Shown in pieces: positions 1 to 64,000 of a stretch of 64,000 bases of DNA. Numbering within the stretch: the stretch's first letter is position 1; each line of letters starts with the position of its first letter. The notes under the pieces are model-generated. The model searched no databases, had not been told where the DNA came from, and was given only the letters and a program-made list of their open reading frames with translations. The DNA lies in IMG/VR virus record IMGVR_UViG_3300035145_002457, positions 1-64,000 of that record. One strand, given 5' to 3'. The stretch is from a virus. Made by a program: the position numbers and the translations under genes.

Positions 1-330
1 ACGGTCAAACTGTTCCTTTGCCTCTAGATAACTCATAATGCCTCTGGTTGGACACATATATAATATTTCTCTAGTAAAGTTTTCTGGGCCTAATTCTTCA
101 ACGTCCTGAAGTAAATGCTCTGAAGATCCCCAATAGTCTCTCCAGTCACTTTCCTTAGTTCCACGTCTTTTATTTTTTTTGCCTTTGAGGGGTGGCTTTG
201 TGGTTTTGAACTTAGCTAATTTTTTGCCTACGTACTTTTTATTATTTGTTAGATTGGTAATAAGATAAACAAATCCTTCTATACCTTGAGGAATTTCCGT
301 TATTTCTTTACCTTCGTACGTCCATTGCAT
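1..330 (-). CDS. GIY-YIG-like (Seg/Mob-type) endonuclease, runs off the window edge
   Basis: Not in ORF track. Manual translation from ATG at 330: MQWTYEGKEITEIPQGIEGFVYLITNLTNNKKYVGKKLAKF...ESDWRDYWGSS...FTREIL, with GFVY...YVG as a GIY-YIG-like motif. Confidence 0.75.
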   Translation of the reverse strand, partial: MQWTYEGKEITEIPQGIEGFVYLITNLTNNKKYVGKKLAKFKTTKPPLKGKKNKRRGTKESDWRDYWGSSEHLLQDVEELGPENFTREILYMCPTRGIMSYLEAKEQFDR

Positions 331-335
331 GAACG

Positions 336-341
336 TACTTA
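336..341 (-). promoter_or_regulatory. putative late promoter variant TAAGTA, 5 nt before ATG
   Basis: Minus strand reads TAAGTA-cgttc-ATG with no Shine-Dalgarno; same geometry as other TAA(A/G)TA boxes in the window. Confidence 0.45.
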
Positions 342-348
342 CCGTAGC

Positions 349-552
349 CTATTTTTTATTCGCCTCGATCTTGGTTTGAAACTTATCATGTATTTCTTCA
401 GCACGTAATTTACACAGTCTACGTATTTCACGCAACCAACGTCTGCTTGCGCGGTGCGTTCTGAAGCTAACACGCTGTTCAAAATTTTCATTTGCCTTGA
501 AATATTCTAAGTATGCCTTTACAAGTTCGTCATGTACATCATCTTCAATCAT
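349..552 (-). CDS. hypothetical phage protein (67 aa)
   Basis: ORF overlapping the hemC stop by 8 nt, same strand as the operon. Confidence 0.7.
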   Translation of the reverse strand: MIEDDVHDELVKAYLEYFKANENFEQRVSFRTHRASRRWLREIRRLCKLRAEEIHDKFQTKIEANKK

Positions 553-1288
553 AATACATTGCCTTTAGTGTAATAGGATCAGATCCTGTTGCATGAGCGG
601 CAATTTTAGTATGACAATCGCCTCCTACGCCCTTGAGAAATGCACGTTCAATAGTAGCTTGGGCAAATGTTTTTGTGTGATTTGCTTGTTTTACTATTTC
701 ATTTACTTCAACATCATCTGATCTTGTTTGTAATGCTATTACTCCTTGTCCTACAGCTGGAATAATTGGCAAGCGTAACCATGTTCTATTAATATCTAAT
801 GCTTGCAATCCAGCTTCAGCTAGTACTATAGCATCATATTCTCCTTTGTCAAGTTTTTCTAATCTTGTGTCAATATTACCCCTAATTGGTTTTATCTTTA
901 CTTGTAGGTTTTTGTATTGATCTTTTAGTTGTGCAGTTCTTCTTGGACTACTTGTACCAATTATACATCCAAAACCAACTTTACCTAAGATTACATCGTA
1001 AGGGCTATTTCGTTTTAGCATTGCTGTAATTGTTAACCCTTGTGTTTCATCACCTGGAATATCTTTTAAACTATGTACAGCAACATCGATATTACCTTTA
1101 AGCAATTCTTGTTCTATAGCACTGCAAAAAACACCTTTGCCTCCCATTTCGTAGATAGGTGTTTCTATATCTTCATCACCTTGTGTTTTTATTATCACAA
1201 GTTCCGTATCACAAGACAAAGCATCACATGCTTGTTTTGCATATGCCAGTGCTAAATTGCTTCCTCTTGTTCCAATTTTCAGTTTCAT
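545..1288 (-). CDS. hemC: porphobilinogen deaminase (hydroxymethylbilane synthase), C-terminally shortened; auxiliary metabolic gene
   Basis: IGTRGSxLA, GGKGVF, DVAVHSLKD (catalytic Asp), IGTSSPRR, IRGNIDTRL, YDAIVLAEAGL, PAVGQG and GGDCHT (cofactor-binding Cys). Confidence 0.93.
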   Translation of the reverse strand: MKLKIGTRGSNLALAYAKQACDALSCDTELVIIKTQGDEDIETPIYEMGGKGVFCSAIEQELLKGNIDVAVHSLKDIPGDETQGLTITAMLKRNSPYDVILGKVGFGCIIGTSSPRRTAQLKDQYKNLQVKIKPIRGNIDTRLEKLDKGEYDAIVLAEAGLQALDINRTWLRLPIIPAVGQGVIALQTRSDDVEVNEIVKQANHTKTFAQATIERAFLKGVGGDCHTKIAAHATGSDPITLKAMYYD

Positions 1289-3057
1289 TCTACTATGTCA
1301 ATATCATTTTCATATGATGTAAAGCCGTTTTCTTTAATTACTCTCATCACGTAATTGACCCTTCCTACTAATTCATCTTTGTGCGAGATAAGATATACAT
1401 TTTTGTCTCCTTCTCTACCCATTTTCTTAAGAACACCTAGTGAATTTTCAACACCAGCTGTGTCCATACCACTATCAATAAGCTCATCAATAAACAATAA
1501 ATTAATTTTTTGATATAGACTTTCCCAAACATCACGAAACGCAAAACTCATACCAAGTATTAGTCTATTACGTTCACCTCTTGACAAGTTATCAAAGTCT
1601 AAGTCCTGTCCTAGTTGTGTAATTTCAACAGCAAGGTCGTTTTGGAAAACAACACTGTGCGGTAATCCAAGTTTATCAAGATAATATGTTAGTCTGTTGT
1701 TTAGATATGCTAGGTTTTGATCGATTATCTTCTTACGTATAAATGAATCTTTGTTTGTCAGCAGTTTAAACAAGAAATCTTGATGTTCTTTGAATGTTGT
1801 CAAGTCGTTTACAGGAGTCCAGTCAATTTCCTGCATTGCTGTTGCGTTTAATTCATCGATTTGTGATTGATATGGATCTACTTCGTCTTGTTTTGCCTTT
1901 AGAGATTGTTTTAAACTGTCAACATTTTGTCTATGCTCATATGCTTCTTTAGCAGTTTCATAAAATGTAGTAGGACGTCCGTTGATGTCACCAATTTCTT
2001 TCAAGTCGTAGAAGATACCTTGCAGTTTATCACTAATTTCGTCTAGATACGATTGTGCATCTTCTAATTCTTTTTGTTTTCGCTCAGCAATCTCAGTTTT
2101 TTTGTCTTCGTGTAGTGCTTGCCCGCATGTATAACACACAGCATCTTCTAATTCTGCGATGTCTTTAGTGACTTTTAACAAAGACTTATTGGCACGTTGT
2201 AGTGCAGGCTCAAGAGTGCTTTGTTCCTTTTTAAGAGCCATAATTGCATTGTTATGCTGAGTCCAGTTTTGTAATTTTTCATGTGATTCGAGTTCAACGT
2301 CAATGTCTAAATGCTCTAATTCGTCGATTGCCTTGGTTAGTTTATCACAATCTTGCTGTTTTTTTGCTAACCATGCTCGTTGGGTGCTACGTAAACTTTC
2401 TATAGTACCTTCAATCTTGCTATTTGCTGTTTGTATTGCATTAATTTTAGCAGTTTCTTCTGTAATTGCTTCTCTTGTAATGCGTGTTTGTTCTTTTAGT
2501 GCTTCGGCCTTTTCAGAAAGTATAGTTATACCAAGCAATTGTTCAATAATAGCACGTTGATCGTTAGTCCGCATACTTAAAAACGGTTCGGTGTAGGTAT
2601 TTAGAGCAACAATATGCTTGAACATGTCATGACTCATATCCAACAAGTCATTAATTGATTCTTGTGTTTTACGACTGTCACCTTGTGACTCGTCGGTCAT
2701 TTCTTGTTCGTGCTCATTTATAAAAAATTTAAGAACATTAGGACTACGTCCACGTTCAATACGATAATCCACACCATTCTTTTCAAAATGCAATGTAACT
2801 AACATGCCTTTGCTGTTAGTTTTATTAATTAAGTTATTGCGTTTGATATTTGTTAGTGCTTGTCCGTATAATGCATAAGAAAGTGCATTAATTATTGTAG
2901 TTTTACCAGTACCATTACGTGATCCACTATCATCACCACCTTGATCTAGGTTTTCTCCTAGTACAAGTGTTAGTTGTTCACGATTAAAATTTACGGCCTG
3001 GGTTTGATTGCCCACGCTCATAAAGTTTTTTACTGTTAGGTCTTTAATCTGTATCAT
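1285..3057 (-). CDS. gp46: recombination endonuclease ATPase subunit (T4 gp46/SbcC/Rad50-like)
   Basis: Walker A GSRNGTGKTT, coiled coil with CYTC zinc hook, LSRGE signature, LLFIDE Walker B, ISH motif. Confidence 0.92.
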   Translation of the reverse strand: MIQIKDLTVKNFMSVGNQTQAVNFNREQLTLVLGENLDQGGDDSGSRNGTGKTTIINALSYALYGQALTNIKRNNLINKTNSKGMLVTLHFEKNGVDYRIERGRSPNVLKFFINEHEQEMTDESQGDSRKTQESINDLLDMSHDMFKHIVALNTYTEPFLSMRTNDQRAIIEQLLGITILSEKAEALKEQTRITREAITEETAKINAIQTANSKIEGTIESLRSTQRAWLAKKQQDCDKLTKAIDELEHLDIDVELESHEKLQNWTQHNNAIMALKKEQSTLEPALQRANKSLLKVTKDIAELEDAVCYTCGQALHEDKKTEIAERKQKELEDAQSYLDEISDKLQGIFYDLKEIGDINGRPTTFYETAKEAYEHRQNVDSLKQSLKAKQDEVDPYQSQIDELNATAMQEIDWTPVNDLTTFKEHQDFLFKLLTNKDSFIRKKIIDQNLAYLNNRLTYYLDKLGLPHSVVFQNDLAVEITQLGQDLDFDNLSRGERNRLILGMSFAFRDVWESLYQKINLLFIDELIDSGMDTAGVENSLGVLKKMGREGDKNVYLISHKDELVGRVNYVMRVIKENGFTSYENDIDIVE

Positions 3058-4064
3058 AGTTCGTTATAAATGTCCAATAGCATTTTCTTATTAAAGTTGT
3101 CAGAGTCAATAGCGGCAATTTCACCTGCCACAATTTGATCAACACTTTCAAATTGTTGTATGTCTAGTTCTGTGTTGATTTCTTCTAGTTGTTTTTGTGG
3201 TATAAGACTGATTTCTCTACAGTTGTAGTTTGTTATAAATGTTTCTTTAACAAAACTTGCTTCTTCATAAGAAATAGGCAAGTCTAAATTCACACGAAGA
3301 TACATATTAGGCTTTATCAAAGTAGATTGTTCATCTATTAATTGCGATAACTTAACAGTTCTATACTTAGGACAATCTGGCCAGTTGATGTAAACTGGTT
3401 CTTTGTTGTTTTCTTTGTCAAGTATCATCATTCCACGTTCATCATCCCATGCATCTGCATAGTTGTGAGGAAATGCATTCCCGATATAATGTATCTTGCC
3501 TTGTTTTTGGCGTTTATGGAAATGTCCTGAAAACACATATTCTTGATTTTGAAAGTGTTCAGCTTTTAATTCGCCATGATCGGGCATTTGTACCATAGCG
3601 TTCATATAGAAACTTGGTAGTTCAAAATGTCCAAACATGTATCTTGATTTAATTTTACTAATTTTCTTCCATTCATCACCAACTAACCAAGGAACAAGTG
3701 CTACATCATCTTCTTCGTAAACAGAATCTACAAATGTTATACCAGGAATGTGCTTTGCAAATGCAGTTGAGTTAACATCACGCTTGTCTTTGTAGTACAA
3801 ATCGTGATTGCCATCAAAGAAATAGAATTTTTCAAATGCCTGACCAAGTTTTTCCATACTACGGATGGTACTATCCATAGTTGTAAGATTAAGGCTGTTT
3901 CGATTGTGATGCCAGTCACCGCAGAAGATGCCTGTTTCACAGCCATTTTCTTGTGCTTGTTTGATATACCAATCAATAAAGTCTTCACAATCTTGATTGT
4001 GTATTTTACTGTTGCCTTTTAGGCCAAAGTGAATGTCTGTAAAGACTGCCGCTTTTTTAAACAA
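3054..4064 (-). CDS. gp47: recombination endonuclease nuclease subunit (T4 gp47/SbcD/Mre11-like)
   Basis: Metallophosphoesterase motifs TDIHFG, GDWHH, GNHD, GHFE, SGHFH; adjacent to gp46; TTG start. Confidence 0.92.
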   Translation of the reverse strand: MFKKAAVFTDIHFGLKGNSKIHNQDCEDFIDWYIKQAQENGCETGIFCGDWHHNRNSLNLTTMDSTIRSMEKLGQAFEKFYFFDGNHDLYYKDKRDVNSTAFAKHIPGITFVDSVYEEDDVALVPWLVGDEWKKISKIKSRYMFGHFELPSFYMNAMVQMPDHGELKAEHFQNQEYVFSGHFHKRQKQGKIHYIGNAFPHNYADAWDDERGMMILDKENNKEPVYINWPDCPKYRTVKLSQLIDEQSTLIKPNMYLRVNLDLPISYEEASFVKETFITNYNCREISLIPQKQLEEINTELDIQQFESVDQIVAGEIAAIDSDNFNKKMLLDIYNEL

Positions 4065-4096
4065 AATATATACCTTCCGAATTCGTAGTATAAAAC

Positions 4097-4125
4097 AGTA
4101 TAGTTTCTTAACACTGCTTTGTCAA
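4097..4125 (-). promoter_or_regulatory. sigma70-type promoter for gp47-gp46-hemC
   Basis: Minus strand TTGACA (4125-4120), 17-nt spacer, TATACT (4102-4097). Confidence 0.8.
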
Positions 4126-4129
4126 CGAT

Positions 4130-4963
4130 TTATTTTGTATTTTCTTGTGCCGCTACTTCTCTTTTCATTTGATTGTCCCATTCACCGGCAGCTTGTCTTG
4201 TGTAACTAGGATTCATGTCGTTCATTTCTAAAATATCGTCTCTAATGTTCTGATTGCGTTTTTCTATGTTAATAACACGTACAAATGAGTTTGTTACAGC
4301 CGCAGTATAGTAAGCAAACGGGTTTTGTGACTTGGATTCGTCAAATTGCAAGCCAATTTGAGCAAGTTGTAGTATTGCTTGCCCACGCATTTCGTCATTG
4401 TACGTGTATCCACGCACATTTCCTCTAGTTGCGTATCTATCACACAGTTTCATCCACATCATTGCAAGTTTGTTTGTTGATTGTCCGTGATTTAGACTAA
4501 AATATCCGTTTTCCATACCACCTTGCCAGTGTGATTTACCTACACACACTAATTCATCGTTATCATTGAATTTGTAATGTTGGAAAGGAGGAAAATTAAG
4601 TTTTACTTTTTTATCTGCTTCTGTTTTTGGTGTCTTTTTGCGTCCCGGCTCATCAGGAATATGCTCAAATGTCATTATACGAAAAATTAATTCTGTTTTT
4701 TCAATTTTTCTGTAGTCAACTTCGCATTGAGCAAGTTTTATTTTTTCACCTGCGGCTTTTCTTGCATCAAAATCAGCATGTTGTAGCCTTTTGGCTTTGT
4801 TTCTCTTTGCTTCTGCTATAGTTCTAATGTTTATTTTTTCTACGCTAGGCAGAATTATATCAAATTGATGATATTCGGGATCCACATAACTACAAAATGT
4901 GCTTTTTGACCTATGTATTTCTTTTAAAATATCTTTGTTGTTGAGATAGTTTACTCTTTTCAT
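4130..4963 (-). CDS. gp55: late transcription sigma factor (T4 gp55-like)
   Basis: N-terminal NYLNNKDILKEI, GYTYNDEM and FDESKSQNPFAYYT...NSF motifs; gp55-gp47-gp46 synteny typical of T4-like phages. Confidence 0.82.
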   Translation of the reverse strand: MKRVNYLNNKDILKEIHRSKSTFCSYVDPEYHQFDIILPSVEKINIRTIAEAKRNKAKRLQHADFDARKAAGEKIKLAQCEVDYRKIEKTELIFRIMTFEHIPDEPGRKKTPKTEADKKVKLNFPPFQHYKFNDNDELVCVGKSHWQGGMENGYFSLNHGQSTNKLAMMWMKLCDRYATRGNVRGYTYNDEMRGQAILQLAQIGLQFDESKSQNPFAYYTAAVTNSFVRVINIEKRNQNIRDDILEMNDMNPSYTRQAAGEWDNQMKREVAAQENTK

Positions 4964-4985
4964 TTTTGCTCCAAATTTATAACAT

Positions 4986-5014
4986 ATTATAATATACGTA
5001 CATTAAAAAGTCAA
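4986..5014 (-). promoter_or_regulatory. sigma70-type promoter for gp55
   Basis: Minus strand TTGACT (5014-5009), 17-nt spacer, TATAAT (4991-4986); GGAG RBS before the ATG. Confidence 0.8.
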
Positions 5015-5015
5015 C

Positions 5016-5021
5016 TAAATA
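5016..5021 (+). promoter_or_regulatory. late promoter core TAAATA for the baseplate operon
   Basis: TAAATA followed by AGGAG RBS and ATG at 5038; resembles the T4 late consensus TATAAATA. Confidence 0.6.
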
Positions 5022-5037
5022 ATGTATAGGAGTTAAT

Positions 5038-5940
5038 ATGCCAACAGTATTCAAAGATGGAATTATTTCAAAAGGTGGTGTGAACCAAGGAGTTCCTGTC
5101 GGAAACACAAATCCAACCCAAGCATCACAGAGCAGGAATAGTAAAACACCACAACAAGCCATAAGTGATTTAGCAGGAAGCAACATTAGTTTTGGACAAA
5201 GTGTAGTACAAAACGGTTTTAAACAAACTGTAGAAGATGTTTTTTCAAACGGTGCATCTGGTTTGATGAGTTTAATACGTGGCAAAGGCATTCCAGTTAA
5301 CGGTTTAAGTAGTCTATTTGGTGGAGGCGGCTCAGCAAGTTGGGCACGTAATGACGACGAAGATTGGCGTGTTAAGTTATCTATACCACCAGGAATGTCC
5401 TTAGAGCCTTTTTTACAAAGCAAGCTCAGTGAAACTAATGGTATGATTTTTCCTTACACTCCTTCAATTATTTTCGCCCATAGTGCTAATTACAGCCAAA
5501 TCAAACCTACACATAGTAATTATCCATTTCCTGTTTATCAGAGCAGTCAACCTGACACGCTACAAATTACAGGTGATTTTTATGTAGAAGGAGCAGATGA
5601 AGGCGCTTATTGGGTAGCATGTGTACACTATCTAAGAAGTGTTACAAAAATGGCATACGGACAAACGTCAAATGCTGGAACTCCTCCACCTATTGTTAAT
5701 ATCAACGGATATGGAGATTATGTTTTTAAAAATGTTCCAATTGTCATAGTAAACTTTTCAATTGATTTACCTACAGATGTAGATTACATATATGTTCCTG
5801 CATGTAATACATATGCTCCGACAAGAAGTGCAGTCACAGTACAAGCTGTACCAATATATTCAAGAAGAGAAGTACAATCATTTAGTTTAGATACATTTGT
5901 AAAAGGTGGTTACGCTAAAGGCAGAGGAGGATTTATTTAA
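5038..5940 (+). CDS. baseplate/tail tube initiator-like protein (gp48/gp54-like)
   Basis: FPYTPSI...HSNY, PPPIVNINGYG...NVPIVIVNFSIDLP pattern; first gene of the baseplate cluster. Confidence 0.55.
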   Translation: MPTVFKDGIISKGGVNQGVPVGNTNPTQASQSRNSKTPQQAISDLAGSNISFGQSVVQNGFKQTVEDVFSNGASGLMSLIRGKGIPVNGLSSLFGGGGSASWARNDDEDWRVKLSIPPGMSLEPFLQSKLSETNGMIFPYTPSIIFAHSANYSQIKPTHSNYPFPVYQSSQPDTLQITGDFYVEGADEGAYWVACVHYLRSVTKMAYGQTSNAGTPPPIVNINGYGDYVFKNVPIVIVNFSIDLPTDVDYIYVPACNTYAPTRSAVTVQAVPIYSRREVQSFSLDTFVKGGYAKGRGGFI

Positions 5941-6236
5941 TGTATGCTAATACAAGTCCTTACTACAAAACACAGATTGTAAACGGACAATACCTTGATT
6001 TATTACAAATACGTCCTGTGCCAGCAGAACCAGATGATGTACTCTATGTGATTGAAGTACAATACACTCACCGTCCTGATTTACTTGCATTTGACATGTA
6101 CGGAGATAAAAATTTATGGTGGGTTTTTTCACAGCGTAATATAGAAAAACTAAAAGACCCTATCTACGATTTTGAAGCAGGTACAGAAATTTTTGTACCT
6201 AAAGGACCCGCTCTTAAAAGATTATTAGGATTGTAA
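5940..6236 (+). CDS. baseplate wedge protein, gp53/LysM-like
   Basis: HRPDLLAFDMYGDKNLWWVF...N...DPIYDFEAGTEIFVP; TAATG coupling to the upstream gene. Confidence 0.7.
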   Translation: MYANTSPYYKTQIVNGQYLDLLQIRPVPAEPDDVLYVIEVQYTHRPDLLAFDMYGDKNLWWVFSQRNIEKLKDPIYDFEAGTEIFVPKGPALKRLLGL

Positions 6237-6237
6237 T

Positions 6238-8895
6238 ATGCTTCCACAAAATATTACAGAAAGATTAAAAGCAAAAGGAAAAGACATTGCTGAAGCAACA
6301 GAAAATGCGGCTTCATCAGTAGCAAGTAGATTTGAACAATCGGGAAAAATAACTGTAGGCGGAGTAGCAAGTGCAGTTGAAGGTGCGCTAGATCAAATTT
6401 CTGGTGCAACAGTAGACATGACTAATTCTGTAAACGGTATTAGTGGTCCTGCTCTTGGACAATTAGATTTGGCTTATGGCGGTATTAGCCAAGTTTTAGA
6501 TTTTAAATTACCAAATTTAGCAGGTGGCGGAAGTCTTATATCTGCTTTAGGTGGCGGAATGAGCGGTTTTCTAGGCGGCGGATTTAGTAAAAGGAATGTT
6601 TTAGAAGAGTTTGCAAGCTACAATTATGTTTTTACTTTAGGTTGTCTAACAAATTTTGAACTTAACTTTCCTGATCTTTCATACAGATATAGAGATCCTT
6701 TAATAACAATCCTAAGAAGCGGCGGCGGAAATTTAAGAGGCAGTAAAACTGTCTTTGAAAGAAATGGAAAAACAGAATATTTTATAGATAATGTAGAAAT
6801 TGAAACTATTATAGCACCTAATCCAAAAACAAGAACTACTAACGCTGTTAGTTTAAGTTTTCAAGTAACTGAACCTTATAGTATGGGATTATTTTTACAA
6901 GCCTTACAAATTGCCGCTTTAAGTGCAGGACATAAAAATTATATTGAAGCTCCATTTGTATTAGCAGTAGAATTTAAAGGATTTGACAGTGCAGGGCGTC
7001 AAATGAATATGACAAATGCACGAAGAATTTTTCCGTTAAAATTTACTAATATAGAATTTGAAGTTAATGAAGGCGGAAGCCAATATTCAGTTGAGGCAAT
7101 TCCTTTCCACGAAGTTGCTCTTGCAGACCAAGTTCAAACTACTAGAAATGATATAACGTTCGAAGGAAGAACTGTTGCAGAAATGTTACAGTGGGGATTT
7201 CAAAGTTTAACAGCCAATATGAATAATAAGGAACTTGAGCAAGTAAAGGTAAAAAACAAAACTAAAGCTGATCAGTATGTAATTTTATTTCCTACTGAAA
7301 AGTCTAGTGCGGCAGAATCAGCGGCATTTTCAAAACAAGAAGAAAATTCAGGAAGTGCAACTACTCAAGGTAACGGAAATCCAAACGAATTCCAATTAAG
7401 AGAATTTACAGAAGAAGAATTACAAAGATTATATGAAAGTGCCAACGGTGTTCTCAACGGTGGAAAAACAACAAAAGAATTTGAAGAAGAACTTTCTCAA
7501 CTAGAAAGCGATTTAGGAATAAGTGTAAAACGTTCTGATTTAGGTGAAACAATCAGAGATTATGCAGATGCAGAAGAAAATATCAATCCTATAGGATTAA
7601 GCAAAATTGTAAAGTCCCCAAAAGATCCTGGTAAAAAAGGATGTGCTAAACCAGGAGACACAGAAGACGAAGAAACAGCAGGTAAAGTTGATAGGTGTAA
7701 AGTGCAAACACCTAAAGATCAGCGAATTATGTCAGTAAGTTCTGGTAAAAGAATAGAAGACATAATCGAAGAGGTAGTTATTCTTAGCGAATTTGGTAGA
7801 GGTATTGTTGATGCAGAACCAGATGACAAAGGAATGGTAGACTGGTTTAGAGTTGAAACAAATGTATACCAAATTTCAGATGATACTAATATTGACAAAA
7901 CAGGAAAACCTGCTAGGGTATTCGTTTTTAGGGTGGTACCATATAAGGTACACCATAGCAAATTTAGAAGTCCTACAGAAAAAAGTAAGGGTCTGAAAAA
8001 ATTAGAATCACTTGTGAGTAGGGAATACAATTACATTTACACTGGACAAAATACTGATATTATAAGTTTTGATATTAATTTTAATCATGCATTTTTTACA
8101 TCAATTGCAGGAGATTTTGGACAAAAAACAGGCGATGCAAAAACTTCAGCAAGTTCAGGAAAAACATCAGATAATCAGGTAGCTGTAATAGGCGCACCCG
8201 AAAGTGATTCTAATTCGATTAATGCAGACCCAACAGGCGCAGATCCTAACAAAGGTAACACAAAAGATGTTGGTGGTCCTATGGTTCACCCAGAAAGTGT
8301 TGTAGCAAGAAACTTTAATGAAGCATTAGTTAATAGTCCTGTTGATTTGATTGCAATAGATTTTAAAATATGGGGAGATCCATATTACATAGCAGATAGC
8401 GGAATGGGAAATTATTCTGCACCAGAAGCAACTTTTAACATGAACGCAGACGGAGCAATGGAATATCAAAATGGCGAAGTTGACATAAAAATGAATTTTA
8501 GAACACCTATAGATTACGCAGGAGCATACATGGAATTTCCAGGAGGAGGATTTGCACCAGTAGGACAATTTAGTGGGACATATCAAGTTTTATTTGTTAA
8601 CAATAGTTTTAGTCAAGGAGAATTCACACAAACATTGCAGACTATTAGACGTCCTAAACAAGATACAGATACAAAGCAAACAGCTGGAAATCAAACAGGA
8701 GCAACAACTAAAGGTGATTCGGAAAAACAAATCGAAAAAACAGAAACTAATAGCGAAGGAGGAAAAGCAGAAAATGCGTATGCTAATGATGCAAATGCAA
8801 GTGCGCCTCCAAAACCAAAAAGCGGACCTCCTGGCAAAATTGAAGGTACAAGTGCTAGACGGTTACCAGACGGTAGAATAGTTGGAGGATTGTAA
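6238..8895 (+). CDS. baseplate hub protein (gp27-like, inferred)
   Basis: 885-aa ORF between gp53-like and gp5-like genes; C-terminal IWGDPYY...SGTYQVLFVNNSFSQGEFTQTL pattern. Confidence 0.5.
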   Translation: MLPQNITERLKAKGKDIAEATENAASSVASRFEQSGKITVGGVASAVEGALDQISGATVDMTNSVNGISGPALGQLDLAYGGISQVLDFKLPNLAGGGSLISALGGGMSGFLGGGFSKRNVLEEFASYNYVFTLGCLTNFELNFPDLSYRYRDPLITILRSGGGNLRGSKTVFERNGKTEYFIDNVEIETIIAPNPKTRTTNAVSLSFQVTEPYSMGLFLQALQIAALSAGHKNYIEAPFVLAVEFKGFDSAGRQMNMTNARRIFPLKFTNIEFEVNEGGSQYSVEAIPFHEVALADQVQTTRNDITFEGRTVAEMLQWGFQSLTANMNNKELEQVKVKNKTKADQYVILFPTEKSSAAESAAFSKQEENSGSATTQGNGNPNEFQLREFTEEELQRLYESANGVLNGGKTTKEFEEELSQLESDLGISVKRSDLGETIRDYADAEENINPIGLSKIVKSPKDPGKKGCAKPGDTEDEETAGKVDRCKVQTPKDQRIMSVSSGKRIEDIIEEVVILSEFGRGIVDAEPDDKGMVDWFRVETNVYQISDDTNIDKTGKPARVFVFRVVPYKVHHSKFRSPTEKSKGLKKLESLVSREYNYIYTGQNTDIISFDINFNHAFFTSIAGDFGQKTGDAKTSASSGKTSDNQVAVIGAPESDSNSINADPTGADPNKGNTKDVGGPMVHPESVVARNFNEALVNSPVDLIAIDFKIWGDPYYIADSGMGNYSAPEATFNMNADGAMEYQNGEVDIKMNFRTPIDYAGAYMEFPGGGFAPVGQFSGTYQVLFVNNSFSQGEFTQTLQTIRRPKQDTDTKQTAGNQTGATTKGDSEKQIEKTETNSEGGKAENAYANDANASAPPKPKSGPPGKIEGTSARRLPDGRIVGGL

Positions 8896-10817
8896 TGTCA
8901 GAAACTACAAGAAGTCCCCATATTAAAGACGTTCCAAAAAAAGTAGAAGGACCAGGTCCGTTTTTAGCCGTAGTTCGAAACCATTTAGATACAGAATACA
9001 TGGGGCAATTAGAAGTTGAACTTTTAAAAACAAACAGTGAAGGAAATACCACTGATGCAACTGGAGAAGTTGTACCTGTTAGTTATCTAAGTCCATTTTA
9101 TGGTGTAACTCCTTACAACGGTGTGACAGAAAATGAAGGATTTGATTACACACAAAAAAGTTACGGTTTTTGGGCAGTGCCTCCTGATGTAGGAACTAAG
9201 GTTTTAGTAATTTTTGCAGAAGGAAACAGAGGCAGGGGTTATTGGATAGGTTGTGTGCAAGACTCCAATATGAATTTTATGGTGCCTGGAAATGCAAGTA
9301 CAACATACAATAGTGAAGACAAAGGAAAACCTAGACCAGTAGGCGAGTATAATAAAAAAACAGAAGACGGTGTAGGAAACGATCCTACACAATATATAAA
9401 ACCTTGTAATCCTGACCATTGTGCAATTTTAGATGGTGCTGGCCTTGCAGATGATCCGATTAGAGGAACAACTACTTCTAGTGCAAGAAGAGATCTTCCA
9501 AGTATGGTTTTTGGTTGGAGCTCACCAGGACCTCTTGATAGAAGAGACGGTAAGCCGACAGTTCCTTATGGTGAAAAGGGCAAACAGATCAATATTAAAA
9601 GTTCTAGGATGACAGGAACTACAATTGTCATGGATGATGGTGATCCAACATTATTCCGTAAAGGACCTGCAAGAGGACCAGATGCAGTACCGAGTGAATA
9701 TACTACTCTAGCAAAAGGCGGAAATCCCGGAATACCTTTTAACGAGCTATTCAGAATTAGAACACGAACAGGCCATCAAATTTTGTTACATAATGCTGAG
9801 GACTTAATTTACATTGCTCACGGAAGTGGCGATAGTTGGATAGAAATGACAGCAAACGGAAAAATAGACATATATTCAAAAGATAGTGTAAGCATTCACA
9901 CAGAAAACGACTTTAACTTCAAAGCCGATAGAGATATCAATATTGAAGCTGGACAAAATATTAATATAAAAGCAGGCAATCAAATGATGATAGAAACTGT
10001 TGCAAACTGGGAAGTAAAAGTAGGAGCCGATGGTAAGTTAACTTGTGTAGGCAATAGTAACATAAAATCTAAACATCATTTTGAGACTGCTGATAGAATT
10101 GATATGAATGGTAGCACCAAGGCAGCTGAAGCAGGTAATGCACCTATTCCTACAAGAGTTCCAAAAAGAGGATCGTGGACAGGACAAGAAAATAAAAATC
10201 CCTTAGAACACATACCTGAGAAGACTGAAAGTGATCCTGAAAAAATTAAAAAAGGCACAGCAAACGGAAACAGTGACGATAAAAACAAAGAAAAAGCACC
10301 AGATGATACATTTAAAAAATGCCCTCCAGCAGAAGAAGAAAGTATAGTCGATGATGATCCTGTAGCAGATAGTACAGTAGAAACATCAAACGCAACATTG
10401 TCAGAAAATGGACAAACACAGCCTGCATCTACAACAACAAGTTCTACAACTACAACAAATGATGGCACGACTACAACAACATCAACTTCAACTTCTACAA
10501 CTACTGAATCAATAACAAGCGGCGGAAAAGCAGTTCTTATAGGCAATGATGGACAAGTTATTCCAGAAGCAACTGCTCCTAAACAGATATCTGTAGGAAA
10601 AAATTCAGACGGACAGATCATATCAAGAACAGTTGAAGTACAAGGTGTAGATGAAGACGGGTTTGCATATACTCAAAAGAAAGTAATTAAAGTAGATCCA
10701 GTAACAGGGAAAGATATTGTAAAACCTGTATCTAACGTAGATACCTCAGCTATTGATGCTGAAACAGCGGCGTTTGAAGCTGAATTTGATGCACAAGAAG
10801 ACGGTCAAAGTACATAG
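8895..10817 (+). CDS. gp5: baseplate central spike (gp5/VgrG-like), no lysozyme domain, Ser/Thr-rich C-terminal tail
   Basis: OB-fold motif SYGFWAVPPDVGTKVLVIFAEG...YWIGC, RIRTRTGHQILLH and beta-helix-like repeats (DINIEAGQNINIKAG). Confidence 0.75.
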   Translation: MSETTRSPHIKDVPKKVEGPGPFLAVVRNHLDTEYMGQLEVELLKTNSEGNTTDATGEVVPVSYLSPFYGVTPYNGVTENEGFDYTQKSYGFWAVPPDVGTKVLVIFAEGNRGRGYWIGCVQDSNMNFMVPGNASTTYNSEDKGKPRPVGEYNKKTEDGVGNDPTQYIKPCNPDHCAILDGAGLADDPIRGTTTSSARRDLPSMVFGWSSPGPLDRRDGKPTVPYGEKGKQINIKSSRMTGTTIVMDDGDPTLFRKGPARGPDAVPSEYTTLAKGGNPGIPFNELFRIRTRTGHQILLHNAEDLIYIAHGSGDSWIEMTANGKIDIYSKDSVSIHTENDFNFKADRDINIEAGQNINIKAGNQMMIETVANWEVKVGADGKLTCVGNSNIKSKHHFETADRIDMNGSTKAAEAGNAPIPTRVPKRGSWTGQENKNPLEHIPEKTESDPEKIKKGTANGNSDDKNKEKAPDDTFKKCPPAEEESIVDDDPVADSTVETSNATLSENGQTQPASTTTSSTTTTNDGTTTTTSTSTSTTTESITSGGKAVLIGNDGQVIPEATAPKQISVGKNSDGQIISRTVEVQGVDEDGFAYTQKKVIKVDPVTGKDIVKPVSNVDTSAIDAETAAFEAEFDAQEDGQST

Positions 10818-10818
10818 G

Positions 10819-10824
10819 TAAATA
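10819..10824 (+). promoter_or_regulatory. late promoter core TAAATA, 4 nt before the gp25 ATG
   Basis: GGTAAATA-cagc-ATG. Confidence 0.55.
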
Positions 10825-10828
10825 CAGC

Positions 10829-11278
10829 ATGAGCACAGAAGAAAAACGTTTATACCAAGATATACAAGTAAAAAGTTCTGTTAAACCAGATTACGGTATT
10901 GGCAGTAAAACATACAAAGGATTTTCTACAGTAGACCCTGAGAAAACCGGGTTTAAGCTCTATGATTTTCAGATTATTAAACAAGATATCATTAACCATT
11001 TTCATATTCGTCAAGGAGAACTGTTAAGCAACCCTGATTTTGGTACAATTATCTGGGACATATTATATGAACCAATGACTGAGCGCCTTAAACAGATTAT
11101 AGTAGACAATGTTACTCAAATCGTAAATTACGATCCTAGGGTAAATGCAAGATCGGTAACTGTTGATCAGTACGAGAACGGTATTCAAATAGAAGCTGAA
11201 ATTGTTTTCTTGCCATACAATATAGTTGAACAAATGCGTTTTACTTTTGATCAAAACAATGGCTTGTTTAGTGGGTAA
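10829..11278 (+). CDS. gp25: baseplate wedge subunit gp25-like
   Basis: IKQDIINHFHIRQGELLSNPDFGTIIWDILYEP...YDPRV. Confidence 0.85.
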   Translation: MSTEEKRLYQDIQVKSSVKPDYGIGSKTYKGFSTVDPEKTGFKLYDFQIIKQDIINHFHIRQGELLSNPDFGTIIWDILYEPMTERLKQIIVDNVTQIVNYDPRVNARSVTVDQYENGIQIEAEIVFLPYNIVEQMRFTFDQNNGLFSG

Positions 11279-11306
11279 AATAATATACGCACTTAACAAA
11301 AAACAA

Positions 11307-11312
11307 TAAATA
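11307..11312 (+). promoter_or_regulatory. late promoter core TAAATA
   Basis: Intergenic ATAAATA upstream of the gp6-like gene. Confidence 0.55.
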
Positions 11313-11338
11313 TTGTTGTATAATAAAGGAAAGCAATT

Positions 11339-14300
11339 ATGTCCGCAACTGACAGACAAAATAGATTATTAGTAGCAGAAGATTGGAAGCGTATCTATCA
11401 AAGTTATAGAAATGCCGACTTCAAATCTTATGATTTTGATAACTTGCGTAGAACAATGATCAACTATCTACGTCAAAACTATCCAGAAGATTTTAACGAT
11501 TACATTGAGTCATCTGAATATCTTGCATTAATTGATCTCATTGCATTTTTAGGCCAAAATTTTGCTTTCCGTTCAGACCTAAACGCAAGAGAAAACTTCT
11601 TAGAACTAGCAGAACGTAGAGAAAGTGTGCTACGATTAGCACGTACACTAAGTTACAATCCTAAGCGTAATATTGCCGCAAATGGATTACTTAAACTTGA
11701 AAGTGTATCAACTACAGAATCTGTCAGAGATTCTAATAATCTTAATTTAGAAAATCAAACTATTGTATGGAATGATCCTAGTAATTCAAATTGGCAAGAA
11801 CAGTTTACAAAAGTATTAAATGCCTCTTTACCAGTAAACGGCACAATAGGTAGACCAGTTAAAAAAGAAACAGTTAATAATATTCCTACAGAGCAGTATC
11901 GTTTAAACAGCACAAATTCAACAGTGCCTGCATTTGGATTTAATAAAACTGTAAGTGGTGTTACAAGTAGATTTGAAATAGTAAGCACAGACATTGAAAA
12001 CGGCACAATTATAGAAGAAGCACCATTTCCTGGAAATAACTTTGCATTTTTATATAGAAACGATGGCAAAGGTCCTAGCAGTAGTAACTCCGGATATTTC
12101 GCACACTTTAGACAAGGTACATTAGATAACGGATCATTTACTGTTGGATCACCAAGTACAAATCAAGTTGTCAGCATAGATGCAATTAATGTTAATAATA
12201 ATGATGTTTGGCTTTATAGTGTTGACGAATACGGATTAGAACAAGAATTGTGGACAAAGGTTGAAGCAGTAGAAGGCAACAATGTAATCTATAATAGTTT
12301 AAGCAAAAGCATAAGAAACATTTACAGTGTTTTGACAAGGGCAAATAACAGAATCAGTTTAATTTTTGCTGACGGCACCTTTGGCAATTTGCCACAAGGT
12401 AATTTTAAAGTTTATTATAGAACAAGCAAAAATGAACGTTTAATTATTGAACCTAATGACATGCGAGGCATCAATATCAATGTTCCATATGTAAGCAGGA
12501 CTGGAAAAACCGAGACGTTGTCTATGGTATTTCAATTGAAATATACTGTTGACAATGCTTCAGTAAGCGAAACAAATGTCAGCATAAAAAGAAATGCGCC
12601 TGCTAATTTTTACACACAAAATAGAATGGTTACAGGAGAAGATTATCAAATTACACCATTAACCAGTAATCAAGAAATTATAAAAGTAAAAAGTGTAAAC
12701 AGAACATCAAGTGGTATTAGTAGATATCTTGATTTAATTGATTCTACTGGTAGATATAGTAAAACAAATTTATTTGCTACAGACGGTATACTGACAAGAG
12801 AATATTTAGATACCAAAGTGGGATTTAGTTTTGTAACAAAAACAGATGTTGAAGGTGTAATAGCCAATATCATTGAACCTATTTTACAAGATAGAAAAAT
12901 CAAAAATTATTACCTTACAAAATTTCCTAAAATTTTAGTAGGAGATTTAGGATTAGTGTGGAATAGTTCAACAACAGAGACTAATTTAAACACTGGTTAC
13001 TTTACAAACTCAACAGGAACTAAAGTACAGTTAGGCACATTCACTGCAAGTACTTTAAAACTAATTAGAACTGGAACATTATTGAAATTTATTCCGCCTG
13101 CAGGAAAGCATTTTATGAAAGACAACAACAATGCTGTAATGGACGGCGATGCAAATCATCCAGGATCTATTTCTTACAAATGGGTCAAAGTTATTAGTGT
13201 ATCAGGTGATGGTACTGTAGTTGCAGAAGACGGATCTGGACCAGTAAGTATAAATGACATAATTCCTGCAGGTGCAAGGCTTCAACAAATTATACCAAGA
13301 CTGCCTGGACTTTTACAAAGTTCAGTTGCAACGCAAGTTATAGATCAAATTTTTGCATACAGAACATTTGGTTTACGTTTTGACACAAACGCAGGAGAAT
13401 GGCGTTTGGTAACTTCAACTAATTTAGATAGTTCTAGCCCATTTAGCATTGGTAAAACAGGTGACAACACAAATCAACAATTAGATAGTAGTTGGTTATT
13501 ACTTTTCGAAAACAACGGCGAAACATATAAAATTACATATCGTGGCGGAAGATACTTATTTGAAAGTGATGAAGAAATAAGATTTTACTTTGACAATAGT
13601 GATAAAGTTTACAACAATAGAACAGGTAAAATAATTAAAGATAAAATTAGTGTGCTTAGTATTAACCAAAAAGATCCAACAGACAATCCTGCTCCATTTA
13701 CAATAGATTATGATTGGGAAATTGTTGAGGATTATAGAGATTCAGAAGGTTATGTGAATAGCAAAAAAGTTCAGGTTAGCTTTTTTGATGAAGATGATGA
13801 TGGTGTAGTAGATGACCCAGAACTGTTTGACCAGATTGTCAACGAAGTAAACAATCCATTACAAAAATATATATTCTCAGAAAAGATTACTAGTATAGAT
13901 GGAGTAGAAGAATGGTTTTACAAACCAAACAGTGAACTTAATGTTATCACATTACAGAATAAGAGTGTATTGGGTTCTTTATCGTCATATGAAGATAATC
14001 AAATATTTTATTTTGTAGATGAAAACATATTTGAAATTTTAGATAAAGCTACAGGTACAACAAATATCGCTCAAAACTATAGAGCTCAAGTAGGCAGAGA
14101 TAAGTTAAAATTCCAATATTTACATGCGGCAGATGAAAGCACAAGAATTGATCCTAGTGTTAGTAATATAGTTGATACATATATGTTAACTAGATCATAT
14201 GATAATTCTTTTAGACAATATTTAGAAGGGACTGTAAGTTCTAAACCATTAACACCTAGCAGTGATCAGCTATTTTTAAATTATGGCACAGTGCTTAATA

Positions 14301-14851
14301 ATGTTAAATCACTAAGTGATGAAATAATATATCATCCTGTTAAGTACAAGATATTATTCGGTGAAAAGGCAGACGCAGATTTGCAAGCAGACTTTAAAAT
14401 TGTTAAAAACCCAGATATTGTAATTAATGATAATGAAGTAAAATCTAGAGTAATAAGTGCAATAAATGAATTTTTTGCTTTAGACAATTGGGAATTTGGA
14501 GAAAGTTTTTACTTTTCAGAACTATCAACCTTTGTAATGCAAAGGTTAGCTCCAAACATTGTTACATTTGTTATTGTACCAAAACAAGAAAATCAAGCGT
14601 TTGGAAGTTTGTTTGAAATAAAATCAGAATCAGATGAAATTTTTATATCAGGTGCAACGGTTTCTGATGTTGCAATTATAGATTCTATAACTGCTACAAG
14701 ATTAAAAGCGGATGGAGCAATTACTACAACCGCAACTACAACAAATGTTGGTATTACAAGTTCTAATTTAACAACAAGTACATATACAAATACTACATCT
14801 ACAAATGGTACAACTAGCACCACAGGTTCAAGCGGAGGATCTAGCTACTAA
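11339..14851 (+). CDS. gp6: baseplate wedge subunit gp6-like
   Basis: DFKSYDFDNLRRTMINYL...FNDYIESSE...ENFLELAERRESVLRLARTLSYNPKR, FADGTFG and TQNRMVTGEDY; follows gp25. Confidence 0.85.
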   Translation: MSATDRQNRLLVAEDWKRIYQSYRNADFKSYDFDNLRRTMINYLRQNYPEDFNDYIESSEYLALIDLIAFLGQNFAFRSDLNARENFLELAERRESVLRLARTLSYNPKRNIAANGLLKLESVSTTESVRDSNNLNLENQTIVWNDPSNSNWQEQFTKVLNASLPVNGTIGRPVKKETVNNIPTEQYRLNSTNSTVPAFGFNKTVSGVTSRFEIVSTDIENGTIIEEAPFPGNNFAFLYRNDGKGPSSSNSGYFAHFRQGTLDNGSFTVGSPSTNQVVSIDAINVNNNDVWLYSVDEYGLEQELWTKVEAVEGNNVIYNSLSKSIRNIYSVLTRANNRISLIFADGTFGNLPQGNFKVYYRTSKNERLIIEPNDMRGININVPYVSRTGKTETLSMVFQLKYTVDNASVSETNVSIKRNAPANFYTQNRMVTGEDYQITPLTSNQEIIKVKSVNRTSSGISRYLDLIDSTGRYSKTNLFATDGILTREYLDTKVGFSFVTKTDVEGVIANIIEPILQDRKIKNYYLTKFPKILVGDLGLVWNSSTTETNLNTGYFTNSTGTKVQLGTFTASTLKLIRTGTLLKFIPPAGKHFMKDNNNAVMDGDANHPGSISYKWVKVISVSGDGTVVAEDGSGPVSINDIIPAGARLQQIIPRLPGLLQSSVATQVIDQIFAYRTFGLRFDTNAGEWRLVTSTNLDSSSPFSIGKTGDNTNQQLDSSWLLLFENNGETYKITYRGGRYLFESDEEIRFYFDNSDKVYNNRTGKIIKDKISVLSINQKDPTDNPAPFTIDYDWEIVEDYRDSEGYVNSKKVQVSFFDEDDDGVVDDPELFDQIVNEVNNPLQKYIFSEKITSIDGVEEWFYKPNSELNVITLQNKSVLGSLSSYEDNQIFYFVDENIFEILDKATGTTNIAQNYRAQVGRDKLKFQYLHAADESTRIDPSVSNIVDTYMLTRSYDNSFRQYLEGTVSSKPLTPSSDQLFLNYGTVLNNVKSLSDEIIYHPVKYKILFGEKADADLQADFKIVKNPDIVINDNEVKSRVISAINEFFALDNWEFGESFYFSELSTFVMQRLAPNIVTFVIVPKQENQAFGSLFEIKSESDEIFISGATVSDVAIIDSITATRLKADGAITTTATTTNVGITSSNLTTSTYTNTTSTNGTTSTTGSSGGSSY

Positions 14852-17800
14852 TGGCTTACGATAATGACCAATCAGAACAGGCACTACCAGGTGGCAACAA
14901 CAAAAGAAAAAGAGAAAGTGCAAGCCACCTTCCTAGATTCTTTAGAACACAAGCAAATAAAAAGTTTTTATCTAGCACAGTAGATCAATTAATACAGCCT
15001 GGAGTAGTAGAAAAACTTAATGGCTATGTAGGTAGAAAAACTTCAAAAGCATTTACTGCAAGTGACAATTACATTGCTGATGTATCCGATGAAAGACAAA
15101 ACTATCAATTAGAACCAGCATCTGTTGTAAAAGATAATTTAGGAAATGTTGTATTCTACAAAGATTATAACGATTATATAAATCAATTAAATTATTTTCA
15201 AAAAGGAATAAATGATCATTCTGTTTTAAATGCTCAAGAATATTATGCATGGGATCCTCACATTGATTGGGATAAAATATCTAATTTTAGAGAATACTAT
15301 TGGTTGCCAAATGGTCCACAAAGTTTTGCTGTACCTGGAAATACCATTGAAGTTGAAAGCACATATACAGTACGAATAGGAGATAATGTAGACAATAACA
15401 CCTATGTTTTCTCTCCAGACGGATTAACTAATAATCCTACTATAACTTTATATAGAGGTATAACATATCGTTTTGACATTGATACACCTAATCTCCCCTT
15501 TACAATAAAAACTAAAAGGACTCTTGATGAAGGTTTTGATTTAGATAGTTCTAGCATAATTGTACTAGAAGGTGTTGATGTACAAGGCTTAGAAAAAGGT
15601 ATAAGCACATTACAATTAGGCACAGACACGCCTGATACACTTTATTATACAGCATCAAACGATCTACAAGCCAGTGGAACAATTGTTGTTAAAGACATTC
15701 AAGATGCAACCTTCCTCGATGTAGAAGCAGAAATTGTTGGTAAGAAAAACTACAAAGCAAGTAGCGGAGTTGACTTATCCAATGGAATGAAAATATATTT
15801 TACAGGAGAAGTTGAGCCTGCAAAATATGCTAATGGTTCATTCTATGTAGAGGGAGTAGGAGACGCAATTAAACTTGTAGCCGAAACTGATTTGAGTGTC
15901 CCCACAGAATTTACAGATGACGTTGAAGTTGAATTTGATACAAACGGATTTGATAGACTTCCTTACGGTAAAGCAATTGGATTTCCTAAAGAAAAAGATT
16001 ATATTGTAATTAACAGATCAGCACAAGATGGTAATCTATGGAGTAGGTACAATAGATGGTTTCATAAAAGTGTTATTACTACAAGTGCAGAACAAAACAA
16101 TCAGCCTGTAGAACTTGATCAAGAGCAAAGAGCAAAACGTCCTATCATTGAATTTGAACCCAACATTAAATTACATAATTTTGGAACAAAATCAAAACTT
16201 GATGTAGACTTAGTAGATAATTTTACTAAAGACGTATTCAGTACTATTGAAGGAAGTATTGGTTATAACATAGACGGTATTGATATTGTAAAAGGCATGA
16301 GAATACTTTTTACAGCAGATACGGATATTTTAGTTAAAGGCAGGATATTTGAAGTTGATGTGATCAAATTTGCAAATAACCAAGCAACAAACAATCAAAT
16401 CACTCTTAAAGAAGTTACTGATAGTATTCCTCAAGAAAACGAAGTAGTATTAGTTTTGAACGGCGATGAGTTTAAAGGTAAAATGTTCTATTATCAAAAT
16501 GGGTCTTGGAGTTTAACTCAAGAAAAAACACAACGTAATCAAGCACCATTATTTGATATTTTTGACGAAAACGGTATAAGTTACTCAGATGAAACAACCT
16601 ATGAAGCAAATAACTTTGCAGGAAACAAAGTTTTCAGTTATAAAGAAGGAACAGGTTCAGCAGATACAGAATTAGGTATTCCTTTAAGTTATAGAAGTAT
16701 TAATAATGTTGGAGACATTGTTTTCAATTACGATATTCAACAAGGGTCAATGACATACACAATTGACAATAATCTACTTACACAAAATACTGATGTAGGA
16801 TTTTTAAGAAAATATTCAAGTTTGACAGATTTTACCACTATAAGCGGCTGGAAGAAGGTTGACACCTACAGTGAACAACCTGTAATTAGGCAATATGTTT
16901 ATGATAATACTACTACAGGATTTGCAATTGATGTATATGACCAAAGCGGATTAATAGAAGATTTATGGGTCAGGGTGTATTTAAATAATAAATTGCAGTT
17001 TGAAAATGTAGATTTTACCATTACTTCAGATCTAAATAATAACGCAATTATTAATTTTACAAATACTTTAGAATTAAATGATATTGTTGTAATCAAAACT
17101 AAAACAACAACACTAAAAAATGAAAATGGTTATTATGAAATTCCTACAAATTATGAACGCAATCCAAAAAATGACAATCTTGGAGAATTTACACTAGGAG
17201 AAGTTAATGATCATGTTTCTACAATAGTAGAAAACTTAGATGTATTTGAAGGTGAATATCCCGGAGTAGGAAATCTACGAGATATTACAAATCTGTCGTC
17301 TTATGGCAGAAGATTTTTGCAACACAGTGCGCCTTTAAATCTCAGTCTTTACCATATAACTGATAAAGATGCAAATATTATTAAAAGTATTGACTTTGCT
17401 AGGACAGAGTATAACAGATTCAAAAGAGTCTTTTTACAGATTGCTGAACAAACTGAATTCCAAGGATCTATTAGAGACAGAGTTGATGATATTTTAAGAC
17501 AAATTAACATTGATAAAAATAAAAATCAACCTTTTTATTTTAGTGACATGATAGGTTTAGGAGCAAGTAAAAAAACCGACCATATAATTATAGATGCAGA
17601 TGAAACATTTTTTGCCCTTGACAAAATATTCGATATAGATACACCTAGTAAAAGATCTGTTTATGTTTATTTGAATGATGTTCAATTAATTTACGGGAAA
17701 GATTACACATTTAACAATGACGGTTTTGCTGTTGTAACAGCAACAAAAAATGTTGACGATGTAATATCTATATACGAATATGAAACTACTAACGGTAGTT

Positions 17801-20800
17801 ATATACCGCCAACCCCTACTAAACTAGGATTATATCCCAAATACGAACCAGAAATTTATCAAGACAACACATACTTAACTCCACAAAATGTTATTCAAGG
17901 TCATGACGGAAGTAGATTTATCGCATTTGGCGATTATAGAGATGAACTTTTATTAGAACTTGAAAAAAGAATATTTAATAATATAAAAGTTACTTACAAC
18001 AAAGATTTATTTGATATACACAAATTTGTTCCTGGTGAATATAGAAAAACTGGGCTCGACACTAGTGAAATTAATAAATCAATGCTTAGTGGATTTATCC
18101 AATGGACAAAGTTTATAGATCAAGATTATACATTACATAATTTCTTTGAAAGAACAAATAGATTTACTTTCAATTATAATCAAGCCAATTTTGCTTCTAC
18201 AAACAAAATGCCAGGATTTTGGCGTAATATTTACAAGCAATTATTTGATACAGATCGTCCTCACACTCATCCTTGGGAAATGTTAGGATTTACAATTAAA
18301 CCAAAATGGTGGGAGGATCAATACGGGCCTGCACCATACACAAAAGACAATCAGCTGATGTGGACTGACATACAAAATGGCATTGTAAGAGAACCGAATA
18401 AAAACTACAAAATTTTAAATAATTACAAACGACCAGGATTGTTAAACACATTACCTGTTGATTCAAGCGGAAACTTGAGACCACCTTTAGATGCAGGAGT
18501 AGTAACTAACTTCCAAGCAGACACTATAGATTTTAGTTTTAAATTTGGAGACGGTGCTCCCGTAGAATCTGCCTGGAGAAACAGTTCAGATTATCCTTTT
18601 TCACTGTTGAAATCTTTAACCATTAATAAACCTAGCGCAGTTTTTGCCACTGGGTTTGATAGAATAAATCAAGTTAGAAATAGTGCTGGTGCAATAGTAT
18701 ATAAACCTACTAACAAAAGATTAAAACTAAGCGATATTGTTTTTCCTAGCACAGCAGATGATGATGTCCAAATATTTACAAGTGGTTTAATAAACTATGT
18801 TTCTTCTTACATGGCAAGCGATGTTTTAAAAAGTTATACAGATTACAAAACTAACATTGTTAATATAGATAATCAAATTGGATTCAAATTAGGTGGTTTT
18901 ACTGACAAAGAAAAATTTAGATTAATACTTGATAGTAGAACTCCGTTAAATGAAGGTAATGTTTTTGTACCTGAAGAAAACTATAAAATATTCCTTAATA
19001 CTAGTTCTCCTGTGCAGACAATAGAGTACAGTGGTGTTATAATAGAAAGAAGAGCAGATGGTTACGTTGTTAAAGGTTACAGTCCGAACTCTACTACATT
19101 TAAATATTTCGACGCTGTTGGCACCCAAAACGATCCATCAATAAACATTGGTGGTATAAGCGAGTCTTATGTTACGTGGGACACAAACAAAACATATGTT
19201 GCAGGACAGAATGTTGAATATCAAGGTTCCTATTACAGAACTAGTGTTGCTCATACAAGCGAACAAAATTTTGATGATACTAAATTTGCAAAACTTGCGG
19301 CATTGCCGTTAATAGGAGGCAGATCTGCTTTTGTAAGAAAGCAATTTAATCAAGAGATTGTAAACGAAATCGAATATGGCACATTGTTTACAGAAATACA
19401 GGATGTAGTTGATTTCTTATTAGGCTACGGAAAATATTTAGAATCAAAAGGTTTTGAATTTGAGTATTTCGACGGTGAACAAAGTGTAGTTTTAAATTGG
19501 CGTCATGCAGTTAACGAATTTTTATTCTGGACAACACAAAAATGGGCTGAAGGTAGTGTAATTACTATTAGTCCAAGTGCATCTGAAATAAGATTTAATT
19601 CACAATATTCTATGGTAGATAATATATTTGACGGTTTTTACGGCTATGGATTATATAAAGCAGACGGGCAAAAATTAAACGAAGAATTTAGTAGTTTAGG
19701 AAGAAGTCCTAATCAATTTATTTTACGTCCTAAGAACACAGCAGATGGTGTATTCTATATTAGCTTACCATTAATACAAAAAGAACACGTAGTATTAATT
19801 GATAACAAGACAGTATTTGGTGATGTAATTTTTGATCAACAACCTGGTTACAGACAGGAAAGAATTAAAGTTTTAGGGTATAGGACAACAGAGTGGGACG
19901 GAAGTCTTAATATTCCAGGATTTACATATGATGATGCACAAGTTACAGATTGGGAATCTTGGACTGATTATGATATAGGTACAGTAGTAAAAAATAAAGA
20001 ATTTTATTATAGTGCTCCTAACAAAATTTCAGGTACAGAAACATTTGATGCATCTAAATGGAATATATTAACAGAAAAGCCCGAAGGTGGTTTATTTGCA
20101 AACTTTGAATATAAAACAAATCAATTTGCAGATTTTTACGATTTAGATAGTGACAACTTTGATACCGAACAGCAAAAACATGCACAACATTTAATAGGTT
20201 ATCAAAAGCGTCAATACTTAGAAAATATTGTAAATGATGATGTTAGTCAGTATAAATTTTACCAAGGATTTATTCAAGATAAAGGCACAAAAAATGCTTT
20301 GACAAAATTATTTGATGCTTTAGCTAGTGACAATAAAGATAGTTTAGAATTTTTTGAAGAATGGGCTATCAAAGATGGACAATACGGTGCATCTGAAGGA
20401 TTTGATGATGTTATATTTAAATTAGATGAAAGTAAATTTAGATTAACACCGCAGCCTATACAACTTGTAAATTCTGTCACAGGCAATGAAACAGATTTAA
20501 TCTACAGAATTAGACCATATGAAGTTTATCAAAAATCTAAAAATTATGATCATTCTCCTTTTCCAGGAAAGTATGTTTTTGATTCCTATACAAAAAATGC
20601 AGGATACGTCAATCAACAAGATGTTAGAGGAATAGTTACAAATTACTCTAACATTTTAGACTTTAACTTTGTAGACATTGCCAAAAATAGTTATATTTGG
20701 GTCGGCAACGAAAATAACAATTGGAACGTATACAAACATGTTGACACTGAATATACTGTAGAAAAAATAGATAAAGGTACTGACACATTCAAAATATATC

Positions 20801-23800
20801 TAACCTCAAATGCTAATAATCTTAGCAAAGGCGAAATAATTGGATTACATAGTGTATATGATTTTGTAGAATCTTTTGAAGATAGCACTGTAGAAAATGT
20901 AAAAACAACAAAATATGACTTTAGTAGTTTTTATGAGATACAAGATGTTACTAATAACATTTTAACATTAAAAACAAGCAATCCTGTATTAGAAGATATA
21001 CCTCAGTGTTTAGGTAGTTTAACTAAATTTATGTCTGTGAGAGCTTTGAATGTTTCAGAAGCAAATAGTATTGCACAAAATAAATTATCAGGACAAGATT
21101 TATTATGGATTGATAATGTCACAGAAAATAATGAATGGGCAGTATATAAAAATTCTAATAACTTTAGCGAACAACACCGTATTCACAATACTGATTCAGG
21201 AACTGGTTTTGATTACGGCAAAGCAATAGCATCTGATGATAGAAATACTACATTGTTGATAGGTGCTCCGGAAAATGCTGACGGAAAAGTTTATGTATAT
21301 AATAGACCAACAGACAAATTAACTTATACATTGACACAAGTGCTTGAACCTTTTGGTTGGGGCGATGCAGGAGAAAAATTTGGCGCTAGTGTAGCACTAA
21401 GTCCGGACGGACAATATGCTATTGTAGGTTCACCTAATGCATCAAATGTCAAAACAAAATACGCTGGTGATTTTGTAGACACACAAAATTACGGAAAAAA
21501 TAGTATTGTAAGAAAAGATGAACAACTATGGCGAGCAGTGGTTGATATATCTGGAGCCACAGATAATATTGAATTTAGTAGTTTTAATTCTGTAGCACAA
21601 ACTATAGAACAATTAAATTTACAAACTAATAACAATTATAATATTCCTGTATTGCTTGTTGGTAACTATGCAATAGATCCAAACAACAATCAATATGCTT
21701 TTAATAATATTCCTACAAGCCATATTTTAATAAGAGCTCCTAAGGTGCAATATGACGGAAGTGGTATTAATGATCAAATAAAAATTGCTTGGAATACAAT
21801 AACGTATGCTAACCAAGATCTAAACGCACTAGAAGCAAGAGCTCCATTTAGCGGCGATCATTCACCTATAACAGATGCATTCTTAAGTTTAGAACATACG
21901 ATACAAAGAAAAATTGACGCTGTACTCTATATAAATGAAACTATTGTTACACCTGATATTGGAGATACTGTAAGGACTGGTACTGCTCAAGGAACTGTAG
22001 ATTATATCGCAGAAGACGGTGCAGAAACGATACTATATATAAGGGATTTAAACGGATCATTTAATTCTGCAGATAGTTTGTTTAGAATTGATGGAGACTT
22101 TGTTGGTGAATTTATTAGACAAGCACCAGATGACACTGTTGATACTGAAGGTGTTTGGGGAGGTTTTTGGTGGATAGATACACCTCAGTATACTCCTACA
22201 GACCAAACAACAAATATAGACAAAGGTTTAGGCATTGTTTATTACGATGTTATAAGTGATAGTACACCTACAGGCAGATATTATTATAACAGTTTAGATT
22301 ATGCTACCACAGACATTAGTAGTTTAAACATACAAAATAGTTTAATTAGAACATTAACGTATAGAGGATTACCAGGTGCAGGCGGAAGTAATAGTACGTT
22401 CTTAAGTGATCTATATGTAATGAGAGCACCAAAAGCACTAACTGATTTAATATCAGCAGGTGATACTGTAAGTGTTTATGTAAACCAATTACCTCAGTAT
22501 ACAACAGGTGATCTTAAGGATCTTACAACTATAGGACTTACTACAACAGTTACAAATACCTCTAGACAAGTTTATGATGTTTGGGATGGATATATTAATT
22601 TTGATTTTACAAAATTTGATGTAGAAGGAAATCCATTCGAACCAAGAGTTGGAGATATCGTAGAGGATTTGACCACAGGTGCTCAAGCTGAAGTTACTTT
22701 TTATCAAAGAGATTCTTTAGCCGCAACAATTTTTGTAAAAAATGTTACAAATAATTTTAGTGTTGGTAATGATTACGGACAAAACTCTGAAATCAAATTT
22801 TTAGGCACCCCCGGAGACCCAGACATTAATTATCAAGTTGATCGTGTAATGGGTGATATTCAAAGTGTAAGTTTAGGTTATACTCCTGCTGGCATTGGCA
22901 AATTATTGGTTTTCGAAGCACCAGCAGATATTTTGCTAAGTGCAGAACAAGAATTAATAGATATTGAGTATTGGATGTATCAAGAAGGCACAGTTTTAGG
23001 TATTCCAAGATTAGCTAATATTCCTTCTAGCGTTAATAACGAATGGGAAAATGTTTTTAAAATTCCTGCTGAATCAACAGGCACTGCAAGCGGATTGGCT
23101 AACGAAGGATTATATAATATCTATAGTAGAGCCGCGCCAGGAAGATATGACCCTATAGGGTCATATACAGTACCAGAAAAACAAGCAAACTTCTATCTAG
23201 GATCGAATGTTAAAATAACAAAAAATAATGATTTGTATAGATTAATGGTACATGCTAAAGGCACTGAAACACAATCCAATCCCGGAAGAATTTATTTTAT
23301 AAAAACCGGAGAAGAAAACGGAAACACATATACTTGGGAATACGCAAAAAATAAAAATTACAAAGGGTCATTTAATGAGTCGGTAAACTATTTCACAGGA
23401 GATATAGTCTACAGAGAAAATCCTGCGGTTACAGGCACAGGTGTGCTTTATAGTGCTAAAACTAATCTTGCACCAGGTGTTTTTAATCCTATTGACTGGA
23501 ATGTTAACGACAGTCTAGTAGATTATGTTGGATATATTCCTAATAATACAGGAAATAGTGTTGTAAATGACAGTACAGATGGAAGCACAGTACTAGACCA
23601 ACAGTTGTTATCTGCATTTGGTGGCGAATTTGATGTCAATAAACTTGGAGATGTAATTGTTACTACAGCGTTGTATGATAGTTCAAAACCTAACTTAATT
23701 GTTGTATACAGATTGAACAATGGATTCTTTGAAAGAGGACAACAAATACCAGCACCTGATACTACAAGCGGATTTGGACATGACGTAGCAATATCTGATG

Positions 23801-26800
23801 ATGGCATGTATATTGCTGTATCTGCACCGTTCAATGATGATTATAAACAAGACCAAGGAAAAGTATTTATTTACAAGCAAACTAATGGTGTGTTTGAATT
23901 ATTCCAAGAGTTGCGTAGTCCTAATGATGAACGTGCAGAAAAATTTGGTTGGCGTTTACAATATGATGGAAATAAATTACATGTTACATCAAGAAATGCA
24001 GATAGTATCAAGAAAACATCCTTTGACGGCTCAAGTTTAGGTAATGACAAACCTCAACTTACTTTTGATGGTTCATTTACAGAATTTGTTGAATATGAAA
24101 GTGACACTGGTGTAATTTATGTTTATGAAAAAACTGCACAAGGAATGTTGTATGCACAAACCGTGCAGATCCCAGATTCTGATGTAAACACATTTGGTAG
24201 AAACATTTTTGCAAAAAACAATCATTTGTATGTAGGCTTGCCAAACAAAATTGTTGATAACAGAGAAGGGCAAATTATTGACTTTAGCATGACAAACAAT
24301 GTTTCAATGTGGACAGTTCACAGATCCTCTAACGAAACAGTTGATATTGACAAAATTAAAAAGATATTTTTGTATGATACAAAACAAAATGAATTACTTA
24401 CATACTTAGATTATATTGATCCAATACAAGGAAAAGTTGCAGGACCAGCCGAACAAGAGTTAACCTATAAAACATATTACGATCCAGCAGTTTATTCTGC
24501 AAGCAGAGATACAAGAGCATCAAGAGATACAACATCATCATGGGGTCCTGAAAGAGTCGGTGAAGTTTGGTGGAACCTGACTAATGCTAAATTTTACAAT
24601 GCATATCAAGGATCTATAGAATATGCAACTAACAATTGGAACAATGTTTTCCAAGGGAACACTATAGATATTTACGAATGGGTAGAATCTGATGTTGTTC
24701 CTAGTGTGTACGATACTGAAGCAGATACAGAAACGGGATTTGCAAAAGGTTACAGTGGACAAAGTTTGTACGGAGATAATGCATATAGCACAAGAAAGGT
24801 ATATGATGATGTATCTCAAAGTTTCAAAACTTATTATTATTTCTGGGTAAGTGAAAGAACTATAGTTCCTGATGCAGAATTTAGAAATATTAGTATTAAA
24901 GAAGTTAGAGAATATATTGAAGATCCTTTAACAAAAGGTCATCAGTTTGTTTCTTTGATAAGTCCAGAAAAATTTGTTCTTAACAATTGTGACGGATTAA
25001 TTAAAGGTACAGATACTGCTCTTAATGTACAGTTTTGGACTATTAAAAATCAACAACAAAATATTCACAATCAGTACCAAATTGTAAGTGAAGGTTTGGA
25101 AACAAGCCAACCAAATCCAGACATAGTTAAAAAATGGTTTGACAGTTTGATAGGTTATGATGCACAGGGTAGAGTTGTACCAGATCCTAATCTAAGCGAA
25201 AAAGAAAAATATGGAACGCTTTATAGACCAAGACAAGGTTGGTTTAAGAATAAATCTGAAGCACTAAAACAATTTATAGAACGTGTGAATTTAAAACTGA
25301 AAGAAAACATAATTGTAGATGACAAAAGTTTAAGTGCTATAGATAGTCAACAACCTATCCTTACAACTGCAAGTGGATTGTATGATGTTCAAATTGCAAC
25401 ATTAAATGATATTTCTACAATTGGTACAAATACTTTAAAAACTGCAATACTTACACCTGTAATTGTTGACGGAAAAATAATTGAGGTTGTAATTTCCGAT
25501 CCAGGTAAAGGATATAGAAATGCTCCTACTGTTACTGTAGCAGGAGCAGGAACAGGCGCAGAGATTTCTACAGCAATAGATTCTGCAGGAAAAATAATAT
25601 CTGTAACTATAGACGAACCAGGACAAAATTACAATCAAAATACTACTCTTACTGTAAGAAATTTTGCAGTTCTAGTCACTAACGATGAAACACTACAAGG
25701 TAAATGGAGTTTATACGAGCGTCAGATACAAGATAGTAAATGGAATAGAATTCAAAGTCAATCTTATAACACCACTTTGTTCTGGGAATATGTTGACTGG
25801 TATGCTACAGGATATAACAGTAGCACAGATATAGATTATCTAATAGACAACAGTTACCAACTTACTAGCCTAGATAATCCTATAGGATCAATTGTCAAAA
25901 TTTCTAACATAGGATCCGGTGGTTGGTTATTAATTGAAAAACAATTTGATTTTGATACCGAAGATTATACTCAAAATTACAAAACAGTTGGACGCGAAAA
26001 TGGTACAATACAATTTAAAAATACTTTGTATGATACTGCGGCTGGTTACACAGGTTTTGACACAATTAGTTTCGATACAAAAATATTTGACAGTGAACCT
26101 ATAACTGAATTAAGAATTATACTTGAATCTATTAGAGATGATTTATTAATAGATGAGCTACTTGTAGAATTTAATAAACTGTTTTTCGCAGGGTTAAGAT
26201 ATGTATTTTCTGAACAAACTTATGTTGACTGGGCATTTAAAACTAGCTTTATAAAAGCAAAGCATAATGTTGGAAAATTGCGCGAAGATATAACATTTAA
26301 CAATGATAATCTTCCTAGTTACGAATCATATGTAAAAGAAGTAAAACCATTTACAACAAAAATTAGAGAATATCTAAGTTCTTACGAAGGACTAGACGGA
26401 ACACAAACAGTAACAACAGATTTTGATTTGCCTCCTTCATATAATACAATTGAAGGTAAGATACTTCCACAAAATGTGAAAGTAAAAGACAACATATTAA
26501 TTGGAACAAACAGCGATTTAGAAACTTATCCTAATAAAAATTGGTTAGAAAATAGTTCCTATTCGGTCATATCAGTTAAGCCAGTTGATCAAGGAGAAGG
26601 TTATAGGCTTCCTCCAGAGTTAACTGTTGTAGGAGGAGGCGGTTCAGGCACAGTTCTAAAAAGTTATCTTGGAGCAAAAGGAAACGTTGTAAAGGTAGAT
26701 GTACTAGTAAAAGGAAGTGGTTATTATTCTGCACCTACTATCGAAGTAAACGGAAATTTACTTGATACAGGAAGACATGCAACATTTAGTGTTCAACTAG

Positions 26801-29787
26801 GTGATAATCCTGTGAGGGGAATAACAACTACTATGAAATTTGATAGAACTACAGGAACTTATGTTTACACTTCTATTGATAAAACAGAAACATTCACAGC
26901 ATCAGGCTCACAATTCCAATTTGATTTAAAATGGCCTGTAGATTTAAAAATTACAGATGTATCAGTAACAAAAAACAATTTAGAGCAACTTAGCAATGAA
27001 TATACATTTTATAATGTTTTAGATGAAGATGCGGAATATGAAAGATATTATGGTAGAATTGAGTTTGATACTAAACCTAATATAAATGACGTAATTGTTG
27101 TAACATACAAAATATCACCTGATTTATTCCAAGCACAAGATAGAATCAATCAATTATATTCTCCAGGCTTAGGTCAACCTGGCAAAGAATTAGGTCAGCT
27201 GATGAGCGGTATAGACTATGGCGGAGTAGAAGTAAAAAGTTTTGGATTTACACAAGGACAAGGTTGGGATTCAGATAACTGGTTTGAATCAACTTGGGAT
27301 AGTTATGATAACACCTATGAAGATGAGATATTTGAGTTTGATGGCTCAACAACAGTTATAGAATTAAACAAAGCTCTTGAATCTGGTGTGGAATATCATG
27401 TTTACAAGAATAATGTAAGATTAGATGATCCTAACTACGACGGAAGCACTGTTACTTCAAACCCAAATGCAATTATGCGAAGTTTGATTGGAGATGGTGT
27501 TACTAAAACAATGTATCTAGATGATTTCAAAGTTCAAACATATGATGAATCAGGAAATAATACAGGTGTAGTAATACAGGTAACAGACGGTGATGTTTTA
27601 GTTATTAGAAAATCAACTAGTGATGGTACATTTTTACCAAACGAGCAAACATATGATAGCATATTGCAAGGTGGAAACCTAAATTATTCTACAGCAACAG
27701 GTTTAGCAAGTGGAGACATCAGGATAGACGGTGATGGTTTTGTAACTCCTACCACAAGTGCTGGTCCTGAAGAACAGGTTCCAGGACAGATTTTAGATAC
27801 AGTAGATATCCAAGTTTATGAAAAACCAAAAGGAGGTTCAAGCACATTTACTTCTATGGTATACGAAACAGATGGTTCAACTCTACGCTATAAAATAGGC
27901 ACTACCCCTATTGCTAATGAAAACGTATTTGTAAAAATAGATGCAAATATTGTAACAGATTATACTATTGATTATTCTACAAGTGAAATTGTATTTGCAA
28001 GTGCGCCGAACGCTAATAGTATGTTGAACATTGTTACTATGGATGTAAGCGGTAATAAAATTTTAGATATAGACAATATTACTGCTGACGGTAGCACAGT
28101 TAGATTTATAACTTCAGTAAGATATGCAAGTAATTTACAATCTATTGTTACACTAAATGGCGAACCTGTTAATAATGCATTTGCTGAAAGCGAAGAATCT
28201 GATGGTATTGCAGGTAATGTGGTTATTAGATTTGGTACACCTCCTACACCAGGAAGTGTTATACGTTATGTGATTTTTGAAGCAAATGAAGATGTAAAAA
28301 ATTACAGTGAAGTTAATATACAGAATATTGTAGCAGATGGAAGTACAACAACGTATAATCTTTCTACAACTCCGGGAGTTGCGGAACCTGCCTCATACAA
28401 AACTATAGTTAAAGTAGGTAACAACATATTAAATGCAGGATATACTAAGAGATATATTACAACGTCTACAAAACTAGAATATGAAGTTGATGACTTCCAA
28501 TTTCCTCCTGGTACGTTGACAAAAAATAAAATAAGACTTTACCTAAACGGAAAAGAATTAGATGAAAGTCTGTATAATCTTGTTGTAAGCACAACAACAA
28601 TTATTAGATTAAGAACAAATGTACAGCAACAGGATGGAGATAAATTAGATTTCTATGTACTAGATGATGGAGAATACAGATTTGGATATTTTGAACAAGC
28701 AACTGGTATTTTTGTAAGCACTCCTAATCAAATACATTTTGATAATACATACGCAGAAGATACAAACATAACAATTTACCATTTTACCAATCACGATTGG
28801 CAAGATATACAACGTTTGGAATTTGATGTTGTAGATAGAATAACTCTAACACCAGGTACTGAACAGTATATTAGATATTTACAAATACAAAATGGATTAA
28901 TTGCATTAAATTCACCAGCAGTTGATGCACAATACCTTTGGGTTACGATAAACGGTGAACTTTTGATACCTAGTGTAAATTATTATGTAACTGATAACAA
29001 ACGTTATGTGAAAATAATCAGTGAAATTTCTCAAAATGATGTTGTTCAAGTGATACACTTCGCAGGAAGCACTACAAAAAATAGATTTGGTTGGAGTCAA
29101 TTCAAAGATATGATGAACAAAACACATTATAAAAGGATCACTGATTCTGATAATGTTACATTAGCAAAAGATTTGCATGAATATGATCAAACTATAACTG
29201 TTATTAACGGACAAAATTTACCTTCTCCACCAGCAGGTTCAAGACAGCCTGCGGTAATATTCATTGAGGGTGAGCGTATAGAATATTTTGTAAGAAACGA
29301 TGATGTAATCAGTCAATTTAGAAGAGGTACTTTAGGTACAGGAGTCAAATCTGTATATCCGGCAGATACAAAAGTGTTTGATTCAGGACCAGAAAACCAA
29401 ATGCCATATAAAGACGAAACACTTACTACTATATTCACAGCAGATGGCACTTCGACAACATATGAATTAGATTTTACACCTAATAGTGTAAACGATTTTG
29501 AAGTTTTTGTAGCAGGAAAAAGGTTAAGAAAAAACAGTATAAGTAGCTACAAATTTAATGATGGTCCTATTGCACTTGATAGCCCAGAGGGGGACGAGAC
29601 TCTAGCACCTGAATTTACAATTAGCAGTAATAATTTAGTATTATTAAATGCTCCAATACTTAATACAAAGATAATTGTTGTAAGAAAACAAGGAAAAATA
29701 TGGACAGATCCAGGCACAGCATTGGTAGATAGCGATTCAGACATTGCTAAATTCTTACGTGCCGCAACAGTTGACTTACCGCGATAA
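14851..29787 (+). CDS. giant virion structural protein (4978 aa; baseplate wedge gp7-like position, multi-domain)
   Basis: Uninterrupted 14.9-kb ORF coupled to gp6; FG-GAP-like repeats, CBM5/12-like modules, GxGY..AP repeats and ADGSTTTY repeats. Confidence 0.75.
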   Translation: MAYDNDQSEQALPGGNNKRKRESASHLPRFFRTQANKKFLSSTVDQLIQPGVVEKLNGYVGRKTSKAFTASDNYIADVSDERQNYQLEPASVVKDNLGNVVFYKDYNDYINQLNYFQKGINDHSVLNAQEYYAWDPHIDWDKISNFREYYWLPNGPQSFAVPGNTIEVESTYTVRIGDNVDNNTYVFSPDGLTNNPTITLYRGITYRFDIDTPNLPFTIKTKRTLDEGFDLDSSSIIVLEGVDVQGLEKGISTLQLGTDTPDTLYYTASNDLQASGTIVVKDIQDATFLDVEAEIVGKKNYKASSGVDLSNGMKIYFTGEVEPAKYANGSFYVEGVGDAIKLVAETDLSVPTEFTDDVEVEFDTNGFDRLPYGKAIGFPKEKDYIVINRSAQDGNLWSRYNRWFHKSVITTSAEQNNQPVELDQEQRAKRPIIEFEPNIKLHNFGTKSKLDVDLVDNFTKDVFSTIEGSIGYNIDGIDIVKGMRILFTADTDILVKGRIFEVDVIKFANNQATNNQITLKEVTDSIPQENEVVLVLNGDEFKGKMFYYQNGSWSLTQEKTQRNQAPLFDIFDENGISYSDETTYEANNFAGNKVFSYKEGTGSADTELGIPLSYRSINNVGDIVFNYDIQQGSMTYTIDNNLLTQNTDVGFLRKYSSLTDFTTISGWKKVDTYSEQPVIRQYVYDNTTTGFAIDVYDQSGLIEDLWVRVYLNNKLQFENVDFTITSDLNNNAIINFTNTLELNDIVVIKTKTTTLKNENGYYEIPTNYERNPKNDNLGEFTLGEVNDHVSTIVENLDVFEGEYPGVGNLRDITNLSSYGRRFLQHSAPLNLSLYHITDKDANIIKSIDFARTEYNRFKRVFLQIAEQTEFQGSIRDRVDDILRQINIDKNKNQPFYFSDMIGLGASKKTDHIIIDADETFFALDKIFDIDTPSKRSVYVYLNDVQLIYGKDYTFNNDGFAVVTATKNVDDVISIYEYETTNGSYIPPTPTKLGLYPKYEPEIYQDNTYLTPQNVIQGHDGSRFIAFGDYRDELLLELEKRIFNNIKVTYNKDLFDIHKFVPGEYRKTGLDTSEINKSMLSGFIQWTKFIDQDYTLHNFFERTNRFTFNYNQANFASTNKMPGFWRNIYKQLFDTDRPHTHPWEMLGFTIKPKWWEDQYGPAPYTKDNQLMWTDIQNGIVREPNKNYKILNNYKRPGLLNTLPVDSSGNLRPPLDAGVVTNFQADTIDFSFKFGDGAPVESAWRNSSDYPFSLLKSLTINKPSAVFATGFDRINQVRNSAGAIVYKPTNKRLKLSDIVFPSTADDDVQIFTSGLINYVSSYMASDVLKSYTDYKTNIVNIDNQIGFKLGGFTDKEKFRLILDSRTPLNEGNVFVPEENYKIFLNTSSPVQTIEYSGVIIERRADGYVVKGYSPNSTTFKYFDAVGTQNDPSINIGGISESYVTWDTNKTYVAGQNVEYQGSYYRTSVAHTSEQNFDDTKFAKLAALPLIGGRSAFVRKQFNQEIVNEIEYGTLFTEIQDVVDFLLGYGKYLESKGFEFEYFDGEQSVVLNWRHAVNEFLFWTTQKWAEGSVITISPSASEIRFNSQYSMVDNIFDGFYGYGLYKADGQKLNEEFSSLGRSPNQFILRPKNTADGVFYISLPLIQKEHVVLIDNKTVFGDVIFDQQPGYRQERIKVLGYRTTEWDGSLNIPGFTYDDAQVTDWESWTDYDIGTVVKNKEFYYSAPNKISGTETFDASKWNILTEKPEGGLFANFEYKTNQFADFYDLDSDNFDTEQQKHAQHLIGYQKRQYLENIVNDDVSQYKFYQGFIQDKGTKNALTKLFDALASDNKDSLEFFEEWAIKDGQYGASEGFDDVIFKLDESKFRLTPQPIQLVNSVTGNETDLIYRIRPYEVYQKSKNYDHSPFPGKYVFDSYTKNAGYVNQQDVRGIVTNYSNILDFNFVDIAKNSYIWVGNENNNWNVYKHVDTEYTVEKIDKGTDTFKIYLTSNANNLSKGEIIGLHSVYDFVESFEDSTVENVKTTKYDFSSFYEIQDVTNNILTLKTSNPVLEDIPQCLGSLTKFMSVRALNVSEANSIAQNKLSGQDLLWIDNVTENNEWAVYKNSNNFSEQHRIHNTDSGTGFDYGKAIASDDRNTTLLIGAPENADGKVYVYNRPTDKLTYTLTQVLEPFGWGDAGEKFGASVALSPDGQYAIVGSPNASNVKTKYAGDFVDTQNYGKNSIVRKDEQLWRAVVDISGATDNIEFSSFNSVAQTIEQLNLQTNNNYNIPVLLVGNYAIDPNNNQYAFNNIPTSHILIRAPKVQYDGSGINDQIKIAWNTITYANQDLNALEARAPFSGDHSPITDAFLSLEHTIQRKIDAVLYINETIVTPDIGDTVRTGTAQGTVDYIAEDGAETILYIRDLNGSFNSADSLFRIDGDFVGEFIRQAPDDTVDTEGVWGGFWWIDTPQYTPTDQTTNIDKGLGIVYYDVISDSTPTGRYYYNSLDYATTDISSLNIQNSLIRTLTYRGLPGAGGSNSTFLSDLYVMRAPKALTDLISAGDTVSVYVNQLPQYTTGDLKDLTTIGLTTTVTNTSRQVYDVWDGYINFDFTKFDVEGNPFEPRVGDIVEDLTTGAQAEVTFYQRDSLAATIFVKNVTNNFSVGNDYGQNSEIKFLGTPGDPDINYQVDRVMGDIQSVSLGYTPAGIGKLLVFEAPADILLSAEQELIDIEYWMYQEGTVLGIPRLANIPSSVNNEWENVFKIPAESTGTASGLANEGLYNIYSRAAPGRYDPIGSYTVPEKQANFYLGSNVKITKNNDLYRLMVHAKGTETQSNPGRIYFIKTGEENGNTYTWEYAKNKNYKGSFNESVNYFTGDIVYRENPAVTGTGVLYSAKTNLAPGVFNPIDWNVNDSLVDYVGYIPNNTGNSVVNDSTDGSTVLDQQLLSAFGGEFDVNKLGDVIVTTALYDSSKPNLIVVYRLNNGFFERGQQIPAPDTTSGFGHDVAISDDGMYIAVSAPFNDDYKQDQGKVFIYKQTNGVFELFQELRSPNDERAEKFGWRLQYDGNKLHVTSRNADSIKKTSFDGSSLGNDKPQLTFDGSFTEFVEYESDTGVIYVYEKTAQGMLYAQTVQIPDSDVNTFGRNIFAKNNHLYVGLPNKIVDNREGQIIDFSMTNNVSMWTVHRSSNETVDIDKIKKIFLYDTKQNELLTYLDYIDPIQGKVAGPAEQELTYKTYYDPAVYSASRDTRASRDTTSSWGPERVGEVWWNLTNAKFYNAYQGSIEYATNNWNNVFQGNTIDIYEWVESDVVPSVYDTEADTETGFAKGYSGQSLYGDNAYSTRKVYDDVSQSFKTYYYFWVSERTIVPDAEFRNISIKEVREYIEDPLTKGHQFVSLISPEKFVLNNCDGLIKGTDTALNVQFWTIKNQQQNIHNQYQIVSEGLETSQPNPDIVKKWFDSLIGYDAQGRVVPDPNLSEKEKYGTLYRPRQGWFKNKSEALKQFIERVNLKLKENIIVDDKSLSAIDSQQPILTTASGLYDVQIATLNDISTIGTNTLKTAILTPVIVDGKIIEVVISDPGKGYRNAPTVTVAGAGTGAEISTAIDSAGKIISVTIDEPGQNYNQNTTLTVRNFAVLVTNDETLQGKWSLYERQIQDSKWNRIQSQSYNTTLFWEYVDWYATGYNSSTDIDYLIDNSYQLTSLDNPIGSIVKISNIGSGGWLLIEKQFDFDTEDYTQNYKTVGRENGTIQFKNTLYDTAAGYTGFDTISFDTKIFDSEPITELRIILESIRDDLLIDELLVEFNKLFFAGLRYVFSEQTYVDWAFKTSFIKAKHNVGKLREDITFNNDNLPSYESYVKEVKPFTTKIREYLSSYEGLDGTQTVTTDFDLPPSYNTIEGKILPQNVKVKDNILIGTNSDLETYPNKNWLENSSYSVISVKPVDQGEGYRLPPELTVVGGGGSGTVLKSYLGAKGNVVKVDVLVKGSGYYSAPTIEVNGNLLDTGRHATFSVQLGDNPVRGITTTMKFDRTTGTYVYTSIDKTETFTASGSQFQFDLKWPVDLKITDVSVTKNNLEQLSNEYTFYNVLDEDAEYERYYGRIEFDTKPNINDVIVVTYKISPDLFQAQDRINQLYSPGLGQPGKELGQLMSGIDYGGVEVKSFGFTQGQGWDSDNWFESTWDSYDNTYEDEIFEFDGSTTVIELNKALESGVEYHVYKNNVRLDDPNYDGSTVTSNPNAIMRSLIGDGVTKTMYLDDFKVQTYDESGNNTGVVIQVTDGDVLVIRKSTSDGTFLPNEQTYDSILQGGNLNYSTATGLASGDIRIDGDGFVTPTTSAGPEEQVPGQILDTVDIQVYEKPKGGSSTFTSMVYETDGSTLRYKIGTTPIANENVFVKIDANIVTDYTIDYSTSEIVFASAPNANSMLNIVTMDVSGNKILDIDNITADGSTVRFITSVRYASNLQSIVTLNGEPVNNAFAESEESDGIAGNVVIRFGTPPTPGSVIRYVIFEANEDVKNYSEVNIQNIVADGSTTTYNLSTTPGVAEPASYKTIVKVGNNILNAGYTKRYITTSTKLEYEVDDFQFPPGTLTKNKIRLYLNGKELDESLYNLVVSTTTIIRLRTNVQQQDGDKLDFYVLDDGEYRFGYFEQATGIFVSTPNQIHFDNTYAEDTNITIYHFTNHDWQDIQRLEFDVVDRITLTPGTEQYIRYLQIQNGLIALNSPAVDAQYLWVTINGELLIPSVNYYVTDNKRYVKIISEISQNDVVQVIHFAGSTTKNRFGWSQFKDMMNKTHYKRITDSDNVTLAKDLHEYDQTITVINGQNLPSPPAGSRQPAVIFIEGERIEYFVRNDDVISQFRRGTLGTGVKSVYPADTKVFDSGPENQMPYKDETLTTIFTADGTSTTYELDFTPNSVNDFEVFVAGKRLRKNSISSYKFNDGPIALDSPEGDETLAPEFTISSNNLVLLNAPILNTKIIVVRKQGKIWTDPGTALVDSDSDIAKFLRAATVDLPR

Positions 29788-29790
29788 ATA
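29785..29790 (+). promoter_or_regulatory. late promoter core TAAATA overlapping a stop codon
   Basis: GATAAATA upstream of 29813. Confidence 0.55.
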
Positions 29791-29812
29791 CAACAGCAGG
29801 ATGGTATAAACT

Positions 29813-30427
29813 ATGACAGATAAAATAAACGAACAAAGCGGTGTGCTACTACAAGGACACATAAAGATTCACAACCCAGAATCTGGCGAAGTTTTAGTTG
29901 ACAAACGCAATGCTATTCATTATGAAAATATGAGTATAAGCCTTGCAGAAAGTCTAGGAAACGGTGGTACAGGTTGGATTTATGAAATGGGGTTTGGTAA
30001 TGGAGGAACAAGTGTAGATCCTACAGGGATTATCACATATCTCACACCTAATTCAACTGGCACAAACGCAAGTTTGTACAATGAAACATTTACAAAAATT
30101 GTAGATGACAGAAGTGTTAACAATTTAGATCCTGCTAGAAACAAAATTGAAACACGTCATGTTAGCGGAACCAACTATACGGATATATTAGTCACTTGTT
30201 TATTAGATTATGGCGAACCAACAGGTCAAGATGCTTTTGATACTGCTTCAGATCAAAATAATTTATATGTATTTGATGAATTAGGCCTCAAAGCATATAG
30301 CTCTTCTGGTTCGGGAAGACTACTTACACATGTTATTTTCCATCCTGTGCAAAAATCATTAAACAGACTAATACAAATTGATTATACTGTTAGGGTGCAA
30401 AGTTTAACAGGATTTAACGAAGGATAA
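29813..30427 (+). CDS. virion structural protein (baseplate/fibre connector, inferred)
   Basis: 204-aa ORF in the structural module; GHIKIHN...KRNAIH, FDELGL, HPVQKSLNR. Confidence 0.55.
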   Translation: MTDKINEQSGVLLQGHIKIHNPESGEVLVDKRNAIHYENMSISLAESLGNGGTGWIYEMGFGNGGTSVDPTGIITYLTPNSTGTNASLYNETFTKIVDDRSVNNLDPARNKIETRHVSGTNYTDILVTCLLDYGEPTGQDAFDTASDQNNLYVFDELGLKAYSSSGSGRLLTHVIFHPVQKSLNRLIQIDYTVRVQSLTGFNEG

Positions 30428-30431
30428 TTAG

Positions 30432-32822
30432 ATGTCATATACTATAAATTTTACAAATAGTGCTGATAAAGATCCGATAGTTATTGAAGACGGCACTATA
30501 AACAGATCTACAAGCATTGGGTTTCCAGGAAGAAGTAGCACAGGTTACGGACAAGTAATTGCAGAAGACCTACTCCATTTATTAGAAAATTTTGCAAGTC
30601 CTACAGAACCTAGTAATGCTGTTGAAGGACAGTTGTGGTATAATAGTTCTAGCGGTCAATTACTAGTATATGATGGAACAATATGGGTACCATCAGGCGG
30701 ACTTAAGAAAAGCACTACACAACCGGATACAACAGAAGCAGTTGATGGAGATTTATGGGTAAACATTGACTCTCAACAATTATATTTGTTTTCAGGATCA
30801 AACTGGGTTTTAGTAGGTCCTGAATTTAGCCAAGGTCTAACAACAGGTACTAGACCTGCGACAATTACAGGTCAAGATAACGTAGACTATACTGTAATAC
30901 AAATTGAAGTGAATGCAAACGTTGTTGGAATAATTGCTTTCAACGAATTTACTCCTAAGGCAACTGTATCAGGATTTACAACAATTAAACCAGGTATAAA
31001 CTTAGCCAATAGAGACACCGATGGTGATGGAATAAACAATGTAAAATTTTATGGTATTGCTGAACGTGCTGAAAATTTAATTATAAACGACTTACCAGTT
31101 CCTGCGGCAAACTTTTTAAGAGGTGATGCTGAATCAACTACAACTTTTCCTATAAACATTCAAAATAATACAGGATTAAGTTACGGAATAAACGGTGAAC
31201 TTAATATTGGTATTGAAGGTAGTGCAGGTGTTATACAACATAACATTGAAGGTTCTAACATTGACATGCGTGTAAGAAACGCAGGGTCTAGTAACACAGT
31301 ATTAAGAGTTGATTCAAGTTTGAGAGTAGGAATAAACAACGAAGCTCCAGATGAAGCATTAGATATTACAGGAAATGTTCTTGCAAGTGGAACAATCAAA
31401 ACAAATGATGTTACTGAAAGTTCTAACATTGGTAACGGTAGTATTGTTGCAAAAGGCGGCGTTGGTGTAGCAAAAAGTTTAAATGTTGGCGAAAACATAA
31501 CTGTACAAAAAGGTATTACTTTAGGTAATAATAACCTTACTGTTGATTCAGCAGATAGTGATCTTATAATGCCAGATCTTAACAACACAAGAAACATTGG
31601 TAGTTCTGCTAATAAATGGCGTAAAATTTATGCAACAACATTTATTGGAAACTTAGAAGGTGAAGTATTAGGTAACATCACAGGTAAAGCAGGTAGAGCT
31701 GATAAGCTAACAAGTTCAACTACTTTTAGATTAACTGGTGATGTTGAAACTGTTGAACAAGTTTTTGACGGACAAGACGGAGGTAGTTTAAAAGAATTTG
31801 ATCTTAGTATTAAAAACACTATCATTTCAAGCAAAACACAAGTTACTGATAGTTTGTCCAACGATGAATTCATTATTGATAGAATAAGTGGACAAAGCAC
31901 AGGACTTCGCAGAATAAGTAGACAAACATTATTCCAAAATATTTCAGGATTAACACCTATTGGTAGTATTATGCCATATGCAGGTAACGTAGAACCTACA
32001 GGATGGAAATTTTGTAATGGACAAGAATTAAGCACAGGTACATATAATACATTATTTCAATTGTTAGGTTACAATTATAAACCGCAAGGCGATGTTTCCC
32101 CCGGACAATTTGGACTACCAGATCTAAGAGGTAGATTTCCATTAGGTAGTTTAACTATGGGCGGCACAAATCCGCCAGTTGCTGAACCTAACATAGCAAC
32201 AGTTACTGGTACTATATCTGGACCAACTGTGACAGCTTTTGATGCTTTTAGTATCAATGGCACAACTATTAATTTAACTGGCACTGATCTTGCAAGTGTT
32301 ATAACAGATATCACAAATGCAAATATAACTGGTATATCTGCATCAAACAATGGTAACAACCAATTACAAATCACAGGTACTAATGTAAATATTGTACTAG
32401 TAGATGTAGCAAATACACCATTAGCTGATTTAGGACTTTTAGCTGGCACAACTATAACAGTAAAAAGTGCTGATACTAGAGCAAGAGGCGGTAATACAAC
32501 TGTACTTGGTGCTGTAGACGGATCAGATGATGTTACAATTAATTTAGAAAACTTACCTGAACACGAACACGATTTAAAAGCACAAAACGGTGTGCAGTTT
32601 AGTGCTATAAGAGCAGTTGATGGTAGAGGCGGAGACTTGCCTAGCGATGCACAAACTAGTAGTATTCAAACTGGTGCAGACAAAGTTTCACAGACAATTA
32701 ACAAAAGTGGAGGTGTTGATATTCCTGCAGGAAGTTCATTTAGTGCAGTAGGTGAATCAATGGATATTATGAATCCATACCAAACTATAAATTACATTAT
32801 ATATACTGGAGTAGTAGCATGA
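30432..32822 (+). CDS. tail fibre protein with tail collar domain
   Basis: Shared N-terminal LLENFA...GQLWY domain; collar motif PIGSIMPYAG...GWKFCNGQ...PDLRGRFPLG; LPEHEH; C-terminal MNPYQTINYII. Confidence 0.8.
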   Translation: MSYTINFTNSADKDPIVIEDGTINRSTSIGFPGRSSTGYGQVIAEDLLHLLENFASPTEPSNAVEGQLWYNSSSGQLLVYDGTIWVPSGGLKKSTTQPDTTEAVDGDLWVNIDSQQLYLFSGSNWVLVGPEFSQGLTTGTRPATITGQDNVDYTVIQIEVNANVVGIIAFNEFTPKATVSGFTTIKPGINLANRDTDGDGINNVKFYGIAERAENLIINDLPVPAANFLRGDAESTTTFPINIQNNTGLSYGINGELNIGIEGSAGVIQHNIEGSNIDMRVRNAGSSNTVLRVDSSLRVGINNEAPDEALDITGNVLASGTIKTNDVTESSNIGNGSIVAKGGVGVAKSLNVGENITVQKGITLGNNNLTVDSADSDLIMPDLNNTRNIGSSANKWRKIYATTFIGNLEGEVLGNITGKAGRADKLTSSTTFRLTGDVETVEQVFDGQDGGSLKEFDLSIKNTIISSKTQVTDSLSNDEFIIDRISGQSTGLRRISRQTLFQNISGLTPIGSIMPYAGNVEPTGWKFCNGQELSTGTYNTLFQLLGYNYKPQGDVSPGQFGLPDLRGRFPLGSLTMGGTNPPVAEPNIATVTGTISGPTVTAFDAFSINGTTINLTGTDLASVITDITNANITGISASNNGNNQLQITGTNVNIVLVDVANTPLADLGLLAGTTITVKSADTRARGGNTTVLGAVDGSDDVTINLENLPEHEHDLKAQNGVQFSAIRAVDGRGGDLPSDAQTSSIQTGADKVSQTINKSGGVDIPAGSSFSAVGESMDIMNPYQTINYIIYTGVVA

Positions 32823-34741
32823 GTTATAAACTGAATAAAACAGATGGATCTTTGCTTGTTGAACTACAAGACGGTATAATTGATGATACTAGTTCAGACC
32901 TAACACTTGTTGGAAGAAATTACAAAGGATTTGGAGAATTTCTAAACGAAAATTATATTAAATTATTAGAAAATTTTGCAAGCTCATCAGCACCATCAAA
33001 TCCTATCATGGGACAATTATGGTATGATAAAACCAGCCAACGATTAAAAATTTACAATGGCGAAGCATTCCGTGTTGCAGGCGGACCTGTAATAAGTGCT
33101 ACACAGCCAAATATGATAGCAGGCGATCTATGGATTGATAACGATCAAAATAAACTTTACTTTTTTGATGGCACAGATGTAGTCCTTGTAGGACCAAATT
33201 ACAGCAGTACGCAAGGTAAAACAACCTACGAAGCAGTTACTATGGTTGACACTTCAGGACAAACTAGAGCAGTTCTTGCTCAATATTTGCAAGGTACATT
33301 AGTTGGTATACACAGTAAAAATGAATTTACTCCTCGAAATGAAGATGTCTTGCTTCCTTATGCGGCTGGTAGAGTAATTAAAGTAGGATTCAATCCGCTA
33401 TACAAAACAGACAACGGAGATAATATTGCATATCGTTGGCATGGTATTGCAGAAACAGCAGAAAACCTAATAGACGGAACAGGAAATAATTATTCGCCTA
33501 CAGATTTTGTAAGGACTAACGAAAGAAATAGTCAAAATTTGATTGTTGACCAAACAATGGACGGCGGATTGTTTGTCAAAGGAGAAACAGGATTAAAAGT
33601 TGGTTACGGAGATACACAATACGGTGTATTTAAAGTTTTAAGCACAGATACAAAAACAGTGATAGATGTGGTACAACAAAATAAAGATTTTGCTATTAGA
33701 CGTAAAGTTGGAAACGACCAAATTGAATTTTTCACTTTTGATGCAACTAACAGCAAAATAGGTTTGTTTCAAACTACACCAACTGTAGAATTAGATGTCC
33801 TAGGCGACGGAAAATTTTCAGGAGATTTAACAGTTGAAGGAAACCTTTCTATAACTGGTACTACATTTGCTGTTGACACAGAACAAATGCGTATCAAAGA
33901 TCCTCAAATTAATTTAGGTGTATCAGAAGATTCAACAGAACTTACAGATGCACAAGTCGACGGCGGCGGATTTGTTATTAATAGTTTAAATGGTAGTAAA
34001 GATTTTATTTGGCGTAGTGCTACAGGCAATTTTACAAGTAATCAAAATATTGACCTTGAGTTAGGAAAGTCATATAGAATAAACAATAACAATGTTTTAA
34101 CTGCCAACACATTAGGAAGCGGAGTAATAAACAGTTCGTTAACTAGTGTAGGAACATTAGGCACATTAACTGTATCCGGAAATGCGGCAGTAGGTAGCAT
34201 TAGTTCACCAGGAGCATTAAATATTAGTTCAACTGGTGATATAACAATAAATTCTCAAAAAATTACAGGCGTTTCTGATCCAACTGTTGCCGCTGATGTT
34301 GCAAACAAAGGATATGTTGATAATACTGTTGCTATAGAAAATATTGCGTTTGCACTTGATATTACAGGTTTTTCAACACCTGATCCAGCAGGAACAGCAA
34401 GCGGTCCGATAACAGATGTTAAGAATGTTCTTGATAGTATCTATCCTGCAGGAGCAGATGCAAACGGCAAACAGGCAAAAATACATTGTACTTCATATGC
34501 CTCTGCAACAGTAAGTGGAATTATTATTTCTGTAGGTACTTCACCAGATGCAACAAAGACATTACAAAAATCTAGTATTGCAGTTGACTCTGCAGGTACT
34601 CAAAACCAAACAGTAATACAGGATATTACTGCAACAAACACTGCTTCAGGTACAGTATCACTTACTCCTGGCAGATACACAATGACATTCACAATAACAG
34701 GGGGCGTGTGGACGCACAATAGCACAGTAGCATATCCGTAA
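32819..34741 (+). CDS. tail fibre/baseplate protein, paralog of flanking genes
   Basis: Same N-terminal domain (GRNYKGFGE...LLENFA...GQLWYD); SSLTSVGTL and DVANKGYVD fibre motifs. Confidence 0.72.
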   Translation: MSYKLNKTDGSLLVELQDGIIDDTSSDLTLVGRNYKGFGEFLNENYIKLLENFASSSAPSNPIMGQLWYDKTSQRLKIYNGEAFRVAGGPVISATQPNMIAGDLWIDNDQNKLYFFDGTDVVLVGPNYSSTQGKTTYEAVTMVDTSGQTRAVLAQYLQGTLVGIHSKNEFTPRNEDVLLPYAAGRVIKVGFNPLYKTDNGDNIAYRWHGIAETAENLIDGTGNNYSPTDFVRTNERNSQNLIVDQTMDGGLFVKGETGLKVGYGDTQYGVFKVLSTDTKTVIDVVQQNKDFAIRRKVGNDQIEFFTFDATNSKIGLFQTTPTVELDVLGDGKFSGDLTVEGNLSITGTTFAVDTEQMRIKDPQINLGVSEDSTELTDAQVDGGGFVINSLNGSKDFIWRSATGNFTSNQNIDLELGKSYRINNNNVLTANTLGSGVINSSLTSVGTLGTLTVSGNAAVGSISSPGALNISSTGDITINSQKITGVSDPTVAADVANKGYVDNTVAIENIAFALDITGFSTPDPAGTASGPITDVKNVLDSIYPAGADANGKQAKIHCTSYASATVSGIIISVGTSPDATKTLQKSSIAVDSAGTQNQTVIQDITATNTASGTVSLTPGRYTMTFTITGGVWTHNSTVAYP

Positions 34742-34749
34742 GGATATGA

Positions 34750-34755
34750 TAAATA
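34750..34755 (+). promoter_or_regulatory. late promoter core TAAATA
   Basis: Intergenic GATAAATA before 34777. Confidence 0.55.
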
Positions 34756-34776
34756 CTTGCAACAAGGGGTTTATAA

Positions 34777-36285
34777 ATGGCGTATACAATTAACAAATAT
34801 GATACTACCCAGCTTACAGTAGTTCAAGACGGTACTATTGACCAAACTACCGACATAAAACTTGTTGGTAAAAACTATGCAGGGTATGGTGAAATACAAA
34901 ACGAAAATTTTGTATTTTTATTAGAAAACTTTGCTGGCGCAAATCAACCACCAAGGGCAATAAGAGGCCAAGTTTGGTTTGATAGTGCAAACAGCAAATT
35001 GAAGTTTTATGATGGTGATAAATGGCGTACAACAGGAGGTGCAGAAATTAGTGCATCTGCTCCTGCAGGTTTATCAACTGGTGATTTTTGGTGGGACACA
35101 ACAAACCAACAGCTATATGCATACAACGGAACAGACTTTGTACTAGTAGGACCCCAAGATGCTGGATCAGGCATTACACAGATGCAAAGTAAAACAGTAC
35201 GTGATGTAGGCAGTGTAAGTAGAAGTGTTATTGCCGCAACAGTAAACGACGAAGTCATATTTATTATAAGCCCAGTAGAATTTACAATTGACAGTACAGA
35301 CGCAGAAAACGCTATTTCGGGATTTGATGTAGTAAGACAGGGTGTAACACTTAAAAATACGCAAAGTGCTACAGCAGGTGTAACAAGCACAGATCACCAA
35401 TTCCATGGTACTGCCTCAAATGCTTTAAGATTAGGCGGCGTAGAAGCAAGTAGTTTTGTTAGAGCAAGTGTTGGTACTCCTACAGTATTCACAGAAATTA
35501 CAAATTTCCAAACAGATGCAGGTATAGCAATTGGTGCTGGACTAGATTTAAAACTGTTTATTGAAAACGATAACGAAGGCGTTATTCAAAACTCGCAAGG
35601 TGATGAAATTAAATTCCGCGTAAAAGAATCAGGCGGAGCCAGTGTAAATGTAGTAGATATACGTCCTGGTGCAGTATTACCAGGAATTCAAAGCACTGGT
35701 CCAACCGTTTACAAATCAATTGATTTAGGATCTTCGGCGGCCGCATTTAACGACATACATGCAGGAAACATTTACGGAACTTCGGAAAAAGCATCGGCAC
35801 TTATAGTAGGTGGTAATGCAAGAAATGGCTCAGTTGATAGCAGTGGCACAGGTACAGGAAATACTGTTGCTGTTAGAGATGGATCTGGTAACTTAAATGC
35901 AGTTTTATTCCAAGGTACTGCTACAAGTGCAAGGTATGCAGACTTAGCTGAAAAGTATACAACCGATCAAGAATACCCTGTCGGCACAGCAATGTGTGTA
36001 GGTGGCGATGAAGAAACAACAGCATGTAGAGCAAGTTGCATGTGTATAGGTGTTATATCAGCAGAACCAGCATACTTAATGAACAGTGATGCAGAAGGAC
36101 AAGCAATTGGACTTAAAGGTCGTGTTCCTGTAAGAGTAAAAGGAACAGTGAAAAAAGGCGATCCAATTTACGCATGGGCAGATGGTATTTGCTCAACAGT
36201 TGCAACAAGCGCACTTGTTGGTGTTGCATTAGAAGCAAGCGATTCAGAAGAAGAAAAATTAATAGAGTGTGTACTTAAGGTATAA
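34777..36285 (+). CDS. tail fibre protein with C-terminal intramolecular chaperone-like (peptidase G2-like) domain
   Basis: Shared N-terminal domain; C-terminal ADLAEKY...GVISAEPAYLMN...LKGRVPVRVKG. Confidence 0.72.
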   Translation: MAYTINKYDTTQLTVVQDGTIDQTTDIKLVGKNYAGYGEIQNENFVFLLENFAGANQPPRAIRGQVWFDSANSKLKFYDGDKWRTTGGAEISASAPAGLSTGDFWWDTTNQQLYAYNGTDFVLVGPQDAGSGITQMQSKTVRDVGSVSRSVIAATVNDEVIFIISPVEFTIDSTDAENAISGFDVVRQGVTLKNTQSATAGVTSTDHQFHGTASNALRLGGVEASSFVRASVGTPTVFTEITNFQTDAGIAIGAGLDLKLFIENDNEGVIQNSQGDEIKFRVKESGGASVNVVDIRPGAVLPGIQSTGPTVYKSIDLGSSAAAFNDIHAGNIYGTSEKASALIVGGNARNGSVDSSGTGTGNTVAVRDGSGNLNAVLFQGTATSARYADLAEKYTTDQEYPVGTAMCVGGDEETTACRASCMCIGVISAEPAYLMNSDAEGQAIGLKGRVPVRVKGTVKKGDPIYAWADGICSTVATSALVGVALEASDSEEEKLIECVLKV

Positions 36286-36288
36286 ATA
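36281..36288 (+). promoter_or_regulatory. T4-type late promoter TATAAATA
   Basis: Exact T4 late consensus overlapping the stop codon, upstream of 36315. Confidence 0.7.
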
Positions 36289-36314
36289 ACTACGTACTTT
36301 AAAAAGGATAGAAA

Positions 36315-37238
36315 ATGGCAGTAACAGTCGGACAAACCATAGGGGAAACAGAATATACTACATTACGTAGTACAATGCAGACAGTAATGGGAACACCTTC
36401 CGGTACAGGAACTGGGGCGGCAGGATATTTGCAAACAACTACTGCACCTTCAGTTAGTCCAGGAGACACTATTACAGCCGCACAGTGGAACGCACTTAAA
36501 GAAGATATTTCAAAAGCATACACACACCAAGTAGGATCAGCACCAAGCGGACCAGCACTGGTGACTGTTGATACTGACACTGGCATTACAGCTCAAATAC
36601 ATAATGATTACGAAACTGTAGCAAACTTTATTTCAAATGCTTCTAATAGATTTTTATTAGCGGCAGGACAAAGCACAACAACATCTGCTAGATCAAGAAC
36701 AGCAACAAACTGGAATGGCACAATTATACACGATGTAACGTTTACTTGGACTAACGAAAATAATGCCAAAGCATTTTTTAACGCTGGCGGCGTAATTAGA
36801 TGTTCGTCAACCCTTTCATACACAGGTAGTGAAGCAAAAACCCTACAATGGAAAAACATGCTTTCAGATTCTAGTGTTATTGGTATTAATTATGTAGACG
36901 GTTACAAGTACACAGGTACATCGGGTACTATTGATAATAATGATGGATACTACGATTTAACTACAACAGCATCTAACATTTATACACAAGATAATGCCGC
37001 AAACCCATATTCAGAAAACAGGTACAAAGTAGAAGCTCGAAAAATTACTAACGGATTGCGTGTTAGAATGATTTACGAAGACAATGATGCAGGTGATAAA
37101 ACTGGAACAGGACCGGCTGTTGACGAAAATGTTCAAGGCACGTTGACAAGCGAATTTTCATATATTCGTGCTACAGGATCTAATGTTTCTGTAAATGCAC
37201 CATCAATTGGCACAGGCGCAACAAATACTTTCACATAA
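36315..37238 (+). CDS. virion structural protein
   Basis: Thr/Gly-rich 307-aa ORF at the end of the tail module; AKAFFNAGG motif; late promoter upstream. Confidence 0.6.
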   Translation: MAVTVGQTIGETEYTTLRSTMQTVMGTPSGTGTGAAGYLQTTTAPSVSPGDTITAAQWNALKEDISKAYTHQVGSAPSGPALVTVDTDTGITAQIHNDYETVANFISNASNRFLLAAGQSTTTSARSRTATNWNGTIIHDVTFTWTNENNAKAFFNAGGVIRCSSTLSYTGSEAKTLQWKNMLSDSSVIGINYVDGYKYTGTSGTIDNNDGYYDLTTTASNIYTQDNAANPYSENRYKVEARKITNGLRVRMIYEDNDAGDKTGTGPAVDENVQGTLTSEFSYIRATGSNVSVNAPSIGTGATNTFT

Positions 37239-37241
37239 GAC

Positions 37242-37270
37242 TTGACAAATTGGTAAAATTGTTATATACT
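37242..37270 (+). promoter_or_regulatory. sigma70-type promoter heading the modification island
   Basis: TTGACA (37242-37247), 17-nt spacer, TATACT (37265-37270), then AGGAG RBS and ATG at 37296. Confidence 0.82.
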
Positions 37271-37295
37271 TTATGCGTATATACAAGGAGTTCCA

Positions 37296-37643
37296 ATGGA
37301 CGAAAGACTAGAAAAAGCATTAGAATTTTCTAAATTTGTTGAGACACAAAACAATCAAAAAACTATTTTTTTGAATCAATTCAAAGAAAATCTAATACAC
37401 TATACCCATGGACATAAATTTACAGCAACTCAACAGCTGATTACATTTGTATCTGTGATTGTTGAATCAGGAGAAGACACTGCAATCATTCTAGATGACA
37501 ATAACCTACCTGTTCTTATTGAAGATTTAAAAGGCTTTATGAGAGAATTAGTTGGTGTATATGTTTTTGCATCACGAAAATATGCTAAAGATTACAACGA
37601 TATCAAGACGCATAGATCAGTTGAAGGGCTAACAAATTTATGA
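37296..37643 (+). CDS. hypothetical protein
   Basis: Good RBS; ATGA coupling to the next gene. Confidence 0.75.
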   Translation: MDERLEKALEFSKFVETQNNQKTIFLNQFKENLIHYTHGHKFTATQQLITFVSVIVESGEDTAIILDDNNLPVLIEDLKGFMRELVGVYVFASRKYAKDYNDIKTHRSVEGLTNL

Positions 37644-38488
37644 CAAATGGTGTATTGCTATTTGCATTCAACAACGAAACTATTGATTATGTAAAACAGG
37701 CTGTTTACTGTGCTAAACAGATTAAGCGGCATCTTGACTTGCCTGTACAAATAGTAACAAACGCTGTAGATTACATCGAAACAGAATTTCCTTTTTATAA
37801 AAAATATATAGAACACGTTACTTATTCACCCGCCCCGGTTGGAGCGTCAAAGACTTTTTATGATGGCATTTATCATAATAAAAAATTGACCTGGAAAAAT
37901 AGCCTTCGTGATAGTGCTTATGATTTAACATTATTTGATAAAACACTTGTATTAGATACAGATTTACTTGTAGGTAATAATAAATTGTTAAAATGTTTTA
38001 ATACAAATGAAGATTTTATGATTGCCAAAGATTACAATATGGTTAATACTACAAAACAAATTGAAGGATTTGATAGGGTTAGTGATAGAACAATTCCAAT
38101 GTATTGGGCAACCATACTTTATTTTACAAAAAGCAAAACAGCAAAAACGGTTTTTGATTTAGCGTCACACATACGAGAAAATTATAATTATTACAGACTT
38201 GTTTATGATATACAAGAAAGCAAGTTTCGAAATGATTTTGCATTTAGTATTGCTGTTCATATAATGCGTGGTTTTACAGAAACCACAGATTGGCCAATGC
38301 GATTACCTACAGACATGTGGGTAAGCACTGATAGAGATGTTTTGTTAGAAAATACTGATGGAACAGCAAGATTACTTGCACAACGCGATTACGACTATCT
38401 TCTAGTAAAACTAAACAATGCCACTTTACATGTTATGAATAAATTTAGTTTGAATAAAGTAATTACTGGAGAATTTGAAAATGAGTAG
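37640..38488 (+). CDS. GT-A fold nucleotide-sugar glycosyltransferase (GT8-like)
   Basis: YDLTLFDKTLVLDTDLL DxD motif; RNDFAFSIA. Confidence 0.65.
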   Translation: MTNGVLLFAFNNETIDYVKQAVYCAKQIKRHLDLPVQIVTNAVDYIETEFPFYKKYIEHVTYSPAPVGASKTFYDGIYHNKKLTWKNSLRDSAYDLTLFDKTLVLDTDLLVGNNKLLKCFNTNEDFMIAKDYNMVNTTKQIEGFDRVSDRTIPMYWATILYFTKSKTAKTVFDLASHIRENYNYYRLVYDIQESKFRNDFAFSIAVHIMRGFTETTDWPMRLPTDMWVSTDRDVLLENTDGTARLLAQRDYDYLLVKLNNATLHVMNKFSLNKVITGEFENE

Positions 38489-39305
38489 AGGGTACTTTGT
38501 TGTTGCACAGAATAATGCTAAAACAGATTATGTTAGACAAGCATACGCTCTTGCATTAAGTATATTGGCACAGTCGCCTGATGCTAACATTAGCGTCATG
38601 ACCAACGATGATGTACCTACCAAATATAAAAAGGTTTTTGATCAGGTAATTGATATACCTTGGGGAGATTTATCAGAAGACTCAAAATGGAAAATTAACA
38701 ACAGATGGAAAATATATCATAGAACGCCGTATAGGCAAACAACAGTATTTGATACTGACATGCTAGTTTTAGATAATTTAGATTATACGTGGACTAGTTT
38801 ACAGCATGTGTCTTACCATTTTACTAAAGATGTACTTACTTACAGGCAAGAACCTGTAACATCACGTTACTATAGGAAAGCATTTGATGCAAACAATCTT
38901 CCTAATCCATATGTAGCAATGTTTCAGTTCAATAAATCAAATGAAACAAAAGAATTTTTTGTGTTACTAGAAATTATAATGAAAAATTGGAAAATTTTTT
39001 ACAGTAAATATGCACCTAATAGTATGCAAAATTGGTGTAGTGTTGATATGTGTGCCGCTATAGCTCTAAAAATACTTGGTACTGCTAATATATCTGTAAA
39101 TAATAACAACATGCTATCTTTTGTTCATTTAAAATCACATGCACAAAATTTGTCTAATCCTTTAATCAAATCCACTGACTTAACGTGTGATGTTGGAGAT
39201 ACAGGATTATTTTTAAATGGATACAAACAAAAAGGTGTGCTTCATTATGTTGATGATGAATTTTTGACAGATGAAATAATTGACTGGTTAGAGGAACAAG
39301 TGTAA
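38481..39305 (+). CDS. GT-A fold glycosyltransferase, paralog of 37640
   Basis: NNAKTDYVRQA, TPYRQTTVFDTDML DxD motif; ATG at 38481 follows a GGAG RBS. Confidence 0.65.
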   Translation: MSRGYFVVAQNNAKTDYVRQAYALALSILAQSPDANISVMTNDDVPTKYKKVFDQVIDIPWGDLSEDSKWKINNRWKIYHRTPYRQTTVFDTDMLVLDNLDYTWTSLQHVSYHFTKDVLTYRQEPVTSRYYRKAFDANNLPNPYVAMFQFNKSNETKEFFVLLEIIMKNWKIFYSKYAPNSMQNWCSVDMCAAIALKILGTANISVNNNNMLSFVHLKSHAQNLSNPLIKSTDLTCDVGDTGLFLNGYKQKGVLHYVDDEFLTDEIIDWLEEQV

Positions 39306-39853
39306 TGTTATATGTGCAATATGACGATGATGGAAGAATACTTTCTGTAACCAATGAATATGATCCAGCTATTTCAAGTTTAGAAGTTGACTTAGAGACT
39401 TATGAAGCATTCAGCAACGGAACAAGAATGTTAGCTGAATACCAAGTTGTTGAAGATTATCACCAAAAAGGAAAAATGCATCTTGTAAATGTAAATGTAG
39501 AGCAAGATGGTTATATTGATCAAGAAAAGGGAATTGTGTCAAAAAAAGATATTACAAAAGAAGGTATAATATTTGAACAACTCGACAAATGCTGGCACAT
39601 ACACAATCATTTGAGTGGTCCAATACCTACACTAATTAATTTAGGAACAGATTATTTTAGGGAATATTACATAGTAGAAGCACGTAATAGATTTGTGCTG
39701 TTAGATACTATTGTTATAGACATGAAAGAATTAGTTAACACAGACAAATTAGTTGTACAAGGACACTCTGCAGATAAAGAAGTAAGTATTGTGTGTTTTG
39801 AAAGTAGACTTAGACACAGACACAAGGTAGGAAAACAAAATGCGTATAATTGA
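39305..39853 (+). CDS. hypothetical protein
   Basis: Coupled ORF (TAATG); no recognised motif. Confidence 0.65.
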   Translation: MLYVQYDDDGRILSVTNEYDPAISSLEVDLETYEAFSNGTRMLAEYQVVEDYHQKGKMHLVNVNVEQDGYIDQEKGIVSKKDITKEGIIFEQLDKCWHIHNHLSGPIPTLINLGTDYFREYYIVEARNRFVLLDTIVIDMKELVNTDKLVVQGHSADKEVSIVCFESRLRHRHKVGKQNAYN

Positions 39854-40754
39854 TTACGATATTATATATTTAAGTTATGACGAACCTAATGCAGAAAAAA
39901 ATTATGCAGATTTGGTAAGCAAAGTTCCTTGGGCAAAACGTATACATGGAGTTGAAGGATCAGACGCGGCACACAAGGCTTGTGCAAAACTTGCAGAAAC
40001 AGATAGATTTATCACTGTGGATGCAGACAATATTATTAATCCTAAGTTTTTAGAGCAAGAGTTAGACATACCTAAGGATAGTGACTTAGAGCACAGTGTT
40101 ATTAGTTGGTGTGGTAGGAACATAATAAATGGACTGATGTATGGTAACGGCGGATTAAAATGTTGGCCAAAAGAATATGTATTAAACATGCGTACACATG
40201 AAAATGCAGACCCTGATAATCCTCAAGCACAAGTTGATTTTTGTTGGGATCTAAAGTACCTACAGCAAAATAGTTGTTATTCAGATGTGTATAACAATGC
40301 AACACCTCAGCAGGCCTGGAGAGCAGGGTTTCGTGAAGGTGTTAAGATGGCACTAGATCAAGGTGTGAAGCCAACAGTTGAAAACTTCTTACAAGGACAT
40401 TGGAAAAATTTGCATAGACTTTGGATTTGGTTAATGATTGGCTCTGATGTTGAAAATGGTCTATGGGCTATCTACGGCGCAAGAGAAGGCTTAGTTAAAA
40501 CAATGTTAACTGATTGGGATTATGTCAATGTAAGAGATTTTGAATATCTCAATAATTTATGGAAAGAAAAAGAATCTGTAGACTCTAAAATGTTATTAGA
40601 AGCAATAGAAATACTAGGTGCTTCATTAATAGATAATTTGGATATACCTATAGGACAAATGCCGTTAGACGAACAGCAAAGTAAATTTTTCAAAACAGTT
40701 TACCAAAATCCTAGCCGTAACCCTAAACAACAATTTGTGATTGATCCAGAATGA
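39840..40754 (+). CDS. GT-A fold glycosyltransferase-like protein
   Basis: FITVDADN DxD motif; YGNGGLKCWP; AWRAGFREG. Confidence 0.6.
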   Translation: MRIIDYDIIYLSYDEPNAEKNYADLVSKVPWAKRIHGVEGSDAAHKACAKLAETDRFITVDADNIINPKFLEQELDIPKDSDLEHSVISWCGRNIINGLMYGNGGLKCWPKEYVLNMRTHENADPDNPQAQVDFCWDLKYLQQNSCYSDVYNNATPQQAWRAGFREGVKMALDQGVKPTVENFLQGHWKNLHRLWIWLMIGSDVENGLWAIYGAREGLVKTMLTDWDYVNVRDFEYLNNLWKEKESVDSKMLLEAIEILGASLIDNLDIPIGQMPLDEQQSKFFKTVYQNPSRNPKQQFVIDPE

Positions 40755-42097
40755 TTGAATTTAAAGATATAAAAGATGAATTAGATCAAGTAGGGTGCGG
40801 ATTTTGCCTTGCAAAATGGTCGCAGGTTACAATACATTTGGCATCAGGTATTAACCATAGTTGTCATCATGTTGCGGCTCATAAAATTCCGTTAGATGAA
40901 CTTGCAAAAAATCCTAATGCTTTGCACAATACACAGTTTAAGAAAAATCAAAGACGTATGATGTTGAAAAATCAACGTCCGCCGGAGTGTGATTATTGTT
41001 GGAGAATAGAAGACAACACAAATGAGTATAGTGACAGGGTAATTAAGAGCAGTGCAAAGTGGAGTCAGATTGACAAAGAAAAAATTATTGCAAGTGATTG
41101 GATGGATGACATATATCCAAGGTATGTAGAAATAAGTTTTTCAAATGTATGTAATTTTAAATGTGCATATTGCGGCCCGCCTTTCAGTAGTAAGTGGGCA
41201 GAAGAAATAAAGCAACATGGATTTTACAAACTTAAAAGAAAACCCTACAATAGGATAAGAGAAGAAGAAGTTCCTATTCCTGAACGTGAAGAAAATCCTT
41301 ATATTGATGCTTTTTGGAAATGGTTTCCTGAAGCTGTTAAGCATATGCTTGTGTTTAGAATAACAGGCGGTGAGCCTTTGCTTAGTAAACACACTAAAAA
41401 AGTTATTCAGTATCTTAGAGACAACCCACAACCTCAATTAGAATTTGCTATTAACACAAATGCTTGTCCACCAGATAAACTTTGGGAAGAATTTGTTGAT
41501 AGTATACGCGAATTAGAAGAAAATAATTGTGTTAAAAATTTCCAACTTTATACAAGTGCTGAAAGTTTTGGAAAACAAGCAGAGTATGTTAGGTATGGAA
41601 TGAATTTTAAACTTTTTGAAAAAAATCTAAAATATTTTATAAAAAATACACATAAAGCAAGAGTATTTTTTATGAGTGCATTTAACATATTAAGTTTACC
41701 AACACTTATTCCGTATTTGCGTTTTCTTGTGTCTATGAAAAGAATGAAAGAAAACACAGTGTTTGTAGATTGGGCGTATGTAAGGCATCCTGAATTTTTA
41801 GACATAAAGGTAGCAGATAAACAGTTGATAGAAAAATACTTAGAGCCTGCACTAGATTTTATGAAAGAACGTAAAAAGAACTCTAATAGATTTATGGATC
41901 ACGAAATATGGAAACTAAAAAGGATATATGAAGACTGTTTGACTAACCTTTCTAGAGAAAATGATTATACACTTGAGTATTGTCAATTTTGGCAATTTGT
42001 AAATGAATATGACAAAAGGCGAGGCACAAATTTCTTAGAAACATTTCCTGAATTCAAGAATTTTTATAAAAAGTGTGGAGTATATGCCAATGTATGA
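40751..42097 (+). CDS. radical SAM protein, N-terminal twitch type (class A)
   Basis: CNFKCAYC, ITGGEP; N-terminal FCLAKW...SCHH...ECDYC. Confidence 0.9.
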   Translation: MIEFKDIKDELDQVGCGFCLAKWSQVTIHLASGINHSCHHVAAHKIPLDELAKNPNALHNTQFKKNQRRMMLKNQRPPECDYCWRIEDNTNEYSDRVIKSSAKWSQIDKEKIIASDWMDDIYPRYVEISFSNVCNFKCAYCGPPFSSKWAEEIKQHGFYKLKRKPYNRIREEEVPIPEREENPYIDAFWKWFPEAVKHMLVFRITGGEPLLSKHTKKVIQYLRDNPQPQLEFAINTNACPPDKLWEEFVDSIRELEENNCVKNFQLYTSAESFGKQAEYVRYGMNFKLFEKNLKYFIKNTHKARVFFMSAFNILSLPTLIPYLRFLVSMKRMKENTVFVDWAYVRHPEFLDIKVADKQLIEKYLEPALDFMKERKKNSNRFMDHEIWKLKRIYEDCLTNLSRENDYTLEYCQFWQFVNEYDKRRGTNFLETFPEFKNFYKKCGVYANV

Positions 42098-42773
42098 TAT
42101 TGCTTTTATAAGTTATAATGAAAAAGAAGCTGATCAAAACTGGGAAAAATTATCAACAAAGTATCCTTATGCAAAACGCACACACGGAGTAAAAGGTATA
42201 CACCAAGCACATATCGCCGCGGCAAATAAAGCAGTAACACCTATGGTATGGTTTGTAGATGCAGATGCTTATATAGAAGATGATTTTGATTTTAGTTATA
42301 TCCCACCAAGGAAGGACCGTGATGCTGTACATGTTTGGCGTAGTCGTAACCCTATTAATGATTTAGTTTATGGATATGGTGGTGTTAAACTATTCCCAAG
42401 GATTGCAACTACAAAAGTGGATGTTAATAAACCTGACATGACTACAAGCATAAGTGAAAAATTTATAGCTATGCCTGAAATAAGCAATACCACTGCTTTT
42501 AATGTAGATCCATTTAGTACTTGGCGCAGTGCATTTAGGGAATGTGCAAAATTAGCAAGCAAAATAATTGATAGACAAAGGGAGGATGAAACAGATGAAA
42601 GACTCAAGACTTGGACAACCGTGGGACACGATAGAGAGTTTGGTGAATATGCGATTAGAGGTGCTCATGACGGTATGGAGTTTGGCCTTTCTAGGGGGTC
42701 TGATCTTCGGTTAATTAATGATTACAAATGGTTAAAGGAACAGTTTGATGAAAACCCAAGAATTATTAGATAG
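42084..42773 (+). CDS. GT-A fold glycosyltransferase-like protein, paralog of 39840
   Basis: WFVDADA; YGYGGVKLFP; TWRSAFRECAKL; start is 42084 or 42090. Confidence 0.6.
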   Translation: MPMYDIAFISYNEKEADQNWEKLSTKYPYAKRTHGVKGIHQAHIAAANKAVTPMVWFVDADAYIEDDFDFSYIPPRKDRDAVHVWRSRNPINDLVYGYGGVKLFPRIATTKVDVNKPDMTTSISEKFIAMPEISNTTAFNVDPFSTWRSAFRECAKLASKIIDRQREDETDERLKTWTTVGHDREFGEYAIRGAHDGMEFGLSRGSDLRLINDYKWLKEQFDENPRIIR

Positions 42774-43656
42774 ATACGAACTGTTATATCCGAAAAATAC
42801 ATATATTTCAGATTTACGCAGAGCATATATTGATAAAGATATCAGTAGTATATTTAGATTGCTTCCTGATACTGTTAACGGCACAAAAGATGATTTACGT
42901 AAAGCAGTTTTAGAAAACAATTTACACAGTATATTTAGATTATGCGAAAATGATAATTTAAGAAAATTATTGCTTGAAGATAATGTTTGGAAGCTCTGGC
43001 CGTTACTTGAAAAATATGTGGACACCCATTTTACCTCAGCATTCAAAAGATTTTTTGCAGAGAATATTAAAATTAACAATCATTGTTTTAGCAGAGGTCA
43101 ACTACAAAGTAAATTATGGTTAATCGAGGAACTCGAGAACACAGGAGTTGATCTTGGTACTGTGTTTATTTGTGCAGGATGGTATGCTACACTTGCTACT
43201 ATGATTTTTGAAAGCAATATGAACGTAGAAAAAATACGTAGCTTTGACATTGACTCAAGTTGTGCTGGAGTTGCTGAAATATTTAACAAACCTTGGGTAA
43301 AGGATGATTGGCAATTTAAAGCATGTACACAGGATATAATGGAAATTGAATGGCAAGGACATAACTATCCTGTTAAACGTAATGACGGCAGTATTTGTAT
43401 GCTATATGATTCACCAGATACAATAATTAACACTAGTTGCGAACACATAAAAGACTTTGATACATGGTTTAGAAAAATACCTGAAGGTAAACTTATATGT
43501 TTACAGAGCAATAATTACGTTGCCCTGGAAGAACATGTAAATTGTGTAAAAGATAGTTTACATTTTGAAGAAATGACACCATTTAGTAAAGTATTGTTTA
43601 CAGGAGAATTGCCGTTAGAAAAATACACGAGGTATATGAGAATTGGAATTAAGTAA
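42748..43656 (+). CDS. class I SAM-dependent methyltransferase-like protein with N-terminal repeats
   Basis: VFICAGWYATLA (motif I-like), IRSFDID, DTIINTSCEH. Confidence 0.6.
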   Translation: MKTQELLDRYELLYPKNTYISDLRRAYIDKDISSIFRLLPDTVNGTKDDLRKAVLENNLHSIFRLCENDNLRKLLLEDNVWKLWPLLEKYVDTHFTSAFKRFFAENIKINNHCFSRGQLQSKLWLIEELENTGVDLGTVFICAGWYATLATMIFESNMNVEKIRSFDIDSSCAGVAEIFNKPWVKDDWQFKACTQDIMEIEWQGHNYPVKRNDGSICMLYDSPDTIINTSCEHIKDFDTWFRKIPEGKLICLQSNNYVALEEHVNCVKDSLHFEEMTPFSKVLFTGELPLEKYTRYMRIGIK

Positions 43657-43867
43657 TCTTACAGTTAGACAATTGCAACAAGAAAGTGCTAGGGCTTTAA
43701 GTACAATGCAAGCTACTAATAATAACATTTATCAGTTTAATAAACAAGCACATCACAACAGCCATAATTGGTATGCGGCTGTTATAGATTGGTATGTAAA
43801 AGAATATGGAGATTTACCTAGCCGTGCAGGCCCTGGAAAAAATGTAAGGTTAGTTTTAGATGAATAA
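43643..43867 (+). CDS. hypothetical protein (74 aa)
   Basis: TTG-start ORF overlapping both neighbours and filling the gap. Confidence 0.6.
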   Translation: MELSNLTVRQLQQESARALSTMQATNNNIYQFNKQAHHNSHNWYAAVIDWYVKEYGDLPSRAGPGKNVRLVLDE

Positions 43868-44996
43868 AATTGTTTTAAAATTTGTTGATGACAACCAATA
43901 CAAACTAAATGTTGCAGTAAAAAATTTTAATTTATCAGCAAACACTGGTGCTAGAATAAATTCTTATTTTAGTACTTCTTTAAATAGTTTATATGACTCT
44001 GTAGATGCTATAGAAGATAATAATATTTTTGACCCTAATAATTTTTATATTTTTCCTATATTCTATTTTCACGAAGAAACAGATCCACAATACGAATATT
44101 GGGTGTCTTTCCTAAAATATTTTGCAAAAAATAACTATGAAAGATTGAAAAACAAAAACACATGTCTTTGTATTTGTGATTTGTTTGAAAGCAGTAGAAA
44201 TCTTGTTAAAGTTGCAGAAGAAATTAAATTTAAATATCCAGAAATAAAAATATGGATATTGACTGCTGATAAAAAACTATCTTCTAAAATTGTAAAAGTA
44301 ATTTATAACGATGTATGGATATCCCAATTCCACCCAAAGACATCCGTAATGCCGTACAAGCCAAAAAAATTATACATTAATCTTACTAGAGTAGCTAGGT
44401 ATCATAGGTGTGTGTTAGCTGATAGTTTAATTAGTAACAATTTACTAAAAATTGGATACAATACCTGGGGTGATGTTTATGATGCTTTTGAAATGTATAA
44501 ACAAGATCATCCTAAAACTAAAATTGCACAAGCAAAATTTGATGTTTTAGATATTGAAGATCTTAGTAAAACAAATCCTAATGATGTAGTTCCAGAATCT
44601 CACTGTAAAAAAAGTTTTTTATATCTTGCAACGGAAACACATGTAGATAGCGGATATATGTTTTTTAGTGAAAAGGTATACAAACCTATTGGTCTTGGTA
44701 TGCCGTTTATTACACTAGGCAATCCAGGTACATTAGAGGATTTAAGACAGCGTGGATTTTTTACTTTTAGTGAATGGTTTGATGAAAGTTATGATTTAGA
44801 CTTACCTTTACAAAAACGCATAGACATTATATGCAAAAACTTAATTACACTTTCAAAATATAGAGCAGATGATCTTATAAAAATACGTAAAGAAATGAAA
44901 GGTATTTTAGAATATAATCAGCAGTTATATGCACTACTACAAAAGAAAAATAGTTTAAAACAAACATTGCGTCTAGCCGCAGAAGGAATACTATGA
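43860..44996 (+). CDS. putative GT-B-like glycosyltransferase
   Basis: C-terminal FLYLATET...FFSEKVYKPIGLGMPFITLG...GFFTF, resembling the SEK motif of GT10-like donor-binding domains. Confidence 0.45.
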   Translation: MNKIVLKFVDDNQYKLNVAVKNFNLSANTGARINSYFSTSLNSLYDSVDAIEDNNIFDPNNFYIFPIFYFHEETDPQYEYWVSFLKYFAKNNYERLKNKNTCLCICDLFESSRNLVKVAEEIKFKYPEIKIWILTADKKLSSKIVKVIYNDVWISQFHPKTSVMPYKPKKLYINLTRVARYHRCVLADSLISNNLLKIGYNTWGDVYDAFEMYKQDHPKTKIAQAKFDVLDIEDLSKTNPNDVVPESHCKKSFLYLATETHVDSGYMFFSEKVYKPIGLGMPFITLGNPGTLEDLRQRGFFTFSEWFDESYDLDLPLQKRIDIICKNLITLSKYRADDLIKIRKEMKGILEYNQQLYALLQKKNSLKQTLRLAAEGIL

Positions 44997-45922
44997 AAAA
45001 AATATTTCCTGATAATCCAAACGGCATGAATATAGAGTGGGTGGTGAGTAATATTTGTAATTACTCTTGTAGTTACTGCCAAGAAGACTTATACGGCGGC
45101 ACATCAGGACAACCTGATTATAAAAAAGCATTAGAATTTTTTGATTATATACATAAAGAAGTGCAACCAGGACCCAAGTTACTAAATCTTACAGGTGGTG
45201 AACCAACAGTATGGCCTAAACTTATTCCTTTTTTAAATGAGTTAGACAAAAGTTATTTTACACAACTAACAACTAATGGATCAAGAACCGTGAACTGGTG
45301 GAAACGCTTATTAAATAACTGTGATAATATAGCAAGAGTTGCAATAAGTACTCATCTAGAATTTGCAAGTTTAGATCATATTTTTAATGTAGGAGAAGTA
45401 TTACACAAACGCACCAATCTTACTTTATTACTTTTAGCAGACAAGAAAAACTTTCATATGATTGAAGAATATGCTGAAAAATTTAAAGAGTTAGAATGTT
45501 CTATACTTGTAAAACCTATAAGAGGAATTGATGGGGTGGCACAAGAATATACAGATGAGCAAAAAGCATTTATAAGGTTATTTAAACATTACAGTTCTAA
45601 TATTCCTAATCCAAAAGGAATTCCTACCCATTTAGTTGTAGATGACCAACCAAAACCCTATTCTTATGGATTAGAATTAGTTAGCCAAAACAAACACAGT
45701 TTTCAAGGATGGAAATGTGCTTTAGGTAAAACAAGAGTAGTTATATGGCACAATGGCGATATTAGTCTCGCTCAATGTAGCACAGCAAGGGCAATGGATC
45801 TTGGGAACATATACAAAGGCAATTATTCTATTCCTGATAGTCCTGTAATATGTAAAACTAAGTATTGTACATGTTTACCTGATATACGCATACCTAAGTG
45901 GAGAGAAGATGTACAAGTATGA
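44993..45922 (+). CDS. radical SAM protein with Cys-rich C-terminal domain (class C)
   Basis: CNYSCSYC, LTGGEPT; GWKC...QC...GNIY...ICKTKYCTCLPD. Confidence 0.9.
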   Translation: MKKIFPDNPNGMNIEWVVSNICNYSCSYCQEDLYGGTSGQPDYKKALEFFDYIHKEVQPGPKLLNLTGGEPTVWPKLIPFLNELDKSYFTQLTTNGSRTVNWWKRLLNNCDNIARVAISTHLEFASLDHIFNVGEVLHKRTNLTLLLLADKKNFHMIEEYAEKFKELECSILVKPIRGIDGVAQEYTDEQKAFIRLFKHYSSNIPNPKGIPTHLVVDDQPKPYSYGLELVSQNKHSFQGWKCALGKTRVVIWHNGDISLAQCSTARAMDLGNIYKGNYSIPDSPVICKTKYCTCLPDIRIPKWREDVQV

Positions 45923-46976
45923 AGATATAAAAACAATACATCTTGAAGTTACACAAAACTGTCAAGCAAGTTGTCCTATGTGTGACCGCAACATGAATGG
46001 TGAAGGAATAAATCCTCATATTAATCTTGATGAATTGTCTTATAAAGATTGCACAAACATATTTCCTGCTTCCTTTATAAAACAATTAGACACAATGTAT
46101 ATGTGTGGTAACTTAGGCGATCCAATTGTAGCACGAGATACTTTAGAAATTTTTGAATACTTTCGTTGGGCTAATCCCAACATGTGGTTAAGCATGAATA
46201 CAAACGCAGGAGCAAGAGATGAACAATGGTGGACTAAACTGGCCCATGTCTTTGGAAGAATGGGGGCTGTTATTTTTAGTGTGGACGGTCTTAGTGATAC
46301 GAATCATTTATATAGACAAGGGGTAGTTTGGGAAAATGTTGAACGCAACATGCAAGCATTTATTAACGCAGGCGGCAGAGCTCGATGGGACTTCCTAATA
46401 TTCGAACACAACCAACACCAAGTAGAAGAAGCTGAAGCCCTTGCTAATAAATGGGGTTGTGAAAAATTTATTAAAAAGAAAACAGGCAGATTTGTAGACG
46501 CAAAAACAAATAAGAAAGAAAGTCATCAAGCCAAAGACCGTAAAGGCAAAGACTCAGCTGAACTTAAAAAACCCGACGAGAAATATCAAAACAAAGCACT
46601 TACTAAACAAGAAACAATTCTAAAAAAATATGGATCAATGGATGCTTATTATGATGCAACTCCTGTGATATGTAAAGTAAAAAAAGAAAACAGTTTGTTT
46701 ATCACAGCAGAAGGCCTGGCATTGCCTTGTTGTTGGACTGCTGGTAGAATGTACAAGTGGTGGCATAAAGATCCTAAGGTAGAACAGATATGGGATTTTA
46801 TTCCAGATAAACGTGCATTAGATGCACGTCAAGGATTACAAAAAGTTTTTGATACAGGTATATTTGAACAAATACAAGACAGTTGGAATAAACCTAGTTG
46901 TGCGGAAGGCAAGTTAAAAGTGTGTGCAACAAAGTGTGGTGCCGAGTTTGATCCTTTCACAGAACAGTTCAAATAA
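45909..46976 (+). CDS. radical SAM protein with C-terminal twitch/SPASM (class B)
   Basis: CQASCPMC, CGNLGDP, SVDGLSDTNHLYR; C...LPCC...CATKC. Confidence 0.9.
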   Translation: MYKYEDIKTIHLEVTQNCQASCPMCDRNMNGEGINPHINLDELSYKDCTNIFPASFIKQLDTMYMCGNLGDPIVARDTLEIFEYFRWANPNMWLSMNTNAGARDEQWWTKLAHVFGRMGAVIFSVDGLSDTNHLYRQGVVWENVERNMQAFINAGGRARWDFLIFEHNQHQVEEAEALANKWGCEKFIKKKTGRFVDAKTNKKESHQAKDRKGKDSAELKKPDEKYQNKALTKQETILKKYGSMDAYYDATPVICKVKKENSLFITAEGLALPCCWTAGRMYKWWHKDPKVEQIWDFIPDKRALDARQGLQKVFDTGIFEQIQDSWNKPSCAEGKLKVCATKCGAEFDPFTEQFK

Positions 46977-46984
46977 GTAAGTAT

Positions 46985-48388
46985 ATGAGTGATATTTCCC
47001 CTACATTTTGTGCCTTGCCTTGGTTACACCTTAGTTCTCGACCAGATGGTAAGATGAGAACATGCTGTACATCAAATGCAAGCAGTGTACAAGATCCAGA
47101 TTCAAATAAAAAAGTTGGCGGCGGCGAAGTTGGCGTTGTAAAAAACGATGACGGTATACCTGCTAACTTTAACCACACAAGTTTAGAAGAAGCATGGAAC
47201 AGTGCTTATATGCGTAATGTTCGAAAAATGATGTTGCGTGGTGAAAAGCCTGCTAGTTGTTTAAAGTGTTACAAAGAAGAAGATGCAGGACATCTTAGTA
47301 AACGCAACTGGGAAACAGAATACTGGGGCAACAGATACGATTTACAGCAACTAATAGACGAAACTAAAGAAGATGGCAGTATTCCTCCTAAGATACGCTA
47401 TATAGACCTTAGAATGGGTACAAAGTGCCAATTAGCGTGTGTTATGTGCAGTCCGCACGATAGTTCAGGATGGATAAAAGATTGGCAAGCAATTAATCCT
47501 AAAATTACTAACGAAAAATTAGCAAACACAAGCCAATGGACAAACAAAGGACGCAATCACGGAGCAAGTTATAACTGGCACAAAAACAACCCACGCTTCT
47601 GGAAAGATCTTATGGATCAGATTCCGCATATGTATCAACTATATTTTGCAGGTGGCGAAAGTCTTATAATTGATGAACACTATGAACTATTAGAAGAATG
47701 TATCAAACGCGGACATGCTAACGGCATAGAACTACGTTATAATTCAAATGCAGTTGAATGGCGCAAAGATTTACCAGAACTATGGAGCCATTTTAAGCGT
47801 GTGCGTTTCCATTACAGTATTGATGCATATGGTGAACAAAACGATTACATACGCTATCCTAGTAACTGGGAACATCAAGAGCGTGTGTTCCATATGCTAG
47901 ATAACACAGCACCGCAAGTAGAAGTCACAACAGCAACAACTATTATGGCATTGAATGTTGCATATATTCCAGAGTTTGTGCAATGGAAAGTACAGCAAGG
48001 ATTTAAAAAACTTAACAAATGGCCATTAGGTGCAGGTGGTATTAACATGCACTTTGCATATTGGCCTCCACAGTTAAATGTAAAAGTTTTACCTAAAGAT
48101 ATTAAACAACAGATTACAGACAAATATGAAAATGAATTTTATCCTTGGCTAGAAGAAAACTGGCAACTGTTCACTGGTGTGCAAGAAGCAGGAATCACTA
48201 AAGAACAATGGCTTAATGCACCTTACGGTATGAAGCGATATAAAGGTATTATTAACTTTATGAATTCTGAAGATTGGAGTGCAAGGCTTCCTGAAACAAA
48301 AGAATACCTTAACCTTGTAAATGAACGTAGAGGATGGACAGAAAAATTTCCGCAAGTGTTTCCTATACTAAAGGATATTATAAAATGA
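46985..48388 (+). CDS. radical SAM protein, N-terminal twitch type (class A)
   Basis: FCALPW...RTCC...CLKC; CQLACVMC; FAGGES. Confidence 0.9.
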   Translation: MSDISPTFCALPWLHLSSRPDGKMRTCCTSNASSVQDPDSNKKVGGGEVGVVKNDDGIPANFNHTSLEEAWNSAYMRNVRKMMLRGEKPASCLKCYKEEDAGHLSKRNWETEYWGNRYDLQQLIDETKEDGSIPPKIRYIDLRMGTKCQLACVMCSPHDSSGWIKDWQAINPKITNEKLANTSQWTNKGRNHGASYNWHKNNPRFWKDLMDQIPHMYQLYFAGGESLIIDEHYELLEECIKRGHANGIELRYNSNAVEWRKDLPELWSHFKRVRFHYSIDAYGEQNDYIRYPSNWEHQERVFHMLDNTAPQVEVTTATTIMALNVAYIPEFVQWKVQQGFKKLNKWPLGAGGINMHFAYWPPQLNVKVLPKDIKQQITDKYENEFYPWLEENWQLFTGVQEAGITKEQWLNAPYGMKRYKGIINFMNSEDWSARLPETKEYLNLVNERRGWTEKFPQVFPILKDIIK

Positions 48389-48978
48389 AGTTAGCAGTAT
48401 TTGGATGTAGTCATTCGGGATGCGGTCCCAGAGATTGGAATGAAACTTGGCCATATCATTTATACAAAACCACAAAATTAGAAATACACAATTTTGCAGT
48501 TGGAGGAACTAGTACGCAGTTCCAATACGGGTTTTTTAAAAAACATATTGATAAATTTGATAAATTTATTTTTCAATATACTAGCCCGTACAGATTTACT
48601 GAATATAGAACAATAACTGAACAAAACGGTGATTTACCTACGGATATGGATAAATTTAGAAAATATACGTACTTCGCTCAAGGTACAGGTAATTATTTAA
48701 TATGTAACACATCTGCAAATTTTAACAAAAGATACAAAAGTTGGATAAAAAAAGACAAGGGCGAAATTGAAAAAGAATACAAAAACATTTGCAAAGAAGT
48801 AGATGATCATGAAAAATGTTTATTTTCTTTTCATTTTGTTAGAAATCCAACTAATGTAAAAGGTATAGAAATTATGCAAAACAATTTCCCTGAGATTATA
48901 CCGAATCCAAATATACATCTTAGTAGCGAAGAAAATAAGATTATTGCAAACTATATAAAGGAAAAATGTAACCTATGA
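48385..48978 (+). CDS. SGNH/GDSL hydrolase-like protein
   Basis: ATG at 48385 (ATGA overlap); LAVFGCSHS block I, NFAVGGTS block II, C-terminal NIHLS...N. Confidence 0.5.
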   Translation: MKLAVFGCSHSGCGPRDWNETWPYHLYKTTKLEIHNFAVGGTSTQFQYGFFKKHIDKFDKFIFQYTSPYRFTEYRTITEQNGDLPTDMDKFRKYTYFAQGTGNYLICNTSANFNKRYKSWIKKDKGEIEKEYKNICKEVDDHEKCLFSFHFVRNPTNVKGIEIMQNNFPEIIPNPNIHLSSEENKIIANYIKEKCNL

Positions 48979-50303
48979 ATATAGATGATAAAAATTTTTG
49001 TGTTGTTCCTTTTGTACAGTTGAATACTAGAGGTAAAGGTGATGCTAGGGTATGTTGTAGTATTACAGGTATTGAAAGAGGTATACCTAAAGATTTAGTT
49101 TTAGATGATCTTAATAACGAAAACTATACTGCACAAACGCCTGTATACAATTTACAAAATGATGCTATTGCAGATTTATGGAATAGCAAGTTCATGAAAG
49201 ACTTTCGTATGAAAATGCTTCGTGGAGAACATATTCCTGCTTGCGAATTTTGTCATCGCATGGAAGCAAGTGGACTAACATCTAAGCGAATAGGAAAAAA
49301 TAAAAGATTTAAACAAAAAACTTTACCATTACTCCAAAAGTATTATGAACGTAACGGATATGTTGATATCATGCCACAGTGGTGGGAAATACGTTTGTCA
49401 ACAAAATGCAATCTAAGTTGTATAATGTGTACTCCTGGACTTAGTTCAATGATGTATAAAGAATATTCAAAATGGGAAAAGCAAGGCAAGATTATTCCTA
49501 TGATGCAGGGTGCTTTAGATATTGCTAAAGAAAGCGGAGAGGAATATCTCAGCAGTAGCAAATATTTCAAAGAGCAAATTATGGATAATTTAGAACATTG
49601 TTTGTTTATGGAATTCAGAGGAGGCGAAGTATTTGCTGACAAACCTAGTGTAAAATTTATAGACAGCATTGGTGATACAGCACATGCAAAAAATATCGAA
49701 CTAGATATTAGTACAAATGCTACATTAATTACACCAGAAGTAGTTGATGTGCTCAATAAGTTTAAGGGCGGCACACTACGGTTTAGTATAGATAGTTTCG
49801 ATGAAGAAGATGAATATATTAGATACCATACGGAATGGCAAAGTGTTATAGATAGTATGAAGCATAGTAGGAAATTACACAAAGGTTGGAGATTTTTGAC
49901 ACAAACAACTGTGCAGTATTTAAATTGTCTTAGCATGGATAAGCTAGTCAACTTCTTTAACGATTTTATTCAAGAAGATGATTCACAAAGATTTTATTTG
50001 GGATTTACAACTGTAAGAGGTAAAGATTTTTTAAGACACGAAATGGTCCCTTTACAAACTAGGAAACAACAAATAGAAAAACTACTAAAATTAAAAAGTT
50101 CGCACTACATTTTTAACGAACACAAAAACAAAGACATATATTGCAAATCACTTGATATGTTAATATCAACATTAAATATGCCTGAATACAATGATAAAAA
50201 TTTAGACGACAGAGCAAGACAATATTTTGACAAATTGACTGAGCTAAGAAATTTAGATTATTACAAACAATTTCCTCAACTACAAAGGTTAACAAATGTA
50301 TAA
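48975..50303 (+). CDS. radical SAM protein, N-terminal twitch type (class A)
   Basis: FCVVPF...RVCC...CEFC; CNLSCIMC; FRGGEV. Confidence 0.9.
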   Translation: MNIDDKNFCVVPFVQLNTRGKGDARVCCSITGIERGIPKDLVLDDLNNENYTAQTPVYNLQNDAIADLWNSKFMKDFRMKMLRGEHIPACEFCHRMEASGLTSKRIGKNKRFKQKTLPLLQKYYERNGYVDIMPQWWEIRLSTKCNLSCIMCTPGLSSMMYKEYSKWEKQGKIIPMMQGALDIAKESGEEYLSSSKYFKEQIMDNLEHCLFMEFRGGEVFADKPSVKFIDSIGDTAHAKNIELDISTNATLITPEVVDVLNKFKGGTLRFSIDSFDEEDEYIRYHTEWQSVIDSMKHSRKLHKGWRFLTQTTVQYLNCLSMDKLVNFFNDFIQEDDSQRFYLGFTTVRGKDFLRHEMVPLQTRKQQIEKLLKLKSSHYIFNEHKNKDIYCKSLDMLISTLNMPEYNDKNLDDRARQYFDKLTELRNLDYYKQFPQLQRLTNV

Positions 50304-51183
50304 TACACCTTATCCTAGATGCGTTTATCTTAGAGAAATGTATGTTGCAGTTGATGGGCAATGTATGCCTTGTTGTGATTTATCATTAGGAATTGGAGGA
50401 AATGCTTGGACACAATTTTACAAAAAAGAGTGGCATTTAGATTATTTTGATATAAATGATATAATAAAAGATATGCATGTTTTTACAGGTCATATAAACA
50501 ACAGTAAACTTAGCCCTATTGAAAAATGTTCTAAAACCTGTACAAAAAAAGATTTAAACAGACGGAAATATTTCCATTTAGAACTTAGCACACGATGCAC
50601 ATTACAGTGTCCTAAATGTCCAAGAACACGTTGGCAAGAAAATAGTCCTGATAATTTATTTAAAAAGACAGATATGAAATATGAGCATGTTAAACAGTTA
50701 GTCAAGGCGAATATGCATAATGAATTTTTATTGCAAGGAACTTTAGGGGATCCTGTTTTTCATCCAAGACTATTTGAAATAATTAATTTGATTGACAAAA
50801 AGAAAAAATCATTTATAATGAGTACTGCATCTCCTTCAAGGAACATTAAATGGTGGGAAGAATTTTATGACTCATATAGTAATGATAATAGTATTGTTAG
50901 ATTTGGTGTTGATGGTTTAGCAGACACCGCTCATATGTATAGGATAGGAATGGATTTTGATAAAGTTTGGGAAGCAATGTTGTTAGGATCAAAATTAGGA
51001 AAAAACATTCAATGGCAATTTATTCCATTTAGATTTAATGAACACCAGATTGAAGAAGCACAAAAAATGGCTAAAGATAACGGAATAACATTTAAGATGT
51101 TTAAAAGTAATCGTTGGGACGGAAAGAAAGATCCATTAAGACCTAAAAATAAAAATTTATTTCATGTATCGAGGAGTTATTAA
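50296..51183 (+). CDS. radical SAM protein, class B core with auxiliary Cys domain at the N-terminus
   Basis: N-terminal RC...DGQCMPCC...CSKTC, then HLELSTRCTLQCPKCPR, GTLGDP, GVDGLADT, FNEHQIEEA. Confidence 0.88.
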   Translation: MYNTPYPRCVYLREMYVAVDGQCMPCCDLSLGIGGNAWTQFYKKEWHLDYFDINDIIKDMHVFTGHINNSKLSPIEKCSKTCTKKDLNRRKYFHLELSTRCTLQCPKCPRTRWQENSPDNLFKKTDMKYEHVKQLVKANMHNEFLLQGTLGDPVFHPRLFEIINLIDKKKKSFIMSTASPSRNIKWWEEFYDSYSNDNSIVRFGVDGLADTAHMYRIGMDFDKVWEAMLLGSKLGKNIQWQFIPFRFNEHQIEEAQKMAKDNGITFKMFKSNRWDGKKDPLRPKNKNLFHVSRSY

Positions 51184-51875
51184 TGATTGTAGATTTACTA
51201 GATAAAAGAATAAACACAAGATGTTTTTCAGATAAATCTATTCCTGACAGTGTTATAAAAGAACTTTTAGAAGTGTTGAATAGGATACCAGCAAAAGAAA
51301 ATCAAATGCCTACAGAGGTTTATGTTTTAGGACAAGACGCTTTAGATGAAAAAAATGAATTATATGTTAATACAGAATGTAGTCCAAATGTTTTCAATCC
51401 TCAAGTACTAGCTCCTTTAGTTTTTTGTTTTGTTGAAAAAGAAAAAATGGTAGACGGTAATGGTATTACAGATGTAAAAATACCTAAAGTTTGGCAAACT
51501 GAAATACATAGATATTATACAGGAATGGCACTAATGGCATTATCTTTATCAGCACTTGAGCAAGGGTTATCTGTAGGAATTTGTCAATCACAAGGATTGT
51601 GTCATATTTGGCCTGATTGGAAAGAAAGAGGCGGTGCGTTTACATATAATAATGAATATAAAAAAGTAAGTTTATCTCTTGGTATTGGATATCCTGAATA
51701 TGAAAGCACAAGCAGTAGAGCAAGAATGCCAAATAAAATTGCTAAAAATTTAAAACCTGATGCAGTAAGAAGAGCTTCTCTAGGTGAAACCAGCAGAAGG
51801 CCAAAATTAAAAAATTATGTAAAAATAATAGGACAGGATATAACTTTACCAAAGACTTGGCAAAATAGGATATAA
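51183..51875 (+). CDS. nitroreductase-family flavoprotein
   Basis: KRINTRCFSDKSIP...IPAKENQMP...LSALEQGLSVG...LGIGYP. Confidence 0.65.
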   Translation: MIVDLLDKRINTRCFSDKSIPDSVIKELLEVLNRIPAKENQMPTEVYVLGQDALDEKNELYVNTECSPNVFNPQVLAPLVFCFVEKEKMVDGNGITDVKIPKVWQTEIHRYYTGMALMALSLSALEQGLSVGICQSQGLCHIWPDWKERGGAFTYNNEYKKVSLSLGIGYPEYESTSSRARMPNKIAKNLKPDAVRRASLGETSRRPKLKNYVKIIGQDITLPKTWQNRI

Positions 51876-51876
51876 G

Positions 51877-53274
51877 ATGCAAGATACAAAATGTGCAATG
51901 TTATGGATGAGTCAAAGTTATAGAGCCAATGGCGACATACGTGTTTGCTGTCAAGCACAACATGGTCCTACAGGAGGCATACTCAAAGACAAGGATGGCA
52001 AAATATTAAATGCAAGAGATGCAAATTTGCAAGATATTCGTAATGCTCCACTAGCAAAAGAAATACGCAAGGCAATGCTAGAAGGAAAACGTCATCCAGA
52101 ATGTATTCGTTGCCATACTGAAGAAGATGCAGGTATGTTAAGCCGTAGGCAAGTAGAAAACAAACTTTGGATCAAAGGCGGATGGAATCAAATTAAAGAA
52201 GAAGACAAGTATACTTGGGAACAGCTAGAAGAAAACACAAATGAAGACGGCAGTATTGAAACTGATAAAATAGGAAATGCATTTTTTGATGTGAGATTTG
52301 GAAACTTGTGTAACTTAAAATGCCGTATGTGCGGTCCAACTGATAGCAATATGTGGTACGAAGATCAAGTTAAACTATGGGGAAATACTTATAAAGATAG
52401 TCATGGAACAGTTCAACTTATCAAAAATGAAAAAGGAAAACATGTACCAGAAGTAAATGTATATGATTGGCACGAGAGTGACCATTACTGGAAACAAATG
52501 GAACAACAAATTCCAGCTATAAAAAAGTTATATATTGTAGGCGGCGAGCCTTTAATGATAGATCAACACTATGCTTTTTTACAGAAATGTGTTGATCAAG
52601 GTTGTGCAAAAGATATAGTTGTTGAATACAACTCAAATATTACTAACATACCAGAACGTGCTTGGAGCATATGGAAGCATTTTAGGCAAATAGGTATAGG
52701 TGCTAGTATTGATGCAATAGGAGATCTTAATCGATATATTAGGTATCCAAGTAATTTTAATAAAATTTGGGAGAACTTGAACAAATTAAGCAAAGCGGAT
52801 GGAAACTTTAGAGTTTGGTATGCAACAACAATCAGTATATACAATGTATTACACTTACCAGAATTTTTAAAATTTGTTATACAAAACCAATTAAAGCGTG
52901 TTAATGATGACGATTTAAAACCATTAATTACGCCTCATCCGTTACACGGACCTCAATTTTTAAATATTAGAGTATTGCCCAAAGATGTAAAAAAATATGT
53001 AACACAATTTTACAAAGATAGCGTAAGTGAACTTGATAAAGAAATTGACTTGCATATCAAAGATGAAAACAGAAAAATTGCCTGTAAAAAATATATGCGT
53101 AAAATTTTAAAAACGTATGACGAATTTATGTGGGCAAAAGATTTTACAGATAAATTACCTAAGTTTTGGGAACACACAAGGAAGTTAGATACTATCAGAG
53201 GACACAGTTTTGAAAAAAGTTGTCCTGAGATGTATAAATTATTGCAGGAGTATGAGCATGAAACCACACCTTAA
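51877..53274 (+). CDS. radical SAM protein, N-terminal twitch type (class A)
   Basis: KCAMLW...RVCC...CIRC; CNLKCRMC; IVGGEP. Confidence 0.9.
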   Translation: MQDTKCAMLWMSQSYRANGDIRVCCQAQHGPTGGILKDKDGKILNARDANLQDIRNAPLAKEIRKAMLEGKRHPECIRCHTEEDAGMLSRRQVENKLWIKGGWNQIKEEDKYTWEQLEENTNEDGSIETDKIGNAFFDVRFGNLCNLKCRMCGPTDSNMWYEDQVKLWGNTYKDSHGTVQLIKNEKGKHVPEVNVYDWHESDHYWKQMEQQIPAIKKLYIVGGEPLMIDQHYAFLQKCVDQGCAKDIVVEYNSNITNIPERAWSIWKHFRQIGIGASIDAIGDLNRYIRYPSNFNKIWENLNKLSKADGNFRVWYATTISIYNVLHLPEFLKFVIQNQLKRVNDDDLKPLITPHPLHGPQFLNIRVLPKDVKKYVTQFYKDSVSELDKEIDLHIKDENRKIACKKYMRKILKTYDEFMWAKDFTDKLPKFWEHTRKLDTIRGHSFEKSCPEMYKLLQEYEHETTP

Positions 53275-53896
53275 ATTAGACAAATTAAATGTAATAGATG
53301 ATGCAATTGATATTTGGAACACAATTGATCATAGTATAGAAAATAATGAAGATATAAATTTTTATAGGCAAGCATCAAAAACAATGGGCCATTATAGTTT
53401 AGGTAAAATTACACAAAGATGGGATTATTTTAGAGAATATTTTAAACCTCTTACTGATGAACAATGCTTGATAGAGTTTTATGTAGGTAACAAAGAAAAT
53501 TATAGAAGTTCTCCGCACACTGACAGAGGACGAACTGTTGCAATAAATGTGCCGATCAAAGTAGATTTAGAAAATAGCATTGCATTTTTTGGCAAACATT
53601 TTGATCTTGCAAAGTATCCTGCACCAAAAGATTTTGGGTATAATTTTAATCTTACAACAAAAGAAACTGATTTTAAGTCCGAAACAAATCAAAGATATCA
53701 AGGTGATTACGTTGAAGGACTTTACGATGATGTTATTTTAGATAGTTTAGTTTTATTTGATCCTGCTGTTCCACATGGCGGCTGGAATAAAGCAAATGAT
53801 AGTCGCGTGTTAATGAGTCTTAGTTTTGACAGCATTACATACGAACAGGCATACAACAAATGTATTGAACTAGGATGGACGAGTGAAATATCTTGA
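53258..53896 (+). CDS. 2OG-Fe(II) oxygenase/cupin-like protein
   Basis: HxD (SPHTD), distal His (PHGG) and Arg (SRVLMSLSF); ATG at 53258 is 7 nt after AGGAG. Confidence 0.55.
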   Translation: MKPHLKLDKLNVIDDAIDIWNTIDHSIENNEDINFYRQASKTMGHYSLGKITQRWDYFREYFKPLTDEQCLIEFYVGNKENYRSSPHTDRGRTVAINVPIKVDLENSIAFFGKHFDLAKYPAPKDFGYNFNLTTKETDFKSETNQRYQGDYVEGLYDDVILDSLVLFDPAVPHGGWNKANDSRVLMSLSFDSITYEQAYNKCIELGWTSEIS

Positions 53897-54995
53897 TTGC
53901 GTAGATATAAAATATCTACAAGTAGATCATAATTCTACTTGTAACTTGCGTTGTCCTCAATGTGCAAGGACACATGAAGGTGCCACACATCCTGATTTAC
54001 CTTTGTTAGAATTAAATGTAAGTGATTACGAAAAATTTATTCCACATACACCTAATTTAGATATTATTATGTTTTGTGGAAATTATGGCGAAGTTGTAGT
54101 CTCTAACACATTCATGGATTGTTTAGATTACGTATTAGAAAATACAAAGTCTAAAATAATTATTACAACCAACAGCAGTGCAAGGAATGAAGAATGGTGG
54201 TCTTTGCTTGCACAAAAGCTAAAAGGCAGAGGTAAAGTAAATTTTAGTATAGACGGTTTAGAAGATACTAATCATATATACCGAGTTAACGCTGTATGGG
54301 ATAAAGTAATTAATAACGCTAAAGCATTTACTAGTGCAGGCGGAAGAGCACGTTGGGACTATTTAGTTTTTGGACATAATGAACATCAAGTAGACGAAGC
54401 AGTAGCATTAGCAAAAGATATAGGATTTGAAGAATTTCAAATTAAACTTACAAATAGATTTATAAATGATGAACAGTATAAAAATGATATTCAAGCAAGT
54501 GAATCACAAGATGTTATTACAAGAAAAAGCAAGTATGTTTTAGATATGCCTAAAAACAAAGACTTCCAAGGGTCAGGAAAATCACAAAACGATCAAATTA
54601 TAGACAAGTACGGCAGTTGGAAATCTTATGTAAACACAACACCAATTGATTGTAAATGGAGACCTAACGGTCAAATATTCTTAGACTTTGAAGGGAGAGT
54701 ATGGCCTTGTACTTGGACAGCCAGTGGATATCATCATTACGGAAACAATACGCAGAAAGAACAAGCTCAAAAGGTTTTTGACAAGTACGGTAATGACTTT
54801 AACCAGTTATCAAAACATTCATTACCTGAAATATTAAATAATGAGTACTTTGGAAAAACGTTTTGTCAGAGTTGGCAATCTGACATGGATGCAGAAATTC
54901 CAAAGTTGTTTGCATGTGGTAGAACTTGCGGTACTGATTACAATTTTTCTAGTGCGTATGGTTCTAATAAAAGGTTGATTAAATTATATGAGTGA
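53883..54995 (+). CDS. radical SAM protein (class B)
   Basis: CNLRCPQC, CGNYGE, SIDGLEDTNHIYR; C...WPC...CGRTC. Confidence 0.9.
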   Translation: MKYLDCVDIKYLQVDHNSTCNLRCPQCARTHEGATHPDLPLLELNVSDYEKFIPHTPNLDIIMFCGNYGEVVVSNTFMDCLDYVLENTKSKIIITTNSSARNEEWWSLLAQKLKGRGKVNFSIDGLEDTNHIYRVNAVWDKVINNAKAFTSAGGRARWDYLVFGHNEHQVDEAVALAKDIGFEEFQIKLTNRFINDEQYKNDIQASESQDVITRKSKYVLDMPKNKDFQGSGKSQNDQIIDKYGSWKSYVNTTPIDCKWRPNGQIFLDFEGRVWPCTWTASGYHHYGNNTQKEQAQKVFDKYGNDFNQLSKHSLPEILNNEYFGKTFCQSWQSDMDAEIPKLFACGRTCGTDYNFSSAYGSNKRLIKLYE

Positions 54996-56265
54996 TTACA
55001 AAAAAGCAGACGATATAAGTCCATCAATGTGTATTATGCCTTGGATTGGTTTAGCAACTGATGCAAGCGGCGGAATACGACCTTGTTGTTGGATGCAAGC
55101 AATTACTCCTGACAAGTTTCATGGTAGCCCTGCAGAATACAAAGACAGCAAGTACCTCAATGATATGAAAGAGGCTTTTCTTAGAGGAGAATATCCAGAT
55201 ATATGTTCTAGATGTAAACATGATGATGAACGGGGTATGCAAACTAAAAGAACTAGAGAAAATAAATCATGGCAAGACACCGGCGGAGACTGGAATAAAC
55301 TAGACGAACAAGAATTTACTATGATTGATTTACGCCTAAGTAACATTTGTAATTTAGGATGTGTAATGTGTGGACCTAAAAGCAGTAGTTTTATTAGACA
55401 AGAAACAATAGATGTATTAGGTCAACAAGGTAAAACTGCTGAACATTATCAATATCAATATGACGGAACAAAGAATAAAGATTTACTGAATCCTTACACT
55501 GATCAAGATATAGAGGAAATAATTGAAATTATTCCTAAAAATGCAAGGATATATTGCACAGGAGGAGAACCTAGTTTAGTTAAGAAGACTACAAGACTAT
55601 TAGAGAGATTATTAGAAAAAGGATACAATGAAACTGTAATTTTACAATTTAATAGTAACTTTCAAGCATTAAACCAAAAATGGTATGATCTTTTATCTCA
55701 ATTTAAAGGTGACATGCTACCTAGTATTGATGGTATAGGCAAAACTGCTGAATATGTAAGATATCCATGTGATTGGAATCGTGTAGATAATAACATAAGA
55801 GAATTTATCAAGCAGTGTGGCAAAACTTGGACAGTAAAAATTATGCCAACTACAAGTATTGTTAGTGTTTTTGGATTTAAAGATATGTGGGATTGGTGGT
55901 ACAACGATTTAAGAGTAAACTTGCCATATATAGATGAAGCACTTCGTGGAGAAAAAGGCGATTGGGCAATGCGTACCCAATGTAATAATAGACTTGTAAG
56001 TCCTCCGTATTTTGACATAAGAAATTTACCAGAAGCCGGTAAACAAAAAGTTATAGAAGATATTGATTACATAATTAAAAATTACAGCAAGTATTGGCAA
56101 GTAGGTAATGAACGTAACTATCTTAATGATGTAAAGAAACAAGTTATGTTAGAACCAAATGAGCCATTTTCTCGAACTATAGAAAATTTAAATAGGCTAG
56201 ATGCTGTTAGAGGAAACAATTGGAGAGAAAGTTTGCCAGAACTAGCGAGATTAACAAATGGATAA
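54988..56265 (+). CDS. radical SAM protein, N-terminal twitch type (class A)
   Basis: MCIMPW...RPCC...CSRC; CNLGCVMC; TGGEP. Confidence 0.9.
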   Translation: MSDYKKADDISPSMCIMPWIGLATDASGGIRPCCWMQAITPDKFHGSPAEYKDSKYLNDMKEAFLRGEYPDICSRCKHDDERGMQTKRTRENKSWQDTGGDWNKLDEQEFTMIDLRLSNICNLGCVMCGPKSSSFIRQETIDVLGQQGKTAEHYQYQYDGTKNKDLLNPYTDQDIEEIIEIIPKNARIYCTGGEPSLVKKTTRLLERLLEKGYNETVILQFNSNFQALNQKWYDLLSQFKGDMLPSIDGIGKTAEYVRYPCDWNRVDNNIREFIKQCGKTWTVKIMPTTSIVSVFGFKDMWDWWYNDLRVNLPYIDEALRGEKGDWAMRTQCNNRLVSPPYFDIRNLPEAGKQKVIEDIDYIIKNYSKYWQVGNERNYLNDVKKQVMLEPNEPFSRTIENLNRLDAVRGNNWRESLPELARLTNG

Positions 56266-56815
56266 AATATTAGTTGCAGGAAATCCTGAGTACGGGTTAT
56301 CACAAGGCATAAAATCATTATTTCCTGATGCAAAATTTGTCAGTAGAGACTATGGAGGGTTTGATTTATCTATTCCAAGTACACAAAGAGAAATTGCAGA
56401 AATGAGTATGGACTATGATGTGTTTATTGCTGTAAGTTGTATATGGAGATTTGCCCAAACAGAGTATGTCCAAGAAGTGGCAAAACGTTGGATAGAAAGA
56501 AAGCATGGCTACATAATTGCTGTAGGTTCTAGTGCAGACACACCAGTTAAAGGTAGTGCATGGATGTACCCTGCAGAAAAAAAAGCGTTAAGAGCATATT
56601 GTAGGCAATTAAGTCAAATCAGTGCAGGAGAAAATGATTGCAATTTGAAAGTAACATATTTAAGTCCTGGTAATATTCACACCCCTAAACAAGACGAAAA
56701 ATTACCTGATGTTAAAAAATTAGAATCAGTATATATTGCCAATACTATAAAATGGTTATTAGAACAACCTAAAGATGTTAACATAAGCGAAATTTGCATG
56801 GATAGGATGCCATGA
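56258..56815 (+). CDS. short-chain dehydrogenase/reductase (SDR)-like oxidoreductase
   Basis: ILVAGNPEYGLSQG Rossmann-like start, IIAVGSS, YPAEK (YxxxK), LSPGNIHT, WLLEQP. Confidence 0.7.
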   Translation: MDKILVAGNPEYGLSQGIKSLFPDAKFVSRDYGGFDLSIPSTQREIAEMSMDYDVFIAVSCIWRFAQTEYVQEVAKRWIERKHGYIIAVGSSADTPVKGSAWMYPAEKKALRAYCRQLSQISAGENDCNLKVTYLSPGNIHTPKQDEKLPDVKKLESVYIANTIKWLLEQPKDVNISEICMDRMP

Positions 56816-57399
56816 ATATATTCTATTTGAATAACACTCCTACAAAATTCTACAAAACACTAAAAAAGATTGCAGACAAATATAAAAACAAACCATTTGA
56901 AATAATAATGTCTGATAGACATCATTCAACTGATTTAAGCGAAGAAGATTGCTTTGTACTTAATCAATTTTTACCTTTGCAATCTCCTGGTATATCCTTT
57001 AATATGATTAATCAAGCGTTAGAAACTTCTCATATAGATAGACAACGAAAAACAGCATTGCAAGTAGCAGTAAAATCAGATCCAATGAAACACTTTGCAT
57101 ATGCTGTAAAAAATGAATTTTTAGATGAACTTGTGCCACTTGAAATTGCTGATGGTTTTAGAAACAAGCGATATGTGGATTGGGAAAATGGCGGAGATGA
57201 GCGTCCTATGTTTTACCATTATAATCCGTGTTATAATGATCATATAGCAATAGAGAAAATGAAAGCATATCTTTGTAATACTACTTTACCGCATGGAGGG
57301 TTGCATACTATACCAGGCAAACATGAAAGATTATTTTTTAGTTTTTCCTTTTTACAAACAATAGATGAAGTTAAAGAAAAATTTAAGGATTGGCTCTAA
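56812..57399 (+). CDS. 2OG-Fe(II) oxygenase/cupin-like protein, paralog of 53258
   Basis: SHIDRQR...PHGG...ERLFFSFSF. Confidence 0.5.
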   Translation: MNIFYLNNTPTKFYKTLKKIADKYKNKPFEIIMSDRHHSTDLSEEDCFVLNQFLPLQSPGISFNMINQALETSHIDRQRKTALQVAVKSDPMKHFAYAVKNEFLDELVPLEIADGFRNKRYVDWENGGDERPMFYHYNPCYNDHIAIEKMKAYLCNTTLPHGGLHTIPGKHERLFFSFSFLQTIDEVKEKFKDWL

Positions 57400-58499
57400 T
57401 GGGATTACTTTGTAGCGCATTAAAAAATAGCATAAGTATAGCCCCTACGGGTGAAATCCGTCCTTGCTATTTGCATGATTTTAATCATGACTACAATGTT
57501 GATAAAATATCTATACAAGATTATAGAGAAAAAGTAGCTCTACCTATGTATAAAGAAATGAAAAAAACAGGAAAATTACCAAAAGGTTGTTGGAAGTGTA
57601 AGTCGATCAAACATTATGAAATATTTAACAAGTATTTGAAATGGTATGAGGCAAACGAAAGCGAAGAATTATTAATGTTAGATATTTCATTAAGTAATCT
57701 TTGTAATAACGGTTGTATAATGTGTAATAAGAAAAATAGCTCTTATTATAAAAAAATAGAAAAGAATATGTTTGTATTTCCTATACAAACCGGAGCGCAA
57801 GAGCTTAAAATTAATCATTCAAAAAAAGTTTTTGAAGATTTGTGTAGTAATGTAAAGTCATTAAAAGAGTTATATATTAAAGGCGGAGAACCCACTTTAG
57901 ATACTAAAGTACAAGACATATTAGATTATCTTATTAGTATTGATAAGACTGATACTGTTATAAAATTAAACACAAACTTAACAAATACAAATAAAAGATT
58001 TATGGATAGTATTAGTAAATTTCCTTATAAAAATGTTAGTTTCAGTATCGATGCAAAAGGAGAATTAAACAATGTATTGCGGCATCCTAGTAAGTTTAAT
58101 AGTGTGATTAAAAATTTGCAAAGATGGACAGAAATTAAAACCGAACAAGATCGATATAATATTTCTAGTGTGATAAGCATTTATAATCTATTTAAATATC
58201 CAGAATTAAAAAAATATTTAAAACAAAATTTTAATGAATATATTCATTTCTATCACATTAATATTTTGCAAACACCAGAATATATGGATATCTCTCATGT
58301 TAATAAAAAAATATTCAATCAAGCTCTTTTACTCTATGATGTTAGCGATAGAAAAACACTAATAGATTATTATAATAATAAAAAGACAAAAAATAATATC
58401 AATGATTACGAGGTATTTACAAAACGAAGTATACAATGGTTTAATAGTAGAGGATATGATCTATCTATAACTGGTAATCCGTTTTTTGAAGGAATATAA
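57399..58499 (+). CDS. radical SAM protein, N-terminal twitch type (class A)
   Basis: LCSAL...RPC...CWKC; CNNGCIMC; IKGGEP; TAATG coupling at 57397-57401. Confidence 0.88.
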   Translation: MGLLCSALKNSISIAPTGEIRPCYLHDFNHDYNVDKISIQDYREKVALPMYKEMKKTGKLPKGCWKCKSIKHYEIFNKYLKWYEANESEELLMLDISLSNLCNNGCIMCNKKNSSYYKKIEKNMFVFPIQTGAQELKINHSKKVFEDLCSNVKSLKELYIKGGEPTLDTKVQDILDYLISIDKTDTVIKLNTNLTNTNKRFMDSISKFPYKNVSFSIDAKGELNNVLRHPSKFNSVIKNLQRWTEIKTEQDRYNISSVISIYNLFKYPELKKYLKQNFNEYIHFYHINILQTPEYMDISHVNKKIFNQALLLYDVSDRKTLIDYYNNKKTKNNINDYEVFTKRSIQWFNSRGYDLSITGNPFFEGI

Positions 58500-58503
58500 T
58501 AAA

Positions 58504-59616
58504 ATGTATCATACATTCGAAACTGTACAAGACATGCATGTAGAAATAACTAATCGCTGTAATGCGGCTTGTCCTATGTGTGCAAGAAATGATTTCGGAG
58601 GAAAAACTAAAGAAGATCTTGAGCTTGACGAATGGAGCAAGGATGATATTGATCGTATTTTTAACGGACAGTTTCCTAAATTAGAAAATGTAATGTTTTG
58701 CGGCACTCACGGAGATCCATGTGTAGCAGAGCATACTTTATATGCTATAGATAAAATTAAAACAAACACAGATGCAACAGTTGAATTTTATTCTAATGCT
58801 AGTATGCGTACTCCTGAATGGTGGAGTAATCTTGGAAGTTTCATGAATCAAAAGAAACCAGACCATTGGCATTATAGGAAAAACGATCTTGCAATTTTTA
58901 GTATTGACGGCTTAGCCGACACAAATCATTTATATAGACGAAGAACTAATTTTGAAAAAATTATGGAAAATGCAGAAGCATATCTAAAAGCAGGTGGTAT
59001 TGCACGTTGGGATTTTATTGTGTTTAAACACAACGAACATCAAGTAGAAGAAGCAGAAGCACTTGCTAAAAAGATGGGATTCAAACAGTTCCGCATACGC
59101 AAAACAAGCCGTTTTGATTACTCACCTGACGGACCAGACAAATGGCGTGTGAAGGACAAAAACGGTAATGTAGAATACTATCTTGAACCTCCTGGCGAAA
59201 AGTATCGTAATCCTCAAAGTCAAAAGTTTCAAGAACTTACAGAGCAATACGGTACTATAGAAAAGTATTATGATGTTGCACCTATTGAGTGTTTGTATAA
59301 AAACGAATTCCGTAGAATATATGTAAATGCATATGCACAAGTATTCCCTTGCTGTTATATCTCAGACGATAGTTATCCCCATAAAAATAAAATTTACCTT
59401 GACACACAAGAAAAGATATTCAAAAAGTATGGGGTAGGCTTCAACAGTTTACGTAAATATGATTGGAATGATATTCTTAATCATCCATGGTTTGCTGGAG
59501 ACTTAGAACAAAGTTGGCAATCAGATCTTGCAGGAGGAAAATTAATGCGTTGTGCAAGAACATGTGGTAAAGGATATTCACCTATAAAAAGCCAAAGTAA
59601 GGATACAAACTTATGA
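58504..59616 (+). CDS. radical SAM protein (class B)
   Basis: CNAACPMC, CGTHGDP, SIDGLADTNHLYR; C...FPCC...CARTC. Confidence 0.9.
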   Translation: MYHTFETVQDMHVEITNRCNAACPMCARNDFGGKTKEDLELDEWSKDDIDRIFNGQFPKLENVMFCGTHGDPCVAEHTLYAIDKIKTNTDATVEFYSNASMRTPEWWSNLGSFMNQKKPDHWHYRKNDLAIFSIDGLADTNHLYRRRTNFEKIMENAEAYLKAGGIARWDFIVFKHNEHQVEEAEALAKKMGFKQFRIRKTSRFDYSPDGPDKWRVKDKNGNVEYYLEPPGEKYRNPQSQKFQELTEQYGTIEKYYDVAPIECLYKNEFRRIYVNAYAQVFPCCYISDDSYPHKNKIYLDTQEKIFKKYGVGFNSLRKYDWNDILNHPWFAGDLEQSWQSDLAGGKLMRCARTCGKGYSPIKSQSKDTNL

Positions 59617-60791
59617 ATCCAGTAGCGAGTTATTTTAAATTTAATCCAACAGGAGCATTTTCTGTGGATTGGTATATAGGAAAACGTTGCAACTTTAGTT
59701 GTAGTTATTGTGTCGATTATTTGCACGATAATCATTCACCTCATGTGCCTTTAGAGAAAATGAAAATACTTGCAGACGCTATTATCGACAAACATGGTAA
59801 AAATGTATTTTGGAGTTTGACTGGAGGAGAACCTACAGTGAATCCTAAATTTATGGATCTTTGCAAATACATAAAAAAAGAAAGAGGTGCAAGATTTGTT
59901 AGTCTTACTACTAACGGAACAAGGACAGCCGCCTACTACAAAGAATTATATCAATACATAGATGGCATTACACTAAGTTTTCATTTTGAACATATACAAG
60001 ATAGAATAGATGAGTATATTGACAAATGTATACAGATAGAAGACTGGCGTAGAGAATGGAATGGTATAATGGAAGAAACAGAAAACTTTCCAGATTGGGA
60101 TAATGGTAAAGTAAGGAAAACATTAATTCTTCGTTTTATGGTATACCCAGGGCAGTTTGAAAATGTAGAACGCATGGAAAAAGCATTTAGAGATCATGGC
60201 ATAACAAATATTGAACACAGATATATACGACCACCAGGTGGAAATTCAAATGAACTTATGCCTGATGTAAAGTTAGACTTTGGTAAAAATCACGATAAAA
60301 TGGATCCTAAAAAATTAGTTTCTTCTGAAGATAAAGCAGAAATAAAAGCAATTGAAACAAGAGAAAAACAATTCTATAAAGAAGGCGAAAAAGAAAAAAT
60401 TAAAGATCTATATACATCTAAAATTACACCAGACAAGCGTAAATTAAAATTTTGGTTTGTTGATGAAAATGGTGAATATAAAGATGAAGATTTTCATTAT
60501 AATGAATTAAATTTTGATAAAAAGAATAATTATGAAGGATGGTTATGTTGGGCAGGTGTAAAGCATCTCAAGGTGACACCAACAGGAGATATCTATATAG
60601 GTAGTTGTCATGTAGGTGGCAAACGTGGTAACATTTACGAAATAGAAAGTTTAGATTTGCCTACTGAGCCTATACGTTGTCCTAAATGGCGTTGTACTGA
60701 TAACTTAGATTTAAAAGTTCCAAAAATTAAAGATTGGGATCATTATCATTTAGTCAAAGATATGATAGAGTGGACTGATCAAAAGTCATAG
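59613..60791 (+). CDS. radical SAM protein (class C)
   Basis: CNFSCSYC, LTGGEPT; GWLCWAG...SC...GNIY...RCPKWRCTD. Confidence 0.9.
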   Translation: MNPVASYFKFNPTGAFSVDWYIGKRCNFSCSYCVDYLHDNHSPHVPLEKMKILADAIIDKHGKNVFWSLTGGEPTVNPKFMDLCKYIKKERGARFVSLTTNGTRTAAYYKELYQYIDGITLSFHFEHIQDRIDEYIDKCIQIEDWRREWNGIMEETENFPDWDNGKVRKTLILRFMVYPGQFENVERMEKAFRDHGITNIEHRYIRPPGGNSNELMPDVKLDFGKNHDKMDPKKLVSSEDKAEIKAIETREKQFYKEGEKEKIKDLYTSKITPDKRKLKFWFVDENGEYKDEDFHYNELNFDKKNNYEGWLCWAGVKHLKVTPTGDIYIGSCHVGGKRGNIYEIESLDLPTEPIRCPKWRCTDNLDLKVPKIKDWDHYHLVKDMIEWTDQKS

Positions 60792-61915
60792 TAACTACAA
60801 ACTTCTTTAAAATTTTGATTCCTTGACTTATCCCAGAATTCTGTATGTGACCAAAATTTATCTAGTAAGTGTGTTTTGTCTTCGCCGTCCATATAAGTTG
60901 TGATATAATTACACAGATTTTTAATCTTTTCATTTGTATAGTTATAATTTGCATATTTGTCTCTAATAATTTGTTTTTGTTTTTCTGGTAGGACAGTCAC
61001 ACTCAAATATAATGGATAGGTTAGATGTGTAGGATTAATTATAATGCCTCTTTTGTCTAACCATTCTAATGTTTCTGGCAAGTGATAAGCGTTGTAAATA
61101 GTTACTGTTGGTCTTGCAATAACAGTCATTCCTATTTCTTCACTTACTTCAACATATTTTTCAATGTTCTTAAGAGCTTCTTCGTGTTTTGTTAAGTGCC
61201 GTTGATATTCGTTTTCTTTGCCTACAATGCTATCAAGGCTGACAGCAAGTTCAACGTGATCAAACTGTTTCCAAGTTTCTACAATTTTTTTCTTAGGCCA
61301 TACTGTACAATTTGTACTGTAATTTAACCTTATATTTTTTGCATAACCTTTCTCAACAGCATGTTCTAATAGCGTCCAATGATCTTTGATTATTAAAGGT
61401 TCGCCACCTGTAAATTTAATATACTTCATATCTTTAAGATGCGGATATATGCTATCTAAATTTGCATGGGTATGTCTAGTTTTAGCAAAGGTTTTGCCGT
61501 GATATTCTTGTTCTTCGTCGAATAGTTTATGACTATATCTACTATCGCACATTCTGCACATTAGATTACAATCGTTACTTAGACTTAGTTCTAGGTATTC
61601 TAATTTGTAATCTTTAGTGTTAACAGTATGAGTGCCTACCTTAGGGTGTTCATTTAATCTCATACGTAGGCTTTTTTTGTTGTTATCTTCTTCTTCATAA
61701 CAACGTCTACAACCTTCTAACCGTTCTCCTGCAAGTATGCGTTTACGAAGATCGTTTTGAAAATCGCTGTTAAAAATATTTTGAATAGTGTCGTTATCAA
61801 GAGTGTGTTCTTTAGGTCTGTGATCTTCTAAAAACCTACAACAAGGCTTAACACGCCCTGTACCATCTACCATTTGATGATTCCATAACACTGAACAGAA
61901 AGTTTTGCTGACCAT
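60779..61915 (-). CDS. radical SAM protein, N-terminal twitch type (class A), inverted orientation
   Basis: FCSVLW...KPCC...CRRC; CNLMCRMC; FTGGEP. Confidence 0.9.
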   Translation of the reverse strand: MVSKTFCSVLWNHQMVDGTGRVKPCCRFLEDHRPKEHTLDNDTIQNIFNSDFQNDLRKRILAGERLEGCRRCYEEEDNNKKSLRMRLNEHPKVGTHTVNTKDYKLEYLELSLSNDCNLMCRMCDSRYSHKLFDEEQEYHGKTFAKTRHTHANLDSIYPHLKDMKYIKFTGGEPLIIKDHWTLLEHAVEKGYAKNIRLNYSTNCTVWPKKKIVETWKQFDHVELAVSLDSIVGKENEYQRHLTKHEEALKNIEKYVEVSEEIGMTVIARPTVTIYNAYHLPETLEWLDKRGIIINPTHLTYPLYLSVTVLPEKQKQIIRDKYANYNYTNEKIKNLCNYITTYMDGEDKTHLLDKFWSHTEFWDKSRNQNFKEVCSYYDF

Positions 61916-61928
61916 AAATATATTTATA
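61914..61928. promoter_or_regulatory. palindromic late promoter element (TATAAATA on minus, TAAATA on plus)
   Basis: ATAAATATATTTAT (61914-61927) is a perfect palindrome; minus-strand TATAAATA (61928-61921) lies 5 nt before the ATG at 61915. Confidence 0.6.
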
Positions 61929-61945
61929 TACGTGGTTTATTTGTC

Positions 61946-61974
61946 TTGCAAAACTGGTGTTAAGGTGCTATAAT
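61946..61974 (+). promoter_or_regulatory. sigma70-type extended -10 promoter, probably leaderless
   Basis: TTGCAA (61946-61951), 17-nt spacer, TG-n-TATAAT (61966-61974); ATG 5 nt later with no SD. Confidence 0.75.
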
Positions 61975-61979
61975 ATATT

Positions 61980-63101
61980 ATGAATGAAGACTTAAAATGG
62001 AGCAATTATGACTTCTCTAAGATCCCTTTTGATGACATTGTCAGTGTGGGTCAACGGACTTTGCTTTATCGTGATATTTTTACTGTATCATGGCTACTTG
62101 GAAGGTTCTGTAACTACAGATGCTCCTACTGCTGGCCTTATGCCAGAAGCGATCGTAAAGACCACCGTCCTACCGAGCTCTGCTTGCTTACAGTGGATGA
62201 AATCAAACGTCAAGCTAGACTCAACGGTTTCAATTCTTTCCACTTCTCCTTGTCAGGAGGAGAACCTACTTTCCATCCTGGATACTTGGACATACTAAAG
62301 CATCTAGCAGATGATGTAGCAAATACAAATTATACTAGTATACACATGACTAGTAATTGTAGTCGTCCTATGAAATGGTTTAAAACGTATGTTGAATATG
62401 CAAAGCCCTTTCATAGAGCAAGTATAACAGCAAGTCTGCACACAGAACATGTAAATACAAAGGAGAAGATGCAGGATTTTGCAGACAAACTAATCTTGTG
62501 TCAAGAGCATGATGTACAAATTACAATCAATCAAGTTATGGTTCCAGAATGGTTTGAAAGAGATTGGGAAAACGCTTTATTCTTTCACGAGCAAGGAATC
62601 AATGTCACACTCAAGCCTCAATCGGATCCGACTGCGTCAAGGGTGGTTGATGGATACACTGGGGATCAACTTAAAAAACTTTACAACGGCATGCCACAAA
62701 GAGCATACACAGAAAGCAAACGTAAATGGCAAGAAAGACCTAAACCGTCATTCGAAGTACCTAAAGGAATAATGGGTAAAAATGATGCAAGTGTGCCTTG
62801 GCACATGCAAGTAGAATTAAAAGACTCTAAAGGTAAAAAGTGGTATATGGACCAAGCAGAACGCTTTAATGCCTTTAATTTCAACAATTTTGAAGGATGG
62901 CGGTGTAACGCCGGTTTTAGCGGAATAATAATACGGGAGCCTGACGGTTCGGTAAAAAGGAGTTATTCTTGCCATGATGCACCCCTTGGTAACATAGAAA
63001 CAGGTTTTAACCTATTTAAAGAGCCAAAAAAATGTATTACAAAAAGTTGCGTAAGTAGTGCTGATAGTAAAATACCTAAAGTAAAAAATGGAAACATATA
63101 G
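61980..63101 (+). CDS. radical SAM protein (class C)
   Basis: CNYRCSYC, LSGGEPT; GWRCNAG...SC...GNI...CITKSCVSSAD. Confidence 0.9.
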   Translation: MNEDLKWSNYDFSKIPFDDIVSVGQRTLLYRDIFTVSWLLGRFCNYRCSYCWPYARSDRKDHRPTELCLLTVDEIKRQARLNGFNSFHFSLSGGEPTFHPGYLDILKHLADDVANTNYTSIHMTSNCSRPMKWFKTYVEYAKPFHRASITASLHTEHVNTKEKMQDFADKLILCQEHDVQITINQVMVPEWFERDWENALFFHEQGINVTLKPQSDPTASRVVDGYTGDQLKKLYNGMPQRAYTESKRKWQERPKPSFEVPKGIMGKNDASVPWHMQVELKDSKGKKWYMDQAERFNAFNFNNFEGWRCNAGFSGIIIREPDGSVKRSYSCHDAPLGNIETGFNLFKEPKKCITKSCVSSADSKIPKVKNGNI

Positions 63102-63906
63102 TATATTAAGTTATAATCGTACTGGTAGTACAGTAGTAGGACAATGCCTGGCAGGTCATTTTGGCCAAGAATATCAAGCAGAAATTACAAATATTCCTAG
63201 TGTATTAATGCGTTATGATGACAACGGAAATGATATAAATGTCCCTTTTAAAAAACCATTACCTGAAGGTACCTATGTAAAAACATATGAGATACAAGAA
63301 GGATATGTTAAAAGATATTTAGAATTTGACAATCCGGAACCATTTATATTTGGTACATCACGTTTTACAAAAGAAGTAGAAAAAAGAAAAAAATTATTAA
63401 AATATAATTGTAAAAGCAAAAACAAAAGTATTTTTAAAATTCAACCGCAAAGTTTTATGGAAAATTTTAATGAACCTAAAATACTTGATGGATATAGATT
63501 CATTTTTTGTGCTAGACGTGATATTAGAGAACAAATATTAAGTTACCTAGTAGCAATGGAAACAAGATTATTTCATATTGGCTATAATGATCAAATTATA
63601 CATCTTGATAAAATAACAATAAAACGTAAATATTTTGATTTTTGTTTAGAAGGATTAAAACTTACCAACAAATTATTTGAATATTACAAATCAACTAACC
63701 AAATTGGTAAAATTATATTTTATGAAGACTGGCAAGATGATGTATCTAAAGTGCTTCCATTATTAGGATTCAAACATACCCCAACAAAAACCTTTAAAAA
63801 GATAAAATATAGTGTAGGTTCTAAACATAATCTTGTAAATAATTTAGAACAAGTATACAAATGGATGGATAATGCAGAAGAATTTAATTACACCTATAGA
63901 CTTTAA
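63088..63906 (+). CDS. PAPS-dependent sulfotransferase-like protein (Stf0-like)
   Basis: N-terminal SYNRTGST 5'-PSB-like loop, RRDIREQILS 3'-PB-like motif, IFYED. Confidence 0.6.
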   Translation: METYSILSYNRTGSTVVGQCLAGHFGQEYQAEITNIPSVLMRYDDNGNDINVPFKKPLPEGTYVKTYEIQEGYVKRYLEFDNPEPFIFGTSRFTKEVEKRKKLLKYNCKSKNKSIFKIQPQSFMENFNEPKILDGYRFIFCARRDIREQILSYLVAMETRLFHIGYNDQIIHLDKITIKRKYFDFCLEGLKLTNKLFEYYKSTNQIGKIIFYEDWQDDVSKVLPLLGFKHTPTKTFKKIKYSVGSKHNLVNNLEQVYKWMDNAEEFNYTYRL

Positions 63907-64000
63907 AGTTGACATAGAACGATTGAAATATGATAGTGCAAAGGCTATCGAAACATTTCCGTTTAACAATCATAACCAAATTTGCTTTGTTAATACTTCG
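63872..64000 (+). CDS. partial ORF running off the window end
   Basis: Open frame MQKNLITPIDFKVDIERLKYD...NQICFVNTS overlapping the previous stop. Confidence 0.5.
   Translation, partial: MQKNLITPIDFKVDIERLKYDSAKAIETFPFNNHNQICFVNTS

Follow-up and report, generated by a model that had tools for sequence, protein, structure and literature searches.

A counterpart of the locus considered here is carried by the cultured Ralstonia phage RsoM2USA, in which a fiber-like gene is followed by a homolog of the 115-aa protein described below, two GT8-like glycosyltransferase (GT) genes, one unmatched gene, a GT-A gene, a radical SAM (rSAM) gene of family A, a second GT-A gene, and a methyltransferase-like gene; in the published description (PMC8504454), this block adjoins the genes of ORF356, ORF359, and ORF361, virion proteins detected by mass spectrometry. 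Further, rSAM cassettes in pelagimyophage host-recognition clusters are mentioned in one paper, a caveat to the statement in an earlier note on this DNA that no characterized phage pathway of such composition is known. We analyzed a window of 64,000 nt (positions 1 to 64,000 of an 84.6-kb fragment of an uncultured jumbo phage from wetland and coastal waters) and the sequence beyond it, and found an enzyme island of which RsoM2USA holds a minimal version.

The island lies in the fiber module and begins with a sigma-70-like promoter

The island covers ~32 kb, from ~37.3 to 69.7 kb of the fragment, and starts directly behind the tail-fiber genes. As the earlier note had held, it continues past the window, where it includes a 15th rSAM gene, a dehydrogenase gene, and a second GT-B-like gene. 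Fiber genes lie on both sides, with an Mtd_N fiber-like gene at contig 69751-70983 (minus strand). The island occupies this position between fiber genes also in a 330-kb relative that is 93% complete, and in a distant soil phage the locus is likewise within the fiber module. Genes that start in the window are on the plus strand unless marked minus. Behind the last tail-fiber gene is a 307-aa protein (36315..37238; no match in Pfam and PHROG searches), with homologs in the same place in 13 loci, genome G001, and RsoM2USA. Two proteins in the first part of the island had no match in family searches, namely a conserved 115-aa protein (37296..37643), 35% identical to its RsoM2USA homolog and in the same order, and a 182-aa protein (39305..39853) with homologs in 7 related loci.

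A T4-type late-promoter-like box, TATAAATA (36281..36288, plus strand), lies 27 nt before gene 36315. Counting the two strands of the 84.6-kb contig together, it occurs only twice, compared with ~26 occurrences expected from base composition, and both copies are just upstream of gene starts, the second at 61921, 6 nt before the start of gene 60779..61915 (minus). The head of the island carries a sigma-70-like promoter, TTGACA-N17-TATACT (37242..37270, plus strand), with 11 of 12 consensus positions, and of 13 relatives, 10 have a similar element ahead of their 37296 homolog, nine of these with an exact TTGACA. A second such element, TTGCAA-N17-TATAAT, precedes gene 61980 in a divergent control region of 64 nt (61916..61979). 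With a sigma-70-like promoter of its own, the island is probably turned on by the host's RNA polymerase earlier than the late fiber genes. Because the island has this conserved promoter, the earlier description of the island as "directly after" the tail-fiber genes holds for position but not for co-transcription.

A Kyte-Doolittle scan (19-residue windows, >1.6) of 38 island and flanking proteins was positive for only two, the products of 42745 (one window) and 65532 (minus; four windows), both peaking at 1.64, and no multi-spanning membrane protein was apparent among the 38. No lipid-carrier or export gene was found in the island.

The radical SAM genes form three paralog groups

The 14 CxxxCxxC rSAM proteins counted previously are all intact ORFs with one such motif each, and all match PF04055 (E ≤ 7.6e-5); 10 reach the Pfam cut-off, with 45909, 46985, 50296, and 53883 falling below it. 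In our ORF list, two starts lie slightly earlier, at TTG codons (57390 versus 57399 and 58486 versus 58504), and a B12-binding rSAM gene beyond the window (contig 68248-69723, minus) brings the total to 15. Family A consists of the seven genes scoring above the cut-off (170 bits) of NCBIfam NF033640, an uncharacterized family of rSAM proteins with an N-terminal twitch domain: 40751..42097 (316 bits; CNFKCAYC motif), the core gene 46985..48388 (423 bits, the best match), 48975..50303 (283.6 bits), 51877..53274 (362.5 bits), 54988..56265 (283.9 bits), 57390..58499 (175.9 bits, the shortest member), and 60779..61915 (minus, the sole inverted gene; 323.8 bits). The RsoM2USA ortholog of 40751 is 38% identical and sits between both GT-A genes.

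The other rSAM genes fall into two more paralog groups, B and C. Family B contains the core gene 45909..46976, 53883..54995 (E 2e-64 to 45909; PF04055 25.6 bits), 58486..59616 (E 8e-70 to 45909; 53% identical to a Bdellovibrionia ortholog), and the short, family-B-like 50296..51183 (CTLQCPKC at residue 101; E 5.7e-20 to 45909; PF04055 23.4 bits). Family C groups 44993..45922 (PF04055 39.8 bits; no specific NCBIfam match) with 59613..60791 (57.4 bits) and 61980..63101 (53.2 bits; 74-91% identical in 13 related loci). The pairing of B next to A genes was reached in 1,393 of 20,000 shuffles and is not significant alone. The earlier note had compared these enzymes with BtrN and NeoN, twitch-type enzymes that oxidize or epimerize sugars; no island rSAM is a demonstrated relative of either, and the three core rSAM proteins had no sequence match to any solved structure.

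Glycosyltransferase-like and accessory genes accompany the radical SAM genes

All four DxD glycosyltransferases named earlier are supported, some of them at fold level or weakly. For the core GT-A gene 42075..42773 (AF2 pLDDT 90.4), the top Foldseek matches in the PDB, at probability 1.00, were WrtF, ppGalNAc-T, PBCV-1 A64R, and SunS (TM 0.45 for the model against the PDB), and matches in a viral structure library include the Che8 GT. Its paralog 39840..40754 (31% identical at E 5e-29; alignment A1) is a GT-like gene of the GT-A fold and has a 47% identical homolog in RsoM2USA. Gene 37640..38488 alone had no Pfam match, but a joint profile (A11) of its family and that of its paralog 38475..39305 (31% identity over 115 aa) matched glycogenin (GT8) across the first 100 residues, DTD motif included (E 4.6e-5). 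The GT-B-like assignment of 43860..44996 has moderate support: its C-terminal half (residues 150-378) aligns with the GT-B domains of exostosin, FUT9/FUT11, and T4 alpha-glucosyltransferase (VIA-align Z 9.0-9.7), but the model is poor (pLDDT 62). It has four paralogs in G001 and another beyond the window (contig 67288-68268). Also beyond the window is an NDP-sugar 6-dehydrogenase gene (contig 66175-67236, minus; GDP-mannose 6-dehydrogenase family, E 1.5e-14), a homolog of which frequently lies just upstream of the core in related loci. We conclude that the island is linked to sugar chemistry by this dehydrogenase gene and by the six GT-like genes (two GT8-like, two GT-A, and two GT-B-like), all set among the rSAM genes.

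Several accessory genes named earlier stand only in part. The core gene 42745..43656, with an invariant NTSCEH motif, had no match in Pfam, PHROG, and PDB searches, and it is called class-I methyltransferase-like on the sole basis of a protein-atlas lead (0.94 to a viral cluster, 21% of whose members have Methyltransf_31). An SGNH-like hydrolase is weakly suggested for 48334..48978 by a profile match (A10) to TesA (E 0.006, blocks I-II) and invariant GCS, N, and H columns. The nitroreductase-like 51183..51875 passes the PF00881 cut-off narrowly (24.4 bits versus 23.5), but the match is confined to residues 8-56, and no homolog was found among 80 related loci. The related genes 53210..53896 and 56812..57399 may encode 2-oxoglutarate/Fe oxygenase-like proteins, as their HxD...H...R...S columns are invariant across the 11 sequences of alignment A9 (H103, D105, H189, R199, and S203 in 53210), but neither had a family match (Pfam, PHROG, and PDB searches for 53210; family searches for 56812). 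The adh_short match of the SDR-like 56258..56815 (27.7 bits) covers only the C-terminal half of the profile (positions 111-191), and the protein is short (185 aa). The sulfotransferase label of the 272-aa product of 63088..63906 has no HMM support: Pfam and PHROG searches gave no match, and only RTGST and RRD..EQ..S motifs, which may mark a sulfotransferase, were seen by eye. An Asp/Arg beta-hydroxylase-like cupin gene (contig 63872-64396; whole-ORF PF05118 score 28.5 bits) is cut by the window end (63872..64000 inside), and an esterase-like gene lies beyond it (contig 64836).

The earlier note had overlooked a conserved 74-aa ORF (43643..43867), with a mean column identity of 73% and invariant AHHNS, WY, G.LPS, and GP.K motifs. 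Of 84 phage loci, 66 contain a match to its profile; the 85 other loci contain none. In sequence, natural fusions couple this domain to putative pathway enzymes (rSAM-B, an rSAM-C-like enzyme, and an NDP-sugar dehydrogenase; one further fusion is to an unknown protein), and it may serve the pathway as an adaptor or partner confined to phages.

The core recurs in phages and in Bdellovibrionota chromosomes

Across the 80 related loci, the conserved core consists of the GT-A gene, the methyltransferase-like gene, the 74-aa ORF, rSAM-B, and rSAM-A; the remainder varies, with 2-14 rSAM genes per locus (loci ≤21 kb). Identity is at least 50% in 80 loci for 46985 (68-94%), 79 for 45909, 55 for 42075, and 44 for 42745. 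Most core genes, though not the 74-aa ORF, also have orthologs on Bdellovibrionota chromosomes. One Bdellovibrionia chromosome (45% GC, housekeeping flanks) has 13 rSAM genes, and orthologs of most of the core lie among them (37-66% identical); its relatives of island genes include an SDR ortholog of 56258 within the cluster (43% identical) and a protein adjoining the cluster that is 42% identical to 42745 over 193 aa. Bdellovibrionota orthologs are 54-55% identical for 46985 and, in two chromosomes each, 46% and 44% for 45909 and 66% and 58% for 61980, the island protein closest to its ortholog. The 42075 profile matches at E ~1e-70 in 4 of 5 Bdellovibrionota genomes, and in 2 of the 5 the best N_Twi match lies right next to the GT-A ortholog. 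The GT-rSAM association thus recurs in the 80 phage loci, RsoM2USA, and Bdellovibrionota chromosomes, so the objection that the rSAM genes do not co-occur with the GT genes fails.

Discussion

We propose, at slightly under even odds (~0.45), that the island encodes a complete pathway in the cytoplasm, which first builds a structure containing sugar and afterwards modifies it through radical reactions. We favor the phage's own fiber or other virion proteins as the target: the locus is fixed inside the fiber module even in the distant soil phage, and the island is devoid of lipid-carrier and export genes. However, the orthologous bacterial clusters cannot aim at a virion, and the conserved sigma-70-like promoter points to expression in the early or middle phase. 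Such timing suits work on the host surface or on nucleotides (DNA) no less well than decoration of the virion, or even better, and the host surface or DNA may be the target. For the bacterial clusters, no link to a surface-sugar locus emerges, since neither Wzx nor Bac_transf was found near them in five Bdellovibrionota genomes, where the only ABC-2 gene is beside a stray family-A copy.

Because no island rSAM has a characterized relative, a sugar substrate is indicated by the gene neighbors and not by the enzymes themselves. Peptide maturation is at least as common a role for SPASM/twitch rSAM enzymes, and an NCBIfam search of the island rSAM proteins gave weak matches to several of these, so the island enzymes may act on peptides. 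The product may also be a small molecule. Single family-A genes in cellular genomes have neighbors that we count in favor of the proposal: in Poseidonocella an NDP-hexose 2,3-dehydratase, in a Chitinophagales MAG an ABC-2 exporter together with a GDSL enzyme, and in Paenibacillus GT2. One Paenibacillus context is lipid-like (two ketosynthases and an SDR) and speaks for a non-sugar reading. Finally, the suggestion of a misassembled host fragment fails on synteny, on an independent assembly that crosses from the fiber genes into the island and differs at no position over 7,740 nt, and on the lack of a GC break at the island edges; the island is a block of soluble enzymes.

The best-supported reading is a virus-encoded, rSAM-rich glycan tailoring pathway, which most likely makes and modifies an unusual sugar decoration. 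The radical-tailored glycan assembly line put forward earlier is partly supported: the association of GT and rSAM genes recurs, and substrate, product, and target we infer. Similarly, the pathway below is built on the enzyme families assigned above, and we infer the order and chemistry of its steps. The nucleotide-sugar 6-dehydrogenase would supply activated sugars, which the six GT-like enzymes would join to an acceptor. The core enzymes (rSAM-A 46985, rSAM-B 45909, rSAM-C 61980, GT-A 42075, and the methyltransferase-like 42745), with the 74-aa partner domain added in phages, would then produce a constant modified moiety. The variable rSAM paralogs and the HxD...H oxygenase-like, esterase-like, SDR-like, and B12-binding rSAM proteins would diversify this moiety between phages, with oxidation, epimerization, C-methylation, and deoxygenation as candidate reactions.

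Results

The 84,586-bp record, of which the window is the first 64 kb, has a CheckV completeness of 21% and is, by its upstream genes, of the T4-like/jumbo myovirus type: these genes encode SbcCD-like nuclease subunits, a late sigma factor of the gp55 type, a baseplate hub-lysozyme, and a baseplate wedge protein. By the wedge protein, the closest isolated phages are Atu_ph07, SCTP-2, Phosso, PA5oct, and CBB, with 34-38% identity. A giant ORF of 4978 aa (14851-29787, plus strand) lies between the wedge gene and three tail-fibre genes (30432-36285). A 4603-aa homolog of the giant protein occupies the same position in a 330-kb relative (48% identity), and its similarity to a part of ORF361, a virion protein of Ralstonia phage RsoM2USA, is weak and local (26% identity over 123 aa). 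Near-identical DNA was not found in isolated phages; it was found in runs from 13 studies labelled as wetland, salt-marsh, estuary, marine, and freshwater, with no RNA dataset among the runs listed. We note that two runs covered the island at or near 100% identity, whereas their depth over the fibre gene upstream of it, at 32819-34741 (window 33001-34868), was low or nil, which suggests that this fibre gene may be swapped between otherwise identical strains.

The earlier note held that the enzyme island behind the tail-fibre genes continues past the window, and further enzyme genes were indeed found in the contig up to position 69723. The continuation begins with an Asp/Arg-hydroxylase-like cupin gene, which is cut by the window end, and also contains an esterase-like gene, a nucleotide-sugar 6-dehydrogenase gene (contig 66175-67236, minus strand), a second GT-B-like gene (67288, a paralog of 43860), and a gene for a B12-binding radical SAM (rSAM) enzyme (contig 68248-69723, minus strand; PF04055, 63.4 bits). 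Because an Mtd_N fibre-like gene (contig 69751-70983, minus strand) marks the right-hand end, the island, with fibre genes on either side, measures about 32 kb and contains 15 rSAM genes; enzymes of uncharacterised chemistry make up about a third of the 84.6-kb fragment. Just past the right-hand fibre gene, we observed a gene pair encoding a DUF2201 metallopeptidase/VWA-like protein and a MoxR-type AAA ATPase (contig 72519-75059, L001:9519-12059, minus strand), which is 69-82% identical in the 330-kb relative.

All 14 proteins with a CxxxCxxC motif that had been picked out in the window turned out to be separate open frames, each with one such motif and a match to PF04055, and a 15th lies beyond the window. 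The PF04055 cut-off of 29.5 bits was reached by 10 of the 14, the other four scoring 23.4-25.6 bits (E <= 7.6e-5). Grouping by all-against-all BLAST and NCBIfam models gave four groups. Family A comprises seven genes, all of which exceed the 170-bit cut-off of NF033640 (N_Twi_rSAM, "twitch domain-containing radical SAM protein") with scores of 175.9-423.1 bits and, like that family, have an N-terminal auxiliary Cys domain. The island differs from NF033640 in adding two further, uncurated groups, family B (45909, 53883, 58486, and the short 50296) and family C (44993, 59613, and 61980), which score 21-46 bits on the same model and are, being below its cut-off, non-members; the fourth group is a single B12-type enzyme. 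The auxiliary domain of family A (C...CC...CxxC) precedes the CxxxCxxC core: C9, C92, and C95 are invariant in all seven proteins, the CC pair is present in five, and in five of the seven the Pfam SPASM model matches residues ~6-96, ahead of the Radical_SAM match. No specific curated NCBIfam model matched families B and C, and a sequence search of the PDB with the three core rSAM proteins matched no solved structure. Among the cluster representatives (50% identity) of public data, 7,108 belong to NF033640 at E <= 1e-30. We know of no characterised member, and the literature searched contained none. Seven clusters that we looked up carried generic names only. We also note that many of the best family-A relatives (P0153, P0154, P0156-P0158, and others) are ~800-870 aa long with two matched stretches, i.e. 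tandem double N_Twi rSAM proteins, and that Synechocystis salina has a 1597-aa predicted frame with family-A similarity (L127:9125-13918).

The labels that the earlier note gave to the accessory genes stood in part. The predicted structure of 42075 (pLDDT 90) matched many GT-A enzymes with a Foldseek probability of 1.00, with TM scores of 0.39-0.45 for the top-ranked PDB matches and 0.32-0.35 for several lower ones, and residue D64 is invariant within a V-D-A-D-N stretch. On this model, 42075 is predicted with high confidence to be a GT-A glycosyltransferase; 39840 is its paralog. The names methyltransferase, SGNH, oxygenase, and sulfotransferase are, by comparison, only leads or motifs. Genes 37640 and 38475 gave no Pfam match as single sequences; the joint profile of their families matched glycogenin-2 (GT8) with E 4.6e-5 and 26.5 bits over its N-terminal 100 positions only, the DxD region included. 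A relationship between this GT8-like profile and the GT-A profile was rejected (hhalign probability 0.3). The C-terminal half of 43860, the only well-modelled part of a weak model (N-terminal half, pLDDT below 50), aligned to GT-B nucleotide-sugar domains with Z 9.0-9.7 and rmsd 3.2-3.9 over 150-170 residues, and the assignment extends to the C-terminal half of its paralog 67288. The nucleotide-sugar 6-dehydrogenase matched PF03721 (66.8 bits), PF00984 (59.7 bits), and GDP-mannose 6-dehydrogenase (E 1.5e-14); it is short (353 aa) and has no match to the C-terminal UDP-binding domain. A PHROGs search left 16 of the 20 non-rSAM island ORFs without a match; of the other four, two matched only families of unknown function (E ~0.003-0.01) and two matched named ones (esterase/lipase and FabG-like). 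A PDB sequence search with the GT-A, MTase-like, and oxygenase-like profiles found nothing.

A scan of IMG/VR with the family-A gene 46985 (rSAM-A) returned at least 103 related stretches, of which 80 loci with 68-94% identity were kept. Homologs with at least 50% identity were present in all 80 loci for 46985, in 79 for 45909 (rSAM-B), in 55 for 42075, in 44 for the MTase-like gene 42745, in 28 for 39840, and in 13 for 61980; most other island genes had such homologs in few or none of the 80. The maps reveal a constant core, often a dehydrogenase followed by the GT-A, the MTase-like gene, a 74-aa ORF, rSAM-B, and rSAM-A. What surrounds the core varies and comprises, per locus (<=21 kb), 2-14 rSAM genes together with 200-300-aa proteins that had no match. 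Whole related records contained 16, 11, 18, and 23 matches to PF04055. The pairing of family-B with adjacent family-A genes was non-significant, being reached in 1,393 of 20,000 shuffles. The 330-kb relative, which is 93% complete, has the wedge gene, the giant gene, the fibre genes, the block from 36315 to 39840, an island of ~48 kb, the Mtd_N-like fibre gene, and the MoxR/VWA genes in the same order.

The 74-aa ORF of the core (43643-43867), which overlaps both of its neighbours, had been absent from the earlier gene list. Its product has a mean identity of 73% across relatives, is conserved over its full length, lacks Cys, and has invariant His-His, Trp-Tyr, G.LPS, and GP.K motifs. The corresponding profile matched 66 of 84 phage loci and none of 85 other loci (the 77 loci of the genome scan described below, five Bdellovibrionota regions, the RsoM2USA stretch, and two contig pieces beyond the window); against the PDB, it gave only chance-level matches to designed repeat proteins and antibody chains. 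Comparison ruled out that the domain is part of a longer Bdellovibrionia MTase-like protein. Further, the domain was found within longer proteins (14 matches, seven inspected). In P0138 and P0144, it stands at the N-terminal end of a family-B rSAM. C-terminal fusions attach it to a 44993-like rSAM (P0139, P0141, and P0140, which is partial; by eye), to a UDPG/GDP-Man dehydrogenase (P0151), and to a protein with no assigned function (P0150); judging from length and Pfam matches, P0142, P0143, P0145, and P0146 may share these architectures. Frameshifts introduced by assembly where genes overlap could account for some of the fusions, but their occurrence in several distinct clusters and the different linker of P0144 argue that they are real. 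The 74-aa domain therefore belongs to the pathway of the island, probably as a partner or adaptor. In a subgroup of relatives (loci L069-L077, e.g. L070:5657-5884), a strongly hydrophobic 75-aa protein that is absent from the window, with three hydrophobic segments as judged by eye, is encoded directly after the 74-aa ORF.

A minimal version of the module is present in the cultured phage RsoM2USA (343.8 kb), where the gene order of the island recurs: behind a fibre-like gene stand homologs of 37296, 37640, and 38475 and then, after a single gene that had no match, homologs of 39840, the rSAM gene 40751, 42075, and 42745. The homologs are 31-47% identical and all annotated as hypothetical, and that of 40751 (ORF349) belongs to family A. 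The neighbouring ORF356, ORF359, and ORF361 are reported as virion proteins from MS of the most abundant bands (PMC8504454).

When species-representative genomes were scanned with the 60779 family, 77 loci were obtained, mostly from Bdellovibrionota MAGs and including contigs of 0.9-3 Mb; many of these cellular loci contain mixed arrays of family-A, -B, -C, and B12-type genes. Five Bdellovibrionota genomes of 1.9-3.1 Mb (G005-G009, via L090, L099, L101, L104, and L106) have 7-16 NF033640 copies over the cut-off, often in tandem runs of 4-8, compared with none in any of 14 control genomes; our literature search found no paper on this expansion. One Bdellovibrionia contig (45% GC) has 13 CxxxCxxC genes flanked by an EPSP-synthase-family gene and a seryl-tRNA synthetase gene. 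The same contig holds orthologs of 61980 (66% identity), 46985 (54%), 58486 (53%), 45909 (46%), island gene 56258 (43%), 42745 (42%), 42075 (37%), the B12-rSAM (36%), and 67288 (31%), and the GT-A ortholog adjoins the best family-A match in two of the five Bdellovibrionota genomes. Near the clusters of these five genomes, neither Wzx (PF01943) nor Bac_transf (PF02397) was found, and ABC-2 occurred in one case, beside a stray copy. Elsewhere, single family-A genes are found with an NDP-hexose 2,3-dehydratase, with an ABC-2 exporter and a GDSL enzyme, or with a ketosynthase/SDR/GT2 set. We also observed homologs of 42745, 39840, 46985 (58%), 61980 (67%), and 42075 in L088 (JAUHVL010000001.1, 349,524 bp), which is filed as "MAG: bacterium" and, because it is of jumbo-phage size, may be a phage genome.

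With respect to regulation, TATAAATA is strongly avoided, with two copies on both strands of the contig to 84586 against ~26 expected, and both copies stand just before gene starts (36315 and 60779 minus). In a phage that has a gp55-like sigma factor, a working late-promoter box would be expected to show such a pattern. The head of the island carries TTGACA-N17-TATACT at 37242-37270, and 10 of 13 relatives have a similar promoter element in the same place. At the level of motifs, we infer that the island may form a transcription unit of its own, probably read by the host RNA polymerase.

Discussion

The repeated association of rSAM genes, glycosyltransferases, and a sugar dehydrogenase in aquatic phages, a soil phage, and bacteria, together with the fusions of the 74-aa domain to rSAM enzymes and to a sugar dehydrogenase, suggests above all that the island encodes a pathway for building and editing sugars, and we tentatively give this reading a probability of roughly 0.45. 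Twitch/SPASM rSAM enzymes that act on sugars include BtrN, NeoN, and BlsE. The island resembles these in combining an rSAM core with one auxiliary Fe-S domain and in clustering with sugar-handling enzymes; it differs in that its auxiliary domain is N-terminal, solved structures give no significant sequence match, and the score on the BlsE model is 25 bits, where 400 would be needed. As with PBCV-1 A64R and the Che8 glycosyltransferase (2p6w and Q855A2), both of which match the 42075 fold, the glycosyltransferase would be a soluble viral GT-A enzyme encoded beside or among structural genes, although the match is at the level of the fold only (TM 0.34-0.44), and we know of no rSAM genes in the PBCV-1 or Che8 virion-glycosylation systems. 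As for what is modified, a locus fixed among the fibre genes and the absence of genes for export speak for virion proteins; an early-type promoter and the existence of clusters in bacteria speak for a cellular glycan, which we think an improbable target.

An alternative to be taken seriously, if an unlikely one, retains the same sugar chemistry and places its target in the host envelope. Here, a surface glycan (O-chain, capsule, or glycoprotein) would be rewritten early in infection with the use of the host's lipid carrier and exporters, and superinfection by competing phages would be blocked. A comparable view has been published for the host recognition cluster (HRC) of pelagimyophages and its glycosyltransferases: Zaragoza-Solas et al. 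2020 (PMC7029224) propose modification of the host O-chain and link to LPS the family to which the GT8-like genes would belong. As they describe it, the HRC is a hypervariable region that carries rSAM cassettes along with genes for fibres, GT8 enzymes, and UDP-glucose dehydrogenase, located between VrlC and the neck gene gp14 in T4-like pelagiphages, and an Asp/Asn beta-hydroxylase is a core gene of the pelagimyophages and cyanomyophages that have an HRC; the rSAM genes are left uncounted and unclassified there (PMC7029224). The island fits this description in its fixed locus between fibre genes, variable content, glycosyltransferases, and rSAM genes, and, like the pelagimyophage/cyanomyophage HRC, it is large and hypervariable and lies in the structural module behind a giant gene (by position). 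The phages differ, those with an HRC being T4-like, whereas the present phage is nearest to the jumbo phages Atu_ph07, SCTP-2, and PA5oct. Searches of the literature on phage rSAM, twitch, jumbo-phage descriptions, and Bdellovibrio rSAM found this paper alone to be relevant and no analysis of such rSAM arrays. An envelope target is further supported by the conserved sigma-70-like promoter, which suggests early expression, by the orthologous clusters of bacterial chromosomes, whose target can only be a cellular one, and by the resemblance of a fixed locus with hypervariable content to surface-glycan loci. However, Pfam and hydrophobicity scans of 38 proteins revealed no initiating phosphoglycosyl transferase, flippase, ABC exporter, polymerase, or ligase, and strongly hydrophobic windows in just two (42745 and 65532 minus, both peaking at 1.64), none of the proteins appearing to be multi-spanning. 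The module also remains beside fibre genes across very distant phages, and the phage is a relative of lytic-type jumbo myoviruses, for which seroconversion is less established.

It is more doubtful that the rSAM arrays act on protein or peptide, crosslinking, epimerising, or methylating residues of fibre or virion proteins or of the 74-aa protein in a RiPP-like or maturation reaction, with glycosylation as a separate step. SPASM/twitch enzymes are typical peptide maturases, and the arrays show weak matches to PapB, StsB, WgkB, HxsC, and CefB; the island includes an Asp/Arg beta-hydroxylase-like gene, RiPP C-methyltransferases are among the families with which the B12-rSAM scores, and the 74-aa domain, found free or fused to different enzymes, resembles domains that serve in recognition or as adaptors. 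RiPP rSAM/SPASM systems, including His-Xaa-Ser (Hxs), likewise combine SPASM-type arrays with a small partner domain that is free or fused. In contrast to those systems, the island yielded no RRE/PqqD domain (0 of 38 island and downstream ORFs scanned with Pfam), Cys/His/Ser-repeat substrate, protease, or exporter, and every specific peptide-maturase model scores far below its cut-off. The contig contains no Cys-His, His-x-Ser, poly-Ser, or RGRR-ended tail, and the first three are absent from 166 loci as well, in which the RGRR-ended frames are eight chance frames from cellular loci. No repeat-tailed or Cys-rich small ORF was recognised as a RiPP-type precursor; the only conserved small ORF is that of the 74-aa protein, which is without Cys and a variable core and has a sugar dehydrogenase as one of its fusion partners.

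Quite improbable, in our view, is a product in which the sugar sits on a base or metabolite and not on a surface, whether this be hypermodified DNA, a modified nucleotide, or a nucleoside-like molecule that diffuses. All of the enzymes are soluble and their expression may be early, T4 DNA alpha-glucosyltransferase is among the enzymes to which the GT-B-like model aligns (Z 9.0), and the order of dehydrogenase, glycosyltransferase, and rSAM recalls cytosylglucuronate chemistry. Family C has weak matches to the nucleotide-acting viperin, MoaA, and QueE, but these cover the shared rSAM core only, and the match to BlsE (E 9.6e-6) is far below the BlsE cut-off. Six glycosyltransferase-like genes and a hypervariable complement better fit a polymer or glycan than one metabolite, and the 7-16 family-A copies per Bdellovibrionota chromosome are hard to reconcile with a DNA mark.

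Finally, an artefact, either the misassembled host fragment that the earlier note had allowed for or a set of decaying non-functional paralogs, appears already refuted as far as sequence data can do so, for beyond the four rSAM genes under the Pfam cut-off we found no support for it, and GC content (0.30-0.39) is even with no break at the island boundaries, a contig from another study is identical to window 34899-42638 (0 differences) and spans the junction from the last fibre gene into the island, the same locus exists in the 330-kb relative, CxxxCxxC and open frames are kept in all 15 rSAM genes, and, over the 80 loci, identity of the core proteins is as high as 68-94%.

Overall, a pathway that builds and edits sugars accounts best for the island and points to NF033640 as a large enzyme family of uncharacterised chemistry that is expanded in five Bdellovibrionota genomes. 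With its minimal module, the cultured RsoM2USA brings the question within reach of bench experiments. Should the product decorate fibres or the host surface, abundant aquatic phages would have in it a new factor that sets host range or excludes superinfection, and new radical sugar chemistry could be drawn from it. More speculatively, and against the odds as we see them, jumbo phages and predatory Bdellovibrionota may share a programmable diversification system, in which fast-evolving rSAM arrays would rewrite C-H bonds in the sugar coat of host- or prey-recognition fibres and give each lineage a chemically unique surface, with the 74-aa adaptor recruiting the enzymes in phages. If true, glycans would be edited by enzymes of such a system in a way that forms a class of its own, and the determination of host range would gain a new layer.
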